Source: a virus
Length of the DNA stretch: 64,000 nucleotides
Strand: one strand, 5' to 3'
IMG/VR virus record: IMGVR_UViG_3300025405_000011
Coordinates: 1-64,000 of that record
Position 1 is the stretch's first letter. Every line of letters begins with the position of its first letter. Position numbers and translations under genes: made by a program. This document shows positions 1-64,000 of the stretch, in pieces. The notes under the pieces were generated by a model, which ran no database searches, was not told the DNA's origin, and was given only the letters and a program-made list of their open reading frames with translations.

Positions 1-127
1 TGCCCTGTGGTACAGTAGGGAGTTTGTGTGAAGACCACTCATTCCAATCAATTGAAGACAGAGGCTCCCATGGTATCCACTTACGGGTATTTTTATCAGC
101 AGCGTATCTAGTATTCCAATTAGTCAC
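1..127 (-). CDS. Partial hypothetical protein (MTNWNTRYAADKNTRKW...), runs off the window edge
   Basis: Manual translation from GTG at 127 is open to position 1. It shares the N-terminal W-x-x-R-Y-A motif with the ORF at 2463..2702. Confidence 0.6.
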   Translation of the reverse strand, partial: MTNWNTRYAADKNTRKWIPWEPLSSIDWNEWSSHKLPTVPQG

Positions 128-266
128 AGCAGGAATCCCTCCAGCCACAATTGCGACATTTGTAATGTGCATGTTCTGCATCCAATTTATAACCACAGTG
201 CTGACATTCTGAAAAGATGCCGAGACGGCAATATTGCTCAGTTGTCTTAGGCTTGGTCTCGTTCAT
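120..266 (-). CDS. Small Zn-ribbon protein
   Basis: Start re-called to MNETKPK. Two CxxC pairs (CQHC, CRNC) and a terminal CCD. Confidence 0.55.
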   Translation of the reverse strand: MNETKPKTTEQYCRLGIFSECQHCGYKLDAEHAHYKCRNCGWRDSCCD

Positions 267-468
267 CTTTTCTCCAGTGTAGATAACTCTTAATATAAGC
301 TCCACTGTAGAGTACAACCGCAAATATAAATCCATACTGATGGGTAGTGATGGCATAGATGGTCCAAAGACACTCACTTACCATTAGAATAAGCCAACCA
401 AACATGTTCTTTTTGCCCACTACATAGACTCCCAGAGAGCCAACAATGGCAAGAATCCAAGACCACAT
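247..468 (-). CDS. Small membrane protein, PnuC/nicotinamide riboside transporter-like
   Basis: 73 aa, three hydrophobic segments, GW-x-I...W-x-x-Y pattern typical of short phage PnuC-like proteins. Confidence 0.5.
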   Translation of the reverse strand: MWSWILAIVGSLGVYVVGKKNMFGWLILMVSECLWTIYAITTHQYGFIFAVVLYSGAYIKSYLHWRKDERDQA

Positions 469-2459
469 TACCTACGGCCTCTATTCATTCCACCATAATC
501 AGTGGACGATCTTTGAGCACCAAATCTTTTAAGCTTGTCTCTTGCACTTAGTTGACTAAAGTCAACAGCATTTCTAGTGTGATATCCACCTTGTGCTCCT
601 GGGTAGAGTTCTGTACTACTCAAACGATCTCTCATTTCTAGTTTGACAAAGTTGTCTTCTAGAAGAGCATCAACACATACCATTAGACAGTCAGACATAT
701 CTTCTGTTCGAACTGGACCAAAGTCCTGCTTACGAACACGACCATTAACCTCTTGGAGGAACTTGAGTTCCAATTCCAATAGAGAAACACCATTCTCTCC
801 AAAAGTATCACGATAGGAGTGAACCCAATCCATACCTAGTGCACTCTTAAAGCGTTCTGCTCTACGAGTGTTACTTTGACCCGAGAACTTTTCTTCTCTA
901 ATTATAACCTTGTGAGGAGGGTTAATTTGCTTCAAACGTTTCTTCAAACGAGGAAGAGTAACGAAGGCTCCATACTGGTCAAAAGAGAATACTTTAGTGG
1001 TTCTAAATCTCTGAAGAACATCTACCAGTTCTTCTTCAATCTCTTCATAGTCAATCTGATGTTCTGTATAATTCTCTGGATCCCAAACTTTCATCCAGTC
1101 AACAATAACGTGAAACCAGACTTCACCATCTTCAGGGTCTGGAATTTTTTCAACATGGCAGATCATTGCTGCAGTGTTGGCACCACTCTTGGAAGGGTCA
1201 CAGTGTCCTTGATAGACAAAGGCCATAGTTCCTTCCTCTTGCTCTTCGAGATATCTAAGCTCTCCTGTAGCATCCTTAAATGGCTCAAACATACGTTCTA
1301 CAATCTTAGGATTAAGATAGGCATCTGTAACTTCGGCCCACTGGCTCAAACGCTCTACCTTAAATGCATCTGGCTCTCTCTTCTCCAAACGTTGCATGGC
1401 TTCATCATACAGCTGAGGAGCACTACGGAAATTAAAGCCTCCAGTGGCTCTAGGGTCATCCCAGTCTTCATAGGGACCCCAACTAGGAAGTTGACACATC
1501 ATCATATCTGGGAAGGCTGGAGTACCGTCTTCATTTAGTTGGAGAGCACTCTCATATAGGTTGTAGCACTTGCCCACCTTCGTAAAAGGAGAAGTGGGGA
1601 TATAGATAAATCCATCCTTACCAAACTGGTCCAATGCAGGAGTAATGGCATTGTAGACTTCATCAGAGGTTCTAGGACCATCTGTACCCACAAGCATGTG
1701 GGCAAACTCGTCAAACATAACACCAAAGGCTGCAGCTCCACGAGAAGATTTACTATTACTGGTTACAGCCATATTTCTAACACTGGCAATTAATCGACTA
1801 GGACGAATGCCTCTGGCTTCAAAGGCAGCAATTCTTCTAATGTCTGCTGGAGTTCTAAGACATACTACATATTCTTTGGCTTCTGCAATATAGGGCTGAA
1901 AGCATGGAGCATCAATGATTGTGTTGGCTAAGTCAGCAAATTGGAATTGCTTGGCCTGCTGAATGTTCGTAGCTACACAGAACATATACATATCTTTACT
2001 CTTGTCGATACCATAATGCCACTGTGGGTCATCTAGTTGTATCATATTCCAGTTGAGATAGGCTCCGATAATACCACCAATGTGGCCTTTACCACCACGA
2101 CGACCAGTAATGTTAATTACTTCACGAAAGTGATTGTAGCCATTGGCCTTGAGATATTCTATACGGGTCCAGATGTCAGGACTTACACCAATACTGGTTC
2201 CAGTCCGAGTGAAGTTTTTGGTCCAGCCATCAATTACTTCTAGATCATAATCGTTAAAATTTTCAGTCTCTAGACAGATGAGTTTGAGTAGAGTTTTTTG
2301 TCTGGGGTATAGACGTCGTCCTAGGAACTCTTGGTGTTCAGCGAAAGTGACAATATCTGGAAGTTCACTCTTGTCTTTGAGTGCTTGCTTGGCAATTTCA
2401 AAGAAGTCATCCTGCTGTTTGAGGATATTACTGTTACTATTTTTAGTAACTCTAGCCAC
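468..2459 (-). CDS. terL: Terminase large subunit
   Basis: LYPRQ adenine-binding motif, GRRGGKG Walker A variant, VMFDE Walker B, PTSP motif III, and a C-terminal RNase H-like domain (HCDPS, FDQY, EDMSD). Confidence 0.85.
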   Translation of the reverse strand: MARVTKNSNSNILKQQDDFFEIAKQALKDKSELPDIVTFAEHQEFLGRRLYPRQKTLLKLICLETENFNDYDLEVIDGWTKNFTRTGTSIGVSPDIWTRIEYLKANGYNHFREVINITGRRGGKGHIGGIIGAYLNWNMIQLDDPQWHYGIDKSKDMYMFCVATNIQQAKQFQFADLANTIIDAPCFQPYIAEAKEYVVCLRTPADIRRIAAFEARGIRPSRLIASVRNMAVTSNSKSSRGAAAFGVMFDEFAHMLVGTDGPRTSDEVYNAITPALDQFGKDGFIYIPTSPFTKVGKCYNLYESALQLNEDGTPAFPDMMMCQLPSWGPYEDWDDPRATGGFNFRSAPQLYDEAMQRLEKREPDAFKVERLSQWAEVTDAYLNPKIVERMFEPFKDATGELRYLEEQEEGTMAFVYQGHCDPSKSGANTAAMICHVEKIPDPEDGEVWFHVIVDWMKVWDPENYTEHQIDYEEIEEELVDVLQRFRTTKVFSFDQYGAFVTLPRLKKRLKQINPPHKVIIREEKFSGQSNTRRAERFKSALGMDWVHSYRDTFGENGVSLLELELKFLQEVNGRVRKQDFGPVRTEDMSDCLMVCVDALLEDNFVKLEMRDRLSSTELYPGAQGGYHTRNAVDFSQLSARDKLKRFGAQRSSTDYGGMNRGRR

Positions 2460-2462
2460 TAT

Positions 2463-2702
2463 TTACCAATCTTCTTGGAGATTTTTACTTCGTTCACTAG
2501 CATCAATGTGTAACTTTTGCATAGCTCTAATTCTATCGATGTCGGCTTTGCGTTGTGGACTAATCTTTTCACCTTCAGCAGTCTTGCCGAGAGTGCCCAC
2601 TAGTTCATCAAAGTGAAGACAAGCACTACAAGTGCCTTTACTGGGGTGTGGCCCCATTCTGGCATGATCAACATTGCCGGCATATCTCAGAGACCAGTTC
2701 AT
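2463..2702 (-). CDS. Hypothetical protein (putative virion-internal)
   Basis: Tightly packed ORF starting MNWSLRYAG. Confidence 0.55.
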   Translation of the reverse strand: MNWSLRYAGNVDHARMGPHPSKGTCSACLHFDELVGTLGKTAEGEKISPQRKADIDRIRAMQKLHIDASERSKNLQEDW

Positions 2703-3253
2703 TCCTTAGTCCAGTTGTCACCACACTCTGGGCAGTGCTGATCAGAGTTATCAAAACCTTCTTTGTGAACTGAATTAGTGCAATGTTCGGGGAAGAGAGA
2801 AAATCCTCTAGAATCATTTGGGTGAACAGTGTGAGTTTGTGGCTCTGCTTTAACATTAAAAAGCATATCTCTCTTATCACAAGCTCTATTTCTACAAATA
2901 GAACCGCCTCTATAGTCCTGTAGTGCACCCCCACAGCCTTCACATCTAGGGCCACCTTCAGTTAGTGGAGTATCATTGTCTACAACACGAAAGTGTTCTT
3001 CTTGCCCCCATGGTTCAGCAGAACCTAAACGATTTGTATATTCTATCCTGGCACAAGTTTTTCCACCACAAGTAGGTTTCTTGTTAAATCCAAGTCCTAC
3101 AGCTGGTCTTCCACAAGTGGTACTTCCACCAGTGGCTGCAGCAGACTCATATGATACTCCATTAGGAGACATACACTTTTCACCTTCATTATCAGCTGCT
3201 GTACGATAGTTTAGTTCACTAAATAGTTCTTGTGCACGAGATACTTTTCTCAT
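2699..3253 (-). CDS. Cys-rich hypothetical protein
   Basis: ORF in the operon with several CxxC/CxxxxC motifs. Confidence 0.6.
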   Translation of the reverse strand: MRKVSRAQELFSELNYRTAADNEGEKCMSPNGVSYESAAATGGSTTCGRPAVGLGFNKKPTCGGKTCARIEYTNRLGSAEPWGQEEHFRVVDNDTPLTEGGPRCEGCGGALQDYRGGSICRNRACDKRDMLFNVKAEPQTHTVHPNDSRGFSLFPEHCTNSVHKEGFDNSDQHCPECGDNWTKE

Positions 3254-3256
3254 AAG

Positions 3257-3739
3257 TTACCTTCCGGGTATAATTAGTTTCTTGTTACCCATCTTGTTTA
3301 CTTCACGCTTGGCTTTATAGTAATCGTCTGCAATACCTTCACCAATTTCATAACGAGCCTGTTCTGGGTTAAACTCGGCTTCGCCAATTCTTCCTACAAT
3401 TGTAATGGTTGGAGGTTGAGGAGTTTGTGAGATACCGGGCAATACCCAGTCCACTACAACTTGTAGTCCAATCTTTTCAAACTTTTCATCAGCTTCACCT
3501 TTAAGTGAAACTAGATTCTCAAAGCTGGCCTTACGGTAGGCATACTTTTCTTGTAGATCTTTTAGAACCTGCCATACAGCCATAAGTTCACTCTCGTAGA
3601 GCTCGATCTCTTGTTCTTTACCGAGTGCAGCCTCCTCGGCCTTTTGACTGGCTAGATAAGCGTCAATCTGGGCTTGGGCTTCTGGGCTTACCTTAACATC
3701 TTCTGGGGCAATCCCGGGAATACCTACATCTTTAGCCAT
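3257..3739 (-). CDS. Hypothetical protein
   Basis: ORF preceded by SD (AAGGA) and a TATAAT box. Confidence 0.7.
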   Translation of the reverse strand: MAKDVGIPGIAPEDVKVSPEAQAQIDAYLASQKAEEAALGKEQEIELYESELMAVWQVLKDLQEKYAYRKASFENLVSLKGEADEKFEKIGLQVVVDWVLPGISQTPQPPTITIVGRIGEAEFNPEQARYEIGEGIADDYYKAKREVNKMGNKKLIIPGR

Positions 3740-3781
3740 TATGTTCCTTTGATAGAGTTACTATTTATTATAGTATGTTAT

Positions 3782-5353
3782 TTAAGAGATATCCATCTGA
3801 TGTGGGTCAGCACCACGAGCTTTTTCTAGAACAAATTGACGACAGTCAAACTTGCCCTTACAGTCACTAGTTTTACGTCCACAGTCTAGACACATAGGCG
3901 GTTTGTCTACCTTCTTGGCAGCCTCATGTTTGCCTTTAGGCATTAGACTCTTAAGTACATTCTTAGACTTATTAATTAAGTAGGCTGCACCTGGAGCACC
4001 TACTTCTGTTGGGGTCAAATGAAGAGGAGCAGAATCATAATAGTGCCCAGGTTTAGTATCAACCTGAGGAGCTCCTTGTCCTGTAGCAAGTTCCTTAACA
4101 AAATGTCCTACACTCTTGACAGCATTCTCCGGTTCCATAAAAGTATCTTTGAGTACATGCCCTACCCCTTTAGCAATCTCGGAGATTAGTGGGGCATGTT
4201 GTATTAGTGCACTTGAATTCTTTTCAGTAGTATATTTTTTATCAAAAGAAGAAGTAGTTCCAACAGCATCTTTATTTTTATAGTCTTCTATTTCACTAGG
4301 AGACATAAATCCAGTGGCTCTGTATGCTTCTTGAGAACCAGGGGTGGGATCAGGCTTCTTTCTGTTTTTAATATTCTTTACCAGACCAGTTAAGAGTCCT
4401 GCTTCAGCGGCAACAGTGGGGATTAGTGTGGGAAGGTGAGTTACAATATTGTGTGGAATGTCTGCAAGGCCAGCTTCTTTTTTCTTCGGGTATTCGTTAG
4501 CATATTTTTCATTGAATAACATTATTTTTCCTATTCTAGGTTCTCGAGTTTTACCCTTTAAAATGGTGTCTAATACTTCTGCAGTACTAGGTCCAGTGGT
4601 TATACTTAGTCGTGACACTGGAATTTTCTTTTGGAAGATGTCTTCTGGAGTAGTGGTTCTCCTAGTGATTTCTGGCATACTTGGGCGTTCTTCTAGATCA
4701 CTATCGCTCATACCCATAATTTCTTTGGCCTTGTCTATGCCAGCACCAGCAGCATGAAAAGCTATGTGACTCTCTAGATCATGTTTAGGTTTTTGGGGAA
4801 GTTCTTTTAGATCTTGTTCTAGTACACCCAAACGTGACTTAAGACCCAGTGTCTTAGATCTGTGAAGAGAGTCTTCTTTGTTCCAGTCAGATAGTGTACT
4901 CATACCCTCTGGACTCTCTCCCCACTCACGGTCTTCACTATATTGTTCAGGGAGATGACGACGTCTAGAAGCTCTAGTAGCCATACCTTGAGCAGTATGC
5001 TGTCCTAGCTCTTGGGTTAGAGCCTTATGCTGCTGATATTTTTCAGCCAATGGGTGTCTACTACTTATAGGGTTTTCTATGTCTAGACTAGCAATTGGAT
5101 GAGTACTAGTAACCCAATCTTGTACACTAGTAGGGTTATGACTTCCACCCTCTTCTTTTTCTAGATCTGTACGAGGAGTAGAGAGTCTTTTAACTATTCT
5201 ACTGAGGATAGAAGCATGTTGTTCTGGGGCACTCTGCTTGGCTAATCCTGCACGTTCTTTTTCATCAAAAAGGTGTTGACTACAGTTACAGATTTCTGTT
5301 GGATTATCTAATTGATCTTGTTCAAACATATTAAATCTGTGCTTTCTCATCAC
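3782..5353 (-). CDS. Large low-complexity hypothetical protein (putative virion-internal)
   Basis: 523-aa ORF whose real start may be MFEQ at 5329. Internal FNEKYA, KEAG and FDKKY motifs, and a C-terminal CxxC. Confidence 0.65.
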   Translation of the reverse strand: MMRKHRFNMFEQDQLDNPTEICNCSQHLFDEKERAGLAKQSAPEQHASILSRIVKRLSTPRTDLEKEEGGSHNPTSVQDWVTSTHPIASLDIENPISSRHPLAEKYQQHKALTQELGQHTAQGMATRASRRRHLPEQYSEDREWGESPEGMSTLSDWNKEDSLHRSKTLGLKSRLGVLEQDLKELPQKPKHDLESHIAFHAAGAGIDKAKEIMGMSDSDLEERPSMPEITRRTTTPEDIFQKKIPVSRLSITTGPSTAEVLDTILKGKTREPRIGKIMLFNEKYANEYPKKKEAGLADIPHNIVTHLPTLIPTVAAEAGLLTGLVKNIKNRKKPDPTPGSQEAYRATGFMSPSEIEDYKNKDAVGTTSSFDKKYTTEKNSSALIQHAPLISEIAKGVGHVLKDTFMEPENAVKSVGHFVKELATGQGAPQVDTKPGHYYDSAPLHLTPTEVGAPGAAYLINKSKNVLKSLMPKGKHEAAKKVDKPPMCLDCGRKTSDCKGKFDCRQFVLEKARGADPHQMDIS

Positions 5354-6032
5354 TGTGGGGGATACCGTGACTCTCTAGAGCACTCTTAATGTCTTTTTCA
5401 GCACCATAGAGACTGTCTGAGAGTGCCTGGTGTCCTTCTACACAAGGGTCAAAACTTGTTTTAGTATAAGAGTCTTCATCTAGTCCACGAGACAATAGAT
5501 GTTGTCTATAGCCGTGTAGGGCAGAAATTAAATTCTTAGTGTGCACTATTTGAGTATTGGGATCGTTTTCTTGAATACCTCTAATAGCAGACATACCTTG
5601 TTCTTGAAAGTCTTTACAGTCTTGGCAAGGTCCACCACATGCTCTATTATTGCAAGACTCTAGAGTATTAGGACTAACTGTATTGTCTATTTCTTTGGGA
5701 TCTTTACCACGAGCAACAAAATCTCTAATTCGTCCTCTAGTTTGTGGAGTATCTTTTAGTTTTAGACAACCGGTACTAGGATGAGTAAAAAGACTCACTA
5801 GTTTAGGACCATGTTCTACGAGTGCTCTAGTGACTGGAGATTTCTTATCAAAAGTCATTTTAGGGAAAGTTTCAGGGTAGTCCTGAACAGAACTTACATT
5901 CTTACGAAAAGCAGACATTAGACGTTCACGTCCTGTCTTGGGTTCTTCAGTCTGTGGGTCAAACTTCTTCCATAGACCACCAAGAGAAGAACTCTCTCTG
6001 TCTACATCAGCAAACTTAGAATTAAAGCTCAT
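5331..6032 (-). CDS. Hypothetical protein
   Basis: ORF starting MSFNSKFAD with a Cys cluster. Confidence 0.65.
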   Translation of the reverse strand: MSFNSKFADVDRESSSLGGLWKKFDPQTEEPKTGRERLMSAFRKNVSSVQDYPETFPKMTFDKKSPVTRALVEHGPKLVSLFTHPSTGCLKLKDTPQTRGRIRDFVARGKDPKEIDNTVSPNTLESCNNRACGGPCQDCKDFQEQGMSAIRGIQENDPNTQIVHTKNLISALHGYRQHLLSRGLDEDSYTKTSFDPCVEGHQALSDSLYGAEKDIKSALESHGIPHSDEKAQI

Positions 6033-6436
6033 TGGTTTTCTCCTAGAGAACTTACAAAACCACTATTGTTTTTAATACAGTGTATACCATACTTTTCATA
6101 TGCAACTTTACCACTTTCATCCTCATCTTTGGGACAACGATAACGTTGCTTGGACAAAAGCTTTAGACTCTTACCAATGATTGGAACAGCAAAACTAAAA
6201 GGAATTCGTCTCTTACAATTGTCACACTCTATGTGTCGAGTGCCTGGTTCATCATAAGTTTCATCAGTAGTGTGTAGATAGGCAACAGGAGCTTGATCTC
6301 CACGAACTTGCTGTTGTCTAGAACTAGCAATATCTTCAAGAGGTGTAAACAGTGTTTTTCCAGTACGTTTACTTACTACTCGAGAGATGTCCTCGGGATA
6401 AGTAGGTATCTCTTCCACTGGTGATCTTTTTGTCAT
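6029..6436 (-). CDS. Hypothetical Zn-binding protein
   Basis: ORF with SD, CxxC and further Cys residues. Confidence 0.6.
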   Translation of the reverse strand: MTKRSPVEEIPTYPEDISRVVSKRTGKTLFTPLEDIASSRQQQVRGDQAPVAYLHTTDETYDEPGTRHIECDNCKRRIPFSFAVPIIGKSLKLLSKQRYRCPKDEDESGKVAYEKYGIHCIKNNSGFVSSLGENQ

Positions 6437-6496
6437 AGTGTATTTCCTTAGAAACGATCACTTCTTAGTCTAAGTTTCGGTAATATTTACATTAAT

Positions 6497-6573
6497 TGGT
6501 AGGGCCGGTGGGACTTGAACCCACGACCAAAGGATTATGAGTCCTACGCTCTAACCGACTGAGCTACAGCCCC
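6497..6573 (-). tRNA. tRNA with CAT anticodon, most like tRNA-Ile2 (lysidine-dependent, reads AUA)
   Basis: GGGGCTGTAGCTCAGTCGGTTAGAGCGTAGGA-CTCATAA-TCCTTTGGTCGTGGGTTCAAGTCCCACCGGCCCTACCA. Folds as a cloverleaf with encoded CCA. The GACTCATAATC arm is typical of Ile2 and initiator features are absent. Confidence 0.85.
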
Positions 6574-6574
6574 T

Positions 6575-6658
6575 TGGTGGATGGAGAGGGATTCGAACCC
6601 CCGAACAATAAAGAACTGGTTTACAGCCAGCCGCGTTTGGCCACTTCGCTACCCATCC
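6575..6658 (-). tRNA. tRNA-Tyr(GTA)
   Basis: GGATGGGTAGCGAAGTGGCCAAACGCGGCTGG-CTGTAAA-CCAG, long variable arm, GGTTCGAATCC, encoded CCA. Confidence 0.9.
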
Positions 6659-6663
6659 AGCAG

Positions 6664-6750
6664 AGGAAGAAGAGGGATTCGAACCCTCGAAGGCTTTAAC
6701 ACCTTGGCTGTTTAGTAGACAGCTGCCTTAAACCACTCGGCCATTCTTCC
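6664..6750 (-). tRNA. tRNA-Ser with ACT anticodon
   Basis: GGAAGAATGGCCGAGTGGTTTAAGGCA GCTGT-CTACTAA-ACAGC, Ser-type long variable arm, T-arm GAGGG-TTCGAAT-CCCTC. No encoded CCA. Confidence 0.85.
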
Positions 6751-6794
6751 ATTGGATAGTTTATACACATACCCAGGTGTGACCTGTCCGAAAA

Positions 6795-7811
6795 CTAGGC
6801 TTCCAAGTTGTGCTGACAATTATTGCAACGGTGTCCCCCAAGATCACGAATTGCATTGCCACCCAACTTTTGGATCTTGTCAAACTGTTCTCCATCTACT
6901 CCATCAATGTGCTGGAATGAAGTAATTAGATTAATTACATCGTAGTAACTATCACCAGTAAGACTAGATGCAGCCTCAATAATGCGACTTTCTAGTTTAG
7001 TAGATAGTTCAACTTCACGAGACAAACGGTGGATTAGCTGTTCAGGATTAGTACTACGAATGGTAGTTAGCTTTTTCCAATTTTCCAAATAGGCAGGCAC
7101 TGTCTTATTGAGAAGAAGTTGTGCTGCAGCTTCCATATTGTTAATAATTTCATCCAATGAGTAGCCTTTAACTGAGATATTATCAAAGTCACCTTGAGCA
7201 ACTGTACCATTAGTACAAATCAAACGTTCCATATAGGCACTTACTTGTGGAGTTTTACCATGATAGGCCTTAAAACGAATACCACCATTGGTACGATCAC
7301 CACCAATTGCATCAATAAATACATCTGGAGTATGTACATTGACTACAAGTCCTTCATTATAGTCAAAGTGCCCAATAAGATCAGTATCCTTAAACACTCG
7401 ACCAATCATTTCAGCTACCTTTTGTGGTGGAAGAATAACTGCACTGGGCTTATAAACAGACTGCAAGTCATTACTAATATGACTAAATACTCCAAGGTTG
7501 TCTCTGCTCTTATCCAAAATATAAGTTACTACATCAGATTGCATTTTGGCTGTCAACTTAACTAAAAAGTTGGCTGGTACTCCAATGTAGGTACAAAAAC
7601 TTTTTAGACCATCTTTTCCAAGATAAAAGTTTTCTCCAGTGTTCTTATCCACTACTGCAGGACCACCACCCATAATACGAGTGCCTGGTACTGTTGAAGC
7701 AACTGCAGTAGTAACTGGAAGAAACTCCAGATCTCCTAACTGCACTGTACTAAAAGAAGGCACTTGTGAATCTACAAAGTCCTTCATTTCTTTAATTGTA
7801 AATGTACTCAT
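6795..7811 (-). CDS. DUF932-like protein
   Basis: ERLICTNG motif (R-x-x-C-x-N-G), 338 aa, with its own promoter and SD. Confidence 0.55.
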   Translation of the reverse strand: MSTFTIKEMKDFVDSQVPSFSTVQLGDLEFLPVTTAVASTVPGTRIMGGGPAVVDKNTGENFYLGKDGLKSFCTYIGVPANFLVKLTAKMQSDVVTYILDKSRDNLGVFSHISNDLQSVYKPSAVILPPQKVAEMIGRVFKDTDLIGHFDYNEGLVVNVHTPDVFIDAIGGDRTNGGIRFKAYHGKTPQVSAYMERLICTNGTVAQGDFDNISVKGYSLDEIINNMEAAAQLLLNKTVPAYLENWKKLTTIRSTNPEQLIHRLSREVELSTKLESRIIEAASSLTGDSYYDVINLITSFQHIDGVDGEQFDKIQKLGGNAIRDLGGHRCNNCQHNLEA

Positions 7812-7852
7812 AATTCTCCTAACTATGTTGTCGAAGATTCTTCGACCTAGTT

Positions 7853-7881
7853 AGTTTAAATGAACAGAATATACAAAACAA
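7853..7881 (-). promoter_or_regulatory. Sigma70/SigA-type promoter
   Basis: TTGTTT-N17-TAAACT, followed by a GTCGAAGA/TTCGAC leader hairpin and AGGAG. Confidence 0.65.
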
Positions 7882-7884
7882 CTC

Positions 7885-8604
7885 TTAAATAAGATCATCA
7901 TCTATATAGTCAAAGTCTTCATCTTCTTCTGCTGACTTTAGGGCTTTAGGAGAATTAGCCTTTTTATTGGCACTCTGATACTCTTCGATTCTTTGGAATA
8001 GTTTTTCTCTAAGGTCCGGTGGTAGTACTTCACGAACAGCCATAAGGATAATGTCCAATTGTTGAATGAGGTCTTCTGGCCTGTAGCTATCTCCAGCTTC
8101 TTCATCAAACTTGGAGAGCATATCCATGGCCTGCATAGTTTGACTTAGCGTAGGACGAGTGTAGCCACTGACTAGATCTTCCCAACCTTTAGCAGCAATC
8201 ACTTCATAGAATGCTTCAGCAGTAAGGAGACGATCAGAAGCATTAAGAATTGCTATATTCTTTTCCTTGGCTCTACGCTCTACTATCTCTCTAACAGCAA
8301 TCTTATCAAAAGGAAGGTGATTCCTTTGGTGATTACGGATATTTTCGTAGTTAAGCCTATCGTCTATGGGTACCTCTAACTTCTCTTGTAGAGGCTGTAT
8401 AGACCTTAACACTTCGGCATAACTCTTGGGAAACATTAGTAGGGTATCCACTAGGTTTCTAATATCTTCTCCAGCAGTACAAACCTTACACTTATTACTG
8501 GTCTTGTAGAGATAGGTTTCTCCATCAATCTGCTCACTGAGCAGTTCACTAGTAGGAGGGGTCATCTTGACTAGATCTTTATATTCTTTACTTCTCTTGT
8601 CCAT
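7885..8604 (-). CDS. Hypothetical protein with CxxC...HxxxH and a helical region (possible DNA-binding or terminase small subunit)
   Basis: KCKVC...IRNHQRNH and an acidic tail. Function is inferred only. Confidence 0.5.
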   Translation of the reverse strand: MDKRSKEYKDLVKMTPPTSELLSEQIDGETYLYKTSNKCKVCTAGEDIRNLVDTLLMFPKSYAEVLRSIQPLQEKLEVPIDDRLNYENIRNHQRNHLPFDKIAVREIVERRAKEKNIAILNASDRLLTAEAFYEVIAAKGWEDLVSGYTRPTLSQTMQAMDMLSKFDEEAGDSYRPEDLIQQLDIILMAVREVLPPDLREKLFQRIEEYQSANKKANSPKALKSAEEDEDFDYIDDDLI

Positions 8605-8984
8605 TATTCTTCCTTGGGGGTGGGAGTGGGTGGTGTTATATTGATGGCATTCTCATTGATATAGGTTCTAGAGAATACTCCACGCTTGGGTGGAATTTCA
8701 TCCCAACTACCAAACTTGGAAAGAACTTCTCGTTTTCTTCTTCGTTCCAATTGATAGTTACTTAGCCATCCTTCTTCTTTAATGACTGTGTGACTGGTAC
8801 TAGTTCTCATATCTAGTAGCATTCGGTGTCCGATGTATTCTAGCTTTTGTTCATGGGTGTAGGTCTCCCAATGCTTGGGTAGTTTAATATTGTACTGCTG
8901 TACAATAAGATCGATTTCGGTAGGTTCAGCTACTTCTTCGTTTTCTTCATTCTCCAGATTCATAGTTTCCCCAAATGTTTTCAC
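8604..8984 (-). CDS. Hypothetical protein
   Basis: Overlapping, packed ORF. Confidence 0.6.
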   Translation of the reverse strand: MKTFGETMNLENEENEEVAEPTEIDLIVQQYNIKLPKHWETYTHEQKLEYIGHRMLLDMRTSTSHTVIKEEGWLSNYQLERRRKREVLSKFGSWDEIPPKRGVFSRTYINENAINITPPTPTPKEE

Positions 8985-9312
8985 AAAGTGTCTTTAAAGC
9001 CTTACGCTTGTACATCCCTACTTGTGAACTCCACTTAGTGAAACCCATAATTTTTGCTACTTCTACTTCCTTACGGTTTTCTAGACACGAAAGGACTACG
9101 GCCTGTCTTTGTCTTAGAGGTAGTTCTTTTATACCCTCTAAGAGGTCGTAAATATTCACTGTTACCCCGTTGAGTAATTCTAGTTCGGGGTTACCACTAG
9201 TCTTATAGATCTCATACCATTCTCGATAGTTATTGAGCAAACGCTCTAATATCTGCCAAGTCATCTGTCCCTGAACGATCTCTTGCTTACGAGATTTTCT
9301 GGGCTGAGTCAT
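8947..9312 (-). CDS. Sigma-70 region 4-like HTH protein
   Basis: LPLRQRQAVVLSCLENRKEVEVAKIMG...V...KRKALKTL matches the sigma region-4 consensus. Confidence 0.7.
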   Translation of the reverse strand: MTQPRKSRKQEIVQGQMTWQILERLLNNYREWYEIYKTSGNPELELLNGVTVNIYDLLEGIKELPLRQRQAVVLSCLENRKEVEVAKIMGFTKWSSQVGMYKRKALKTLCENIWGNYESGE

Positions 9313-9313
9313 T

Positions 9314-9859
9314 TTAACCTCTTCGGTATATTTGATTTTGTATATACCTTTGAGTGGCCTTCAAAGATTGTACTTTATCATTAATCTGTCTCCAAGCAGC
9401 ATACTGTACAAAGTAGAAGTAACGATCATCACGAGTTTCCATACGAGCACGAGCCTGTAGATCACTCTGAGTACCACTTACCGGTTTACGGTAGGCTTCC
9501 CAATACTTATCGTCCCAAATATAGTAACTAAACTGAGCCTTTAAATATCTTCTGGTTACTTCTTCTTCAATGGCTACGATTGTACTCTGTAGGTTTAGAA
9601 ACAAACGATCTGCTTCATCTGAACCCATATGTACATCACTATTAAAACGAGCAATAATCACTTCGGCAGGATGAAGATATTCCTTCATAAACTCTTCTAC
9701 CATCTTTTCAATGGTTTCTAGAGCATCAAATTCTTCTGGTTTACTTTCCCAAGTAAACGCTCGAACTACAAAATTATGAAGGTCTCCAAACTTTTCGTCA
9801 TGTTCTTCAGCAAGGCTAGGTTCTTGTAAACCTTCGAGGCCTTTCTTAAATTGACTCAT
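9314..9859 (-). CDS. Hypothetical coiled-coil protein (possible recombination mediator)
   Basis: Helical ORF within the recombination module. Confidence 0.5.
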   Translation of the reverse strand: MSQFKKGLEGLQEPSLAEEHDEKFGDLHNFVVRAFTWESKPEEFDALETIEKMVEEFMKEYLHPAEVIIARFNSDVHMGSDEADRLFLNLQSTIVAIEEEVTRRYLKAQFSYYIWDDKYWEAYRKPVSGTQSDLQARARMETRDDRYFYFVQYAAWRQINDKVQSLKATQRYIQNQIYRRG

Positions 9860-10358
9860 TCGTTATCCATTCTTTATACTGACTGGCGACAAGGCCAATG
9901 GCTATAGCATCATAAACATCATAGGGTAAATCGGATGCTATTTCCTCTCCTGATTTTAGTATGTTATTTTCAATAACACAACTTTTTACTTCGTCTTTTG
10001 TACATTTGGCTTTGCCTACAAACTTCTTATGCCAAGCCTGAGGAGTAAACTGTTGATAGGCATACCCTCTCTGTAGAGTTAGGACTTTGAGTGTACTGGC
10101 TGTGGCCTGTACTAGTTCTCTTTGAGCCATCTGACCGAATGCCGGTACGATCTCCCAGGCTACATAGGCCACTCGATCTAGTAATGGATTAAATTCTGGA
10201 ATTAATCTTCTCATTAAAAGATTCATCTTTTGATTAAAAGCCATACTCTTAGGGGCATCAGATATTGGACTTAGAAATCCATATTCTTGTACTTCCCCAT
10301 TTAGAGAAGTTATAGACCAGCCTATCCTAGAGGAACCGGGGTCCAAACTTAAAATCAC
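9846..10358 (-). CDS. ruvC: RuvC-like Holliday junction resolvase
   Basis: ILSLDPGSSRIGWS, catalytic E, P-x-x-W-x-K...G-x-A-x-x-x-K, DVYDAIAIG. Confidence 0.85.
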   Translation of the reverse strand: MILSLDPGSSRIGWSITSLNGEVQEYGFLSPISDAPKSMAFNQKMNLLMRRLIPEFNPLLDRVAYVAWEIVPAFGQMAQRELVQATASTLKVLTLQRGYAYQQFTPQAWHKKFVGKAKCTKDEVKSCVIENNILKSGEEIASDLPYDVYDAIAIGLVASQYKEWITNESI

Positions 10359-11104
10359 TTAGCCCATCGTTCACAGAAGTTTCTTGCTGGACACTCCAAG
10401 TATGTCTTATCATTCGGTCCATTGCAACAGGATCTGAGATCCGAGGGGTCCGAACTGCTGATGGCCACACGGACTTTGCTCCACTTTGTGTACACTTTTT
10501 GTAATTCTTGCTCATCTTTCTTAACCTCTATTGTTCTAAGTCTATGTGGGTATGCTTTTTCTACAAATAGTAGAGCCATACGATCTGGAGCACCAGGACA
10601 GTTGTCTTGGTATACTCTTAGTTGCATTGAGTAGCTGTAACTTGCTTCCTTAGGAAGCATATTGGTACTCTTAATGTCAACTAAAAAACGTTCTCCATCT
10701 GGAGTCGTTAGTTCCAGAACGTCCACTGCTCCAGCGATCATTCTTTCTTCGTTTAGAAACTTTACTTCGACCTTGTCTAAAGAGGTAAAACCCAAGTGGA
10801 TCAACATGCTTTGTATGATTGAGTGGAATGCTGACCCCACTTGAAAGGTCATTTGTAGAGTTGGGCTTATTCGTTCTTCTTGTAATAGTGGTCTCCATTC
10901 AGGGTGAAACTTATAGTATAGTTGCATCTCTCCGGCAGTAATGTCACTGCTCGGGTGATACATATTGTCGAATTTGCGTTCTTTATTATAGACCTTTACC
11001 GGATACTCTTCAGGCCAGTCGGCATGAATTAGAGCTTCCTCCAAGTGTGGAGTAATAGGTTCCTGGGTCTGGTAAGTAGCCAGAGTTCTTTCTAAAAAGC
11101 TCAC
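10355..11104 (-). CDS. PD-(D/E)xK Cas4-like exonuclease
   Basis: HPSS, G-x-x-x-H, GAVD, VDIKS, QLRVY and C-terminal Cys residues. Confidence 0.8.
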   Translation of the reverse strand: MSFLERTLATYQTQEPITPHLEEALIHADWPEEYPVKVYNKERKFDNMYHPSSDITAGEMQLYYKFHPEWRPLLQEERISPTLQMTFQVGSAFHSIIQSMLIHLGFTSLDKVEVKFLNEERMIAGAVDVLELTTPDGERFLVDIKSTNMLPKEASYSYSMQLRVYQDNCPGAPDRMALLFVEKAYPHRLRTIEVKKDEQELQKVYTKWSKVRVAISSSDPSDLRSCCNGPNDKTYLECPARNFCERWAK

Positions 11105-11514
11105 TCATTTTCCTTTAGTCTTAGATAGTCCGAGTATAGTTCCAAAAAGTCATCTTTATCAAGGACCACTAGATCTAGTAATACTGGCAGGTTCTCGGGA
11201 GTATTCTCCCGTTCTCCCCACTCGGTCATCTCGATAGTAGGACCATAGAGTCTTATAGCCAATACTGGTCTACTAAGCCAACTCTTATTTTGAGCATGGC
11301 TTTTAACGGTGTTCCAAATAGTTTTCGTTATACTAAAAGATGAACTTTGAGTGCTTTTACATTCTATCATGAACTCCATTCCCTGGAATTCGGTAGTTTG
11401 AAGATCAGCCTTCTCCCACTTGGCACCAGAACCGATGGTTCTTTTGCTCTTGGGCCACTGTTCTTCAAGTTCACGCTCTTGGCGTTGACTCATCTTAGTT
11501 TGAAATTTTCCCAT
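11101..11514 (-). CDS. Hjc-like PD-(D/E)xK resolvase/endonuclease
   Basis: QE, GSGAKWEKADL and IECKST motifs. Confidence 0.7.
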   Translation of the reverse strand: MGKFQTKMSQRQERELEEQWPKSKRTIGSGAKWEKADLQTTEFQGMEFMIECKSTQSSSFSITKTIWNTVKSHAQNKSWLSRPVLAIRLYGPTIEMTEWGERENTPENLPVLLDLVVLDKDDFLELYSDYLRLKENE

Positions 11515-11635
11515 GGTCCATCTCTGCTAAGTGGGTATAGAGACCGTCTAGCTCTATTGTAAACAATGTTGTATTGTCTTTGGATAGTTTTAGTAGTAAA
11601 GACTCTTTGTCTTTACAAATACTACATTCACTCAT
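11495..11635 (-). CDS. Small hypothetical protein (46 aa, MSECSICKD...)
   Basis: Manually translated; fills the gap exactly, overlapping its neighbours. Confidence 0.45.
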   Translation of the reverse strand: MSECSICKDKESLLLKLSKDNTTLFTIELDGLYTHLAEMDHGKISN

Positions 11636-11846
11636 TATACATTCCTAATTGTTCTTGTACTTTTGTAAGTTCTTCTAATGCTTCTTCTTGAGTATAAACA
11701 TCATACTTGTTACTCTTACCCACCGGTTTTAATACTATACAACCAGACGGTGACTTGTCTAAGTGTTCTAAGAGCCCTCTATGAAACTTCTTCATCTGCT
11801 TTTTAAGCTTACGAGGAGTTTTAGACGTCGGGGGTATCAATATCAT
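11628..11846 (-). CDS. Hypothetical protein
   Basis: Packed ORF. Confidence 0.55.
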   Translation of the reverse strand: MILIPPTSKTPRKLKKQMKKFHRGLLEHLDKSPSGCIVLKPVGKSNKYDVYTQEEALEELTKVQEQLGMYNE

Positions 11847-12933
11847 CTGAATCTTCTGTTAATGGACGTCCAAAGTATTCGTCCTCTTGGCTAGTTAACA
11901 CTAGAGCGTTACCGTTCTTAATGGTGTCAGTAATTTCAGCAGCAAACTCTTCACCTCGGCCTTGGTCCCAGATGGCTTGGAAGAAACTATCTCGTCCTTG
12001 AGCCTTAATGTCTTTCCAAGAGAACCAGGCACCCTGTCTCTGAGCCACTCCCAGTAGAATTCCCATTCGAGCAAGGTCTCGTTTAGTGTCAATACCCGGA
12101 TGGTCTAGAGTAGAGTTCGGTTGATTATAGAAGTCCGTCCAACCTTCCCGGAAAGGAGGGCCATAGGAGTTTTTAACGGTTTTCATTACGATCGGATTAC
12201 CTACCTGCACGTTTTCTCCGTCGACCTTATCGAAGTATTTATCACTGCCTGGACGGAGATAGATACGAACACTCATAGCATGCTTTACGGCATTACCACC
12301 GGGAGTCATAGGACGATTATATCCATCCATGTCCTGTCGAAGTTGGTTGAGATAGAAGACTGTAACATCGTAGAGATTGGCTAGAGGAGCAACAGTTTGT
12401 ACATTTCTCTTCATTACTCCAGCATTACCACCCATCTTGTCATTCTTGTCGGTAAGTTCATTCATAGAGTGCTTGGTTGCTGCTCCACCTACACTATCCC
12501 AGACAATAGCACAGATCTGCTTACTCTTGATTAAACGAACCATCATATCCGTTCCAGTTTCAGCATCTGGTGGCTGTACTACAATTAGACTCTCGTCAAC
12601 TTTAAGTCCTAGCTTTTCAGCCCATTCAGGATTAAATCGATGTTCTAGATCAATAACTGCAACCATCTTTTCACCCTTATAGAAATCATAGCAATCCTTA
12701 AGAGCCATAAAAGCAAAACTACTTTTACCCGAATGCTCTTTACCAAAAAACTCAATTAGTTTTCCCTCAGGCCATCCACCTACAGCCAATAGATAATCTA
12801 GTGCTGGGGAGAAGGTAGGTATTACTTTAATCTTCTCTATATTGTTGCCTCTTAAAGCAAGTGGTTTACTTCCCTCCGGAGTAAACTTATTTAGATCAGC
12901 AATTAATTTGTCCATTTCATCGCCACGTGCCAT
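11821..12933 (-). CDS. recA: RecA-like recombinase
   Basis: GKEHSGKS Walker A, IDLEH, IVWDSV, NQLR, TPGGNAVKH, GAWFS. Confidence 0.95.
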   Translation of the reverse strand: MARGDEMDKLIADLNKFTPEGSKPLALRGNNIEKIKVIPTFSPALDYLLAVGGWPEGKLIEFFGKEHSGKSSFAFMALKDCYDFYKGEKMVAVIDLEHRFNPEWAEKLGLKVDESLIVVQPPDAETGTDMMVRLIKSKQICAIVWDSVGGAATKHSMNELTDKNDKMGGNAGVMKRNVQTVAPLANLYDVTVFYLNQLRQDMDGYNRPMTPGGNAVKHAMSVRIYLRPGSDKYFDKVDGENVQVGNPIVMKTVKNSYGPPFREGWTDFYNQPNSTLDHPGIDTKRDLARMGILLGVAQRQGAWFSWKDIKAQGRDSFFQAIWDQGRGEEFAAEITDTIKNGNALVLTSQEDEYFGRPLTEDSDDIDTPDV

Positions 12934-13106
12934 TATTCTTCTTCCTTTCTAGGTTCTGCTACATATTCTTCAAACGGGTGACATTTAAGAGTATAGTGGG
13001 GTGGATTATTATGAACCCAAGTGCCACTAGTTCCTTGAATAATTTCTCTTATATCTCCAAGTCTTCGATAACAATTACTACAAAAAGCTCTAACCCACTC
13101 ATCCAT
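12933..13106 (-). CDS. Small hypothetical protein (57 aa, MDEWVRAFCSNC...)
   Basis: Manual translation; TAATG-coupled to its neighbours on both sides. Confidence 0.55.
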   Translation of the reverse strand: MDEWVRAFCSNCYRRLGDIREIIQGTSGTWVHNNPPHYTLKCHPFEEYVAEPRKEEE

Positions 13107-13240
13107 TATTTCTCCCAGTGTTTTTTGTCTTCCCAGATTTCAGTATCTTCATTAACATGCTTTTGTCGGTGTAGTAAGAAGTCTAGTGCTTTATGAAATC
13201 TAATATTACATATATGACAAAAGTGTGTTATTCTATTCAT
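13106..13240 (-). CDS. 44-aa C2H2 zinc-finger microprotein
   Basis: MNRITHFCHICNIRFHKALDFLLHRQKH...; C-x2-C-x3-F-x5-F-x2-H-x3-H; translationally coupled. Confidence 0.6.
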   Translation of the reverse strand: MNRITHFCHICNIRFHKALDFLLHRQKHVNEDTEIWEDKKHWEK

Positions 13241-13479
13241 GACTTCTTACCGTTACAGCCTTTTTTAACACAACTACCGTCACGATTCTTATTATGCTCA
13301 CAAGGATTCATTTCTTGAGGAATAAGTCTCTCTTTACAGTCTGGGCAAAAGAAACTATAGTATGGTTTAAAGACTCCATATTCATTAATCTTTCCATGTT
13401 TACAGTCACTCACTTCTTGCTCCTTGCTATAGCAATCATACCAAATGTCATAATAAGAGTATCTACTATCATTACCCAA
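13237..13479 (-). CDS. Cys-rich hypothetical protein
   Basis: CKH, CPDC and CEH motifs. Confidence 0.55.
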   Translation of the reverse strand: MGNDSRYSYYDIWYDCYSKEQEVSDCKHGKINEYGVFKPYYSFFCPDCKERLIPQEMNPCEHNKNRDGSCVKKGCNGKKS

Positions 13480-13483
13480 CTGT

Positions 13484-16400
13484 TCATGATGCCTTTTCCT
13501 TTAATAGATCTAGTCTAAAAATATTTCTTAGGCTTAATCCACTCTTTAGTTTTTCAATTTCGAGAAGAACTGGAGCACCCACTTCTAGGTGATCTCTGGT
13601 TCGTGCATAAGTTTCTGGGAATGCTACAATCTGGATACTCTCATCCTTAGGGGTTTCTTCTTGTTCTTCTCCATAGACTTCATCCTCTCCAACTTCACTA
13701 GCATGTAGAGGTAACTCTACCCAGATTTGACACATCTCTGCTCCAGGATTCTTACCACTCTTGGTTACTAGTGTCTTAACTTTTACAATTAGTCCACCGA
13801 CCATGGCTTTTTCTCCAGTAAACATACTACTCTCTCCTGGGAAGTTATCCTCCTCAGAGATTATTTCAATATAATCACCAAGAGGATCAACACTAACAAG
13901 GGTTCCCAGTAGCTCTTGCTCGTGTTTGCCCCTAGCATGGATTTCTTCCTGAAGATCCGCATAGCAATCGAAAGTAGGGAGAGAGCCATGACAATGCTCA
14001 CAATCATCTTTACAAGTTCCATCTATATTCTTAAAGTCCTTTCTGGCTTTCCAGTATTGATAGAGTGCAGTCTTACTATCTCCACACATACTATCGAATA
14101 CTCCACACTTAATGAGACTAATAGCAGCTCTCTTATTGATCTTTCTGCTAGGAACTCTCTTAACAAAATCTTCCATATCTGTATAGGGCCCTAGATTTTG
14201 TAGTTCTTGTGCTCCACTGGCTACAAACTTAACACTACTTAGACCATATCTAATAGCACCACTCTTGGTTAGAGTAAATCTATTGCCACTCTCATTAATG
14301 TCTGGGCCTAGTACACTAATACCCATTCTTCTAGCTTCACGAGTATAGACTACACTCATAATAGGATTAGTTCTAAATAGAGCAGCCATAAATTCTTTAG
14401 GGTAGTAATGCTTTAAGTAAGCACACCAGTAGGCCACCATAGCATAACCGTAACTGTGACTCTTATTAAACCCATAGGTACCGAAGGCCTGCATCTCATC
14501 GAATACTGCTTCTCCAATTTTAGGATCTACTCCTTGGTCTTCACAACCTTTAAGGAAGATTATTCTTTCCTTCTTCATCTTGTCGAATAGCATCTTACCC
14601 ATGATCTTTCGAACACGGTCAGTCTCACTCAAGGAATATCCGGCTAGTTCTACACAAGCCTGCATAATCTGTTCCTGATAGATAAAAGTACCATAGGTAC
14701 TACCCAAAACTTTTTCTAGATTCGGATGCTTGTACTTGACCCTTACTTTACCTTCCTTCTTCTGAAGATAGAGTTCCAGAAGGTTTAATCCGGTCTCAGC
14801 ATCTGTACTTCTAGTAATACCCGGACGACATACAGCAATCATGGTACTTAGATCTTCAATACTTCTAGGTTGGAATCTTTTAACCAAACTTCTAAGGTTA
14901 CTGGTTTCGATTTGAAAGTTACCAATATTATAACTAGTACAGATACTGTCCCATACTTTAGGGTCTTCGTAAAAGGTTCCCCAGTCGTATTGCCAGTCAT
15001 AGAAGTGAGGAAGAGCATCTGCTCCATGGTTTTGCTTAATTAGGTTAAAGGCATCCATTAGTGTACTAAGGGTTCTTAGTCCCAACATATCGATCTTAAC
15101 AAAACCCAATGCTTCAACATCCCACATGTCGAATTGAGTTCTAACATCACCATTCTTATAACGAAGAGGCAAACGTCCAATCAAACTATCTTTAGAGACC
15201 ACTACACCAGCAGCATGAGCACTAGCATGTCGAATATGAGTGAGAAACTCGGGCATCATCTCGAATAATTTAGGATACTTTTTCTTCCAAGGAAAAAACT
15301 CTTTTTCGTATGCCTTCTCTACTCGATCCCAACCATAGTGTCCTGCACCCTGATCTGCTATATTCCAATGGTCTTCTACAATATTACAAATCTTGTCTGT
15401 ATCGGTTCTGTCAATATTGAGTCCACGGCAAAGGTCTCTTAGAGTTTGCTTTACTCCTAGAGTATTTAGAGTTCCAATACTAGCAATATTGAACTTACCG
15501 TATTGCTGCTCCAAATGCTCTCGAACCAACTGTCTTTCGTTTCTAGGAAAGTCAATGTCGATGTCCGGTAGACTTGCTCGTTCTGGGTCCAGGAATCTTT
15601 CGAACAGTAGTCCGGCCTTAATGGGATCTACCTCAGTAATATCCAGACAATAAGCCAGAAGAGACCCTCCAACAGACCCACGACTAGGACCAATAAGATA
15701 GCCTTCTTCCTTAGACCACGATATGATATCTTTAACCGTAAGAAAGTAGCCAGGAAATCCTTGATTGCAGATAATCGCAAGTTCATAATCCAACCTCTTC
15801 TTATATTCTTCTATTTTATCAGCCAATACTACAGGAGTAATCTTACGATCAAAACCTTCCCAAACCATCTTGGTAAGTTGCCTCTCATCCATTTCTGGAG
15901 TAGCAAAGAAGACAGGCATACTTCTACCTTCAGGAATTCTAGCATCTGATCTACGAGCAATCTCACTAGTATTCTTAATGGCTTCACTCACTACACTTTC
16001 GGGTAGATAACTTAAACGTTCACGAGTTTCAGCCTCACTAAAGAGACACAATTGGTTAGGACCATAGGAGAATCTTTCAGGGTCTTCCATATTCTTACCC
16101 ATTTGAATTGCAGTCATTAGTTCGTGAGCATACCAGTCATCTGGTCGAGCATAGTGAGCATCACTAACCGTTAGTAAGGGCACAGAGAACTCTTGAGCAA
16201 TCTCTACCACTCTTTCATTCCATCGATTACTCTCTTCACTTAGATAAGTGTGGAGTTCTAGATGGAAGTTATCACCAAAGATGGCTTGGTAACGAGAAAT
16301 TCTCTCTATGGCTTTTTCAAGATTACGATCAGCACCATGAAGATGCTTACCGATACAACCACCCATACAACCACCAGTGACCATTAGGCCTTCTGAATAC

Positions 16401-16780
16401 TTTTCTAGTAGTTCCCAGTCAAATCTAGGATTACCATAGTAGGTTCCTTCAATGTAGGCTAGACTACTTAGGGCCCAGAGATTCTCTAGTCCCTTTTGAT
16501 TAAGAGCAACCATAGTCATATGGTCATAGTTCTGGCCTTTTTTGCCTTCTTTAACCCAACGGTCTTCGGTAAAGTAACCTTCCATACCGAATAGTGGCTT
16601 AATTCCAGCCTTATCGGCTTCTCTCTGTAACCTAAGGTGGCCGCTTACCTCTCCATGGTCAGTTAGTGCTATAGAACCTTGACCTAGTTCTACTGCTCTA
16701 GAGACAATTTGCTCTACGGTTGCTAGTCCATCTAAGAACGAATGTTCCGAGTGTACATGTAGGTGGGTTAGGTTATCCAT
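13484..16780 (-). CDS. dnaE: DNA polymerase III alpha subunit
   Basis: PHP domain HLHVHSEHSFLDG, RGSVGGSL, PDIDIDF, HAAG, KIDMLGL, YQEQ, FNKSH, OB-fold. Confidence 0.97.
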   Translation of the reverse strand: MDNLTHLHVHSEHSFLDGLATVEQIVSRAVELGQGSIALTDHGEVSGHLRLQREADKAGIKPLFGMEGYFTEDRWVKEGKKGQNYDHMTMVALNQKGLENLWALSSLAYIEGTYYGNPRFDWELLEKYSEGLMVTGGCMGGCIGKHLHGADRNLEKAIERISRYQAIFGDNFHLELHTYLSEESNRWNERVVEIAQEFSVPLLTVSDAHYARPDDWYAHELMTAIQMGKNMEDPERFSYGPNQLCLFSEAETRERLSYLPESVVSEAIKNTSEIARRSDARIPEGRSMPVFFATPEMDERQLTKMVWEGFDRKITPVVLADKIEEYKKRLDYELAIICNQGFPGYFLTVKDIISWSKEEGYLIGPSRGSVGGSLLAYCLDITEVDPIKAGLLFERFLDPERASLPDIDIDFPRNERQLVREHLEQQYGKFNIASIGTLNTLGVKQTLRDLCRGLNIDRTDTDKICNIVEDHWNIADQGAGHYGWDRVEKAYEKEFFPWKKKYPKLFEMMPEFLTHIRHASAHAAGVVVSKDSLIGRLPLRYKNGDVRTQFDMWDVEALGFVKIDMLGLRTLSTLMDAFNLIKQNHGADALPHFYDWQYDWGTFYEDPKVWDSICTSYNIGNFQIETSNLRSLVKRFQPRSIEDLSTMIAVCRPGITRSTDAETGLNLLELYLQKKEGKVRVKYKHPNLEKVLGSTYGTFIYQEQIMQACVELAGYSLSETDRVRKIMGKMLFDKMKKERIIFLKGCEDQGVDPKIGEAVFDEMQAFGTYGFNKSHSYGYAMVAYWCAYLKHYYPKEFMAALFRTNPIMSVVYTREARRMGISVLGPDINESGNRFTLTKSGAIRYGLSSVKFVASGAQELQNLGPYTDMEDFVKRVPSRKINKRAAISLIKCGVFDSMCGDSKTALYQYWKARKDFKNIDGTCKDDCEHCHGSLPTFDCYADLQEEIHARGKHEQELLGTLVSVDPLGDYIEIISEEDNFPGESSMFTGEKAMVGGLIVKVKTLVTKSGKNPGAEMCQIWVELPLHASEVGEDEVYGEEQEETPKDESIQIVAFPETYARTRDHLEVGAPVLLEIEKLKSGLSLRNIFRLDLLKEKAS

Positions 16781-16786
16781 ACTCTT

Positions 16787-16815
16787 AGTTTAATAGATCT
16801 TGGTATAGTAAACAA
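16787..16815 (-). promoter_or_regulatory. Promoter for a leaderless dnaE transcript
   Basis: TTGTTT-N17-TAAACT-N6-ATG. Confidence 0.65.
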
Positions 16816-16820
16816 GATAA

Positions 16821-17012
16821 TTAGTAGAGCCACTTAAAGAAAAATATTATAGCAGCAAAAGATGCTAGGAATAGTACCATTCCAAAAGGCAATAATAATA
16901 GGTAGTACCAGTCACTCTTGTTTTCAGCAACAAGAGTACCAAGGCCTAAATATATTGCTATTGGAGTAATTATTTCCAAATAGAATTTTATGTGAGTGAG
17001 ATGTGATAACAT
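16821..17012 (-). CDS. Small two-TM membrane protein
   Basis: Two hydrophobic segments. Confidence 0.5.
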   Translation of the reverse strand: MLSHLTHIKFYLEIITPIAIYLGLGTLVAENKSDWYYLLLLPFGMVLFLASFAAIIFFFKWLY

Positions 17013-17302
17013 TAGGCCTCAACAATGGCTAGAATGTGTTCTACTAGGAACACTAGATACTCTTGTTCATCAATTTCGATCTTTTGAGCACTTCTCTTGG
17101 CAAACATTACTCGATCTCCAACACTAATACCAGTTGGGATAATTGAACCATCCATAGCAGTTCGTCCAGGGCCTACAGCAACTACTGTTCCAATATTGGA
17201 CATCTCGGTAGCACCATCTGGTATAAAGAGTCCACTTTCAGTTTTTTCTTCTACTTCATCCAACTGTAGTATTACTTTATCTTCTAGAGCATTAAATGAC
17301 AT
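17012..17302 (-). CDS. groES: Co-chaperonin GroES
   Basis: LEDKV, TESGLFIP, GTVVAVGPG, VGDRV, ILAIVE. Confidence 0.95.
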   Translation of the reverse strand: MSFNALEDKVILQLDEVEEKTESGLFIPDGATEMSNIGTVVAVGPGRTAMDGSIIPTGISVGDRVMFAKRSAQKIEIDEQEYLVFLVEHILAIVEA

Positions 17303-17323
17303 TATATTCTTTCTTTAGATTAA

Positions 17324-17390
17324 TTGAGATCCGGTGGTTGTGTGGAGGCTTGATGCGAGGAAGGAACAAGACCAACCACCGGACTCTCAA
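17324..17390 (-). ncRNA. Long stem with a 32-nt pyrimidine-rich loop downstream of ssb (possible sRNA or terminator-like element)
   Basis: TTGAGA(G)TCCGGTGGTTG ... CAACCACCGGATCTCAA inverted repeat. Confidence 0.45.
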
Positions 17391-17392
17391 AC

Positions 17393-18196
17393 TTATTCTG
17401 CTGATAGCTTCTTACGAAGTCGATCTGCAGTAGTTTCTTCTTCTAGAGGAACATATTCGTCCTCTACATATTCATCTTCATCAGAGGTTACAAAAGCTTC
17501 TTCTTTGGCCTCTGGCTTAATGCCGTGTAGTTGAGCAGCATAGTAGTCTTCACTACCGATTCGAGTCAAGAATCCTTCAATGTCTGGAACAAACTTAGCA
17601 TAACGAGTATCAATATTTTCAATTGGCTTAGGATCTAGTGCAAAGGCCATATAGGTAGTATCTGTACCTGCACCTTGTCGCATAATCTCGATTTCACGAT
17701 CACGAAGACTGCCATACTTTTCAGAAATAACAGCAATCTGATTCCAGAAGTTACGCATGCCTTGACTTACGATACCTACATAAGGCTTCTTCTTAATAAC
17801 GGTCTTGCCGCCTTCTTCAGATTCATAGTTACTGACAACATCACGGTAACCGGTCAGTTTCTTCTGTCCATCAACCTCTTCGTAAACTTCTTCACGAAGA
17901 ACTGCTACACCGTAACCAACATCACGTCGATAGACTTTATCGGCACATAGTTCACAACTAGCATCGAATGCTTGTCGACAAACAAATGTCTTAGTCTTAC
18001 CATCATGAGCAGGAACATTTTCGTGTACTGGAACAACAAAGATGTCATTAGCATCGGTTAGAAATCTTACAGCCTTGCTTTCGCCGGCCTTCCAGTAGAA
18101 CCAGTTGGTCTCTACATAGTCTTTACTTGGAGCACTGCTCCGTTGGGAACGCTCTAGGCTTTCCTTTACTGCTGCCATACCTTTTTTTAGTGCCAT
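17393..18196 (-). CDS. ssb: Single-stranded DNA-binding protein (gp32-like)
   Basis: VRFL, H...C-x7-C-x2-C Zn site, R-x-G-x-G-x-D-T-x-Y, acidic C-terminal region, located in the replisome. Confidence 0.75.
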   Translation of the reverse strand: MALKKGMAAVKESLERSQRSSAPSKDYVETNWFYWKAGESKAVRFLTDANDIFVVPVHENVPAHDGKTKTFVCRQAFDASCELCADKVYRRDVGYGVAVLREEVYEEVDGQKKLTGYRDVVSNYESEEGGKTVIKKKPYVGIVSQGMRNFWNQIAVISEKYGSLRDREIEIMRQGAGTDTTYMAFALDPKPIENIDTRYAKFVPDIEGFLTRIGSEDYYAAQLHGIKPEAKEEAFVTSDEDEYVEDEYVPLEEETTADRLRKKLSAE

Positions 18197-18251
18197 TTTA
18201 GTTTCCTTTAGTTTGGGTTTTGGTTTTTATTCGTTGGCCTAAGCCACTACA

Positions 18252-18280
18252 AGTATAGGTTAATACTCGTATTAAATCAA
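18252..18280 (-). promoter_or_regulatory. Promoter upstream of ssb
   Basis: TTGATT-N17-TATACT. Confidence 0.6.
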
Positions 18281-19278
18281 CTAATTTCAGATAGTTCATA
18301 AACAAAACTACTTAGACTAGAAGGTACTTCAGTTAAACTTGCTGGGTCTTCTCCATCGGGAGTATCTATAACTTTTACACTAGTATAGTCACGAAGAGCG
18401 TCAATTAGATTATGAGTAGAGGCTCTACCAGGAGCATCTCCATCTGGAAAGATGGTGACTTCTGGGAAATTTCTTAGTAGTTCTAGTTGAGGCTTAGATA
18501 CTTTAGCTCCAAAAGTAGCAACTACATTGGTTATACCTCTACTCTTTAGCACTAGTACACTCATAGGACTCTCTACTACATAGACTGGTTTATTCTTTGA
18601 AACATTATCGTAGTTGTAGAGTCCATATTGTCTAGGAAAGCTCTTGGAGTTTTTATACTTAGCAATTCCTTCTATGTTCTTTATTTTTCGAGCCACCCAA
18701 CCTACAAGTCGTCCGTTCATAAAGTGAGGAAGTACCACTCGATCACAGTTTACGATTACTTCATTACCATTGACTCGAGCAATCTCTCTACGTCCACTAT
18801 CGAGTCCAGTCTTCATTTCTTTCTGTACTTCTACACTTACTCCACGTTCAGTGAGATAGTCAGTGGGTTGAGTCCATCGTTCCAAGATCTTTTCATTATA
18901 CTTGGGTATATCTACACGTTGCTCTTTTTCATCATCGAATAGTTTACCCAATCGTTCCATAAATTGCTCTACAGGCATATGCTTTAATCCAGTGGCATAG
19001 TTCTGGAGTTCGGCAATAGCATCATCTCGAGAAATATCCATACAGTTCTGCACTAACCAGATAATACTTCCACCACCACAAGTAAAGCAATTAAAAAGTA
19101 AACTCTCTCTATTTAAACTTGCACTAGGGTTACTGTCTCCATTTTTATGCATACCAAATGGAAGTTTACAAGAGTGTATTAGTTCTGTATCGTTCTCAAT
19201 AATTTCATGAGCCCCAATAAGGTCTCTTAAAACTCCTTCGGCATCTAGTCCTTGGAAGATCTCACTAAGTTTATTCAT
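18277..19278 (-). CDS. dnaG: DNA primase
   Basis: C...H...CFTC Zn finger, YLTERG, AKYKNS, Toprim VVES and PDGDAPG. Confidence 0.9.
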   Translation of the reverse strand: MNKLSEIFQGLDAEGVLRDLIGAHEIIENDTELIHSCKLPFGMHKNGDSNPSASLNRESLLFNCFTCGGGSIIWLVQNCMDISRDDAIAELQNYATGLKHMPVEQFMERLGKLFDDEKEQRVDIPKYNEKILERWTQPTDYLTERGVSVEVQKEMKTGLDSGRREIARVNGNEVIVNCDRVVLPHFMNGRLVGWVARKIKNIEGIAKYKNSKSFPRQYGLYNYDNVSKNKPVYVVESPMSVLVLKSRGITNVVATFGAKVSKPQLELLRNFPEVTIFPDGDAPGRASTHNLIDALRDYTSVKVIDTPDGEDPASLTEVPSSLSSFVYELSEIS

Positions 19279-19520
19279 TATTTTTGATCGTAACTTTCCA
19301 TATGTATGTCTCTATAGTAACCTTCTAGTGCTCTATAGTCATTTAACTTTAATAGAGAGACCTTATCGTTTTCAAGAAGTTCTAGTGCTTGTTGACAGGC
19401 CTTAGTGTAGCCTTTATGCCAGCTCTTCTTACGAAACTCCCACCATCGAGGGACATACTGAGAGTTAAGTTCAAGCCAGTTTTTTAAGTTCTCTATGTGT
19501 CTATCTAGGGCTAGGGACAT
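19278..19520 (-). CDS. Hypothetical protein
   Basis: Packed ORF. Confidence 0.55.
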   Translation of the reverse strand: MSLALDRHIENLKNWLELNSQYVPRWWEFRKKSWHKGYTKACQQALELLENDKVSLLKLNDYRALEGYYRDIHMESYDQK

Positions 19521-19701
19521 TGCTTACACTCCATATATGTGTAGGGTTTCCATTGGGATCAAGAGCATAATGAGACTCTCTTTCTCTTTCTAGAACATGA
19601 AACTCATCTAGACCACAAACTACTACTTCTTTTCTATTTTCATCATAGTAGGCACTAGTGCACTTGATCATCATTAGACTCCAAGATATACTTTTCAACA
19701 A
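19501..19701 (-). CDS. Hypothetical protein
   Basis: Packed ORF; the start is likely the internal MIKC. Confidence 0.45.
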   Translation of the reverse strand: MLKSISWSLMMIKCTSAYYDENRKEVVVCGLDEFHVLERERESHYALDPNGNPTHIWSVSNVPSPR

Positions 19702-19933
19702 ACTTTTCTAGAGCATAGTTGACATACTGTTCGAGACTCATACCCTTTTCTTCAGCTGCACTAAGTATCTGTTTAAGTTCAGCATCAGAGAAGTCTAGTT
19801 CTACTTCAACCATGTTAGGATCAATAAGTTTTCCATCAGAGTGATATAGATTTTTTTGTCTATTGATTTCAGTTAGCTCTTCATTGCTCATATCTGCCAT
19901 CTCCTCTGCAGTAAAGTCATTATTCTTCGTCAT
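19655..19933 (-). CDS. Ribbon-helix-helix-like small protein
   Basis: VELDFS...AAEEKGMSLEQYVNYAL resembles an RHH/CopG fold. Confidence 0.5.
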   Translation of the reverse strand: MTKNNDFTAEEMADMSNEELTEINRQKNLYHSDGKLIDPNMVEVELDFSDAELKQILSAAEEKGMSLEQYVNYALEKFVEKYILESNDDQVH

Positions 19934-21194
19934 ACTCTCTCACAATCTTTAGACTAGTCTGTTCTCTTAATTCAAAACTCATCATATAGCTCTTGAGATC
20001 ACTTCTACGACTCTTAAGTATATCTAGAACCAAGGCCTCTTGCTGTTTCATTTCTTTAGTAGCACCAATACCAAAAGCCCAGTCTACAATCTGCTCAATT
20101 TGACTAGTTAGTCCAATCTGGGCAAGACCTCCACGACCTTTTTTACTCTTGGTTGCTTCTCGGTTAAATTGGGCTAGCCATACACTAGCCATACCCATCT
20201 CTCGATTGATACTGGCTACATCAGTGATCACTTCAGCCATCTGTAGGGTTTGAAAGTTACTATTAGTACCATAGTTCTTTTCAGTAGTAATCCAACTCAA
20301 CTGGTCACCGACCATTAGATCAGCCCCCCAGTGTTTGGCCTTCGAGTAAAGTTCGATTACTGTTCGTTCACTCTTACGACTAGGACTATCGATTAGAAGG
20401 TATTCACCAAACTCCATAACCTCTTCTCGTGCCTCTTTTAGTCTTTTAAGTTCGTTAGGGGTAAGCTGTCCTCGTTCATATCTCGTATATGGTACACCGG
20501 ATACAAGGCAGTCTAGTCTCATAAGAGTTAGTTCTTTTCTTAGTTCTAGAGAAGCAAAATAAACCTTTTGCTTTCTTCTAGCAGCCTCAAGAGCAATAAC
20601 ACTACCAATCCAACTCTTACCTACGTTAGGAATACCGACCACTACAGCCAGTTCACCTTTTTGGATACCATACATCTGTTCATTAAGTTCATCCCACCCA
20701 AAGTAGATGCCTCGTTTTTCATGAGCCTTACTCAGAGAGTTTTCGATGTACTCATTGCTTCTACGATCATAACCCTCACCATAGATTTCGATTCGTTCAC
20801 GAGTAGAAGTATCATTCTGGATTTGAGTAAGACTGTTAAGAGCCAAACTAATACCGGCCTCAGGATCTTTTTCTAGTTCACTTGCAGCCTTTAGTAGAAC
20901 ATTTTGAGTAGTACTTCTACGATACTTGGTCATTAGTTCATCAACTAGAACAATGGGTAGATACTCTTCTTCTGGCCATTCATTCTTAACAAAGTAGTCA
21001 GCAAACTTGGTCTCTAGAAAATCTCTATCAACCGTCTGTCTAAACTCACTCTTTAGATAGTAATCAAGAGTATATTCGAATAGTTCACGAACTCCAGCAT
21101 CAAAGAAGTGTTCGGGCCTTACTCCTTTATCCCAAATAATCTTAATATTCTCTAACTTTACGAAATGAGGTACAAAACTCTTTTCAATGTCCAC
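19920..21194 (-). CDS. dnaB: DnaB-like replicative helicase
   Basis: GIPNVGKS, SLE, VGDQ, AQFNR, IEQ-x-x-D, KSR. Confidence 0.92.
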   Translation of the reverse strand: MDIEKSFVPHFVKLENIKIIWDKGVRPEHFFDAGVRELFEYTLDYYLKSEFRQTVDRDFLETKFADYFVKNEWPEEEYLPIVLVDELMTKYRRSTTQNVLLKAASELEKDPEAGISLALNSLTQIQNDTSTRERIEIYGEGYDRRSNEYIENSLSKAHEKRGIYFGWDELNEQMYGIQKGELAVVVGIPNVGKSWIGSVIALEAARRKQKVYFASLELRKELTLMRLDCLVSGVPYTRYERGQLTPNELKRLKEAREEVMEFGEYLLIDSPSRKSERTVIELYSKAKHWGADLMVGDQLSWITTEKNYGTNSNFQTLQMAEVITDVASINREMGMASVWLAQFNREATKSKKGRGGLAQIGLTSQIEQIVDWAFGIGATKEMKQQEALVLDILKSRRSDLKSYMMSFELREQTSLKIVREYDEE

Positions 21195-21994
21195 TAGTAA
21201 ATCTTCCTCTGCTTACCTTCACTAATCTCGGACAAGGTTCTATCACGAGCATGTTCTCTAAAGTCATCTCCTACCATATGGTGGATAATAACTCGTTCCT
21301 TCAATAGACTAAATATAGCAGATCCATAGCCGGTATTCAACTCCTCTATGCTCATATTAGTGGTCATAAAGGTTGGACGATTATCTAATGCTCTTTGACG
21401 AAGAACATGGTCAAAGGTTGCTTCAGAGAGATTGTTTTTACTTCGGAATTCTTTTCCAACATCATCGAGAAAGAAAATATCACTCTTAACCACTTTAGAC
21501 TCAAATCTAGCTTTTTCTTCATTGCTACCCCATCCTCGAGTAAACTCATCTACCATTTGAGTAAAAGTAGCAAAGTAAACTGTATATCCAAGTTTAACTA
21601 GTTCTTTGGCCATAAGTGCAGTTAGTAGAGTTTTACCCGTACCCCAACTGCCATGATAGAGTAGACCCATGCCACCCTTAACCATTTGTTCGTGTCTACC
21701 CAAGTAAAGTTGAGCAGTTGCTAGAGCATTATCGTCACCCTTAAAGTCATCCCAGTTTAATCTTTGGTAGTTAAGTCCAATACCGGCATTGAGATAGTGC
21801 TTATAGAGCTGCAACTGTACCTTACACTCTCCACAACTACGATCACTACAACTAGGACAACCACTCTTGTTAATCTTTTCAAATTGAGGGTTTTTGATCT
21901 CTAGGTAGTCGGTCTCTTCATCTTTAAGAAACTTATACTTTAAGTCCACATAATCTTTGGCCCAATTAAAGGGCGAGTCGATTGAGGAAGTCAT
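21194..21994 (-). CDS. dnaC: DnaC/IstB-like helicase loader ATPase
   Basis: GSWGTGKT, FLDDVGKE, TTN, GDDFR and an N-terminal Cys cluster. Confidence 0.88.
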   Translation of the reverse strand: MTSSIDSPFNWAKDYVDLKYKFLKDEETDYLEIKNPQFEKINKSGCPSCSDRSCGECKVQLQLYKHYLNAGIGLNYQRLNWDDFKGDDNALATAQLYLGRHEQMVKGGMGLLYHGSWGTGKTLLTALMAKELVKLGYTVYFATFTQMVDEFTRGWGSNEEKARFESKVVKSDIFFLDDVGKEFRSKNNLSEATFDHVLRQRALDNRPTFMTTNMSIEELNTGYGSAIFSLLKERVIIHHMVGDDFREHARDRTLSEISEGKQRKIY

Positions 21995-22433
21995 TAGAAT
22001 CCATTAACCCTTCTACGCTAACTTTCGGTTCACTTTGCTTAATTATATCTTGTCTAAGCTCTATATACAACTTGTCTTGAATCCATTTACTACCTTTACT
22101 AAAAGCAGTAACGGTCATTACTTGTCCATTGAGTAGACAATTGTATTTGTCAAATAATAAAGCAATCATAGGACCAGCATCTAGTCCATATCGTTCTTTA
22201 AAACTCTTCATAATAGCGATCTCTTTTTCCCAGGATACTACATATTCATATCCTTGTGCTTCTTTAAATCTATTAGCAAAATAGACAAGAAGGTCTTTGG
22301 GTTTGGCTTCGGACAGATCTATAGAAGCATTAAAGCCTTCTTTTACAGACTCAACTGCTACTACTATTTCGTCATAACTGTCATTGTCGTAATCCTGTAA
22401 AGGAGTACTAGCGGGTTTCTTTTCTATTGTCAT
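21966..22433 (-). CDS. Hypothetical protein (possible replication initiator partner)
   Basis: Coupled upstream of dnaC-dnaB. Confidence 0.55.
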   Translation of the reverse strand: MTIEKKPASTPLQDYDNDSYDEIVVAVESVKEGFNASIDLSEAKPKDLLVYFANRFKEAQGYEYVVSWEKEIAIMKSFKERYGLDAGPMIALLFDKYNCLLNGQVMTVTAFSKGSKWIQDKLYIELRQDIIKQSEPKVSVEGLMDSNDFLNRLAL

Positions 22434-22800
22434 TCTTATATCCTCTTACTGTAAGAAACTTTTCACTAACATCAGAGAAGGTATGGATTTTTTTATTAAT
22501 CCATTCTCTAATGTCTTCATCTAGGTCATGTATACTTCTACCGTTAGAACCAATGGCCGAAATCTTGTCTTTACCGATCAAGATAAAACGCCATTGAATT
22601 GTAGGGTTATCTTTATTGGTCTCTTCGTGTCCGTAGAGTTGTACCCATCGGTTATCTAACCCACAGATAAAACCTTCATAGACGAAGCTATCACTATAGA
22701 TCTGTACTTCTTGTTTTCTACTAGCAATAATAGCCAAGTTTCTTTCGAACATGACTTCTTCACTTTGTGCTAACTTTTCTATTTTGTCCATTACGACCAC
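22408..22800 (-). CDS. Hypothetical protein, possible Sm/LSm-like fold
   Basis: KQEVQIY...YEGFICGLD...V-x-L...ISAI pattern. Confidence 0.45.
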   Translation of the reverse strand: MVVMDKIEKLAQSEEVMFERNLAIIASRKQEVQIYSDSFVYEGFICGLDNRWVQLYGHEETNKDNPTIQWRFILIGKDKISAIGSNGRSIHDLDEDIREWINKKIHTFSDVSEKFLTVRGYKNDNRKETR

Positions 22801-23351
22801 TCCATTGGGGAACTAGTTCCTTGATAAAAACCATTATACATCTTTGAACTACTTGCATTGAAGAACAACATCTGGGCAATACTAGAACCTACTTCGATAT
22901 AGCTCTCGGCTTGTACTGAGACCATCATACCACATGCTCCTTGATACCCACTATCGAATAGACCATTTTCTCCACTACACCCACTCTTGGCCATGGTACT
23001 TCTAACCAGAGTAAGTCCACAAATATTACCGGGTAGGTCTAGCTTAGCACTAAACTCTATCTGGTATCTCTGTCCGGGTTCTAAACGGTACATGTCTACA
23101 CTATTTTTAAGCTCTACATCTACAGGGTAGCTAAAAGCTCTAAGAGGAGAGTATTCTGGCAGTTGCCTTTGATTTTCTTTATTGGCAAACAATACCAGGG
23201 GCCCATTGATAGTATAGACATTTTCTACTCTTAAGTCAATACTATTCGGTTGGATATCTTCTTCATCTACTCCGGTAATAAAACCAAAGTCTACGATATC
23301 CTTAGGGTTAACAATACCGTTCATTATCGTCCTGATACTGCCCTTAGCCAC
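22791..23351 (-). CDS. dcd: dCTP deaminase/dUTPase family protein
   Basis: QPNSIDLRV, RSTMAKSG, FDSGYQG, IAQMLF. Confidence 0.85.
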   Translation of the reverse strand: MAKGSIRTIMNGIVNPKDIVDFGFITGVDEEDIQPNSIDLRVENVYTINGPLVLFANKENQRQLPEYSPLRAFSYPVDVELKNSVDMYRLEPGQRYQIEFSAKLDLPGNICGLTLVRSTMAKSGCSGENGLFDSGYQGACGMMVSVQAESYIEVGSSIAQMLFFNASSSKMYNGFYQGTSSPMEWS

Positions 23352-23887
23352 TCGTCCTTAACAGAAGGTTCTACGAAGTTACCACGAAGTGTACTGGTCA
23401 CTGTACTAGTTCCCGGCTTCTGTACTCCTCGCATGGCCATACAAAGATGCTCGGCCGAAATATAGACTCCTACACCTTGAGGTTGTAGTCCACAATCGTA
23501 GAGAGTGTCAGCAATCTGACTTCCTAGTCTCTCTTGTACTTGGAGTCTTTTGCTATAAGCATCAAGTACCCGAGCCAATTTACTGAGCCCAACAACACGA
23601 CCGCCCTTAGGGATATACCCAATAGTAGCAGTACCAAAGAAAGGAGCAAGGTGGTGCTCACAAAGGCTATAGAACGGGATGTCACGGACGATAACCATTT
23701 CATTTGAACCTTCTTTAAAGATAGCTTTTTCTACAAGAGCTTGAGGGTCAATATTATAACCAGCAGTCAACTCTTGATACATTTCTGATACTCTACGAGG
23801 AGTGTCCAATAGACCTTCACGCTCTGTATCTTCTCCCATTGAGGCCAGGAGTGCCTTTACTGCTACTTTACCTTCATCTAGGTACAT
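23324..23887 (-). CDS. folE: GTP cyclohydrolase I
   Basis: REGLLDTPRRV, SLCEHHLAPF, GLSKLAR, RLQVQER, HLCMAMRGV. Confidence 0.97.
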   Translation of the reverse strand: MYLDEGKVAVKALLASMGEDTEREGLLDTPRRVSEMYQELTAGYNIDPQALVEKAIFKEGSNEMVIVRDIPFYSLCEHHLAPFFGTATIGYIPKGGRVVGLSKLARVLDAYSKRLQVQERLGSQIADTLYDCGLQPQGVGVYISAEHLCMAMRGVQKPGTSTVTSTLRGNFVEPSVKDEWLRAVSGR

Positions 23888-23892
23888 AATAC

Positions 23893-24021
23893 TTACTCTT
23901 CTTTCTTTTCTTTTTTAGATATATAAAATTCTGCATTACAAAAATCACAAGTGATTAGTTCTTTGGGTTCTACTGCCCTAGAGGCTTTACTAAAGTCTCC
24001 GGTACACTCACTACACCTCAC
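23893..24021 (-). CDS. 42-aa Zn-ribbon microprotein between queE and folE (LysW-like spacing)
   Basis: GTG start overlapping the queE stop: MRCSECTGDFSKASRAVEPKELITCDFCNAEFYISKKEKKEE. Confidence 0.55.
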   Translation of the reverse strand: MRCSECTGDFSKASRAVEPKELITCDFCNAEFYISKKEKKEE

Positions 24022-24731
24022 TAGCGTGCACGTTCATTAGCAGGCCAGATATAGTTGTGTACTTGTACATTTAGACTCCAAGGGAGCTTGTTCTCTAGAA
24101 TTAGTTCTACTAGTTCACTAGTAGGAAACACATCCCAAGCACTACCAGCCCAGAATCGAACTCCCGGCTTGACTTCATCCTTGAGACTATTCCATACTTC
24201 AATGGCTAGTTCAAAGTCGTGTCTGTCTTTACAGACAAACTTAATACCACTACCACTACGAAGATTGAGAGCATTAGTTCTACGATTTTCTAGTTTAGTG
24301 TCCCCTTCACCAGAACCCAATAGTTTCCAGTCCATCATAAAGTTAACAGTTCTAAGAACATTCTCACTATAGATAAAACTACCATTAGAAAAACTCTCTA
24401 CTTCAAATCCTTCACTGACCAATAGCACAATGAGTTCTTCCATTTTACTATTGGGCTGTAGAAAGGGTTCTCCTCCAGTTAAACAGATATTATTGGCTCC
24501 AGTTTCTTCTCTCTTGTCTTTGCAGTCTTTGAGAAGTTCTTCTGGAGTACGCTTGTAACTACCACCTTCTGCTCCCCAGATCTTAGGATCTACAGCAAAA
24601 GGAGTATCACAAGGCCAGCCAGCACAAGTCATATTACAACCGGCAAATCTTACAAAGTGTGTAGGAATTCCGGTTCTAGGACCTTCACCCTGGGTACTAA
24701 CATAATGTTCTACTAATCTTAGATCAGCCAT
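24021..24731 (-). CDS. queE: 7-carboxy-7-deazaguanine synthase (radical SAM)
   Basis: STQGEG, FVRFAGCNMTCAGWPCDT, LTGGEPFLQ, NVQVHNYIW. Confidence 0.93.
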   Translation of the reverse strand: MADLRLVEHYVSTQGEGPRTGIPTHFVRFAGCNMTCAGWPCDTPFAVDPKIWGAEGGSYKRTPEELLKDCKDKREETGANNICLTGGEPFLQPNSKMEELIVLLVSEGFEVESFSNGSFIYSENVLRTVNFMMDWKLLGSGEGDTKLENRRTNALNLRSGSGIKFVCKDRHDFELAIEVWNSLKDEVKPGVRFWAGSAWDVFPTSELVELILENKLPWSLNVQVHNYIWPANERAR

Positions 24732-24831
24732 TTTCTTCTTCCTCTTCTACTTTCTCAGTAGTTGGTAGGTCATCTGCCATCTTTAACTTATCGTTAAACC
24801 AGCCAGTATCTTCGTTACCGATTCGTTCCAT
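24724..24831 (-). CDS. Small acidic hypothetical protein (35 aa)
   Basis: Manual translation MERIGNEDTGWF...; fills the gap. Confidence 0.4.
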   Translation of the reverse strand: MERIGNEDTGWFNDKLKMADDLPTTEKVEEEEENG

Positions 24832-24833
24832 AG

Positions 24834-25025
24834 TTACTTCTTTTTACCACAGGTGCATTCACCACAACCACAAGCCTGTTGCTTTTTAGAGATTCTCTTG
24901 ACCTGCTCTGGAGCCACTGTCTTCTGGTAGATACCATTCTTTACACCTTGGCTAAACATATGAATAAAAGCTCCAACACCCATAAAGAATAGTGCTGGTA
25001 GAATTAGTACTAATACTATATGCAT
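24834..25025 (-). CDS. Small membrane protein with a Cys-rich tail
   Basis: N-terminal TM segment and CGCGECTC. Confidence 0.55.
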   Translation of the reverse strand: MHIVLVLILPALFFMGVGAFIHMFSQGVKNGIYQKTVAPEQVKRISKKQQACGCGECTCGKKK

Positions 25026-25237
25026 TATTGTTCCTCTTTCTTAGGAGCAGCCTTCTTCTTAGGTGCTGCTTTCTTTGCTACTGACTTTTTAGTAGTATGA
25101 CTAACTTTAGCTGGTTTATTGTCTAGAGTCTTTGGTGCCTCATCTCCCATTGGAAGTGGAAGGTCTGGAATACCAGGCCCATTATTACCACCAAAAGTTC
25201 CTTGTAACCAATTTAAAAAATTCTTTCCTGCACCCAT
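25025..25237 (-). CDS. Small basic (KKAAPK-repeat) protein
   Basis: Histone H1-like tail. Confidence 0.55.
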   Translation of the reverse strand: MGAGKNFLNWLQGTFGGNNGPGIPDLPLPMGDEAPKTLDNKPAKVSHTTKKSVAKKAAPKKKAAPKKEEQ

Positions 25238-25239
25238 TA

Positions 25240-25695
25240 CTATACTCCTCTACAATAGGCCACCGATGTAGGCGTCTCCCACACGGCTACTTCATACAAC
25301 TTAAGATCGTTACCAAATTCTACCTCAATGTCGTTCTCAATCTGCTCCCAACCCCAACGAGCAATATTTTCTGCTGTAGGGATGTAGGGAAATACAATAT
25401 AGTTCCAGTCTTGCTCTTGGGAGATAGTTTCCATCATACTACGAACTATATCGTCATTTTGCCAAACAGCAAACCCATGATCTAGGACATCATGAATTCT
25501 ATTGTTCATAATTGTCTTAAGATTACCAAAGTCAATAAGCATTCCATGATCAGGACGGCTAGGGTCATCAATTATATCTCCTTCACAGGTTACTCGAACT
25601 TTATAACGGTGACCGTGTGGGTTTCGACATTTACTACCATGAGTACTAACACGGTGTCCTAGATCAAATTCGATTTCTTTACTAATAAGATTCAT
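25240..25695 (-). CDS. queD: 6-carboxy-5,6,7,8-tetrahydropterin synthase
   Basis: H-R...KC-x-N-x-HGH-x-Y, DFG, LDH, PTAENIA, WETPTS. Confidence 0.93.
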   Translation of the reverse strand: MNLISKEIEFDLGHRVSTHGSKCRNPHGHRYKVRVTCEGDIIDDPSRPDHGMLIDFGNLKTIMNNRIHDVLDHGFAVWQNDDIVRSMMETISQEQDWNYIVFPYIPTAENIARWGWEQIENDIEVEFGNDLKLYEVAVWETPTSVAYCRGV

Positions 25696-25716
25696 TCTTA
25701 CTCCTAACTAATATTA

Positions 25717-25745
25717 ATTATAGTGCTTTTATTCTTCGGGAACAA
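25717..25745 (-). promoter_or_regulatory. Promoter for the queD-queE-folE-dcd unit
   Basis: TTGTTC-N17-TATAAT, then an AGGAG SD. Confidence 0.6.
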
Positions 25746-25944
25746 CTGTTTTAAGTTTTTCTTCCCATTGCCATTGCTCAATCCAACTCTCAACAATTCC
25801 ATAGGCATGATACCGTCCTAGTTCATAGTTTAAGGGTGCATCTGAGTCATCTACATGTGGAGCAAATGCTCGTATATTATTCTTGGCTCCTGTTAATCGA
25901 AAGATCAACATCTCTACTAGATCCTGCACACTAGTCCTTTCCAA
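25729..25944 (-). CDS. Hypothetical protein
   Basis: Packed ORF. Confidence 0.55.
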   Translation of the reverse strand: MERTSVQDLVEMLIFRLTGAKNNIRAFAPHVDDSDAPLNYELGRYHAYGIVESWIEQWQWEEKLKTVVPEE

Positions 25945-26677
25945 ATCCCTTAAAAATCTTTTTAGTTCTAAACCCAGTTTGATATAGTCTTAGAGTTTTA
26001 GGCTTTTCTGGTTTACCCTTATACTTCCACTCAAAACGATGAAATTTACGAGCACCGATAACTCCTTCACGAAGTCCCCAGCGATGTCTTTTAAACGGGA
26101 TGGCTTGTATAATTGGAGTACCTTTGGGTATAGTGCCTGTCCAACCTTTCTTTAAGACAAATGGGAAATTGACACTCATGGCATTAAAACGATCAGTGTC
26201 CACTATTCCTGGAAGGCAGTAGAAGGGTAGTTCATGTCTATGTAGAGGGTTAACCCATAGAATACTATAACCACGAGGAGCTGCTAATATATAGTCACAG
26301 TTCCATTTATGGATGGCTTCATCATAACCCTCTGGAATGGGGTAGTCAGGAATCTGCATTAAATCATGTCCACTAACTAGACTAGGAGTACAGGTAAAGC
26401 TAGTGTTATCCTCAGTTCGAGTAACAACAACATCTTCAGCAAGTGTTATAACATAGCCTACTGTTAGTGTATCCAATACCGGCATACAGAACTTTACAGT
26501 AGGTATAGACTTTCCATCATCATAGGTACCTACTGTACCATCTCCACCCCATAGTGGCATATCCCGCATCCATTTGGGCATTACTCTTAGAACAGGTTTT
26601 ACGTTCTCGATGTTGGGCTGTATACCTGGAGTCTGTCTCTTAAAGTTATGACTCATACTTACACGTATATGTTTCAT
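25931..26677 (-). CDS. Conserved phage protein (K-x-CMP...GY...G-T-P-x-x-Q-x-IPF-x-R family); paralog of 41094..41828
   Basis: Shared motifs with the ORF at 41094..41828. Confidence 0.65.
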   Translation of the reverse strand: MKHIRVSMSHNFKRQTPGIQPNIENVKPVLRVMPKWMRDMPLWGGDGTVGTYDDGKSIPTVKFCMPVLDTLTVGYVITLAEDVVVTRTEDNTSFTCTPSLVSGHDLMQIPDYPIPEGYDEAIHKWNCDYILAAPRGYSILWVNPLHRHELPFYCLPGIVDTDRFNAMSVNFPFVLKKGWTGTIPKGTPIIQAIPFKRHRWGLREGVIGARKFHRFEWKYKGKPEKPKTLRLYQTGFRTKKIFKGFGKD

Positions 26678-26678
26678 A

Positions 26679-27893
26679 CTAGTTTTCCTCTACTGCTGCT
26701 CTTACACGCAAGAAAGCTGCAACTAGATCTCCACTCGGAGAGTTTAGAGCAGCATATAGTCTTACAACATTGGCTCCGTATAGTACACGTCCGGTAAATA
26801 CTTTATTGTTCCAAATTCTCTGTACTAGTCCATCAATCTCTACATCAGTATCGGTATTGATCTTCATACCGAGCATAAGTCCCAATCCATGTAGACTAGC
26901 TTCAGTGCAGCCTTGAAAAGCATGTCGTGCCTGTTCACCACGAGACCTTACCTGAGCCAAAAACACTGGGTCACTAGTGGCTCGAAACATAGCATACCCA
27001 GCGGCAACACTAACAGGATTTCCTCCAAAGGTGCTCAAGTGAGTAAAGGGATTGTCTACGCTCATAGAGTTCCATCGTTCACCACTAGACAAAACTGCTC
27101 CTAGAGGATATCCACCACCAAGAGCCTTACCTAGTGTAACTATATCTGGGTGTACATCTTGATACTGATCTAGTACAAACTGAGTACCAGTTCTACCAAA
27201 ACCCGTCTGTACTTCATCAATTACCAATAGTACTCCGTGGCTCTTACACCAGTCACTAACATACTTGGCCCATTCAGGGTCAATGGGTACTACCCCAGCT
27301 TCCCCCTGTACGAGTTCCATAAAGAAAGCAGCTCGGTTTCCATATTCCTCTGGGATTTCTTCTCCCTGCTGGACCCACCGAGTAAGCTCCGGACTAACCA
27401 TATGAGCGAAAGGCTCACGATAAGTTGGCTTATAAGTGAGACTAAGACTACCGAGACTACGACCATGGAATCCATCCTTTAGTGCTATAAAACCCTGTCT
27501 CCCAGTTGAGAGAGTGGCTAACTTCATTGCTAGTTCATTTGCTTCGGTACCACTAGTACAGAACCAAGTTCTACACTCTTCGGCAATACCATTACTCATA
27601 GTTAGAGTAGAAAACCTTTCGGCAAGAGCTTCAGCATATTTCAATTGCTCTTTAATATTAAACTCACCGTAGACATTAATATGAGCATACTTCTCTACTG
27701 TCCTCTTGACTGCTTTTTGAATAGGTCCATAGTTATGACCCATATTATTAACAGCAATACCACAAGCCATATCAAACATATCACCATACTCTTTGGTATG
27801 TAGGTAGCTACCTTGTGCACCTCTAATAGTAATATCATAGGGCCAAGGATTAGTTCTCGCTAGAAAGTCCATCTTCTTCTTTCTTTTGTTCAA
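26679..27893 (-). CDS. Class III PLP aminotransferase (ArgD/LysJ-like)
   Basis: SGTEANE, FHGRS, ELVQGEAG, DEVQTGFGRTG, TLGKALGGG (PLP Lys), STFGGNP. Confidence 0.93.
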   Translation of the reverse strand: MNKRKKKMDFLARTNPWPYDITIRGAQGSYLHTKEYGDMFDMACGIAVNNMGHNYGPIQKAVKRTVEKYAHINVYGEFNIKEQLKYAEALAERFSTLTMSNGIAEECRTWFCTSGTEANELAMKLATLSTGRQGFIALKDGFHGRSLGSLSLTYKPTYREPFAHMVSPELTRWVQQGEEIPEEYGNRAAFFMELVQGEAGVVPIDPEWAKYVSDWCKSHGVLLVIDEVQTGFGRTGTQFVLDQYQDVHPDIVTLGKALGGGYPLGAVLSSGERWNSMSVDNPFTHLSTFGGNPVSVAAGYAMFRATSDPVFLAQVRSRGEQARHAFQGCTEASLHGLGLMLGMKINTDTDVEIDGLVQRIWNNKVFTGRVLYGANVVRLYAALNSPSGDLVAAFLRVRAAVEEN

Positions 27894-28050
27894 TTAAAAA
27901 TAGATCTTCTGCACTATAGGGATCAATCTCGTCATAGACCCACTCTACAATAACTCTACCATCGATGGCTTTACCGACCACTTGGCCTAGACTAGTCTTA
28001 ACTGTAACTATATCCCCAACTTGAAACTGATATTCTTCATCCACTGGCAT
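27850..28050 (-). CDS. Small SH3-like hypothetical protein
   Basis: FQVGDIV...V-x-W pattern. Confidence 0.5.
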   Translation of the reverse strand: MPVDEEYQFQVGDIVTVKTSLGQVVGKAIDGRVIVEWVYDEIDPYSAEDLFLIEQKKEEDGLSSEN

Positions 28051-29077
28051 CTCCTACATATATATCAAAATCATCAACAGTATCAAACTGTTCAAAGAAT
28101 TGTGGAAACTGCATATAACCGAGGTCACAAATTCTAGTAACCATAAGGTCTTCTAGTATATCATTTATTCCGTCATCTTCTCGAAGACAGGCTACTGTAC
28201 TAATACTACTATGCCACTTCTCGATAAATTCTTCTACTTCATCAAGGTAGTCTACTACACAAAATCTAGCATCTCCATATAGTGTAGTAAAAATCTCAGG
28301 ACTTATCAACTCTTCTCTGCGAATATACTTTTGTACATAATTAGCAGAGATAAATTGCTGTACTAATTCACTCTTACGAGTTAGTGGCAGTTTACCTCTA
28401 AACTGATCGACCATTTCTCCATACATAACAGTCATAATGTCACTAATTTCTTTCCATTGCTTTTCACTAACACGTCCTATAATTATATAGAACTTGGGAC
28501 TTAGGCAACCTTCTCCATAGAAAGAAAAGAAATCAAAACAAATTTCATTAATGGTAACTGGAGTAAGATCCTCAGCACGAATTATCCCAAAACTAAACTT
28601 GGGTCCATGGACGTGTACTGTTCTATGTTCACTCTCTAGACCAATAAAGGCGTCTACTGTATCTTGTCCTCCAAAGACCACTACATCAGTGGCTTCTTCT
28701 AGAGCAGTTCTCCACTCCTCAGAAAGTTTTAATTCATCACTAGCAGTATTAAAGACTTTAGTTTGAACATCTTTACCGTGATGTTCTATCACATTCTCAA
28801 TTAAGAAATATTCATCTAGAGTGGGTGCTTTAATAGTTACACTCTCGGGGCCAGCAAGCTTAAGGCATAAGAAGACACTTTTAGCAGTAGCACCAGGCAC
28901 ACTCTTGGCACCAATAATAACAAACTTTCTACCACTCTTTTCAGTATACTCTTCAAACTCCCTGGGGACCTCCATGGCCTCTATGGCCATACGATAGTCA
29001 GTCTCTAGAAATCGTCCATACTGAGAAAGTACACCAACCATATCTACTTCTGGATTAATTATCCATTGCTTGGGCAT
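28037..29077 (-). CDS. LuxC-like acyl-CoA/acyl-protein reductase
   Basis: VVFGGQDTV, HGPKFSFGII, and D-F-x-x-F-x-G-x-GCLSP (catalytic Cys); adjacent to the luxE-like gene. Confidence 0.75.
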   Translation of the reverse strand: MPKQWIINPEVDMVGVLSQYGRFLETDYRMAIEAMEVPREFEEYTEKSGRKFVIIGAKSVPGATAKSVFLCLKLAGPESVTIKAPTLDEYFLIENVIEHHGKDVQTKVFNTASDELKLSEEWRTALEEATDVVVFGGQDTVDAFIGLESEHRTVHVHGPKFSFGIIRAEDLTPVTINEICFDFFSFYGEGCLSPKFYIIIGRVSEKQWKEISDIMTVMYGEMVDQFRGKLPLTRKSELVQQFISANYVQKYIRREELISPEIFTTLYGDARFCVVDYLDEVEEFIEKWHSSISTVACLREDDGINDILEDLMVTRICDLGYMQFPQFFEQFDTVDDFDIYVGDASG

Positions 29078-30128
29078 AAGTTAAGCTACATCCTTTCTCA
29101 GGAGCATTGGTTGCCCTTCCTTCCAATACTAGTGTTGGAGGCCCATCTGAACTATACTTAAAGTGACCCACATCTTCAGTTAATATAAAAGGACAACTCC
29201 AGATATTGGCTAGATCTACAAAGGCAATAATTCCACTTTCCCCATCTTTAACTTCAGTCTGAGTAAGTGGGTCTACTAAACGAACATTTAACCAGTTAGG
29301 CCATTCGTATTCTACTTCTTGAGAGTTACCGGTAGCATAAAGTTGGCTACTAATTTCACTCATACTATATTCTCGAATACTATCTTGAGGACTAATCCCA
29401 AAAAAGTCAGATACTCTAGCAGTTAGTTGACTAGCAGTAAGTTTAATATCTCTGCCCTTCCAACCACCAGTTTCAATAAATATAGAACCTTCTGGAAGTT
29501 TTATGGGCATTAGAGAAGAATTATTAATTGTAGTCATTAGGTCATAGAAAGCTAAACTAGTACCAAATAACAATACTGGTTCTTCCTCTTTTGCTAGATC
29601 TAATTCAATAAAACTTCTGACTCTCTGGGGGTCAGTCATTCCTTCAAAACGTTCAGTAATTCCTCTACGATCATGCTGAGCTGAGATATGTACCATCATA
29701 TAGTAGAGACTACTATTACCTAATACTGGAGTTAACAATATCACTCGATACTTGGGGAATGGAGAACCATCTACAAATGCTCTAAACCCTTCTGCAATAC
29801 TAATTCTATAGGCTTCAGTATCATACATACGATGCATACTCTTATCACCTTGAGTAGTACCACTAGAGTGAAATTCTATTCCGGGAAAGGGCATACGGTC
29901 ACTAAGTACAATACCTACATCATGTCTTTTAAACTCACTAATAGGCATAAGTGGAATTTCTCTCCAGTCAGAGAGTTCTCCAATACTATAACGCTCGTAT
30001 ACTGGATTTAATTCTCGATGTAGATCATAGAGTCCGAGTGCAATCTCACCAAACTTCTCTTGGTGTAACGGATTCCTAACAAACTCAGTAGCATTCTTTA
30101 TAGCTCTATCAATCTCGTTCTTATTCAT
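29055..30128 (-). CDS. LuxE-like acyl-protein synthetase (adenylate-forming)
   Basis: IPLMPISEFK, FHSSGTT, ETGGWKGR, EYSMSE, DLAN...ILTEDVG, LEGR...KGCS. Start re-called to MNKNE. Confidence 0.85.
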   Translation of the reverse strand: MNKNEIDRAIKNATEFVRNPLHQEKFGEIALGLYDLHRELNPVYERYSIGELSDWREIPLMPISEFKRHDVGIVLSDRMPFPGIEFHSSGTTQGDKSMHRMYDTEAYRISIAEGFRAFVDGSPFPKYRVILLTPVLGNSSLYYMMVHISAQHDRRGITERFEGMTDPQRVRSFIELDLAKEEEPVLLFGTSLAFYDLMTTINNSSLMPIKLPEGSIFIETGGWKGRDIKLTASQLTARVSDFFGISPQDSIREYSMSEISSQLYATGNSQEVEYEWPNWLNVRLVDPLTQTEVKDGESGIIAFVDLANIWSCPFILTEDVGHFKYSSDGPPTLVLEGRATNAPEKGCSLTYAQAMDN

Positions 30129-31083
30129 TGAATAATTTCCTTCCAAATGTAGATTCGGTCCATAGTGTGCCTTTAAGCCATCTATCCTTAATACTATTAA
30201 GTTCAAAGTAATCAAACAACTTTAATAGGTGTTCTCCATGATGTGGAGTATCTGGTCCTACAGGTTTAAACTGTAAATTACCTAGAGGTGGAAATGGAAT
30301 ATCATCTAGTCCCTTTAGCTCAATTAGACTAAATGCTCTACGTACCACTTCTTCATGAGGGGAGATCTTATCATTACCTTCATTAAAGATATTGTCTAGA
30401 GAGCCATAATCTTGTATTAGTTTGGTTGCCTTTTTGGGACCAATGCCGGGGACTCCAGGGATATTGTCTCCTTTATCTCCCATAAGAGCCCAAATCTCTG
30501 GTAGTCTCCAGGGGTCTATTCCCCACTCATCTACAACTGACTCTACATCAAAGATCTCTTCTTTAGTATCTTTGCTCTGCCCTAAACTGGGCTTTACTAC
30601 AATAACGTTTTTACGAATTAATTGACGTATATCGTGATCGGCACTAACAATTACTACTTTATCAAATACTGGGCCAAAAGCAGTTGCTGCCTTGGCTATA
30701 ATATCATCTGCTTCTACATCTTGTAAGCGTAAGTAGGGTATACCCATACTCTTTACAATTTCAAAGACTAGTTCTAGTTGAGGTCTAAACTCATCAACTA
30801 CTGGTTCTTCATTTTCTTCTTTCTTACGATTACGGTTGGCCTTATACTGTGGGTCGATAGCCAATCGTTTACTACTTCTACCTTGATCAAAAGCAATAAG
30901 AACATGAGAAGGTTCGAATCTACGAATCATACTAGAAATAGTATTAATTGTACCGTAGACTCCCCAAGTACCAACTCCATCACTATTTCTTAGTTCTTGT
31001 TTCATTAATCCACTATAGCCACGAATAAAGATATTGTGTCCATCAAAGATTAGGAGTGTACTTTTATCCATAATACTTTTCAA
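30121..31083 (-). CDS. 5'-3' exonuclease (Pol I N-terminal/FEN-like)
   Basis: FDGHN, AFD, YKANR, EADDII, SADHD, LMGDKGDNIPGVPGIGPKKA. Confidence 0.93.
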   Translation of the reverse strand: MKSIMDKSTLLIFDGHNIFIRGYSGLMKQELRNSDGVGTWGVYGTINTISSMIRRFEPSHVLIAFDQGRSSKRLAIDPQYKANRNRKKEENEEPVVDEFRPQLELVFEIVKSMGIPYLRLQDVEADDIIAKAATAFGPVFDKVVIVSADHDIRQLIRKNVIVVKPSLGQSKDTKEEIFDVESVVDEWGIDPWRLPEIWALMGDKGDNIPGVPGIGPKKATKLIQDYGSLDNIFNEGNDKISPHEEVVRRAFSLIELKGLDDIPFPPLGNLQFKPVGPDTPHHGEHLLKLFDYFELNSIKDRWLKGTLWTESTFGRKLFNE

Positions 31084-31927
31084 ACTCTCCCCACAGAAGA
31101 TTAATATCAGTAAAGCCTAGATATTGTTCCCACTGTTCTTTGGGGATCTTACAGGCAGCTAGATAGCAAGCAACATTCCAAGCAATCACTTCTTGTTCTT
31201 CTCGAGTATAAGTTCTACTAAAGTCTAATGGAGTCCAGTCTTTGTCTCTACCAAAAGAAATATTTCTAAGAGCCTTAAACTTAGTAGGGCAGGCATAGGG
31301 TGCAGTAGTATCATGACTATGCACTAGTCCTAGTTCCAGTATCTTTTTAAACATAGGATGTCTAAATAGAGTAAATAGTTCACGAACTTCTAGAGTGCCG
31401 AGCATATGAATGCCTGTACCATTACCCTTAGTAAATTCTTGACTAGTGGTCAAGTGCTCTAGAAAGCCCAATCTTTTAGCCCAGAAAGGTAACCCTTCAC
31501 TAGTTTCAGTCTTAATCTTAGTATCATAAGTGACCCCAATACGATCTACAATACCACTCTGATCCCAGAATCTATAGCTCTCTAGCCCACTTTGGAGATC
31601 TTTAGCTTGTATAACTGCCATATATTTACCATGGTAGTCAGTATCTTTCATACTCTCATAAAACTCTATACTACGCTTACGAGTTTTCTTGTCCTTATGT
31701 AGAACATCCGGAAGGATAATCCAGTTGGGCTGTAAACGTCCAGCCAAGTAGGCCAAACGAGCCCCACCTTGACCTTCTCCTAGTTCATCTGCACCATTAT
31801 CTAGAACAAGTTTGTTCATAGTCTTATAGGATTCAATAACTGTAGAATCTTTCATCTCATGAGATAAAGCATACCCTAGAGATCTTGGGTGAGATAACTT
31901 ATGGGGTTTGCCCAGATATAAATCCAT
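31064..31927 (-). CDS. TGT-fold (DpdA-like) deazaguanine transglycosylase
   Basis: Ordered TGT motifs LDNGA, ILPDV, MAVIQ, HMLG, SHDTT, plus que-gene context. Confidence 0.7.
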   Translation of the reverse strand: MDLYLGKPHKLSHPRSLGYALSHEMKDSTVIESYKTMNKLVLDNGADELGEGQGGARLAYLAGRLQPNWIILPDVLHKDKKTRKRSIEFYESMKDTDYHGKYMAVIQAKDLQSGLESYRFWDQSGIVDRIGVTYDTKIKTETSEGLPFWAKRLGFLEHLTTSQEFTKGNGTGIHMLGTLEVRELFTLFRHPMFKKILELGLVHSHDTTAPYACPTKFKALRNISFGRDKDWTPLDFSRTYTREEQEVIAWNVACYLAACKIPKEQWEQYLGFTDINLLWGEFEKYYG

Positions 31928-31928
31928 A

Positions 31929-32579
31929 TTATTTCCTTACTAGGGTAGCAGCAAAGTTCGAATACTTTTCTCGAACATCTAATTCACAATTATAGCCATT
32001 CTTTTCAGCTAGTTCAACTATTTCTTGGGGGTCATGACTATTAAAGTTACGACTCCAATCCCAGTTAGGGTCATTTAGACTTCGATTAAATTCATGTCTT
32101 TGAGAGATAAATAGAACAGCTTTATTGCTCATAGCCATAACCTTTTCTAGTAATTCTAGGGAATAGTCATGAGGCAAAGAGTCCATCATGCACAATACTA
32201 GAGTTATATCTGCTCGTATTCCTTTATCATAAGCACTCTCTATACTTTCTACTTCGAAAGAAGCATTGGGTAAGTCAGCATAAATCTCTCGAGAACCATA
32301 GATCATATTTTCAGCTAGATCAGTCCCTAGGTATTTAATATCTGGGTTAATACTTCTTAGAGTCATAGCATAAGCACAACCCACTTCATGTACCGTAACA
32401 TTAGGGTCTAGTGCATAAAAATAATCTGTAATCTCTTTGGCTTTTTCTCGAACAAAATTAACAGTCCTCTTACGGTAGAGTCCCAATACTTTCTTTTCTG
32501 TAAAATTATTCCAATACTCTTTACGTTGCTCGTCTGACAGTGTATTGATGTCAAACTTACCCAATCCTTTTTTAACCAT
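31929..32579 (-). CDS. Class I SAM-dependent methyltransferase
   Basis: VHEVGCAYA (motif I), YLGTDL (motif II), ADIT... Confidence 0.75.
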   Translation of the reverse strand: MVKKGLGKFDINTLSDEQRKEYWNNFTEKKVLGLYRKRTVNFVREKAKEITDYFYALDPNVTVHEVGCAYAMTLRSINPDIKYLGTDLAENMIYGSREIYADLPNASFEVESIESAYDKGIRADITLVLCMMDSLPHDYSLELLEKVMAMSNKAVLFISQRHEFNRSLNDPNWDWSRNFNSHDPQEIVELAEKNGYNCELDVREKYSNFAATLVRK

Positions 32580-33438
32580 TTTTAATCATTTCTATAGTTT
32601 CTTGTGACCAGTCTCTTACATATTCTAGAGTTGGTAGTTTTTCAGTGCTTTTAATACTAAATTCTGCAATCCTTTGAATTAACTTAGGGTCTCTAGTACC
32701 CGGCCACACTCTCCATTCGAGAGTATTATAGTTCTTAGTGGGGTCCATAACAGCACCAGGGCAGATTAGTCTACGGTATTGATATAGTTCAAAACTTTGT
32801 CTAGAACCATCCGGTAGTTTATGATGCCTACGGTATTCGTAACTATATTCTTCATAGTCCTTGGTCTTCAATAGATCATTTATAAAGTCATCACTATAGC
32901 GGTAGGTCTTGGGAGAATGTTGAGAAGTTGCTGCTTCATGTACGGCTATTAATAGATACTGTGCTTCTCTTACCCACTCAGTAAATTCTAGTAATCTTTT
33001 CCAGTTTGTTTCACTCTGGGCTCCAAAGTCCACGTGAACATGTAGGTCATGAAATAGATCTGGGTCAATTTCAGCTCCATATAGATCTAGATTTAATAGC
33101 ATTTTATTAAGAGTATAAAAGTCTTCTTCCATATTTTCAGGTCTTAGTATCGGAGAGATTAGTTCTGCACCCTGCCAATATTGTCTATTGCTTTCTTTGC
33201 CTCCAACAATACTACCGTCAGGCAACATTACTAGTCTTCTACACCTAGTGCCATTATGATTGCTAATAGTTTTATCACTAGAAATATTCCAACGATCATA
33301 CCTACGAACTTTTTCACTGAGTGATACTCCTCTATCTCGCCATTCCTCAAAGGAAATCTCTTGTAATTTAAAAACTACTTGAGCAGCCTTAAGGAGATTA
33401 ATATCCCCCATCTCTATTTCTAGCCCATAAGTAGTCAT
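32572..33438 (-). CDS. COOH-NH2 ligase (amidoligase) family protein
   Basis: TYGLEIE, GAELISP, LHVHVD, TLEWR. Confidence 0.8.
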   Translation of the reverse strand: MTTYGLEIEMGDINLLKAAQVVFKLQEISFEEWRDRGVSLSEKVRRYDRWNISSDKTISNHNGTRCRRLVMLPDGSIVGGKESNRQYWQGAELISPILRPENMEEDFYTLNKMLLNLDLYGAEIDPDLFHDLHVHVDFGAQSETNWKRLLEFTEWVREAQYLLIAVHEAATSQHSPKTYRYSDDFINDLLKTKDYEEYSYEYRRHHKLPDGSRQSFELYQYRRLICPGAVMDPTKNYNTLEWRVWPGTRDPKLIQRIAEFSIKSTEKLPTLEYVRDWSQETIEMIKNG

Positions 33439-35183
33439 TAGATATTAGGCCTTTGAGCAGTTGCTATAAAACCCTTCTCCAATTCTACATCAAAGGGAGC
33501 CCAAGTAGGAAAGTTCCATTCTCTACTCTCATAGATTCTTTTGGCTGGTCTATCTGGGTTATAGAGACCGGCTTCTACAAACTGTCTAGCAAACTCAAAA
33601 CAGTCACGAATTTGTTCTGGATCAGTAGTATTGGGGAAACATCTAAACTCTACAGTACCATGAGCAAATACACTACGAACATTAATACCTGCACGGTGTA
33701 CCCCAATATGATACTGTCTCTTACCAAGTCGTTCATTAAAGTGAAAGTGACCATCATAAAACTCTTGAGGAGTAGTAGCATCTAGAATAGCTTGCCAACG
33801 AGTGGGAGGAACTCCTTGCTTGGTCCAAAGATTTTTTTGTCTATTGAACTTCATAGCCAATGCATAATCTTGCTTGTTAGGATATTCTCCTTCTCTAGGA
33901 CGTTCACGAGGCAGCATATCAGTGAATACAAAATCTTGGTTTTTAATTGTATAGTCAAATAGACTCTTGAGTGCTTCGACATCATCTACTAGTCCTGGAA
34001 CTCCAATGTGTAGTTGTAAACTACCACGGTATAGTGCTTTGGGGTCTAGTAGGTCTCTTAGAGTAGAGGCAATCTCTACTTGTCTCTCGATAGAATCTGT
34101 TGGTAGAGTATTGATCTCTCCTCCATAAAAGTTTCTCTGGAGAGTGGGATCATTGGCTCTACCATCTGAGTTAACAATGGTCCATTCCTTGGGACTCCAT
34201 CGTCCACAGTCCTCTGGCAGTTTAATTCGAGCGTCACAGTCACTCCACTCTAGTTCAGCACCATAAGTAAAAGTTCCCAAACGCTTTTTCCTTTTCTCTA
34301 TAATCTTTTTTCTTGCTGCTGCAGCATTAGGGTCTGGGTACTCCATATACTTATGCTTGGTCGCTAGAAATCCCTTTTCTAGTTCCGGAAGGAACTCTTG
34401 CCATTGAGGGAAGTTCCAAGTTTTACTCTCATAAATTTCTCTAGCAGTTCTACTAGGATTATACAGAGCAGCTTCCATATATTGCTTGGCAAACTCTAGT
34501 GCATCTCTTACTTGCTCAGGATCTGTTGTTCCGGCAAAGACACGAAATTCTGTAGTCCCGTGCTTAAAGATTGCTCTAATGTTAATTCCAGCTCGAACAA
34601 TTCCGATGTGATAGAGTCTACGTCCGAGCTTTTCATTATACTGGAAGTGGTAATCATAAAATTCTTTACAGGTTGTTGAATTGAGAATATCTTGTGCACG
34701 ATTTAATGGTACTCCTTGTTTGGCCCAATAGTTTTGTTGACGATAGAAGTTTTTTGCTAGTTTAAGATCTCCCTTGTCTGGAAACTTTTCTTCCGTAGGC
34801 TCAGTGTAAGGAAGCATATCAAAGTATACAAAGTTTTGATTGTCTTGAGTATATTGGAACAGTTGCTTTAGTGCATCTAGGTCCTCTTTTAGACCTTCTA
34901 CTCCTACATGTACGTGTAGATTAGCCCGGTAAAAGGATAGAGGACTTAAAAGATCTCTGAGTTCAGTTACGATGGCAACTTGTTCTTCTATAGAGTCAGT
35001 TGGTTTAGTATTAATCTCTCCACCAAGATGAGTCTTTTTCATAGTGGGGTCATTGGCTTGACCATCACTGTTAACTAGAGTGGCATCATCTTTGTTCCAA
35101 GTGGCAGTAGGGGGTAGTTCTATTCTACGGTCTACATCACTCCATTCGAGCTCTAACCCATAAGTAAACTTACCCAATGTCAT
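33438..35183 (-). CDS. Tandem two-domain amidoligase
   Basis: Two copies of TYG-x-ELE / GGEINT / H-x-H-x-G / GT-x-EFR. Start re-called to MTLGKF. Confidence 0.8.
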   Translation of the reverse strand: MTLGKFTYGLELEWSDVDRRIELPPTATWNKDDATLVNSDGQANDPTMKKTHLGGEINTKPTDSIEEQVAIVTELRDLLSPLSFYRANLHVHVGVEGLKEDLDALKQLFQYTQDNQNFVYFDMLPYTEPTEEKFPDKGDLKLAKNFYRQQNYWAKQGVPLNRAQDILNSTTCKEFYDYHFQYNEKLGRRLYHIGIVRAGINIRAIFKHGTTEFRVFAGTTDPEQVRDALEFAKQYMEAALYNPSRTAREIYESKTWNFPQWQEFLPELEKGFLATKHKYMEYPDPNAAAARKKIIEKRKKRLGTFTYGAELEWSDCDARIKLPEDCGRWSPKEWTIVNSDGRANDPTLQRNFYGGEINTLPTDSIERQVEIASTLRDLLDPKALYRGSLQLHIGVPGLVDDVEALKSLFDYTIKNQDFVFTDMLPRERPREGEYPNKQDYALAMKFNRQKNLWTKQGVPPTRWQAILDATTPQEFYDGHFHFNERLGKRQYHIGVHRAGINVRSVFAHGTVEFRCFPNTTDPEQIRDCFEFARQFVEAGLYNPDRPAKRIYESREWNFPTWAPFDVELEKGFIATAQRPNI

Positions 35184-35520
35184 AAGTAAAGGCCTTAATC
35201 TTTTCATTGTTCTGATCTATTTCCATTACTTTGGCTGGTTCATACTCTGTACTAGTTTTACGAGTAAATAGAATACACTTGTCTCCAATTTCTCCTAAAC
35301 GAGCACCTCCACCGTTTAAGTGGAACTCTCTATCTGGACCATAGAGTACATAAGTTTCCCACCGAAGACCGTTGTTAGCATTTACACAATAGATCCACTC
35401 ATATTCTTCAATACCAAGTTCCAGGCAGTAGTTTTCTGGAATAGTAACAGAACCATGGTAGTCCAAACTCTTATGAGTTACTCTAATTCCATGTAGCTTG
35501 GCTCCTACATATTGTCTCAT
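35170..35520 (-). CDS. panD: Aspartate 1-decarboxylase (pyruvoyl)
   Basis: KLH, YHG|SVT autocleavage site, NG-x-R-x-ETY, NGGGAR. Confidence 0.9.
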   Translation of the reverse strand: MRQYVGAKLHGIRVTHKSLDYHGSVTIPENYCLELGIEEYEWIYCVNANNGLRWETYVLYGPDREFHLNGGGARLGEIGDKCILFTRKTSTEYEPAKVMEIDQNNEKIKAFTYDIG

Positions 35521-35573
35521 TGTGTCTCCTATTGTTGCTGTGATTGTATAGCTTGGTTTTGTGGTTTAGTTAC

Positions 35574-35602
35574 ATTATAAACCATTAATTATCAGGATAC
35601 AA
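35574..35602 (-). promoter_or_regulatory. Promoter heading the panD...aminotransferase operon
   Basis: TTGTAT-N17-TATAAT; AGGAG SD before panD. Confidence 0.6.
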
Positions 35603-36614
35603 CTAAAAGTCTTTCTTTTACAAAACGCTCTTGAGAAAGATTCTTGGCCTTACTTTCAAGTTGGATATCAAAGTCATCATGGAAACGCCAAGCCCATTGA
35701 TTACTGGCTTGGTTCCAATAGTAGTCACTATGAGCTCTTAGCTTGGGTTTATTAAAACCTTGCTTGATTAGTTCTACAAAATCAGGAGCTACATAAGGGT
35801 CATGACCTATTAGTACATCTTCACGAGGAAGGCTATAGTGAATAACAGGACGCTTGCCTTTCCAAGAGTCTACAATTCTCAATACTCTAGAGTCATCAGG
35901 CTCAATATACTCACCAGTCTTGACCCAGTGGTGATGGATATCTAGTACTAGGGGGACATGGTGCTCTAGCTTAAGACTCTCTTCAATACCCCAGTTCATT
36001 TCACTATTCTCAATAGTTATATTTTCACGAGCAGTTCTAGAAAGATAAGGTAGTGCCTCTATAATACCTCGAGCACCCATCTGACCGGCAATATGTACAT
36101 TAATCTTGACATCTAGAGGGTCAGTATAGCCCATCCAATAGACCATATCAGCATGGTATTCCATCTCGTCTATACTACGCTGAACTACATCAGGGCGGTG
36201 ACTAGCCAATACCGTAAACTCTCCAGGGTGAAAACTCAAACGTATATCATGCTCTCTAGCAAAGTCACCAATACGTCCAAAACCATCTTCAATCTTGGGA
36301 AGGATACCAGGTCTACGATATACTTCTCGCCAATAAGGTAGACTATACAGAGGCAATAGATCACTACCCAGACGAACCATATGATAGATATCGTCACGAG
36401 CAGCAACACGCTCTAGTAAAAGCTCTACACTACGAAGGTTATGCTCTAGGACCTCAATCAATTTCATATCGGCAGTATGGCCCAGATTATTATTCATCCA
36501 GGTCAAAGTAAGACTTCTAGTGCTTAATGCCCTAGCATCATCTTTGGGGCCAATACCGTTAATCTGACCATCATGGTCAATCCACTTACAACAAAAACCT
36601 ACTCGTTTTTTCAC
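35592..36614 (-). CDS. uvsE: UV-damage endonuclease
   Basis: R-x-GSD-x-x-P, RLSFHPGEF, INVH, IEN, LDIHHH, AHSD, ESKAK. Confidence 0.92.
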   Translation of the reverse strand: MKKRVGFCCKWIDHDGQINGIGPKDDARALSTRSLTLTWMNNNLGHTADMKLIEVLEHNLRSVELLLERVAARDDIYHMVRLGSDLLPLYSLPYWREVYRRPGILPKIEDGFGRIGDFAREHDIRLSFHPGEFTVLASHRPDVVQRSIDEMEYHADMVYWMGYTDPLDVKINVHIAGQMGARGIIEALPYLSRTARENITIENSEMNWGIEESLKLEHHVPLVLDIHHHWVKTGEYIEPDDSRVLRIVDSWKGKRPVIHYSLPREDVLIGHDPYVAPDFVELIKQGFNKPKLRAHSDYYWNQASNQWAWRFHDDFDIQLESKAKNLSQERFVKERLLVVS

Positions 36615-37019
36615 TTACTTATCTTTCTTGGCTTCTTCTCGTTCTGATAGGCCATCTCTTACAGTATAGTAACCTCTTCTGGTCTTAACAAAGTAAAAGG
36701 GATTTTCTTTTATAGTCTTAATGGCGGTATCGTAACTTACTCCAAGTTTACGACCTAGATCAGAAGTACCATACTCTTGCTCTAAGTGAGCCAAAACCCA
36801 CTCACGAAGTTTAAGTGTCTTGTCTTCCTTGGTCTTCTTTACTAGTTGTGGAGTCTGTCCGGTTAGTTCTTCTATTAGACTCTTACTGACCATATGAGTA
36901 ACCAAACTCTCTATGACATTCCAACCGTTACGAGTGGCTTTTTCAATTATCCACTGTGCTCTTAAAACTTCTGACTTATCAAAAGTCTCTTGATAGTCTA
37001 CTTTTTCTTGACTTTCCAA
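36615..37019 (-). CDS. Hypothetical winged-HTH protein
   Basis: C-terminal DLGRKLGVSYDTA...F...RGYY. Confidence 0.55.
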   Translation of the reverse strand: MESQEKVDYQETFDKSEVLRAQWIIEKATRNGWNVIESLVTHMVSKSLIEELTGQTPQLVKKTKEDKTLKLREWVLAHLEQEYGTSDLGRKLGVSYDTAIKTIKENPFYFVKTRRGYYTVRDGLSEREEAKKDK

Positions 37020-37615
37020 CTCTCTACTTCCTTCCTAAAGTAGTCCTCTAGATCTTCCAAACTAGTGGGTATAGTTTTAATTTTAGTAGATCTCTTGTAC
37101 ATATTCAAGCTCATTTTGATTAGTTCGTCGATATCTACCTGGTACTCTTTGTCAGTAGGCCGGGTTCCATCACCGTCTACAGGCCTTTGATCTGCTGGAA
37201 TATAGTAGATTCGGTCCCAGTAATTGTGATACTCCCAGTCCATTTCCATCTGACACACTCTAAGAGTAAAGCCAGTGTCACGGTCCATCATTTGCTTTTT
37301 GGCCTTGTGTAGTTGATAGGCAGTCTCGTCCATGGCCCATCGTTCACTAATAACAAAGTCAGCGGACATAGAACCTTTGGCCATCATCATTCTACGACGT
37401 TCATAGATGCAGGCTAGTTGGAAGGAGTTTCCTTCTGGGGAAAGTATTGGTCCAGAATTTGTTGGGCTACCACTGCCCCAAGACAATACATTACGAGTGA
37501 CACTTCCAAGAGGAGCAATAGTGACTGCTTCCATTTCTTCATTGATAACCTTTCTTAGAATTCTAGCTGCCGTAGTCTTGCCGGTTCCATGACTACCAGT
37601 AAATGCTATTCTCAT
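36998..37615 (-). CDS. P-loop nucleotide kinase-like ATPase (AAA_28/NadR-like)
   Basis: IAFTGSHGTGKTT, ISER...D...Y, DG-x-R. Confidence 0.75.
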   Translation of the reverse strand: MRIAFTGSHGTGKTTAARILRKVINEEMEAVTIAPLGSVTRNVLSWGSGSPTNSGPILSPEGNSFQLACIYERRRMMMAKGSMSADFVISERWAMDETAYQLHKAKKQMMDRDTGFTLRVCQMEMDWEYHNYWDRIYYIPADQRPVDGDGTRPTDKEYQVDIDELIKMSLNMYKRSTKIKTIPTSLEDLEDYFRKEVESWKVKKK

Positions 37616-37956
37616 CCTTTTCGATATCTCTTTCTATGTTTTTTAATGGGTTCCTTAAAGGCATCCACTCTTAATACTATAAGTCTCAACTGTCTATCGG
37701 TCATCTTGCTCTGTCTTCTTAGACCATGAGCTATTCTAACGATATCGTTTAAACTATATCTTCTGTCTCCACCAGAGGTTCTCCTAATTGTCAAAGGATT
37801 ACCCTCACGGTCAATAAATTGACCTAAATTCTCTTTACGTCTAAATGCTTGAGGCTGTAAATCAAAGAAAGCAGCAGCCATTCCAAGAGTGAACACTGGG
37901 TCATCATCCCGACGAGCCAGTCCCTGTCTCTTGACGTCATTTGGCTGATCGGACAT
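37612..37956 (-). CDS. MerR-like HTH DNA-binding protein
   Basis: FTLGMAA...RTSGGDRRYSLNDI. Confidence 0.75.
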   Translation of the reverse strand: MSDQPNDVKRQGLARRDDDPVFTLGMAAAFFDLQPQAFRRKENLGQFIDREGNPLTIRRTSGGDRRYSLNDIVRIAHGLRRQSKMTDRQLRLIVLRVDAFKEPIKKHRKRYRKG

Positions 37957-38614
37957 AGAAGGCCGTCCGGTTCTTGCCGGGGATTGCTGCCTTTACAATC
38001 TGCTCCATACCAATATTACCGACTTTGAGCTGTCGTTCCAACTCTTTTTCATTGAGTTCGTATTCTAGGGTATAGGTTGTCTCGGTTTTACCTCCCGGAT
38101 ACTTGATGGTCCTATTGGTACCGATCTCGTTGGTAATACTGGCAAACTGATCTGGTTCTAGAACAGTTTTGAGCAAGTCTATGTCTAGGTTTAGTTTACC
38201 ACCGGACACTTCTTTGCTGAGCTTGACCTTGTTCTCTACACTGTACAGTGAACCACTCTCGGTCAAACTGTCTCGTCCATCATACTCGATGGCAAGATTG
38301 ATAACTTCGGTGGCATAGCTCTTTAGAGCGTCTGCACGACCGGTAATGATATCTTGGGCAGCACGAACTGTCAATAGTTCAGTGGCCAAGACATCGATCT
38401 CGTCATTGTCTAGTCTATGTGGATTCGAGATGTCGGTCATTCCCAACACTTCGAATAGTGCACCGAAAGTTTCATCGGCACCGGCAGCAATTACATCTTG
38501 TGCACTCTCGCGACGAACTTCAGCTCGACTTCTTGACCGTGCTGACTCCCCAAATGCAGGTGGTTCGGTCACCTCGCGTAAATAGGTAGTTTCCGGTGTT
38601 AACTTGTTTTCCAT
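37937..38614 (-). CDS. Hypothetical protein
   Basis: ORF with a GGAGG SD and an upstream promoter. Confidence 0.65.
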   Translation of the reverse strand: MENKLTPETTYLREVTEPPAFGESARSRSRAEVRRESAQDVIAAGADETFGALFEVLGMTDISNPHRLDNDEIDVLATELLTVRAAQDIITGRADALKSYATEVINLAIEYDGRDSLTESGSLYSVENKVKLSKEVSGGKLNLDIDLLKTVLEPDQFASITNEIGTNRTIKYPGGKTETTYTLEYELNEKELERQLKVGNIGMEQIVKAAIPGKNRTAFYVRSAK

Positions 38615-38649
38615 ACTTGGAGGCCTCCTCTTGGCTCTTACTATATACT

Positions 38650-38678
38650 ATGATAGTGGGATTCGAGTTCATAATCAA
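38650..38678 (-). promoter_or_regulatory. Promoter
   Basis: TTGATT-N17-TATCAT. Confidence 0.55.
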
Positions 38679-38679
38679 C

Positions 38680-39252
38680 TTATCCCAGTCGGACTTCTAG
38701 TCCTCGAGTAGTGACATACCATATGTTACCGCCCACTCCGGCAGCGGTCCGGGTAGACACACGAGCGGCCCGGATGACATCGTTCTTGGTCCACGGACCG
38801 TCCTCGCCCAGGCTTCCGAATGCCTCCGATAGTCCCGAGCCCATGGCCCATCGACCGCTGGTCGGTATAAGTACACTAAAGTCCTCGTCGATGGCTACAA
38901 GGTTATTGCCCCAGGCCATAATGAGTCCGGCACCAAAGGTCTCTACACTCTTGCTTACGCTCAGGCTACCGTGATCGTTAAGAGCCTCGCGTATGGCCGG
39001 AACAACCTCGCGGATTACAAATCTCTCGATGTCGTTCTGATGATAGTCTCGAAACTCGGGCCAGTCGGTCCAGTGTTGTATGACCTGAGCTGCACGCACA
39101 TCGCCGCAAGAGGCAAATGCAAACTTACGCTCGCGTTCGACCCATAGTTTGCCACTGCCCTCGTGACTCTTGGTATAGTCCCACGAGATCTCGCTGTCGG
39201 CGGCTATAACTACACCGTCCAGTCTGGTTACTGCAGCGGCAAGGACGGTCAC
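38680..39252 (-). CDS. Ntn-hydrolase, HslV/proteasome-beta-like protease
   Basis: N-terminal M-T nucleophile, VIAADS, K, AMGSG, GG. Confidence 0.8.
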   Translation of the reverse strand: MTVLAAAVTRLDGVVIAADSEISWDYTKSHEGSGKLWVERERKFAFASCGDVRAAQVIQHWTDWPEFRDYHQNDIERFVIREVVPAIREALNDHGSLSVSKSVETFGAGLIMAWGNNLVAIDEDFSVLIPTSGRWAMGSGLSEAFGSLGEDGPWTKNDVIRAARVSTRTAAGVGGNIWYVTTRGLEVRLG

Positions 39253-39271
39253 GTTCGCTCCACACGGTACA

Positions 39272-39613
39272 CTAGTAGTAGTCCTCTTCGGCTGACACTA
39301 CGGGTTCTGCATCGGGGTCCACGTCGACATCTGCCGCTGTGTCTGCATCGGGCGCCGTGCCTTCGGCACTATTGGACTCGAGCTCGGCGGCCCCTTCTGC
39401 TGTACCCAGTAGTTCACTTACAACACTTCTAAATTGGGGCCCCACTACAGAGTCCCACATTTCTGCGAACATAATCTGATGCTTACCTTCGGCTACTTCA
39501 CTCTCCCATAGGCTTAGTTCTGCTCCTACTTCAGGTTTAATCCAGTCCCATTCACCTTTGGCATTCTTTACTTGGAGAGTGGCTCCAATCGATACTGATA
39601 GTTTAAGTTCCAT
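39272..39613 (-). CDS. Hypothetical protein with an acidic tail
   Basis: Packed ORF. Confidence 0.6.
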   Translation of the reverse strand: MELKLSVSIGATLQVKNAKGEWDWIKPEVGAELSLWESEVAEGKHQIMFAEMWDSVVGPQFRSVVSELLGTAEGAAELESNSAEGTAPDADTAADVDVDPDAEPVVSAEEDYY

Positions 39614-40020
39614 TATTGACCCTGAGAATACTTTTCAGCATCTGGGGAAAGCATCCAGTTAATGGTACCGAGTAATAGTTCAAAGTTCTTCTTTTCTTCG
39701 AATGTTACTCCTTGTACGTTTCCATCCGTAATATTGGCCAAGAGTAGAATTAGAGCGTGCTGCATCTCTTCTGCACCCTTTTGACGAAATACATATTCTG
39801 ATACATCTTCTGTCCTAAGTTCAGCAATGCCTTCTAGTTCATTGACTACTTCTGGTTCATTGGTTCCTTCTACCATTTTCTTTAACTCCTTTTGTGTCTT
39901 ACGAATTCCATTAAAAATATAGTTGGTTAAAACTATACCTGCTGTGTCTATAACTAGACTTCTACCCGAATGCTTTAAGGTAGACTTCATTGCTCCACTA
40001 CCCCATGTATTACTAGACAT
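39613..40020 (-). CDS. Hypothetical protein
   Basis: ORF downstream of the promoter at 40048..40076. Confidence 0.6.
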   Translation of the reverse strand: MSSNTWGSGAMKSTLKHSGRSLVIDTAGIVLTNYIFNGIRKTQKELKKMVEGTNEPEVVNELEGIAELRTEDVSEYVFRQKGAEEMQHALILLLANITDGNVQGVTFEEKKNFELLLGTINWMLSPDAEKYSQGQ

Positions 40021-40047
40021 ACTTACTCTTTCTCTATACTAATTCGT

Positions 40048-40076
40048 AGTATAATAATTCTTCTTGTAAAAAACAA
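40048..40076 (-). promoter_or_regulatory. Promoter
   Basis: TTGTTT-N17-TATACT. Confidence 0.6.
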
Positions 40077-40084
40077 GATAAAAG

Positions 40085-40156
40085 TACCTCCACTCGGAAT
40101 CGAACCGAGATCAATGGGTTAGAACTCCAGTGCACTATCCGTTGTGCTATAGAGGC
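40085..40156 (-). tRNA. tRNA-Arg(TCT) with an imperfect anticodon stem
   Basis: GCCTCTA TA GCAC AACGGATA GTGC A CTGGA GTTCTAA CCCAT TGAT CTCGG TTCGATT CCGAG TGGAGGT A; GGATA D-loop carries the A20 Arg identity element. Confidence 0.7.
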
Positions 40157-40399
40157 TCAATTGCTATTATATAGACTAGTATCTATTCCATAGGCATTCA
40201 AGATATTTACACATTGAAGATAGATTCCACTATTCATAGCTCCCACTCCAGGGTTTGCTGCTTTTACTACTCCTTTAATCCAGAGTTCTGTACCTTCCTC
40301 TTGGAAGTTTACAAAAGCATTGATATTGGTAGGACTAGCTGGAATATTGGCCATAGACATTAGTGTTAGTGCAGCCCATTGTATAGTACCTTTAGCCAT
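40157..40399 (-). CDS. Hypothetical protein
   Basis: AAGGAG SD; coupled to the upstream gene. Confidence 0.55.
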   Translation of the reverse strand: MAKGTIQWAALTLMSMANIPASPTNINAFVNFQEEGTELWIKGVVKAANPGVGAMNSGIYLQCVNILNAYGIDTSLYNSN

Positions 40400-41118
40400 T
40401 ATTCTCCTTTGTTAAAAAATAGTTCTTTGTTAAAGTAGATCTCTGAATCAATATTGTTTAGTTCATATAGTCTATCAATTTGTTTAGTAGATAGTTGTGA
40501 AAACATAGAAGAAGAATCTTTGTTAATATTATAACCCATAGTAATAATAGTATTTTGAGGTGGAGCTACATATCGAGCATTAAAATCTCTAAGGACCCTA
40601 CGTGTTACTAGTTCCATTCTATCTCTAGTCAACTGACTATCTCTTAATAAGACTTGTATACGTTCTATCCTAGTGTCTAGTAGACTTCTATCTATTTCTA
40701 GTGACCTAAATTCATAGTTGTTGGCAAAAAAATAAGCATTACCCTGACAACTAGAGTCATCAAAAAGTAAATTCTTCACTTGATAATTACTTATAAAGCT
40801 TTGCTCTCTGTCTACCCATTGTAAAAGTCCATCTATGTCTAGTGTATAATCCTCAAAAGATTTAAACTTATCATAGAGTACATAACAAAAATGACTTACC
40901 GTTCTTTTTGCAGGATCACGAAGAGAAGTAACTATATAAGTGTCTTCCTTAACTGGTTTCCAAGCGTGATGATACTCGGAGTTAATGTTCTCTATTCCAA
41001 CTGGTTCTAGACTTGATATTAGATGGGAGAAGAGTTCAGCTTTTATATAATGGCCCCCACACTTGGGTATGTGTAAGTAATAGATATTACTATTCATCGA
41101 TAGATTTTCTTTTTCCAA
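40399..41118 (-). CDS. Sulfotransferase family protein
   Basis: YLHIPKCGG (5'-PSB), LRDP-x-x-R-x-x-S (3'-PB), N-x-x-D-x-x-I-Y. Confidence 0.8.
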   Translation of the reverse strand: MEKENLSMNSNIYYLHIPKCGGHYIKAELFSHLISSLEPVGIENINSEYHHAWKPVKEDTYIVTSLRDPAKRTVSHFCYVLYDKFKSFEDYTLDIDGLLQWVDREQSFISNYQVKNLLFDDSSCQGNAYFFANNYEFRSLEIDRSLLDTRIERIQVLLRDSQLTRDRMELVTRRVLRDFNARYVAPPQNTIITMGYNINKDSSSMFSQLSTKQIDRLYELNNIDSEIYFNKELFFNKGE

Positions 41119-41828
41119 TGATTCTTTCGATAATAACCGTCTTCAAGTTCTTCAAGTCCAACTGTATTCCAATGTGCAGTTTTATTGAGTTCTCCATCCA
41201 TACTCTCTTTGGCTATCCACTCTTCTCTACGAAAAGGGATTAGTTGTGCTACCATAGTCCCTGCAGGAATCTTTCCAGTAAAACCAATCTTTAGATGAAA
41301 GGCCATATTGGCACCCGGACAGTTATAGTCGTCTACAACTGCACTAGTACTGATAAATGGAAGATCCCAACGATTTAATGGGTGAGTAAAGAGACAACTA
41401 TATCCATCGGGTATTCTAATAGAAACTGGAAGAGACCAAATAAAGTGCTCTTCATGATAACCCGGTGGGTGTGGAGCAGGATCAGTTATTGCAGGTGGAC
41501 GATTAGATACAGGTCCTCTTTGTTGATTGTTATGACTTATAACTATTTTACCATCTACTTCTTGTACCCAGACATCTTCAGCCAAAAATACTCCATAGCC
41601 AGTGACTAATGCATCAAGAAAGGGCATGCAATGCTTAAGTCCTGGAAGTCTTGTTCCATCAAACTCGACCCAACGTTGAGTTTGTTTATACCAGTCAGGG
41701 GTATGTCTAGACATAGTCTGTACTAGTTCATCAAATTGTTGATTTGGATATCCACCTTCCCAGAGTAGAGTGACTGGTCCTGAACTAGAGTCAGTTAATA
41801 TTTTTTTATGTTTTTTTCTAGTGAACAT
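41094..41828 (-). CDS. Conserved phage protein; paralog of 25931..26677
   Basis: PDWYK, KHCMPFLDA..GY, HPLNR..LPF, AGT...Q.IPFRR. Confidence 0.65.
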   Translation of the reverse strand: MFTRKKHKKILTDSSSGPVTLLWEGGYPNQQFDELVQTMSRHTPDWYKQTQRWVEFDGTRLPGLKHCMPFLDALVTGYGVFLAEDVWVQEVDGKIVISHNNQQRGPVSNRPPAITDPAPHPPGYHEEHFIWSLPVSIRIPDGYSCLFTHPLNRWDLPFISTSAVVDDYNCPGANMAFHLKIGFTGKIPAGTMVAQLIPFRREEWIAKESMDGELNKTAHWNTVGLEELEDGYYRKNHWKKKIYR

Positions 41829-42390
41829 TTTTATCTAGTTTCTGTTCTGAGTTATCTGTATAGTTTATAGACATAGATAGTTTTACTCCCTCAGTGATCT
41901 TTCTTACTCCGTGTACATATTGTGGTGGAAATAGCAATACACTTCCTTTAGAGGGCTTAAATTCTAAATCTAGACTGGGGAAGTAGATTTCTCCACCTTC
42001 ATACTCTTCAGGATTATTTAAGTATACTACAGAAGTGAAATTTGCTTCTGGCATATCTTCGTTGTCTATGTGGGGAACTATATATCCTCCCACTGGGTAG
42101 TAGTTAATATAGTGTTCATAATCATAGACTGCTTTAGAAGACTGTAAGAATTCAATTACTTTTCTACCACAACTACGATAGAGAGCTGTAACTGGACTAT
42201 TTACTATTTTATAGAGCAATAGCACATCTCGAGGGTTAACTAATAGTTCTGACCTATGGTCTTCATTATCACTACCACTAATCATCATATTGCCATCAAT
42301 ATAGGCTTTCCTGACATAATCTGATAAAAAGTCACAGGTTTCTTTGCCTATGAAGTCTTCTACTAGTACTACTTCACTTTCTTCTTCCAT
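41818..42390 (-). CDS. 2OG-Fe(II) oxygenase (prolyl-4-hydroxylase-like)
   Basis: HID...YLN...YEGGE...H-x-V...G-x-K. Confidence 0.88.
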   Translation of the reverse strand: MEEESEVVLVEDFIGKETCDFLSDYVRKAYIDGNMMISGSDNEDHRSELLVNPRDVLLLYKIVNSPVTALYRSCGRKVIEFLQSSKAVYDYEHYINYYPVGGYIVPHIDNEDMPEANFTSVVYLNNPEEYEGGEIYFPSLDLEFKPSKGSVLLFPPQYVHGVRKITEGVKLSMSINYTDNSEQKLDKNVH

Positions 42391-42392
42391 TA

Positions 42393-42959
42393 CTAATACT
42401 TTACACTTTCATCTTCAGTGTAGTTTAATGCAAGAGTTCTCTTAAATCCAGAAGTAACTTTACGAGCTTCATGCCAGTAGGTCCCTGGAAAAATTAGTAG
42501 AGTGCCCTTTTTAGGCTTAAGAACTAGATCTAGATTGGGGAAATATAGTTCTCCACCATCATAGTTCTCAGGTTCATCCAAGTATAGAACTGAAGTAACA
42601 AAGCAGTCAGGCATTTGATGATCATCTCTATGTGGAATTAAATGTCCATTTACTGGATAATAGTTAAAAAGACAGTTGTCTTTGTGTGCATAGAGTTTAC
42701 GAGAATGGCCTATTAATTCTATAGCAGAGTCCAAATGCTTACGATATGTAGAGACAAATTCTTCATCTTCTATCTGATAGGCATCTACTACTAGTCGAGG
42801 GTTTTGTAACTCTAGTTCTCTCACTTTGGGGTCTTTTACAGTAAGAGGCTTCATTCGTTGTAGTTCTAGTGCTTTGTCTAGATATCTATTATAGAGATCA
42901 CATTCTTCAAAACTAGTAAAGTCTTCATATATTCGAATTTCTTCTCTGGACTCTTCCAT
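42393..42959 (-). CDS. 2OG-Fe(II) oxygenase (paralog of the adjacent gene)
   Basis: HRD...YLD...YDGGE...HEA...KR. Confidence 0.88.
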   Translation of the reverse strand: MEESREEIRIYEDFTSFEECDLYNRYLDKALELQRMKPLTVKDPKVRELELQNPRLVVDAYQIEDEEFVSTYRKHLDSAIELIGHSRKLYAHKDNCLFNYYPVNGHLIPHRDDHQMPDCFVTSVLYLDEPENYDGGELYFPNLDLVLKPKKGTLLIFPGTYWHEARKVTSGFKRTLALNYTEDESVKY

Positions 42960-42960
42960 A

Positions 42961-44232
42961 CTACTCTTTTTTATTAGCTTTTAGTAGTTGTGCTGACTTT
43001 AGTTTGTTTACTGCCTTATTAAAGACCGAGTTCCAATCTTTACAAACATTTTCCCAAGTTACATTCGTGACCCAGTTGTAGGCATTGTCTACTCTCTCTG
43101 GGTATAGTCCAGCTTTTACTTCAAGAATAGCATCAGCAGCAGCTTCTACATCCATTAATGGACGAACTCGATCATTGTCATTTTCTTTCATTACCCAGTG
43201 ACTTGGAGTACTACCACTAGGAACTCTCCAACCACGATCTTCTCCAAGTATCTCAGGCAGACTGGTATTGTCCGGAGCAACTACCGGAAGTTTACAGGCC
43301 ATGGCTTCAGTAATACTAAGGCCCCAACCTTCACCTAGAGTAGTAGTCAAATAGCAGTCACTCGAGTTATAGAGCTGATTTACTACCTCAATGGGAAAAC
43401 CACTATGGGCACTAAATTGTGCTGGGTTAGGGATAGTAAAATCAGTATTAGGGTCTAGTCCTAGTGCTTGAGCCATTGCTAGTACACTTCCACCAAAGTC
43501 ACTCTCTTGCATATGTAGATAGAAGAAGATGTCATCATGGCCTCTACGTTTGAGTTCCTTAAGTATCATAAGTGTACGACCAATGTCTTTACGTCCTTGA
43601 TTACGATTGACATTGGTAACAATAAAACGGTCAGCATTGACTCCAAAAAGTGCTTTACGAATAGTTTGAATTTGCTCTTGTGGAAGTGGGTAGAAATCTT
43701 TGGTATTAGTTCCATGATAGATTACCTTAAAACTATCTACTACATCACCTAGGTATCTACGAGTTTCTTCTCTAGCATACTCTGTATAGGGTACCGGGTA
43801 GTCAAAACTAGCAACTGCTTTTTCTACCCAAGATGGCTTAGGCGGGCAATCAAATGGGTAATAATAAATACTACTAAAAGACTTGGCTTTACCGGCTTGT
43901 ATTTCACGAATTTTATCGGCAATAGGTTCTACAATAAAAGTATCTTGAATTACAAATACTAAGTCATAGTCTCCACGTCCTAGAAAGTCAAGAAATACTT
44001 GTCGTCCAAAAAGATCAGCATAGGAACCCTGCTGTCTTAATGCACTAATAGCAGGCCAAACTTGTCCAGGGAACTTATTGGTGTCATATACTCCGCCATC
44101 ATAATTGACGGCAATAACATCAATATCATAGTTGCCGGTTTTGTATAGTTCTCTCATGATATTACTATTTACTGTAGCAAAACCAGTAGAGCAACAATAG
44201 TCACCCCATACTAAGATCTTTGTTTTGGCCAT
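42961..44232 (-). CDS. GT-B (GT4-like) glycosyltransferase
   Basis: TGF, NRNQGRKD, GEGWGLSITEAMAC. Start re-called to MAKTKILVWG, consistent with the promoter. Confidence 0.88.
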   Translation of the reverse strand: MAKTKILVWGDYCCSTGFATVNSNIMRELYKTGNYDIDVIAVNYDGGVYDTNKFPGQVWPAISALRQQGSYADLFGRQVFLDFLGRGDYDLVFVIQDTFIVEPIADKIREIQAGKAKSFSSIYYYPFDCPPKPSWVEKAVASFDYPVPYTEYAREETRRYLGDVVDSFKVIYHGTNTKDFYPLPQEQIQTIRKALFGVNADRFIVTNVNRNQGRKDIGRTLMILKELKRRGHDDIFFYLHMQESDFGGSVLAMAQALGLDPNTDFTIPNPAQFSAHSGFPIEVVNQLYNSSDCYLTTTLGEGWGLSITEAMACKLPVVAPDNTSLPEILGEDRGWRVPSGSTPSHWVMKENDNDRVRPLMDVEAAADAILEVKAGLYPERVDNAYNWVTNVTWENVCKDWNSVFNKAVNKLKSAQLLKANKKE

Positions 44233-44263
44233 TGGAGTCCTATCTGTGAATATATCTGTAACT

Positions 44264-44292
44264 ATTGTAGTATATTTACTAACTTTTATCAA
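44264..44292 (-). promoter_or_regulatory. Promoter
   Basis: TTGATA-N17-TACAAT. Confidence 0.55.
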
Positions 44293-45057
44293 CTACATCA
44301 GTCGTAAAGTACCATACTTTGTAGGGTTATTGGAATAGAGTTCTATTCTTCTTTGAGCTGATTTAGTCATCTCTTCTGAGATATCATTGGTAATAAAATT
44401 TCTTTTATTCTCTACTGCAGCTTGTGCAGTTACTCCACTGCCACCAAAAGGGTCTAGTACTGTATCCCCTGGCCTAGTGTAGAGTTGTATAAATTTATGT
44501 GCAAGCCCAATAGGGTAGGTGTCCAGTAAAAAACCTACTCCTTCTTTTTCTAGTTCTTGGTCTAGTAATTGCCCTATATTATTGTTTATCCCAGGACCCA
44601 ATCCCCAGTCTCTTTTCTTTATGTTTTTATTAAAAGGCAAGTGTGATGAAGATCTAGCTAGATGAAACCACAATACTTGAGATCCATTCATTGTCTCTAG
44701 AAAAGAATGGGGAACATTATAGTCCCAAGTAGTAAAGCCCAAATAGTGTAGCTTGGTTTTTTTTAAAACTTTGGCTAGGTAGAGATAGGGCATAGCTCTC
44801 TGATCTCCAATACAGATAAATAGACTACCATTGGGCTTTAAAACACGTTCCATCTCTTTGGTAGACTTAACTAGCATAGACAACATATCTACTTGACTAT
44901 GTCCAAAGTTTATCTGCTTTTGTGGATCACCCTTATAACGTTCTACATCTATGTCAAGATAGGGTGGGTGGGTAATAATTAAATCTATACTACCACTAGG
45001 GATGTCTAGTTTACGAGCATCTCCTATGATGAACTTATTGTTTTCAGATTGATACAT
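44293..45057 (-). CDS. Amino-(N4-C/N6-A) DNA methyltransferase, beta class
   Basis: IDLIITHPPY (motif IV variant) precedes VLDPFGGSG (motif I). Confidence 0.8.
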   Translation of the reverse strand: MYQSENNKFIIGDARKLDIPSGSIDLIITHPPYLDIDVERYKGDPQKQINFGHSQVDMLSMLVKSTKEMERVLKPNGSLFICIGDQRAMPYLYLAKVLKKTKLHYLGFTTWDYNVPHSFLETMNGSQVLWFHLARSSSHLPFNKNIKKRDWGLGPGINNNIGQLLDQELEKEGVGFLLDTYPIGLAHKFIQLYTRPGDTVLDPFGGSGVTAQAAVENKRNFITNDISEEMTKSAQRRIELYSNNPTKYGTLRLM

Positions 45058-45475
45058 TGCTTTTGGGTTTACGACCTCGTCCAGAGATTTTAACTCTATT
45101 GGCCTCTGACTCTTTTCTAGCCATAGAACTATCCATCCAATATAGTGCTTCGGGTTTATGGCAGTTAATATTCATTTTTTTTCGAATACTAACTCTTTGT
45201 TTCTCACTAGTACCAGCCCAATAGCCATAATGCTCATGATGTAGAGCATGTTCAAGACATTGCTTTTGTACTGGACAGTCCTCACATGTCTGTACTAGTA
45301 TCGGGTCTACTAACTCTCCTTGTGTTGGAAAGAACATTTCAGTTGCTAGGCCTTTACAGAGTGCTTGATCTTGCCATCTAAAGTCTATTTTATTTTTACT
45401 TATTACGGTCACTTTAGTGTTTTTTCTATTTCTCTTAGACGAGGAATTACTCGTGTTTCTACTTCTCGGTCCCAA
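45044..45475 (-). CDS. whiB: WhiB-family transcriptional regulator
   Basis: WQDQALC...FFP...C-x-x-CPV-x-x-QC...GYWAG-x-S-x-x-QR and an AT-hook-like GRGRKPK. Confidence 0.9.
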   Translation of the reverse strand: MGPRSRNTSNSSSKRNRKNTKVTVISKNKIDFRWQDQALCKGLATEMFFPTQGELVDPILVQTCEDCPVQKQCLEHALHHEHYGYWAGTSEKQRVSIRKKMNINCHKPEALYWMDSSMARKESEANRVKISGRGRKPKSNVSI

Positions 45476-46398
45476 TTAAATTCTTCTTTTAGTTTAATTG
45501 CTTGTTCTCTATAGTCTAGTTCATAGTCAGAATAGTTATTGTATACTCTTCTCATCTGGTCTCTAATTGACTTGATAGTGGGTTGAAATGCTTCTCCTCG
45601 AAGAAAACTTACTTCTTGTATGTTCTGAGGAACAGCTTCTTTACGAGTATGCAACTTAGCATGTATATATTCAGCATAGTCAGCCCAATCGGTTACTGAA
45701 ATTACTGGCATGCCTGTAGCCATTGCTTCTAATGGCATCATACCACCACCCTCTCCCATACTGGGGTACACTAGGCAATGTGTATTGTAAAGTAGATTCT
45801 TGTAGTCCTCTTGTTCTAGAGCACTAGCAATAACTGTCACTCTATCATAGAGCTGTATTCCAGTAATAGAAGCAGGTCCATAGGACTTAAACACTAGGAA
45901 AGCATTACTATCATCTTCAAACTCTTGAAGAAATGCTTCTAGTACTAGTCGTCCATTCTTTCTTAGAGTGGGCTCTCCAGTATGTAAAAAGTAAAAGGGT
46001 CCATCTTTGACTCTCTCTACTGGGTCAAAGCCATCAGTTATGCATGCTCTTACAACTAGAGTTACTCTATCAGTATACTTATCAAAACAGTCTTCTTTAA
46101 CCCAAGTGGCTGTAGTCCAGATCTCGTCCATGAGATTTAGACCATCTTGCCATTCGGGTATTATTTCTGTACTCTCATGAGTGGCTATACCAATATTATA
46201 TTGATTGGACTGTCTACATAGCCATCCAGGATTATCACAGCAGATGTTGATTTCTGCAGTAGGGTCATTAATCACTACTTCAAAACCATGTCTCTCTAAA
46301 GAGTTGTAGATTTGACGTGCAACTCGTGCATACCCATTCTGTTGAGTATTGAATGAGTTATTGTTGTGTAATGCTACACCTGTAAAAGAAATCTTCAT
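45409..46398 (-). CDS. GT-B glycosyltransferase
   Basis: GYARV, HEST..., RKN, PSMGEGGGMMPLEAMATG. Confidence 0.85.
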   Translation of the reverse strand: MKISFTGVALHNNNSFNTQQNGYARVARQIYNSLERHGFEVVINDPTAEINICCDNPGWLCRQSNQYNIGIATHESTEIIPEWQDGLNLMDEIWTTATWVKEDCFDKYTDRVTLVVRACITDGFDPVERVKDGPFYFLHTGEPTLRKNGRLVLEAFLQEFEDDSNAFLVFKSYGPASITGIQLYDRVTVIASALEQEDYKNLLYNTHCLVYPSMGEGGGMMPLEAMATGMPVISVTDWADYAEYIHAKLHTRKEAVPQNIQEVSFLRGEAFQPTIKSIRDQMRRVYNNYSDYELDYREQAIKLKEEFNWDREVETRVIPRLREIEKTLK

Positions 46399-46404
46399 AA
46401 CACT

Positions 46405-46433
46405 AGTATAAAGGGTCTAAGTGTAGTAAACAA
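46405..46433 (-). promoter_or_regulatory. Promoter for a leaderless transcript
   Basis: TTGTTT-N17-TATACT-N6-ATG. Confidence 0.65.
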
Positions 46434-46434
46434 G

Positions 46435-46505
46435 AGAAGGGTCCCCGGGAGGAGTGCAAGGTGTAGAAAACCGACTACGACTCCCAGGGAGACTGAGGCC
46501 CTTCT
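46435..46505 (-). ncRNA. Structured intergenic RNA element
   Basis: AGAAGGG/CCCTTCT outer stem; inner TCCCTGGGAG/CTCCCGGGGA stem whose G.U pair works only on the minus strand; loop about 29 nt. Confidence 0.45.
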
Positions 46506-46555
46506 TCATCAAGGGAATTACACTAAACCGAAATAGTTACCCTCACTGTCTACTG

Positions 46556-46774
46556 TTACTTTTTAGGACCTTTTACATTGTCCTTTCCAAATTTTTCTGC
46601 TTTTTTCAGTAGCCCAATAACATACTCTACAAAGTTTTCTACATCTCTAATGTCTTCGGCTTTATCACTGTGATCAACCATAATGGTCATACCGATCATA
46701 GTAGAGTGTAATTCACGAGATAGGATAAAGTTCATGAGCTCTCGTTGCATCTTATCATATTTGTTAACAGGCAT
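46556..46774 (-). CDS. Hypothetical protein
   Basis: Packed ORF. Confidence 0.55.
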   Translation of the reverse strand: MPVNKYDKMQRELMNFILSRELHSTMIGMTIMVDHSDKAEDIRDVENFVEYVIGLLKKAEKFGKDNVKGPKK

Positions 46775-46775
46775 A

Positions 46776-47018
46776 TTATCTCTTTAGTATTCCTAGTAGA
46801 GTTGCAGAAGCCATAGACATAATTGGGAACACTAGAGAGCAAATAATTGCCCATCCAGCAGCAGCTCCATTATGGTTAAAGAATGCTGTAATCAGTAGTG
46901 GAGCTAGAGCAAGTGCACTCAATAGAGCCAACCCTGCTGTAATCATCCCTACTATTAGTAGTACTCTTTTCATCATTCTTGTCATTCTATCTCTTTCCTT
47001 TACCAGCCATGCCCGCAA
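46776..47018 (-). CDS. Two-TM membrane protein
   Basis: Two hydrophobic helices. Confidence 0.55.
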   Translation of the reverse strand: MRAWLVKERDRMTRMMKRVLLIVGMITAGLALLSALALAPLLITAFFNHNGAAAGWAIICSLVFPIMSMASATLLGILKR

Positions 47019-47383
47019 CCATATTGATCGGGGACATAGCTACTCGAATTTATCTTTATTGCTATATATATTTGTTCTTCTATGGAAGCATCTGCTGCAT
47101 TATTAGCAAACTGCTTACCACCGTATGCAATCCAGTTATAGTTAGTGATTCCTAGACCCCCAGAATATAGAGGGCCTCTAAGAGTCCAGTTATAACCAGT
47201 TTCACATACTGATACCTTTTCCCACTTTAGTACTATATTTCTGGGAACAAGTCCTACATCTACTACGGGTGTTACTATTGTTCTTTCTGTTGTCGTTGTT
47301 ACTGTATTGTTAGTATCAGCAGTAGCACTATTCATTATAAATATTGATACTACTAAAGTTCCAAGTGCAATTAAACGTCGCAA
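47000..47383 (-). CDS. Secreted Rpf-like (resuscitation-promoting factor) transglycosylase
   Basis: Signal peptide, Thr-rich linker, W-x-x-V-x-x-CE-x-G-x-NW...Y-x-GGL...W-x-x-YGG...A-x-x-A-S-x-EEQI-x-x-A. Confidence 0.85.
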   Translation of the reverse strand: MRRLIALGTLVVSIFIMNSATADTNNTVTTTTERTIVTPVVDVGLVPRNIVLKWEKVSVCETGYNWTLRGPLYSGGLGITNYNWIAYGGKQFANNAADASIEEQIYIAIKINSSSYVPDQYGCGHGW

Positions 47384-47454
47384 AATTACTCCAATGTTAG
47401 ATTAATAAGTGCTTTTAGTTACTATAGACATCACCTCTTTCTTCTTAGATTTTA

Positions 47455-47483
47455 AGTTTATGTTCTTTTATTGCTTTAATCAA
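47455..47483 (-). promoter_or_regulatory. Promoter upstream of the rpf-like gene
   Basis: TTGATT-N17-TAAACT. Confidence 0.6.
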
Positions 47484-49342
47484 GAACCAAAGAGTAGGGC
47501 TCTTGGGCTCGTATCGATGGTGTCTTCCATATCAACATTTTCATCTACTACTCCTCGAATGGCTTCTGCTTCTGCTCTTCTTCTGAGGATTTTAGCATCC
47601 ACTCGTTCTTCAATTGTATTTACAGCAACTGGACGATAGATCCAAGTTTTTTCAATGCCCTTACTCTTGCTATCCGCTCTATTAATGCGATCTTTTCTCT
47701 GCTTGTATTCAGAGTATGTTCTGGGAATTTCGATATTCCACAAGTAGGGTGCATATAGGTTTAGTCCTTCTTGGCCAACATCACTAGTAATTAGTATAGC
47801 CGGACCAGTAGTGGAGTTAAAGGTTTTAATATTTTTAGTAATCGTTTCACTATCCATACCTACACCCCATATAGGTAAGACTGGTATATCTTTAAACTTA
47901 TTTTTTAATGATTCTAAATATGGAAATAAGGTACCGTGAGTCCAAAACGTAAACAAGACTACTTTATCCTTACTTTCAATATAAGTTTCCAAGCTACCCT
48001 CAATCAACTGATATTTTGAACTATTTTCTAAACTTATTAAATCTCCATATTGTTCTACTATCTCTTTGGCAAACTTTCCCTCACTGGTTAGTAGTCCAGA
48101 CGTGGTATTACAGATCATTCTTAGTGTATCGATATAGCCCCATGCAGTAGTGGGATTATCCGGGTTGAACTTTTCTCTTGCTAGTTTTTCAGCATAGTCA
48201 TAAATTTCTCGATCTGTATCGCTCAGTTCATAGATCATTCTTTTGGGCATACTCTCTGGGAATTGCTTGGCAATATCTGGGTCACTCTTCATAGCAATAT
48301 GGGTCCAGTTTTCGTGCTTTTTACCCAAAAGTGGAAGTTTGTTTTTGTCCCATTCTTTTACATAGAGTTCTTTGACATAGCCTCTTTCAAAAGTTTGTAT
48401 TTCTTTAGCATACAATAGTTTAAAAGCATCTCTTTTTAGATCACTAACTCCAGGAATACCAGGAGCAACTGTACTAAGAATATTACGAATATTTAGAGGA
48501 CTTGTAGTATAGGGAGTGGCTGTAAGTGCTAGAGACATGACTCGCTCTCCCGTTAGGTTTAAGAGTGTATCAAAACCATCACTTAGTAAACTAGTTCCGG
48601 TATTAATCTTTTGAGCTTCATCTATAACTACTAGTAGTCTTTGCCCCTTTACTAGTTCGAGAACCTGTTCTAGGTCTGTTCTAGAGTAGTCTAGGACCTT
48701 AGCCCTTTGACCCTTGACCTTAACTCGACTAGGTCCTCGAATTTTTTCATAGTTCAATACTAGAACTTGGCTTGAGTCTTCTAGGTAGAAGTCATGTCTT
48801 TGTTTTCTACTCCATTTGCCTTCTACTTTATGTACATCAAGATAGGTCATACGCTTGAACTCTTGTTCCCAGTCATACTGCTTAATCTTTTTACAGAAGA
48901 CTAGAACTTTATCAATGCGTCCTTCATCAAATAGCTTTTGTGCTGTTAAGCAACTGAGTAGAGTTTTACCAGCTCCTGTATCCCACTGCACTAGTACTCT
49001 GGGGTTTGTAGTCTTTAACTGTTCCCAGACAGTATTTAGTCCAATATGTTGGAATGGAAAGAGTTTGTTGTCTTCTAAAAATGGACTTCGAACCTCGAAT
49101 GGGTTACTTGCTGAAGCAACAAGAGAGTTATAGTATAGTTCACACTCCTCGTCGTTAAACTTTAATTCTAGATTGTTAGTCTCTAGAAACTGTTCAAAAT
49201 CTAAGACCTTATCACGGTTACGAAGTGTACCGTAACTGTCCACTAAACGTGAACTTTCTAGTTTTCTATCTAGACTGGAGAACCTTAGTACTCCATTGAG
49301 TTCTCGACTTTTTTGTACAAAGACGATTCCTTGGGAAGTCAT
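47480..49342 (-). CDS. SNF2-like SF2 helicase
   Basis: LFPFQ, DTGAGKT, IDEAQ, LTATP, GQEGLNL, QRKDRINR. Confidence 0.88.
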   Translation of the reverse strand: MTSQGIVFVQKSRELNGVLRFSSLDRKLESSRLVDSYGTLRNRDKVLDFEQFLETNNLELKFNDEECELYYNSLVASASNPFEVRSPFLEDNKLFPFQHIGLNTVWEQLKTTNPRVLVQWDTGAGKTLLSCLTAQKLFDEGRIDKVLVFCKKIKQYDWEQEFKRMTYLDVHKVEGKWSRKQRHDFYLEDSSQVLVLNYEKIRGPSRVKVKGQRAKVLDYSRTDLEQVLELVKGQRLLVVIDEAQKINTGTSLLSDGFDTLLNLTGERVMSLALTATPYTTSPLNIRNILSTVAPGIPGVSDLKRDAFKLLYAKEIQTFERGYVKELYVKEWDKNKLPLLGKKHENWTHIAMKSDPDIAKQFPESMPKRMIYELSDTDREIYDYAEKLAREKFNPDNPTTAWGYIDTLRMICNTTSGLLTSEGKFAKEIVEQYGDLISLENSSKYQLIEGSLETYIESKDKVVLFTFWTHGTLFPYLESLKNKFKDIPVLPIWGVGMDSETITKNIKTFNSTTGPAILITSDVGQEGLNLYAPYLWNIEIPRTYSEYKQRKDRINRADSKSKGIEKTWIYRPVAVNTIEERVDAKILRRRAEAEAIRGVVDENVDMEDTIDTSPRALLFGS

Positions 49343-49348
49343 AGAACT

Positions 49349-49377
49349 AGTATAGTCTAGATTAGTGTCTTAATCAA
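49349..49377 (-). promoter_or_regulatory. Promoter for a leaderless helicase transcript
   Basis: TTGATT-N17-TATACT-N6-ATG. Confidence 0.65.
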
Positions 49378-52300
49378 GAATATAAATCTATTCCATATGC
49401 GCCTACATTACTAGAAACTTGAGCTAGTCCAAATCTAGTGGGGTGTGGGTCTGAGTTTAATAGAAAGTAAGGTTTTTGGTGTACATCTAGTCGAGTATAA
49501 CTTTCATTATTTTTAGAGCTACCGATATAGTCTATGTCTATGTTTGTATAGTAGGGGCTCTGAGAATAGACTGGTACTATGGTTACTCCCGAAGCAAAAG
49601 TATTGGGAGTTAGTGCAGTTAGTCTTAATTGTATTCCACTTACAGTCGTACCAATATTAATAGTAGTATTTGGATTATTAATGTCTACTACTATTGGAGT
49701 CCAGTTGGGACTAGAACTATTGGTACTATATTCATATCGTACAGGGAAATAGAAAGGTGCAAACATAGATATAAATAATGGTTCATTTACTGAAGTGTTC
49801 ACTTGCTCAATTATAACATTGAAATTAGTATAGTTCGAACTAGGAGTATAAGAAGTAATACCTAGATCAATCCAAGTTTGAATCGGTAAAGAGCCACCGG
49901 CATAAGTCCTAGACACTAGAGTCACTGTACTGCCCGTAACTATGTTAACTGCATTTAAAAAGAGTTTGTAAGTTCCGTTATTAGTGGACGGCAAAAATAC
50001 TCGAGCTACTCCACTAACTCGCATATTAGATCTATCTTCAGTTGAAATCCAAGTGTTTGTAGGGGTATTAAAAGCACCCAATTGGTATAGGGATACTGCA
50101 GTATTACCACTAGAAGTAATCTTTAACTGAATAGTATTAGAAGGTACTGAACCAGTCCACATAGTGCCACTAAGGACTGTTTGACCATAACCACCACTAG
50201 TAATAGTGGTAACTGTACCAGTGACTGTAGTACCAGCAATTCCAGAACCTGTAGTGGGGTTAATAAATTGACTGGTAAATGTTAACTTATCATTGACTGT
50301 ACTTTTACCACTAGAAGTTGTTGTTGTTCCAGCTCCAATTAAGAAATAGTATTGAGGAAAAGTATAGTTACCACTAACAGTTACATAGCTACCCATACCC
50401 ACAGTACCGTCTGGGCTATACCCTAATTGTGGTTTCCAAGACTGTAGTCCACTAGGAGAAATAATATTCGGTACCGGAAAGTTATAGGCCATATAGCCAT
50501 TAGTTGCACCAGAGAAGGTCAGGGAATTAACAACTCCATTGCTAATGCCACTAGAAGTATATAGAGTAGTAGTACCAGTACTTGTAGTTACTCCAGGTCC
50601 AGTGACCCAACTATTGGTGAGATAGTTATAACCCGATACACTAATAAAGTTAGCGTCATAATAAGGTATTAGGTTACTTTGTGAAGGATAGGGCCCAGAC
50701 TGTAATCCATATATCTGTCCCGCTGTATTACCACTTACAAGAATGATTCTACTACTACCCAACTTACCGAAAGGTTTTGGTATAGAGTTAATACCATAGT
50801 TTAATACAGAACTATCCGTCATTAAAGTTTGTGAGTCAGTTAAGAAACTGTTCCAGTCATTGGTCAACCCAGCAACTTTAAAACTACTAAATCCATCCAA
50901 AGTATTAAAAAATGGAGTAAGAGCATATTCATCAGTGTTTAGTAATACATAATTATTGCTCTGACTAGTAAATCCTGAGTTAGTTCCATTTTTGGAAATA
51001 AAAGTAGTTGGCATAGTAGACAAGTATGACTGATTTGTTTGATAGTAAAAGCTCAAAGACTGTAGTCCAGTAAAGTATGCTTGATTCCAAGTTTGGTTAA
51101 CATTAATTTGCTGGTACTGATGCTTAGTAGCATAAGGAAATCTTCTGGTTAAGAACTGATTGTAACTAGCATTGTTATAGACTCCATTATAGTCTAGTAA
51201 TTTATAACTAGTACTGGGGTCACTTACATATGAAGTAGTGGTTAATCCTTGCACTGTACTATTGTCCAACTGAGAATTGTTTAGTGCTGAAAGTGATGGC
51301 CAGTTATTAGAATTACTGGTTTGTGTATTACCTAAACCAAAAATAGTTGAAGTACTAAGTTGATTTGCACCGTTGGTTGGGGCTATATAATCATTATTAC
51401 TATATACTGTATAATTGTTACTATTTATATCTTGAATAGTATTTTCTAAGTTTTCGTAATATTGTTCTACCCAATAAGGAAAAGCATTAAAGACTCTAGG
51501 AATAGTATCTGTTGCTAGATCGTATACTTCCCCGGATAGTTCTGTAAACTCTAATTTTAAGTAACTGGCATTAATGGTTGGAAACTCATAAAAACCCTTA
51601 CGAAGTATAAAGTCTCTTTGCACTGGATACCATACACAGTTACTAAAATCTAGTGGGGTGTCTAGAGTATCAATCTGTGAACTTAGAGGAACCACTGGTG
51701 CATCATTGGTATAATATAGATTCATTCTACAATTAGAATAGAGTGGGTTTGTATACATTCTATTAATGTTACTTGGAGTAACCTGCATTGTAGCAGTATT
51801 AGTACCAGACCCCACTAGAGTGGCATTAGTTCCAATTTGAGTATAGAAATATACAACTGCATCTTTTACAGGCTGAGGAGCACACTTCCAATAGGTTCCA
51901 AAAGCAGCATTAGTACCTCCAAAAAGAGTTCCCACTGAGTCAATAACTGGTTGATAGTTTTCAGTGAACCCTAATGCATTTTGAGTGGTTATAACTGGAA
52001 ATGCTGGAACATTATCATCATATATATTATATGAACCAGTAGTGGTAGCATCACTCAGTTCTACAATATTTAGTCTTATTGAAAATTGTTCAATACCTAC
52101 ACTGTAGGGAATATTGATAGCAACCCCACCATTGGTTGGAATTTGTTGAACAGCTACATTTCTAGTTATAACTACCTGTATAGAACCATTAGCAGGAATC
52201 AATTGTGTTCCTATGGTGTTGTAAGTAATAGTCTGCCAATCAGTAGTGGTAAGTATATCATTACCACCCTCTACTGTAGCAGTGTAAAGTTGATTGCCTA

Positions 52301-52664
52301 AACTATCCAGTAGTTTTACTGTACAAGGTACATTAAGTACATTAAAAGAAACTGCATTATAGTAGGTGTTAATTGAGAAATTGTAGGTTAGTACAATAGG
52401 AATACTATTAGTTCCACCAAAATCACGAGCTGAAATCCAGCTAGTTGGAGGATTGGGGGCTAGGGTAATGAGAGAATTATTGGTGTCAGTTTGATTGAGA
52501 CTTGGGTCAAGATAAGACGGGTTAGTTGCTGAACCTAGAGTATCAATTACTCCAGTATAAGCATATACTCCATCTACGACTAGACCATCAACAGTCATAG
52601 CAGCACTAACATTAGGGATTACATAGTCTTGTAATGGATCTGTATTATATGAATTAACAGGCAT
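49374..52664 (-). CDS. Large virion structural protein (baseplate/tail-fibre)
   Basis: 1096 aa, S/T/N/G-rich beta-type composition; follows the baseplate genes. Confidence 0.7.
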   Translation of the reverse strand: MPVNSYNTDPLQDYVIPNVSAAMTVDGLVVDGVYAYTGVIDTLGSATNPSYLDPSLNQTDTNNSLITLAPNPPTSWISARDFGGTNSIPIVLTYNFSINTYYNAVSFNVLNVPCTVKLLDSLGNQLYTATVEGGNDILTTTDWQTITYNTIGTQLIPANGSIQVVITRNVAVQQIPTNGGVAINIPYSVGIEQFSIRLNIVELSDATTTGSYNIYDDNVPAFPVITTQNALGFTENYQPVIDSVGTLFGGTNAAFGTYWKCAPQPVKDAVVYFYTQIGTNATLVGSGTNTATMQVTPSNINRMYTNPLYSNCRMNLYYTNDAPVVPLSSQIDTLDTPLDFSNCVWYPVQRDFILRKGFYEFPTINASYLKLEFTELSGEVYDLATDTIPRVFNAFPYWVEQYYENLENTIQDINSNNYTVYSNNDYIAPTNGANQLSTSTIFGLGNTQTSNSNNWPSLSALNNSQLDNSTVQGLTTTSYVSDPSTSYKLLDYNGVYNNASYNQFLTRRFPYATKHQYQQINVNQTWNQAYFTGLQSLSFYYQTNQSYLSTMPTTFISKNGTNSGFTSQSNNYVLLNTDEYALTPFFNTLDGFSSFKVAGLTNDWNSFLTDSQTLMTDSSVLNYGINSIPKPFGKLGSSRIILVSGNTAGQIYGLQSGPYPSQSNLIPYYDANFISVSGYNYLTNSWVTGPGVTTSTGTTTLYTSSGISNGVVNSLTFSGATNGYMAYNFPVPNIISPSGLQSWKPQLGYSPDGTVGMGSYVTVSGNYTFPQYYFLIGAGTTTTSSGKSTVNDKLTFTSQFINPTTGSGIAGTTVTGTVTTITSGGYGQTVLSGTMWTGSVPSNTIQLKITSSGNTAVSLYQLGAFNTPTNTWISTEDRSNMRVSGVARVFLPSTNNGTYKLFLNAVNIVTGSTVTLVSRTYAGGSLPIQTWIDLGITSYTPSSNYTNFNVIIEQVNTSVNEPLFISMFAPFYFPVRYEYSTNSSSPNWTPIVVDINNPNTTINIGTTVSGIQLRLTALTPNTFASGVTIVPVYSQSPYYTNIDIDYIGSSKNNESYTRLDVHQKPYFLLNSDPHPTRFGLAQVSSNVGAYGIDLYS

Positions 52665-53611
52665 TATTGTGCTCCATAAACAGTAGCTGTAATACTAAGA
52701 CTTGGATTGGATAGACTATCTTGTGGGAGTGCTGTACCATCTCCTGTTAAAGTTACACTATTAATATTTCTAGTCAAATCTATAGTCTTTTCTTGAGTTT
52801 GTAAGTGTGCAAATACTGGTGCAGTTATAGTTGATGAATTTTGTAGCCAATAACGTGTACTAGAACCCGGTTGTTTTACTGTTGGAGTATTGATGTTGGA
52901 TGCTTGTACTGTTCTTTGCATATAAAAGTTTTCTGAATAATTTTCTGTAGCACTAACCCATACTGCTGTAATGTCTTGAAGAAGAGCTTGGGGAGTTCCA
53001 AAAGATACTACAAAGTTACTGGGTAGTAATAGACCCATAACTTGTAAGAGTGCATTAGCTTTGTCTTGTGTCCAAGTTACTTTACCAACATTATCTATAG
53101 TAGGCACTAGTACTACTTCAGTAGTAAGAGAACCAAATCGGCCTAGATTAGGAGTTTTCCAGCTTTCTACTACGGTAAAAGGTATTTGAGTAATGGCTTC
53201 AGCTAGAGTCAATATCCCCCAGACTGTAGCTCCCAATTGGAAAGCTTCTGCAGCACCCAATAGACGTTCTCTGTAGCTAGCGTCTTTACGAGAAATTTCT
53301 TGCCAACTATTAACAGTCAACTGGTCAATAAAAGGGTTAGTAGAAAAACTATAGATTTCTGAAGATAGTCTTTTAATATTAAGGATTGAACCTAGAATAG
53401 TATCTAAGTTTGAAAATTCTACATTTTGTTGAATAAGTCTTGCAACAGTCTGTAGCATAGATAACTGACCGGTACCGGCATTACCCAGCATAGTTTTCAT
53501 AAGTAGAGTTAGATTATCATTAGAGTCAAAGTTATAGACGTCATCAGGAAAGTTTTGTACTTTTTGATCAAAAGTTGGATGAAGTATAATGGGGAAAAGA
53601 TTACCAGCCAT
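52664..53611 (-). CDS. Baseplate wedge protein (P2 gpI-like)
   Basis: Follows baseplate J; D-x-x-YR-x-R...GAT-x-x-G motif. Confidence 0.6.
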   Translation of the reverse strand: MAGNLFPIILHPTFDQKVQNFPDDVYNFDSNDNLTLLMKTMLGNAGTGQLSMLQTVARLIQQNVEFSNLDTILGSILNIKRLSSEIYSFSTNPFIDQLTVNSWQEISRKDASYRERLLGAAEAFQLGATVWGILTLAEAITQIPFTVVESWKTPNLGRFGSLTTEVVLVPTIDNVGKVTWTQDKANALLQVMGLLLPSNFVVSFGTPQALLQDITAVWVSATENYSENFYMQRTVQASNINTPTVKQPGSSTRYWLQNSSTITAPVFAHLQTQEKTIDLTRNINSVTLTGDGTALPQDSLSNPSLSITATVYGAQ

Positions 53612-56034
53612 TAGAAATTACTCATTCCCTTAACTGTAAAGTTAACTGCATTAAGAACTGGCAATTGATTACTAGATAGTAGGAAGTCACTATTTTTATT
53701 AGTTCCGATGGTTGTAGTACCGTCTAGTGACATAATACTAATACTATTTACTCTAACATTATTTACTCCAACTATACCCACTATTTGAGAGAGAATATTG
53801 GCAAATGAAATGACTCCCAGATAAGGAACTTGATTAAGATAACTACTTAGAGTATTACTTATGGCTGAATTAACACTGGCTTGATTACTACCTGGAGTAT
53901 AGACAATTGTAAGGTTAATGTTTAGAGGTACAAAAGTAGCTTGATGAACTAATGTATTTACTCCAATGGGGCGAGATTGTTGTATTAGGTTTTCTACATT
54001 AGTAACATCATAGTTAATATAATGCATATAAGTGCCCCAAGTGTTAGTATTAGGGATACTCCATCCTGCATTATAGGTTGAGCTCTCTATTCCTAGCCCA
54101 GTCATACTAAGTATACTATTACTTGTACGAGTGTTGTCATAGAGTGGATAAACTATAGTTCGACCAGTTAATGTACCCGTAGCACCACCAGAACCCAGTA
54201 CTGTATTATTGAGATATACTCCACTACTAACAACCTGGCTAATATAGGAGAAAGCTGGAATTATTGCTCCACTAGGTAGAGTTAGACCACAGTAGATGTA
54301 GGTATTGGCATTGGGTACTGAAATAAAGTTTGTACCACTAATAGCAGTACCACTAAAAGAGACAGGTCCTGCTCCATGACCCGAGTTATAGTAGTTGTCT
54401 GCTATAGGATAAGTAACTCCACTACCGACAGTAGTATTAAAGACATAAATAGAGTCACATATTCCAGAGTTACTGGTAGTAATTTGACTAGGAAAAGTAA
54501 TACAAGGCTGCTGAGTTAGCTGTATATAGTAGTCACCACTAGCTACTATTGCACTACTACCGTTAGCCATAATATAGTTATTGGCATTTAAGTAAGTAGG
54601 GCCACCAGTGCCACTTAAAATTTGAGTAGTATTAAATACCACTTGTTCAGTTACTTGATAGGTACTAGTACCATTAATAAATATATCAGCATAGTTAGAG
54701 ATATTGGGCATAGTCGCACTAGCACGAGAGCAAGCTGGGGTATACTCTGAAATTACTTCTATTGTACTACCAATAAAGAGTGCAGGATTATTGGCATTAT
54801 TAAGTATGGTTAGAGAGAGTTGAGGAGTTGGATTAGTAGGATATAGATAGTCTACGTTATTGCTATATACAGTCTGAGTAGGGGTATTGAGATATTGTCC
54901 TACAAGTTCTCCACCTTGTGGAAAAATATAGCCTGAATAAGTAGTTCCATATCCAACATCTGGGTTATTGGAAGTAACTGACTCAGAGTAAGTAAAACCA
55001 CTTATAGTGGTAACTCCACTAAGAGTAGTTCCACTAACTGTAAGTCTATAGGGACTACCACTAAGTGCTGTAATTGTTAGTGCATTACCATTAATAGTAC
55101 TGCCAGTAGGGGTAACTGTAAAGTTAAAACCACTAGAAACTAGTGTAGGGTAGACTCCAGATACCAAAGCAGTTAATCCAGCAGCAAGTGTAGTTCCTGT
55201 AGTACTGCCTAAAAATCCACTAGAAGCTACAGTTGTAGTTGCATTATAGGTGACTCCATTAATGGTTTGTCCACTATAAGCTACTAATTGAAACTTAACA
55301 GTATTGGTACCACTAGTACCACTAATTGTAGATACTACCTGTAGTTGCTCATCATAGTACTGTTGAGGTCCTATAGAGTTTGCTGCAGTAACATTTGAGT
55401 CTTGTAGAGCAGTAAGAGTATACTTGTTACTAGTACCAACATTATTACTAAATACTGTACTAGTCCAACGACTACGAAGTTGACTATCGGTTTCTGGATC
55501 AACTCCACCTGCAATACTAGAACTATTAGTTACTGAAGTAATACCCACTAGTGTTTGACCCAGACTAGTTATAGAACCAGCAGCAACATTGCCCAAAGTT
55601 CCAGCCAGTACAGCAGTGACTGGAACATCAACACTAAATGAACCAATAGGTATAATGGCTGGTGAACTAGTTATAAAGTAGATTACGTTAGGGTTTGTAG
55701 GAGAAATCGGTACTACTACTTGAGTACCTGCTGCAATAGAGTAAATACTGGTAGCAGCTGTAGCTACAGAAAAAGTAACAACACCATTAGATCTCTTACC
55801 CAGTTGTCGATAAAGTCCAAATAGATTAACAAAAGCATCTAGCTCTGGTCCAAACTTAGTATTAACATCATAACTGTAAGTTTGTAGAGTAGCATTGTTG
55901 CTAGCATTAGCAATTTCTTGTGCTACTGATTCAAAGATCTTGTAAGTAGCACTACCAACACTAGTGTCCCAGGATGGGTCTGAAAGTGAGAGTGCTGATA
56001 ATAGTCTATTTAGTACTGAACTAGCGTTAGCCAT
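53611..56034 (-). CDS. Baseplate J-like protein
   Basis: G-x-ELD, G-x-V-x-F, GT-x-GNV-x-AG-x-I, GGVDPETD-x-x-LR-x-R. Confidence 0.88.
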   Translation of the reverse strand: MANASSVLNRLLSALSLSDPSWDTSVGSATYKIFESVAQEIANASNNATLQTYSYDVNTKFGPELDAFVNLFGLYRQLGKRSNGVVTFSVATAATSIYSIAAGTQVVVPISPTNPNVIYFITSSPAIIPIGSFSVDVPVTAVLAGTLGNVAAGSITSLGQTLVGITSVTNSSSIAGGVDPETDSQLRSRWTSTVFSNNVGTSNKYTLTALQDSNVTAANSIGPQQYYDEQLQVVSTISGTSGTNTVKFQLVAYSGQTINGVTYNATTTVASSGFLGSTTGTTLAAGLTALVSGVYPTLVSSGFNFTVTPTGSTINGNALTITALSGSPYRLTVSGTTLSGVTTISGFTYSESVTSNNPDVGYGTTYSGYIFPQGGELVGQYLNTPTQTVYSNNVDYLYPTNPTPQLSLTILNNANNPALFIGSTIEVISEYTPACSRASATMPNISNYADIFINGTSTYQVTEQVVFNTTQILSGTGGPTYLNANNYIMANGSSAIVASGDYYIQLTQQPCITFPSQITTSNSGICDSIYVFNTTVGSGVTYPIADNYYNSGHGAGPVSFSGTAISGTNFISVPNANTYIYCGLTLPSGAIIPAFSYISQVVSSGVYLNNTVLGSGGATGTLTGRTIVYPLYDNTRTSNSILSMTGLGIESSTYNAGWSIPNTNTWGTYMHYINYDVTNVENLIQQSRPIGVNTLVHQATFVPLNINLTIVYTPGSNQASVNSAISNTLSSYLNQVPYLGVISFANILSQIVGIVGVNNVRVNSISIMSLDGTTTIGTNKNSDFLLSSNQLPVLNAVNFTVKGMSNF

Positions 56035-56479
56035 TGGTTACTGTAACTCCATTATTTCCTATAGAAACACTAAGATTGACTAAACTTCCTGACAATGTCT
56101 CAATGTTTACGTTTGCAAGAATACTATTAAAACCTAGTTCAACAGTTATATTTTGTACTTTCTGTATAACTTCATCTTGACTATAGTAGGCAAGCTGTGC
56201 TGAATTTTGTGCTGCTCTTAAATCAAGAATCTGCTGACCTTGGTATAGTTGTAGTACTCTAAGTATTTCTGTACTTACCATATTAGTACTAGCAGCTGTT
56301 TGAGGCGTACCGATCATGGCAGAGAGGGTAGAGCCAAAACCTGGAGTGGTCCAACCAGTGCCCAAAGGTTCTTGTAACCATCGAGTGATGTCTTCAACTA
56401 ACTTAGTGGTACCCTTGGCAAATAATAGCTTACCGCTATTTACCTGAATATCACCATTACGTACAACTAGTGTCTTCAT
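56027..56479 (-). CDS. Baseplate wedge gp25-like protein
   Basis: L-x-EP-x-G...P-x-FGS-x-L-x-x-x-IG; located upstream of baseplate J. Confidence 0.75.
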   Translation of the reverse strand: MKTLVVRNGDIQVNSGKLLFAKGTTKLVEDITRWLQEPLGTGWTTPGFGSTLSAMIGTPQTAASTNMVSTEILRVLQLYQGQQILDLRAAQNSAQLAYYSQDEVIQKVQNITVELGFNSILANVNIETLSGSLVNLSVSIGNNGVTVTNG

Positions 56480-56510
56480 ATTAACTTAGTGTCTTTCCGG
56501 GATGTATACA

Positions 56511-57248
56511 TTAGTAGACGTCTCCTACATAGGTCACTGTCATCCAAGTTCCTGCTGTGGATAACTGTGCATAGTTAGAGACATTGGAAGTTACTGAAAA
56601 GCTTCCTGAAACTGTAGGTATGTAGAGAGTGTCTGATAGGTTAATAGAGTTAGTTCCCGTAGAATAGACACTAGAAGCAGCTCCACTAATAGTAGTACAG
56701 TTTAGAGTATTGGTTAGTGTACCACCGTTTATAGAAGGAGATACTGTTAAGTTAACATTATAGTACCCGGGAACTGGTACCGTTATAGAACCGCCTGAGT
56801 AGACAATATTTCCAAATGTACCCGAATGAGTGGTATTGGTAGTCCAGTTTAAAGTCTGACTATAAGGTTGATTCCAAGTATTACCACTAATAGTACTTAC
56901 TCCCAGCTTAATAGAATTAGAGAGAGAAAATCGTGCATAAGACTCAGGAGTTAGAGAAGTAAAGACATTCGGGTCACTATACTTGTTTAGTATACCAGCA
57001 TAAGCAAAAAGACGTATTAGAGTGGATCTTTTTTCTACCCACCAGACTTGATTGGGTTGAATCATATTAAGAGTAACCCTAGGGGGGAGAGACATAAGAT
57101 CTACCTGGTACTGAAAACCCTTCATATCTCTAGCCAAACAATAAGTGTTATTGGCAACTGAACTTAGAGGATGCTGAATTGGTGGGCTTAAAATAATAAC
57201 TTTTCTAACTAACTGGTTGTAACTGCCAGTGTTCTTAGGGACAACCAT
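56511..57248 (-). CDS. Baseplate spike/tail-associated protein
   Basis: Position after the hub; C1q-like ITVPVPGYYNV segment. Confidence 0.5.
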   Translation of the reverse strand: MVVPKNTGSYNQLVRKVIILSPPIQHPLSSVANNTYCLARDMKGFQYQVDLMSLPPRVTLNMIQPNQVWWVEKRSTLIRLFAYAGILNKYSDPNVFTSLTPESYARFSLSNSIKLGVSTISGNTWNQPYSQTLNWTTNTTHSGTFGNIVYSGGSITVPVPGYYNVNLTVSPSINGGTLTNTLNCTTISGAASSVYSTGTNSINLSDTLYIPTVSGSFSVTSNVSNYAQLSTAGTWMTVTYVGDVY

Positions 57249-57250
57249 AA

Positions 57251-60079
57251 CTACCAGCTCGTTTTCTGTACTTGGCCTTGGAAGCCCATTAGGCCTGTAT
57301 GTGGAGCATTTGCATTACTCTTGATGTTTGCTTCTGTCCAACCTGTACCAAACATATTGAGTCCATAGTCTAGTAAAGAACCATTTTTAATAGGGGCAGT
57401 AAAGGCAGCAGTGGTAGTAAACCCTGAAGTACGAGAACCCTGATGTTGTACATTTACACAATAGAACTCATAACTATCAGTTCCACCACTTTCATTGTCA
57501 AGACTCATCTTAACTCTCATACCCGGATAGAGCTCGGGCATATAGGTGAGACTTACTTGACTAACGAACTGATCTGTCCACTTTTTCATAAAGACCATGA
57601 GTGCATAGAGATATTCTAGTGCATGTGTGTGAATCATTTGCTGTTCTTCTACATATGGTCTCATACCATATTTATTTAAAAAATCTACAGAGTTTTTCAT
57701 TGCTGTAGTTAGTGCTTCTGCATTAAGATTTAATGCTCCAAATAGAACCTGCATTGTACTAGTGTCTTGTATACTAACTATACCATTTGTACTTAGATAG
57801 TCACCAGTAGTAACTTGCTGCCCAATACCGGTAGTGTCTCCAACTATACCTACATGAGTGGTCAATTGTGAGTCATCATGATAGATTTGAAAGTCTATTA
57901 CTTCTACATCACTAATTTCAAGTGTAGGAGTTGTAGTATAAATACCATAATAATCTGGAAACCAAGCTACAAAATCTCCATTGGGAGCACTCTGGAAGTT
58001 TCTTAAACCAGCACCCACTATTTGCTGAAGATCAGCAATCAAAGGGTTGTCCATAATAAAAGATCTAGGAGTACCTAGATAGGCTAGTGATCTAACATCA
58101 ATAGTTGGAGCACCATATGCAGTATTCCAAGAATTGGTTAAGTTTAGACTACTACTATTGTTAGCATTGGCAGCAGCATTGGCAGCACCACTTGTATTTT
58201 GATTAAGCCCAGTATAGTTAGCAGAAAGTGTTATAGGCCTTCTGGCTCCTAGGTATTGAGTTCCCTTACCGCTATACACTTGACTATTAGAAGCTACTGT
58301 CCCACCCTTTATAGTATTCCAGTTAAGAGTCGAAGGCCCCTGCATTGGACCAGGGCCCCCAGTACCGATTTGTGTTCCATTTCCACTACTATCAAAGTCA
58401 CTATAGAGCATTATGACATGACTAGGTGCATTATTGGCAGTTTTTACTCCTGGAAAATTAAAAAATAGCAAATCTCCTTTTTGTGGCTTTGTATTTACAT
58501 CAAGGTATAGACCAGCAGGACCCCCTGACTTACCGGCTACTCCACCAGAAGCTCCAAATTGAGCTCCAGTGTAAGTTCCGATATCTATACCAGCACCATT
58601 TTTCCAACACCAATACATTAGGGCAGAGCAGTCAAAACTTACACTCGATGCACTAGCATTAGGGCTACTTTGAAGTCCACGATTAGTTTCACTATATTTA
58701 GAACCCACTCTACTCTTGGCTAGGGCCAATACTTTGTCTACAGTGCTACTAAGTACTTTAGAACCACTAGTTGTATTAGTGCCATAGGTAGATTGAATGT
58801 TTTTAGCAGCAGCCTTTTCAAGTGCAGTTTGTGGACCAAAGGCACTAATTTGTGTACTGTCTCCCCAAGTGACATTTATATTGGAGAGTACACTACCAGC
58901 AACTGGAGTATTCTTTGCAGTAATGGAAGTAGGGTCAGTACCATCCTGTAGATAAGCCCATACTCCCGGGTGTATTTGAAGAGTATTCTTGAGTTTGGGG
59001 TCATAGTTTCCAAATTTGTCTTGAGGAACTGAAGTTGCTCTTAAGACAACAATGTGTCCTGTATCATTATTACTAACCACTATTGGGCGTCCACTTTTAT
59101 TACCAGCACTAGCAATATTTCCAAAATCTTCAGCAAGCCATTGTTTTGCTACTGAGATTGAATCGTCTATGTTTTTTCTTTGAGCTAGAGTAGCTCCTGC
59201 AGGGTGAGTGACTTCTAAGTAGGCCCAATCAGCAGTACACCAATATATATCATGATGCAATATACTAAGGTCCCCATTGTTATCATTAATTACATCTAGA
59301 GCAGGCAAAGGATATGGATAGTATTCACCGGTACTACTTTTGTGTAGTAGAGGGACTGCTTTACTAGCACTAAATGTTGTATGTGCTGGTGCACCACTAT
59401 AGGTAATGTTTGTACTACCACCCAAACTTGTAGTAGAGTTTCCAGCAGTAATTCCAGCAACTCCTAGTATGGTAGAGAGCTCTGTTACAACATTTTGGTC
59501 TAGTTCATTTTGAGCTGTAGTTAGATTACTATAGGCAGCACTAGCAAAATTTATAAAGTTTTGTGGAATACCTTGTACATGAATATGAGCAGCATCCCAA
59601 CCTGCAACTCTACTGAGTATGTTTACTAGAGCTTGGTCGACTCCACCGTCACTATTGACAGTTTTATTATTGCTCATAGCTGCAGTATCCATATAATTAA
59701 GTAGCAATTGTTGAAACTCTACGAGAGTATTGTCCCAATAAGTCATCTGCAATTGATAGAGAGTACAGCTAGCCTGAATAGTTACTGGAGTAGGCACTAG
59801 TGTTTCTATTGGAGCATAAGTAACATAACCGGCAAAAGCCTGTACCCAAGTGGTTCTTTTTAAGAATACTACTATTCGATCCATCGTATTGATAGTTCTG
59901 TTATATTTTCTTCTAGGATTGTTAAGAGTACACTGAAAAGTACTAACAGCATTAGTCTGTCTATTCATATTGAAATCAGTTAGGTCTTCAGAGACATCTA
60001 CTGCTCCATTTTGTTGAGTATAGATTACCACTCGAACGTCTGGGCTATAGACAAAAGTACCGGACTTATTAAATGTCAT
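57251..60079 (-). CDS. Baseplate hub protein with an inserted NlpC/P60 peptidoglycan hydrolase
   Basis: FDCSALMYWCW...T-x-x-Q...GDLLFF...HV; C-terminal MPELYPGMR...V-x-H...F-x-T hub motif. Confidence 0.8.
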   Translation of the reverse strand: MTFNKSGTFVYSPDVRVVIYTQQNGAVDVSEDLTDFNMNRQTNAVSTFQCTLNNPRRKYNRTINTMDRIVVFLKRTTWVQAFAGYVTYAPIETLVPTPVTIQASCTLYQLQMTYWDNTLVEFQQLLLNYMDTAAMSNNKTVNSDGGVDQALVNILSRVAGWDAAHIHVQGIPQNFINFASAAYSNLTTAQNELDQNVVTELSTILGVAGITAGNSTTSLGGSTNITYSGAPAHTTFSASKAVPLLHKSSTGEYYPYPLPALDVINDNNGDLSILHHDIYWCTADWAYLEVTHPAGATLAQRKNIDDSISVAKQWLAEDFGNIASAGNKSGRPIVVSNNDTGHIVVLRATSVPQDKFGNYDPKLKNTLQIHPGVWAYLQDGTDPTSITAKNTPVAGSVLSNINVTWGDSTQISAFGPQTALEKAAAKNIQSTYGTNTTSGSKVLSSTVDKVLALAKSRVGSKYSETNRGLQSSPNASASSVSFDCSALMYWCWKNGAGIDIGTYTGAQFGASGGVAGKSGGPAGLYLDVNTKPQKGDLLFFNFPGVKTANNAPSHVIMLYSDFDSSGNGTQIGTGGPGPMQGPSTLNWNTIKGGTVASNSQVYSGKGTQYLGARRPITLSANYTGLNQNTSGAANAAANANNSSSLNLTNSWNTAYGAPTIDVRSLAYLGTPRSFIMDNPLIADLQQIVGAGLRNFQSAPNGDFVAWFPDYYGIYTTTPTLEISDVEVIDFQIYHDDSQLTTHVGIVGDTTGIGQQVTTGDYLSTNGIVSIQDTSTMQVLFGALNLNAEALTTAMKNSVDFLNKYGMRPYVEEQQMIHTHALEYLYALMVFMKKWTDQFVSQVSLTYMPELYPGMRVKMSLDNESGGTDSYEFYCVNVQHQGSRTSGFTTTAAFTAPIKNGSLLDYGLNMFGTGWTEANIKSNANAPHTGLMGFQGQVQKTSW

Positions 60080-60792
60080 TTAGTAGGCAATCCTTTTGTT
60101 GGCGCATTATTGATAAGAGTTTGTGTATCAGTCCAGTCACCATTATAGTTCCTTTGAGTGGCTGCAGTAGGGGCAAAAGCTACATTTGTCCCATTCATCA
60201 TAGAAGTTGGTGCAGTACCAGCAGTATTGGGATTAATAATGTTCATGGTATAGGTTTTAAAGAATACTGTCTTAAAACGAGCGTATTCTTTTTCTGAAGA
60301 CTGTATCCAACCTTCAAAACTTAAAGGTGCTAGTTTTGTCCCAGCAAACTTATTGGGCTTACTTGGATCACTCCAAGAATAAGAGGTTAGAGGATCAGGG
60401 GTTGTAGTATTAGAAGCTACATCTCCAGGACTATAGTGCAGAGACATAGGTTGTGGAATAGTAGAAGAAGTCATAGCCAGTTGATGCTGTCTAATGGCAT
60501 CTTGAAATTTATTCATACGAGTAAACCCATCTCGGTAATCTATTCCTTCAAAACCCAAAGGAATACTATTTAGATGTCTAGTAGCAGTCTGTAGAGGCCA
60601 AGCAATAGTAAAGGTAGCAAACATTTCACTACGTCTAATGGGAATGAAATTCATACCAGTTTGTAGTTGCTGAGCAGCATACTGATTGTCAGTAGCAGTA
60701 GAGATACTGGTTATATATACTTCATAAGGAAGTAATTTATTTTGTGCAGTACTATATAGATAGACTATTGCGTTCCCAGCCATTGCTGCCAA
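60076..60792 (-). CDS. Tail/baseplate protein
   Basis: Position in the tail module. Confidence 0.55.
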   Translation of the reverse strand: MAAMAGNAIVYLYSTAQNKLLPYEVYITSISTATDNQYAAQQLQTGMNFIPIRRSEMFATFTIAWPLQTATRHLNSIPLGFEGIDYRDGFTRMNKFQDAIRQHQLAMTSSTIPQPMSLHYSPGDVASNTTTPDPLTSYSWSDPSKPNKFAGTKLAPLSFEGWIQSSEKEYARFKTVFFKTYTMNIINPNTAGTAPTSMMNGTNVAFAPTAATQRNYNGDWTDTQTLINNAPTKGLPTK

Positions 60793-60935
60793 CTTTCTTC
60801 TGAGATTGGAACACTCTGGTGTATCATACCTGAGCTAGCTGACCAAGCAAATCCATTAAACCATACTACTTCTTCACTGGGTCTAAGTATTGGTTGTGAT
60901 ACTCTACAGTTTGCACGAATAGATTCTGACGACAT
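60765..60935 (-). CDS. Small hypothetical protein (56 aa, MSSESIRANC...)
   Basis: Manual translation; AGGAG SD; fills the gap. Confidence 0.5.
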   Translation of the reverse strand: MSSESIRANCRVSQPILRPSEEVVWFNGFAWSASSGMIHQSVPISEESWQQWLGTQ

Positions 60936-60943
60936 TTAATCTC

Positions 60944-61549
60944 CTACTTAGTTGGTGTTAATAATGACGGGAATAGAGCTGTAATTTGATCAAGATTAAT
61001 CGATAGTCCAGCTTTACTAAGACCAGTCCAACCGGGGCTAAACCCAATACCTGCAGCTATTTGATCTAGTGCTGCAGCAGTACTAGTTTGTGCTGTAATA
61101 GCATTAAAGTCTTGTTCTACTTCTAGTTGTAGCATGTAAGGATAGGTAACAGTACTAACATCCCAGCCCATCTGCATTTGGGTGACCCATACTCTAAAAC
61201 CCAAATTGGTACTGGCACTATAAGTAACTACCGGAATACTTAGAGTCATACTCTGTTGATGAGTATTCTGACTATCCTGCATAGCTTTTATATTAGTATA
61301 CATGTCTAATAGTGCTGCTCTACTACCGGCCTCTCCTTGAATAGACATAGTGCTAATTTTAACTGATACTAGTTGAGTAACACGTCCACCAATGGTATCA
61401 AATGATCTATTGTTCATTTGATATTGCCACTCAACTCCATTTACATTAAAAGGAAAGTTATAGGTTTTACCAGTAATAGCATCATACATAGTGGCAGTAC
61501 TACTCTTGGTATTATTAGTAGAATTAGTATAGCCAAGTGTATTAGACAT
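60944..61549 (-). CDS. Tail-tube-initiator-like protein
   Basis: F-x-x-N...W-x-Y...T-x-GGRV-x-Q; immediately after the tape measure gene. Confidence 0.55.
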   Translation of the reverse strand: MSNTLGYTNSTNNTKSSTATMYDAITGKTYNFPFNVNGVEWQYQMNNRSFDTIGGRVTQLVSVKISTMSIQGEAGSRAALLDMYTNIKAMQDSQNTHQQSMTLSIPVVTYSASTNLGFRVWVTQMQMGWDVSTVTYPYMLQLEVEQDFNAITAQTSTAAALDQIAAGIGFSPGWTGLSKAGLSINLDQITALFPSLLTPTK

Positions 61550-64000
61550 TATGCATTACTTCCGGGAGTAGGTTTGGTATTGGCACTAGCTTGTCCTGTA
61601 CTAGCTTTTTGGCCTGTATAAGTAGAGCCATTTTCTAGTTGAGTTAACCACTTTTGAGCACCTGCAGTAAGAGTAAATGTATGAGTAGAGTTATTATAGG
61701 TTAGTCCCGATACATTTTGAGAAGTAGCATATGGAGTAGCATTGGCATAGTCTTTGACTCCCTTAGAAGTTAAAAATGCACTAACACTTTGAGCTCCATA
61801 GTTTTTGGCCCCAACTCCCATACCACTAACTTGAGCTGCTCCACTGGCTAGCATTGCCATTACCTTGGATTCACCACCAAATTCCTTAATTGCATTGTCC
61901 CAGGATACTGCTTTACCATTGACTACTATTGATTTAGCACCTTGTTCTAGAGTTAGTTGTGCTGCATTTGCCCCATAGTTATAGCCCATTTCAGTGTCTC
62001 TATAGGCACCACGGAAAGCTTTACCACTATCACTCATTGTTCTGAGTGCTTGATCACGTAGAGATTGTCCAGTGTTTCCCCCATCAGGTATATATCCAGC
62101 AGTATAACCTACAACTCCTTCAGCAAGTCCTAGAGCTCCTTCAGCAATTCCCTTAACTGAATTACCAACACCCGCTGCAACTGTCTCTAGAAAACCCCCC
62201 CACCCACTGCTATGTTTATGAGCAAGATCTGTAGTCATCTTCTTTTTAGCGGCATTTGCTTTCTTTTGTGGTTGATTACTATAGAAGTTCCAGAAATATT
62301 CAGCAGCAGCCTTAGGAGTATCCATACTCTTCTTTAGGCCTACTGATTGACCAATCATCTGTAGCATTTGAGGGTTAGACCCGGACATAAACTGACCCTT
62401 GGTGAGTCCTGGTTCAATACCAGCAAAGCCTATAATTTGCATAGCAACACTTCGTTCATCTCCAAGTAGAGTGGCTCCAGCATTATTGCCCATACTGTTT
62501 AATTTTCCAGCCACTTCCATATAGCCCACACCCAGTTGCTGAGCTAGTAGTGCTGTACCCACTTGTGTATTGAGTATTTCACTTCCGTTAACTCCTTGTT
62601 GCTGTAAGAACTGATTGCCTTGACCAAACATTGCTGAACCTTGACCAAATATACCTGCAGCTGCACCATTTAATCCTATACCGGCTCCAGTTATTGCTCC
62701 GCCTTGAGCCGCTTGGTTAGTATAGGCTGTACTGGTATTGGTACCTTGCATACCGCCCAGTGCTCCACCAATCATACCGCCTACTTGGCTAAGACTCATA
62801 CCGCCTAAAATACCAGCTTGTGCATATTGCTGACTGGCTTGATTGGTTAGACCATAACGAGCGAGATTGTTTAGAGCATAAGAGACATATTGACTATTGG
62901 CATTACCTTGATAACCCAAACCCATTCCAGCCATTTGTGCTTGTACTACATCTTGTGAGCTTACAAATGGGTTGAGTCCAAATCCCGACTTAAACATAGC
63001 CTGTAGACCTAGACCCATAGCATTTTGTTGATTGTTAGCACCCGTCATACTACCATACTGTTCAGATACTTTCATAAACTGTTGTATTGGAGCCATTACT
63101 GCTCTAGCTGCATTATAGCCAAATGCAGCTACAGTAACTGCTTGTGTTAGTACTGGAATCTTATCTAGTAGAGTAAAAGCAAACTTGCCTATTGTGCCTT
63201 CTAGTCGAGAAATCATTTTTTCTTCATGTTTACCAAAAGGACTTGTACCTTTTTCAAACTTGCGTCCCACTGGCCCGACTTCTCCAGTTATAGGGTCAAC
63301 TCCTCCGTAAACAGAGTCTTCTGCAGTTTGCTGTTCACGAGCAATACGTCCAGCATAGTTTCTTAGAGTTCTACGAGCAAACTGTGCCATTAGTCCACCA
63401 CCCTGTGGACCACTAACACTACGTAGTGTTTCTTGACCGTACTTGACTAGTTCTCCAGCCGGATTAGTTATGTCCATGTTGTTCTTTTTAACTATATCAT
63501 AGACACTGGGATAGTTCTTTTTAAAGTATTCTTGGTAGGGGTTGTTGGCAGATGAGTTGTTGGGACTAACACTCAGTCTACGGTAACCGCGACTATTATA
63601 TTCATTGCTAAGGTCATCATCGTAGCCATCATCTCCACCGCCTCCACCGCCTCCACCGCCTCCTCCACTGCCACTGCCATTACCTCCAGCACCAGCACTA
63701 GCACCACCACCAGCTGTAGGAAGTCCTCCTCCAACTGTTTCAACTCGAGGACCTCTTCTGCCCCAGTTGACCACTCTTCGAGCATAACCGGCTCTATCAA
63801 TGCTTTCTGGAATACCGTTTATAGTGGTTTCTTGACGGCCTGGTAGATCGGGATTTGAGATTGAACCGGCATCAGGGTTATAGCTAGAGCCTCTGACCAT
63901 ATTGTTCATATTGCCAAATCCACCAAATGGAAGTCCATATTGACCTAGTGTACTAAGCACTTGGTTTCCATTAACACCTAGACTACGAGCGGCTGTTAAA
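61549..64000 (-). CDS. Tape measure protein (5' end probably outside the window)
   Basis: Gly/Ala/Gln-rich long ORF upstream of the baseplate genes; the frame stays open to the window edge. Confidence 0.7.
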   Translation of the reverse strand, partial: LTAARSLGVNGNQVLSTLGQYGLPFGGFGNMNNMVRGSSYNPDAGSISNPDLPGRQETTINGIPESIDRAGYARRVVNWGRRGPRVETVGGGLPTAGGGASAGAGGNGSGSGGGGGGGGGGGDDGYDDDLSNEYNSRGYRRLSVSPNNSSANNPYQEYFKKNYPSVYDIVKKNNMDITNPAGELVKYGQETLRSVSGPQGGGLMAQFARRTLRNYAGRIAREQQTAEDSVYGGVDPITGEVGPVGRKFEKGTSPFGKHEEKMISRLEGTIGKFAFTLLDKIPVLTQAVTVAAFGYNAARAVMAPIQQFMKVSEQYGSMTGANNQQNAMGLGLQAMFKSGFGLNPFVSSQDVVQAQMAGMGLGYQGNANSQYVSYALNNLARYGLTNQASQQYAQAGILGGMSLSQVGGMIGGALGGMQGTNTSTAYTNQAAQGGAITGAGIGLNGAAAGIFGQGSAMFGQGNQFLQQQGVNGSEILNTQVGTALLAQQLGVGYMEVAGKLNSMGNNAGATLLGDERSVAMQIIGFAGIEPGLTKGQFMSGSNPQMLQMIGQSVGLKKSMDTPKAAAEYFWNFYSNQPQKKANAAKKKMTTDLAHKHSSGWGGFLETVAAGVGNSVKGIAEGALGLAEGVVGYTAGYIPDGGNTGQSLRDQALRTMSDSGKAFRGAYRDTEMGYNYGANAAQLTLEQGAKSIVVNGKAVSWDNAIKEFGGESKVMAMLASGAAQVSGMGVGAKNYGAQSVSAFLTSKGVKDYANATPYATSQNVSGLTYNNSTHTFTLTAGAQKWLTQLENGSTYTGQKASTGQASANTKPTPGSNA
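63633..63666. repeat. 9-bp tandem repeat (CCTCCACCG) encoding poly-Gly
   Basis: Three or more copies visible; GGGGGGGGGGG in the protein. Confidence 0.7.

What the first reader, a model, noticed from the sequence alone, without database searches (positions are those of the whole stretch)
1..64000. Genome-wide CTAG/TA over-representation with CpG depletion
Seen, by hand counts: CTAG occurs 10 times in 4801-5400 and 8 times in 55201-55800, against about 2 expected at 40% GC. CG occurs only 7 and 5 times in the same intervals, against about 24 expected. ACTAGT and TCTAGA are frequent, and CTA, AGT and AGA codons are heavily used. Established: CTAG is usually among the most avoided tetramers in bacteria and phages. 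Inference: either selection for target sites of the phage's own modification enzyme, or a mutational drive (C>T/G>A) caused by modified bases.
Basis: partly seen in the sequence, partly recalled or inferred. Interest (0 to 1): 0.7.

Follow-up and report, generated by a model that had tools for sequence, protein, structure and literature searches.

The report
CTAG-rich, CpG-poor actinophage DNA signature
This uncultured phage really has twice the expected CTAG and half the expected CG, but CTAG is only a by-product of a broader neighbour-base bias around G, seen only in the family branch that carries genes for a modified guanine.

Summary
The hand counts are exact. CTAG occurs 478 times in 64 kb against 229 expected from base composition, the highest ratio of all 256 tetramers. 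CpG is at 0.46 of expectation. TA is not over-represented (1.04).

The CTAG excess is not site-specific. Dinucleotide frequencies predict 398 sites and trinucleotide frequencies predict 450 (ratio 1.06, z 1.8).

The real feature is a DNA-level signature: CG low, AG/CT high (1.29), GC low, TA not depleted. It appears at all codon positions, at codon junctions and in intergenic DNA. It survives synonymous shuffling. It is unlike all 223 background loci, 79 of them actinobacterial. It is relaxed in the major capsid gene and in the early block.

Among relatives, it is strong only in records carrying a 7-deazaguanine cassette (FolE, QueD, QueE, a TGT-fold protein). Five cassette-less relatives have CpG 0.64-0.78 and CTAG 0.63-0.92, but they form one clade, so this is roughly one contrast.

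The phage's DNA methylase is absent from relatives that share the bias, so it cannot be the cause. The link to guanine modification is plausible but unproven.

The scan noted CpG depletion with CTAG excess on another genome before (e1-5325883, unchecked).

The parts
1..64000 (.). Nearest-neighbour composition signature: CpG 0.46, AG/CT 1.29, GpC 0.84, TpA 1.04, CA/TG 1.01, CTAG 2.09. AGCT, CATG, GCGC and CGCG are avoided.
22791..23351 (-). dCTP-deaminase-like gene at the head of the cassette. Present only in cassette-bearing relatives.
   Evidence: PHROG phrog_1663, E 1.9e-12; distribution among relatives
23324..23887 (-). GTP cyclohydrolase I (FolE)
   Evidence: Pfam PF01227, E 2.3e-69
24021..24731 (-). 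Radical-SAM protein, QueE-like
   Evidence: Pfam PF04055, E 3.5e-8, and PF13353. The QueE reading is inferred from context.
25240..25695 (-). 6-pyruvoyl-tetrahydropterin synthase family (QueD)
   Evidence: Pfam PF01242, E 2.5e-32
26679..27893 (-). Class III aminotransferase, restricted to cassette-bearing relatives
   Evidence: Pfam PF00202, E 1.6e-67; distribution
29055..30215 (-). LuxE-like acyl-protein synthetase, restricted to cassette-bearing relatives
   Evidence: Pfam PF04443, E 1.6e-11; distribution
31064..31927 (-). TGT-fold protein, a candidate DNA guanine transglycosylase (DpdA-like)
   Evidence: No Pfam, PHROG or PDB sequence match. AlphaFold2 model with pLDDT 67.7 and pTM 0.70. 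The 50 best Foldseek PDB matches shown are all tRNA-guanine transglycosylase, E 3.7e-5 to 1.8e-4. It co-occurs with FolE/QueD/QueE in relatives.
32572..35207 (-). Amidoligase genes: a single one (32572-33438) and a double one (33438-35207)
   Evidence: Pfam PF12224; PHROG phrog_2443. The double one is shared with G002/G004, G847, G848 and G850, and is absent from G849.
35170..35520 (-). Aspartate decarboxylase (PanD)
   Evidence: Pfam PF02261, E 1.3e-23
44293..45057 (-). N6/N4-type DNA methyltransferase, found only in this phage among the relatives compared. Not the cause of the shared bias.
   Evidence: Pfam PF01555, E 3.6e-26; no tblastn hit in 8 relatives; sequence
45044..45475 (-). WhiB-family regulator, a pointer to an actinobacterial host
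   Evidence: Pfam PF02467, E 1.2e-15
6663..6750 (-). tRNA-Ser with anticodon ACT, cognate to AGT, the top Ser codon
   Evidence: ARAGORN; also present in G837/G849
40084..40156 (-). tRNA-Arg with anticodon TCT, cognate to AGA, the top Arg codon
   Evidence: ARAGORN

Best explanation
Shown. The CTAG excess is not a signal at the CTAG site. It is a by-product of a DNA-level nearest-neighbour signature that covers about 120 kb of this 132.6-kb phage genome.
- G is rarely preceded by C, and is preceded by T less often than in relatives.
- G is preferentially preceded by a purine (AG/CT and GG/CC are raised).
- GpC is low and TpA is not depleted.
- Because CT, TA and AG all sit at or above expectation, and CTA is the preferred Leu codon in this clade, CTAG doubles.
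- The signature is present at all codon positions, across codon junctions and between genes.
- It is unlike the candidate hosts sampled.
- It is overridden in the major capsid gene, where translational selection is the likely reason.
- Within the phage family it is strong only on the branch that carries a 7-deazaguanine cassette.

Inferred. The most likely cause is long-term selection on the contexts in which G occurs.
- A TGT-fold DNA transglycosylase, like the known DpdA enzymes, would modify G only in certain neighbour contexts.
- Guanines that cannot be protected would stay exposed to host restriction and be purged. These would be CpG and GpC, which form the core of GC-rich restriction sites.
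- Synonymous choices would then shift towards protected or harmless contexts.
- Ordinary site-specific restriction avoidance is layered on top: AGCT, CATG, GCGC and CGCG in this phage, and CTAG in relative G848.
- The phage tRNAs for AGT and AGA, and the tRNA-Leu(TAG) of a relative, would compensate for the resulting codon usage that is unlike the candidate hosts sampled.
For: CTAG decomposition.
- Observed 478; expected 229 (zero order), 398 (dinucleotide) and 450 (trinucleotide).
- In the 82% relatives the ratio of observed CTAG to the dinucleotide expectation is 1.00-1.03.

The signature acts at the DNA level.
- CG o/e is 0.67 at codon positions 1-2, 0.34 at positions 2-3 and 0.55 at junctions.
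- CT o/e at the same three places is 1.20, 1.17 and 1.83; AG is 1.02, 1.41 and 1.21.
- The 3.1 kb of intergenic DNA has CG 0.61, AG/CT 1.28 and CTAG 2.04.
- The bias survives synonymous permutation, with z +6.7 for CTAG and -20.5 for CG.
- There is no CTAG-specific junction effect: 0.412 of CTA codons are followed by G, against 0.395 for other NNA codons.

Not host-like.
- None of the 223 background loci has CTAG above 1.2; the maximum is 1.11.
- Streamlined Actinomycetia genomes of 47-50% GC have CpG 0.89-1.22, CTAG 0.20-0.59, and RSCU of 0.55 for CTA, 0.54 for AGT, 0.51 for AGA and 2.46 for CGC.

Major capsid gene (identified).
- It has no CTAG and CpG 0.91.
- Pooled with its neighbour gene, RSCU is 0.75 for CTA, 0.17 for AGA and 5.33 for CGT.
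- It is only 75-77% identical in nucleotides to relatives although 97-98% identical in protein, so it is not a recent import.

Comparative pattern, whole records.
- Cassette plus amidoligase (G000, G002, G004, G847, G848): CpG 0.43-0.50, AG/CT 1.18-1.28, CA/TG 0.99-1.09.
- Cassette only (G837/G849): CpG 0.38, AG/CT 1.10, CA/TG 1.21.
- Cassette-less (G838-G843): CpG 0.64-0.78, AG/CT 1.03-1.11, CA/TG 1.13-1.34. In these the cassette is missing at the syntenic spot while the flanking genes are present.
- Ratio of the first group to the cassette-less group by G context: GGA 1.42, AGT 1.40, GGG 1.37; CGC 0.32, CGT 0.62, TGC 0.76.

The transglycosylase and known precedents.
- The TGT fold of 31064-31927 is supported.
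- Known DpdA enzymes are context-specific, and they protect only restriction sites that contain the modified context. CAjan uses GA and GGC (PMC7544227, passages read). Phage iggy uses GA (PMC10484667, passages read).

Site-specific avoidance on top.
- AGCT is at 0.68 here (z -8.7).
- In G848, CTAG is at 0.73 of the trinucleotide expectation while AGCT is at 2.17 of the zero-order expectation.
Against: - The five cassette-less relatives form a single clade (support 100/100). Cassette and composition therefore co-vary over roughly one event, plus one more for the amidoligase-less G849. Shared ancestry or a host switch could give the same picture.
- The known DpdA motifs depend on the 3' neighbour of G (GA, GGC). 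Here GA is at 1.02 and the shift is mainly in the 5' neighbour.
- In CAjan and iggy the share of G that lies in GA (24% and 16.6%) shows no obvious enrichment of the target.
- The early block of the same genome lacks the AG/CT excess (1.02) although its CpG is low (0.39) and its CA/TG is 1.46. The model does not explain this.
- Two unrelated phage loci carrying FolE/QueE/QueD have AG/CT of 1.20 and 1.02.
- The distant cassette-bearing lineage G850 has normal CpG (1.04).
- No modification data exist for this phage, and its host is unknown.
Confidence: 0.4

Rival explanations
1. Lineage-specific mutational bias. The replication and repair machinery or the dNTP pools of this branch drive the composition, and selection plays no role. 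Candidates are the dCTP-deaminase-like gene that heads the cassette, or misreading and mis-repair of modified G.
For: - CpG is the most divergent dinucleotide between G000 and its 97-99% identical twin G003 (7.2% against 3.1-5.2%).
- 241 of 262 CpG interchanges are CG<->CA/TG, and 1720 of 2295 SNPs are transitions.
- The bias is weaker in the most highly expressed gene, as expected for a weak genome-wide pressure.
- It is also weaker in a fibre segment that is 83% identical in nucleotides to a cassette-less relative.
- A dCTP-deaminase-like gene is part of the cassette.
Against: - A CpG transition drive should raise TG/CA. It is 1.01 in the window and lower than in the cassette-less relatives (1.13-1.34).
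- CG<->CT/AG interchanges are rare, 14 of 262, so the AG/CT gain does not come from CpG.
- The early block of the same replicon does not share the AG/CT excess.
- Modification at position 7 does not touch the base-pairing face (general chemistry, recalled).
Confidence: 0.25
2. Host-specific pressure unrelated to the cassette. This branch infects a different host, and that host's restriction systems and other DNA-level defences shaped the composition. The cassette travels with the branch by descent only.
For: - Cassette and composition co-vary over about one split of the tree.
- Site-specific avoidance differs between close lineages: AGCT here; GATC 0.20 and AGCT 0.45 in G837; CTAG in G848. This indicates differing restriction environments.
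- GCGC (3) and CGCG (7), each against 98 expected, are nearly absent.
Against: - Avoidance of a few sites does not explain a general 5'-neighbour shift across all G contexts.
- It also does not explain a C|T junction ratio of 1.83.
- No sampled actinobacterial genome resembles the phage.
Confidence: 0.2
3. Translational adaptation. Codon usage (CTA, AGT, AGA, ACT) is tuned to the phage's own tRNAs or to the host tRNA pool, and CTAG follows from that.
For: - The phage encodes tRNA-Ser(ACT) and tRNA-Arg(TCT), and relative G002 encodes tRNA-Leu(TAG).
- Codon usage alone lifts the expected CTAG count from 221 to 361.
Against: - The major capsid gene avoids AGA and CTA and uses CGT.
- The bias is also present at codon junctions and in intergenic DNA.
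- G002 and G004 use AGT even more (RSCU 3.5-3.6), yet the Ser tRNA found in G002 has anticodon GCT and none was found in the G004 fragment.
- Candidate hosts have the opposite preferences.
Confidence: 0.08
4. CTAG (or ACTAGT/TCTAGA) is itself selected as the target of a phage-encoded DNA methyltransferase.
For: An N6/N4-family DNA methyltransferase is encoded at 44293-45057.
Against: - CTAG o/e against the trinucleotide expectation is 1.06, and the hexamers are as predicted.
- The methyltransferase has no homologue in G004, which shares the bias and covers both flanking genes, or in 7 other relatives.
Confidence: 0.03

Closest known systems
Dinucleotide 'genome signatures' and CTAG under-representation in bacteria
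   Same: A genome-wide, position-independent nearest-neighbour bias that propagates into tetramer frequencies.
   Different: The sign is opposite to the usual one. CTAG is the most over-represented tetramer here. In the 223 background loci its median o/e is 0.10-0.34 and its maximum is 1.11. The signature is also unlike the sampled candidate hosts.
Context-specific 7-deazaguanine (dPreQ0) modification by DpdA in phages CAjan and iggy (PMC7544227, PMC10484667; passages read)
   Same: A FolE/QueD/QueE cassette beside a TGT-fold protein. In those phages G is modified only in defined neighbour contexts, and only restriction sites containing that context are protected.
   Different: No QueC was seen among the ORFs I scanned, and the TGT-fold protein has no sequence-level match. 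The known motifs depend on the 3' neighbour (GA, GGC), and GA is not enriched here. In the passages I read, neither paper reports a compositional footprint of the modification.
CpG depletion linked to CpG-specific cytosine methyltransferases
   Same: Strong CpG deficit in a phage genome.
   Different: No such methyltransferase was found among the ORFs scanned. The one DNA methylase present is unique to this phage, while the CpG deficit is shared by relatives without it. There is no reciprocal TG/CA excess in the window.
Restriction-site (palindrome) avoidance in phages
   Same: AGCT (0.68), CATG (0.63), GCGC and CGCG are depleted beyond their Markov expectation, and different sites are depleted in different relatives.
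   Different: The feature under study is an enrichment. It disappears under the same Markov correction that reveals the avoided sites.

Membership tests
Site-specific selection on a palindrome (restriction or modification target) | The count deviates from the maximal-order Markov expectation | tested here: not met
   CTAG: 478 observed against 450 expected (1.06, z 1.8). ACTAGT: 79 against 72.8. TCTAGA: 65 against 63.3. For comparison, AGCT does meet the criterion (0.68, z -8.7).
Site-specific selection on a palindrome (restriction or modification target) | A cognate enzyme is shared by the genomes that share the bias | tested here: not met
   The methyltransferase at 44293-45057 is absent from all 8 relatives compared. 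This includes G004, which shares the bias and covers both flanking genes.
Codon-usage artefact | The bias vanishes when amino-acid sequence and codon usage are held fixed | tested here: not met
   Within-gene synonymous permutation of 80 window ORFs, 200 shuffles: CTAG 447 against 361 +/- 13; CG 1086 against 1517 +/- 21. Codon usage does explain most of the rise in expected CTAG, from 221 to 361.
Classical CpG decay by cytosine methylation and deamination | CpG deficit with a reciprocal TpG/CpA excess | tested here: not met
   In the window CpG is 0.46 but CA/TG is 1.01. The feature is met only in the early block outside the window (CpG 0.39, CA/TG 1.46) and in relatives.
Classical CpG decay by cytosine methylation and deamination | A CpG-specific C5 cytosine methyltransferase | tested here: inconclusive
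   None was found among the window ORFs scanned against Pfam or PHROGs. Not every ORF was scanned.
Host-matched (ameliorated) composition | Phage dinucleotide and codon usage resemble those of the host | tested here: not met
   The test used sampled candidates only; the host is unknown. 79 actinobacterial loci have CpG 0.74-1.50 and CTAG at most 0.85. The Pearson r between phage and streamlined-Actinomycetia RSCU is 0.18 for the bulk of the genes and 0.50 for the capsid gene.
Phage 7-deazaguanine DNA modification system | FolE, QueD and QueE are present | tested here: met
   PF01227 and PF01242 match strongly. QueE is seen only as radical-SAM/4Fe-4S matches.
Phage 7-deazaguanine DNA modification system | A DpdA/TGT-family transglycosylase is present | tested here: inconclusive
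   Support is at fold level only. The model has pLDDT 67.7. The top 50 Foldseek matches are all TGT, with TM-scores 0.42-0.51 and about 10% identity. There is no sequence-level match.
Phage 7-deazaguanine DNA modification system | QueC or another route to preQ0 | tested here: inconclusive
   No QueC family match was found among the cassette ORFs scanned. LuxE-like and aminotransferase genes are present instead.
Phage 7-deazaguanine DNA modification system | A modified guanine is present in virion DNA | not testable with these tools
   No nanopore run was listed for this sequence.

The most novel reading that the evidence does not exclude
The genome composition is an evolutionary footprint of a new DpdA-like enzyme's context specificity. 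Guanines preceded by a purine (AGT, AGA, GGA and similar) would carry a hypermodified 7-deazaguanine, perhaps amide-extended by the amidoligases and PanD. The phage would have recoded about 120 kb towards modifiable G contexts and away from unmodifiable CpG and GpC, helped by its own tRNAs. If so, a modification motif could be read directly from sequence statistics.
Probability: 0.2. Interest if true: 0.8.

Novelty: new variant of a known kind. Interest (0 to 1): 0.45.

Why it matters
If the shift in G contexts is caused by context-specific guanine hypermodification, base composition alone could do two things. It could flag modified phage genomes in metagenomes, and it could predict the motif of an uncharacterised transglycosylase. 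It would also be the first case, as far as my two literature searches show, in which a DNA modification system has visibly reshaped codon usage, with the phage tRNA set possibly following.

If the link is not causal, the finding remains a well-documented example of a phage whose composition departs strongly from the candidate hosts sampled. That matters for host-prediction methods that rely on k-mer similarity.

Tried and rejected
Identification and host.
- A megablast of a 3.3-kb gene against named phages gave no match.
- A tblastn with the polymerase found only relatives at 35% identity or less, all high-GC actinophages.
- A FolE scan of bacterial genomes gave 80 loci from many phyla and was not diagnostic of the host. 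I kept these loci as background only.
- One locus labelled as a freshwater actinobacterial family led to an order whose 61 sampled genomes had no WhiB match. This was a dead end.
- WhiB searched against 401 Actinomycetota genomes gave a best identity of 44% and no host-level match.
- RecA searched against 401 Actinomycetia genomes had its best matches in single-contig genomes of 1.3-1.5 Mb. The identity is only 33-34%, so I treat these as candidate hosts, not as the host.

Methyltransferase specificity. Only distant PDB relatives were found, of both N4C and N6A types, and motif IV is unusual. I made no call on its target.

Wider relatives.
The other 77 were not analysed.
- The polymerase of the distant lineage G850 found only one further relative, and that one also carries the cassette. 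It therefore gave no independent contrast.

Polarising the 2295 SNPs with outgroups.
- Only 256 could be polarised.
- The result was net CpG gain and net AG loss.
- That is exactly what mis-polarisation by outgroups saturated at silent sites would produce.
- I treat it as uninformative.

Other rejected ideas.
- G-to-T transversion at CpG as the source of the CT/AG excess: rejected, because only 14 of 262 CpG interchanges are of that type.
- Strand purine loading as an artefact behind the AG/CT excess: by my own arithmetic on the base counts it inflates the expectation by less than 1%.
- Nanopore runs holding this sequence: none was listed.

Rows dropped.
- Background summaries leave out loci shorter than 5 kb: 2 of 80, 11 of 60 and 5 of 71.
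- The trees leave out G837 (a near-copy of G849) and G003. G002 lacks both marker genes.
- Genes were called by my own longest-ORF rule, not by a gene finder.

Unpublished genomes. Four of the 30 WhiB background loci (L101, L103, L106, L112) come from genomes flagged as unpublished.

Supplements. Supplementary files of the papers were not opened. They may hold motif tables relevant to DpdA specificity.

Full report
WHAT THE WINDOW IS

The window is the first 64 kb of a 132,618-bp virus record, G000.
- In my ORF calls, all genes up to about 122 kb lie on the minus strand. A block of about 10 kb at the far end lies on the plus strand.
- Identified genes include a large terminase, a DnaE-like polymerase, RecA, a primase, a DnaB-type helicase, baseplate and tail proteins, a WhiB regulator and an Rpf-like transglycosylase domain.
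- It is therefore a large tailed phage, most likely of an actinobacterium.
- Named phages are at most 35% identical in the polymerase.

THE OBSERVATION

Over the window:
- CTAG occurs 478 times against 229 expected from base composition (o/e 2.09). This is the largest ratio of all 256 tetramers.
- No dinucleotide-preserving shuffle out of 100 reached 478; the shuffles gave 397 +/- 19.
- CpG o/e is 0.46, AG/CT 1.29, GpC 0.84 and CA/TG 1.01.
- TpA is 1.04, so TA itself is not over-represented.
- GCGC (3) and CGCG (7) are almost absent against 98 expected each, and the trimer GCG/CGC is at 0.16.
- Every 10-kb bin of the window shows the pattern.
- The last 12 kb of the genome does not show it: CTAG 0.55-0.66.

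As background I used four sets of loci: 78 bacterial, 30 + 49 actinobacterial and 66 unrelated DnaE-phage loci. In all four sets CTAG o/e never exceeds 1.11, and AG/CT exceeds 1.2 in only 2 loci.

IS IT ABOUT CTAG?

No.
- The expected CTAG count rises from 229 (base composition) to 398 (dinucleotide frequencies) to 450 (trinucleotide frequencies). The residual is 1.06, z 1.8.
- ACTAGT and TCTAGA are as predicted from their pentamers.
- In the two relatives at 82% polymerase identity, CTAG equals its dinucleotide expectation (1.00-1.03).
- In reading frame, CTAG occurs as CTA|G (265) and xCT|AGx (182).
- Once the general junction preferences are taken into account, CTA is followed by G no more often than other NNA codons are (0.412 against 0.395). 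NCT is followed by AG only slightly more often than other NNT codons are (0.090 against 0.079).
- Stop codons contribute 9 of the 478 sites.

IS IT CODON USAGE?

Partly.
- CTA, AGT, AGA and ACT are the top codons of their families (RSCU 2.3, 3.0, 2.75, 2.3), and GCG is at 0.04.
- Holding protein sequences fixed and drawing codons from position-specific base frequencies gives 221 CTAG. Permuting the real synonymous codons within each gene gives 361 +/- 13. The observed number is 447.
- CG is 1086 against 1517 +/- 21 in the same test.
- So codon usage carries most of the effect but not all of it.

The bias behind the codon usage is itself visible everywhere.
- CG is low at codon positions 1-2 (0.67), at positions 2-3 (0.34) and across junctions (0.55).
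- CT is high at the same three places (1.20, 1.17, 1.83), and AG is 1.02, 1.41 and 1.21.
- The 3.1 kb of intergenic DNA has CG 0.61, AG/CT 1.28 and CTAG 2.04.
- This is a property of the DNA, not of decoding.

IS IT THE HOST?

The host is not identified.
- I sampled Actinomycetota broadly and Actinomycetia broadly.
- The phage RecA matched best, though weakly, in single-contig genomes of 1.3-1.5 Mb.
- Twenty of these, at 47-50% GC, have CpG 0.89-1.22 and CTAG 0.20-0.59.
- Their codon usage is the opposite of the phage's: RSCU 0.55 for CTA, 0.54 for AGT, 0.51 for AGA and 2.46 for CGC.
- No sampled actinobacterial locus of at least 5 kb has CpG below 0.74 or CTAG above 0.85.

The phage's own major capsid gene behaves differently from the rest of the genome.
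- It lies at 92283-93296, outside the window, and matches PHROG phrog_2522.
- It has no CTAG and CpG 0.91.
- Pooled with its neighbour gene, RSCU is 0.75 for CTA, 0.17 for AGA and 5.33 for CGT.
- Of all genes it correlates best with the candidate-host usage (r 0.50, against 0.18 for the bulk).
- It is 97-98% identical in protein but only 75-77% identical in nucleotides to relatives, so it is not a recent import.
- The simplest reading is that translational selection overrides a weaker genome-wide pressure. The phage tRNAs for AGT and AGA, and the tRNA-Leu(TAG) of relative G002, would then compensate for codons that are rare in the candidate hosts.

RELATIVES

The polymerase has many uncultured relatives. 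I rebuilt 13 virus records from 20-kb pieces.

Whole-record values:

| Record (polymerase identity) | CpG | AG/CT | CA/TG | CTAG |
|---|---|---|---|---|
| G000 | 0.49 | 1.23 | 1.09 | 1.89 |
| G004 (82%) | 0.47 | 1.26 | 1.04 | 1.66 |
| G002 (82%) | 0.50 | 1.28 | 0.99 | 1.68 |
| G847 | 0.43 | 1.18 | 1.06 | 1.25 |
| G848 | 0.44 | 1.20 | 1.05 | 0.85 |
| G837/G849 (72%) | 0.38 | 1.10 | 1.21 | 1.12 |
| G838-G843 (60-67%) | 0.64-0.78 | 1.03-1.11 | 1.13-1.34 | 0.63-0.92 |

Gene content by tblastn with all window proteins:
- A cassette is present in the first six records or record groups of the table. It comprises the dCTP-deaminase-like gene, FolE, a QueE-like gene, QueD, a class III aminotransferase, a LuxE-like gene and the 287-aa protein at 31064-31927.
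- The cassette is missing at the syntenic position in the five cassette-less records (G838-G843), although the flanking genes are present there.
- The 287-aa protein has no sequence-level family match. Its model (pLDDT 67.7) matches tRNA-guanine transglycosylases in all 50 top Foldseek hits.
- The double amidoligase is shared by G002/G004, G847, G848 and G850, but not by G849.
- The N6/N4 DNA methyltransferase was not found in 8 relatives, including G004, which shares the bias and covers both flanking genes. It cannot be the cause of the shared bias.
- PanD, the single amidoligase and a second methyltransferase-like gene are also missing from G002 and G004, but they do occur in G847 and G848.

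What changed, expressed per G:C pair, is mainly the 5' neighbour of G.
- In the cassette-plus-amidoligase records, relative to the cassette-less clade: GGA 1.42, AGT 1.40, GGG 1.37 and AGG 1.28 go up.
- CGC 0.32, CGT 0.62, CGA 0.69, TGC 0.76 and TGT 0.76 go down.

The CTAG excess proper needs one more ingredient, the CTA preference.
- CTA RSCU is about 2.0-2.2 only in G000, G002 and G004.
- In G848 it is AGCT that is inflated (2.17), while CTAG is below its trinucleotide expectation (0.73). Here AGCT is depressed (0.68).
- This swap looks like ordinary restriction avoidance acting on an AG/CT-rich background.

HOW STRONG IS THE LINK TO THE CASSETTE?

Weak in statistical terms.
- In trees of the helicase and of a glycosyltransferase, the five cassette-less records form one clade (support 100/100). 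That makes one contrast.
- G849, which lacks the amidoligase, sits among amidoligase-bearing records. That may add a second contrast.
- A distant cassette-bearing lineage, G850 and L413, has AG/CT 1.24-1.33. However, it also has GA at about 1.5 and CpG of 1.04 (G850) and 0.84 (L413), so its signature is different. No cassette-less relative of it was found.
- Two unrelated phage loci with FolE/QueE/QueD have AG/CT 1.20 and 1.02.

MUTATION OR SELECTION?

G003 is a 97-99% identical twin of G000, with 2295 SNPs over 108,587 aligned bases.
- 1720 of the SNPs are transitions.
- CpG is the most divergent dinucleotide (7.2% against 3.1-5.2%).
- Its interchanges are almost all with CA/TG (241), not with AG/CT (14) or CC/GG (7).
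- The AG/CT excess does not come from CpG, and TG/CA is not raised in the window.
- Polarising the SNPs with distant outgroups was uninformative.

The early block has low CpG (0.39) with high CA/TG (1.46), low TA (0.71) and no AG/CT excess. That is the classical pattern, and it is also the pattern of the cassette-less relatives. None of my models explains why the early block differs from the rest of the genome.

WHAT IS KNOWN

In the passages I read:
- DpdA of phage CAjan modifies G in GA and GGC. DpdA of phage iggy modifies G in GA only.
- Restriction sites are protected only when they contain the modified context (PMC7544227; PMC10484667).
- A third subfamily, DpdA3, replaces all G (PMC10516641, abstract and passages).

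Two full-text searches turned up no paper connecting deazaguanine modification with dinucleotide or codon bias (listings only). A search on CTAG over-representation in phages found nothing relevant (listing only).

VERDICT

- The CTAG reading is wrong in its strict form.
- The feature is a lineage-specific nearest-neighbour signature around G.
- My preferred cause is selection on G contexts, tied to context-specific guanine hypermodification and to restriction avoidance. I hold this at about 0.4.
- Mutation bias (0.25) and an unrelated host effect (0.2) are serious rivals.

Noticed in passing
window 6663-6750: A tRNA-Ser with the rare anticodon ACT sits in a Met-Tyr-Ser tRNA cluster. The same tRNA is present in relatives G837 and G849. 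Relative G002 instead has tRNA-Ser(GCT) together with tRNA-Leu(TAG), tRNA-Val(AAC) and tRNA-Trp. Yet G002 and G004 use AGT even more (RSCU 3.5-3.6).
   Followed up: partly
G000 92283-93296 (outside the window; L296:8283-9296): The major capsid gene has codon usage unlike the rest of the genome: no CTAG, CpG 0.91, CGT for Arg and almost no AGA. Its protein is 97-98% identical to relatives whose polymerase is only 65-67% identical, while its DNA is only 75-77% identical to theirs.
   Followed up: yes
G000 about 122,600-132,500 (outside the window): The plus-strand early block has a different signature from the rest of the genome: CpG 0.39, CA/TG 1.46, TA 0.71, AG/CT 1.02, CTAG 0.64. It has no nucleotide-level match in any relative fetched. 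The cause is unexplained.
   Followed up: partly
window 1-64000: AGCT (203 observed, 296 expected), CATG (141 observed, 223 expected), GCGC (3) and CGCG (7) are avoided beyond their Markov expectation. Relatives avoid other sites: GATC at 0.20 and AGCT at 0.45 in G837, and CTAG in G848. This suggests differing restriction environments.
   Followed up: partly
window 28037-29077: The LuxC-like reductase gene lies inside the cassette region, but it has homologues (45-61% identity) in all five cassette-less relatives. It may therefore not belong to the deazaguanine pathway.
   Followed up: partly
window 44293-45057: This N6/N4-family DNA methyltransferase reads H-P-P-Y at the place of motif IV, where D/N/S-P-P-Y/F is usual (the usual form is recalled). 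It was not found in 8 relatives. Its target is unknown.
   Followed up: partly
window 22791-23351: A dCTP-deaminase-like gene heads the deazaguanine cassette and travels with it in every cassette-bearing lineage, including the distant lineages G850 and L413 (41-42% identity).
   Followed up: partly
G000 about 84,000-88,000 (outside the window): Part of the 2058-aa fibre gene is 83% identical in nucleotides to the cassette-less relative G841, well above the roughly 65-70% seen elsewhere. The gene also has a weaker bias (AG/CT 1.11, CTAG 1.40). It looks like a more recent exchange.
   Followed up: partly
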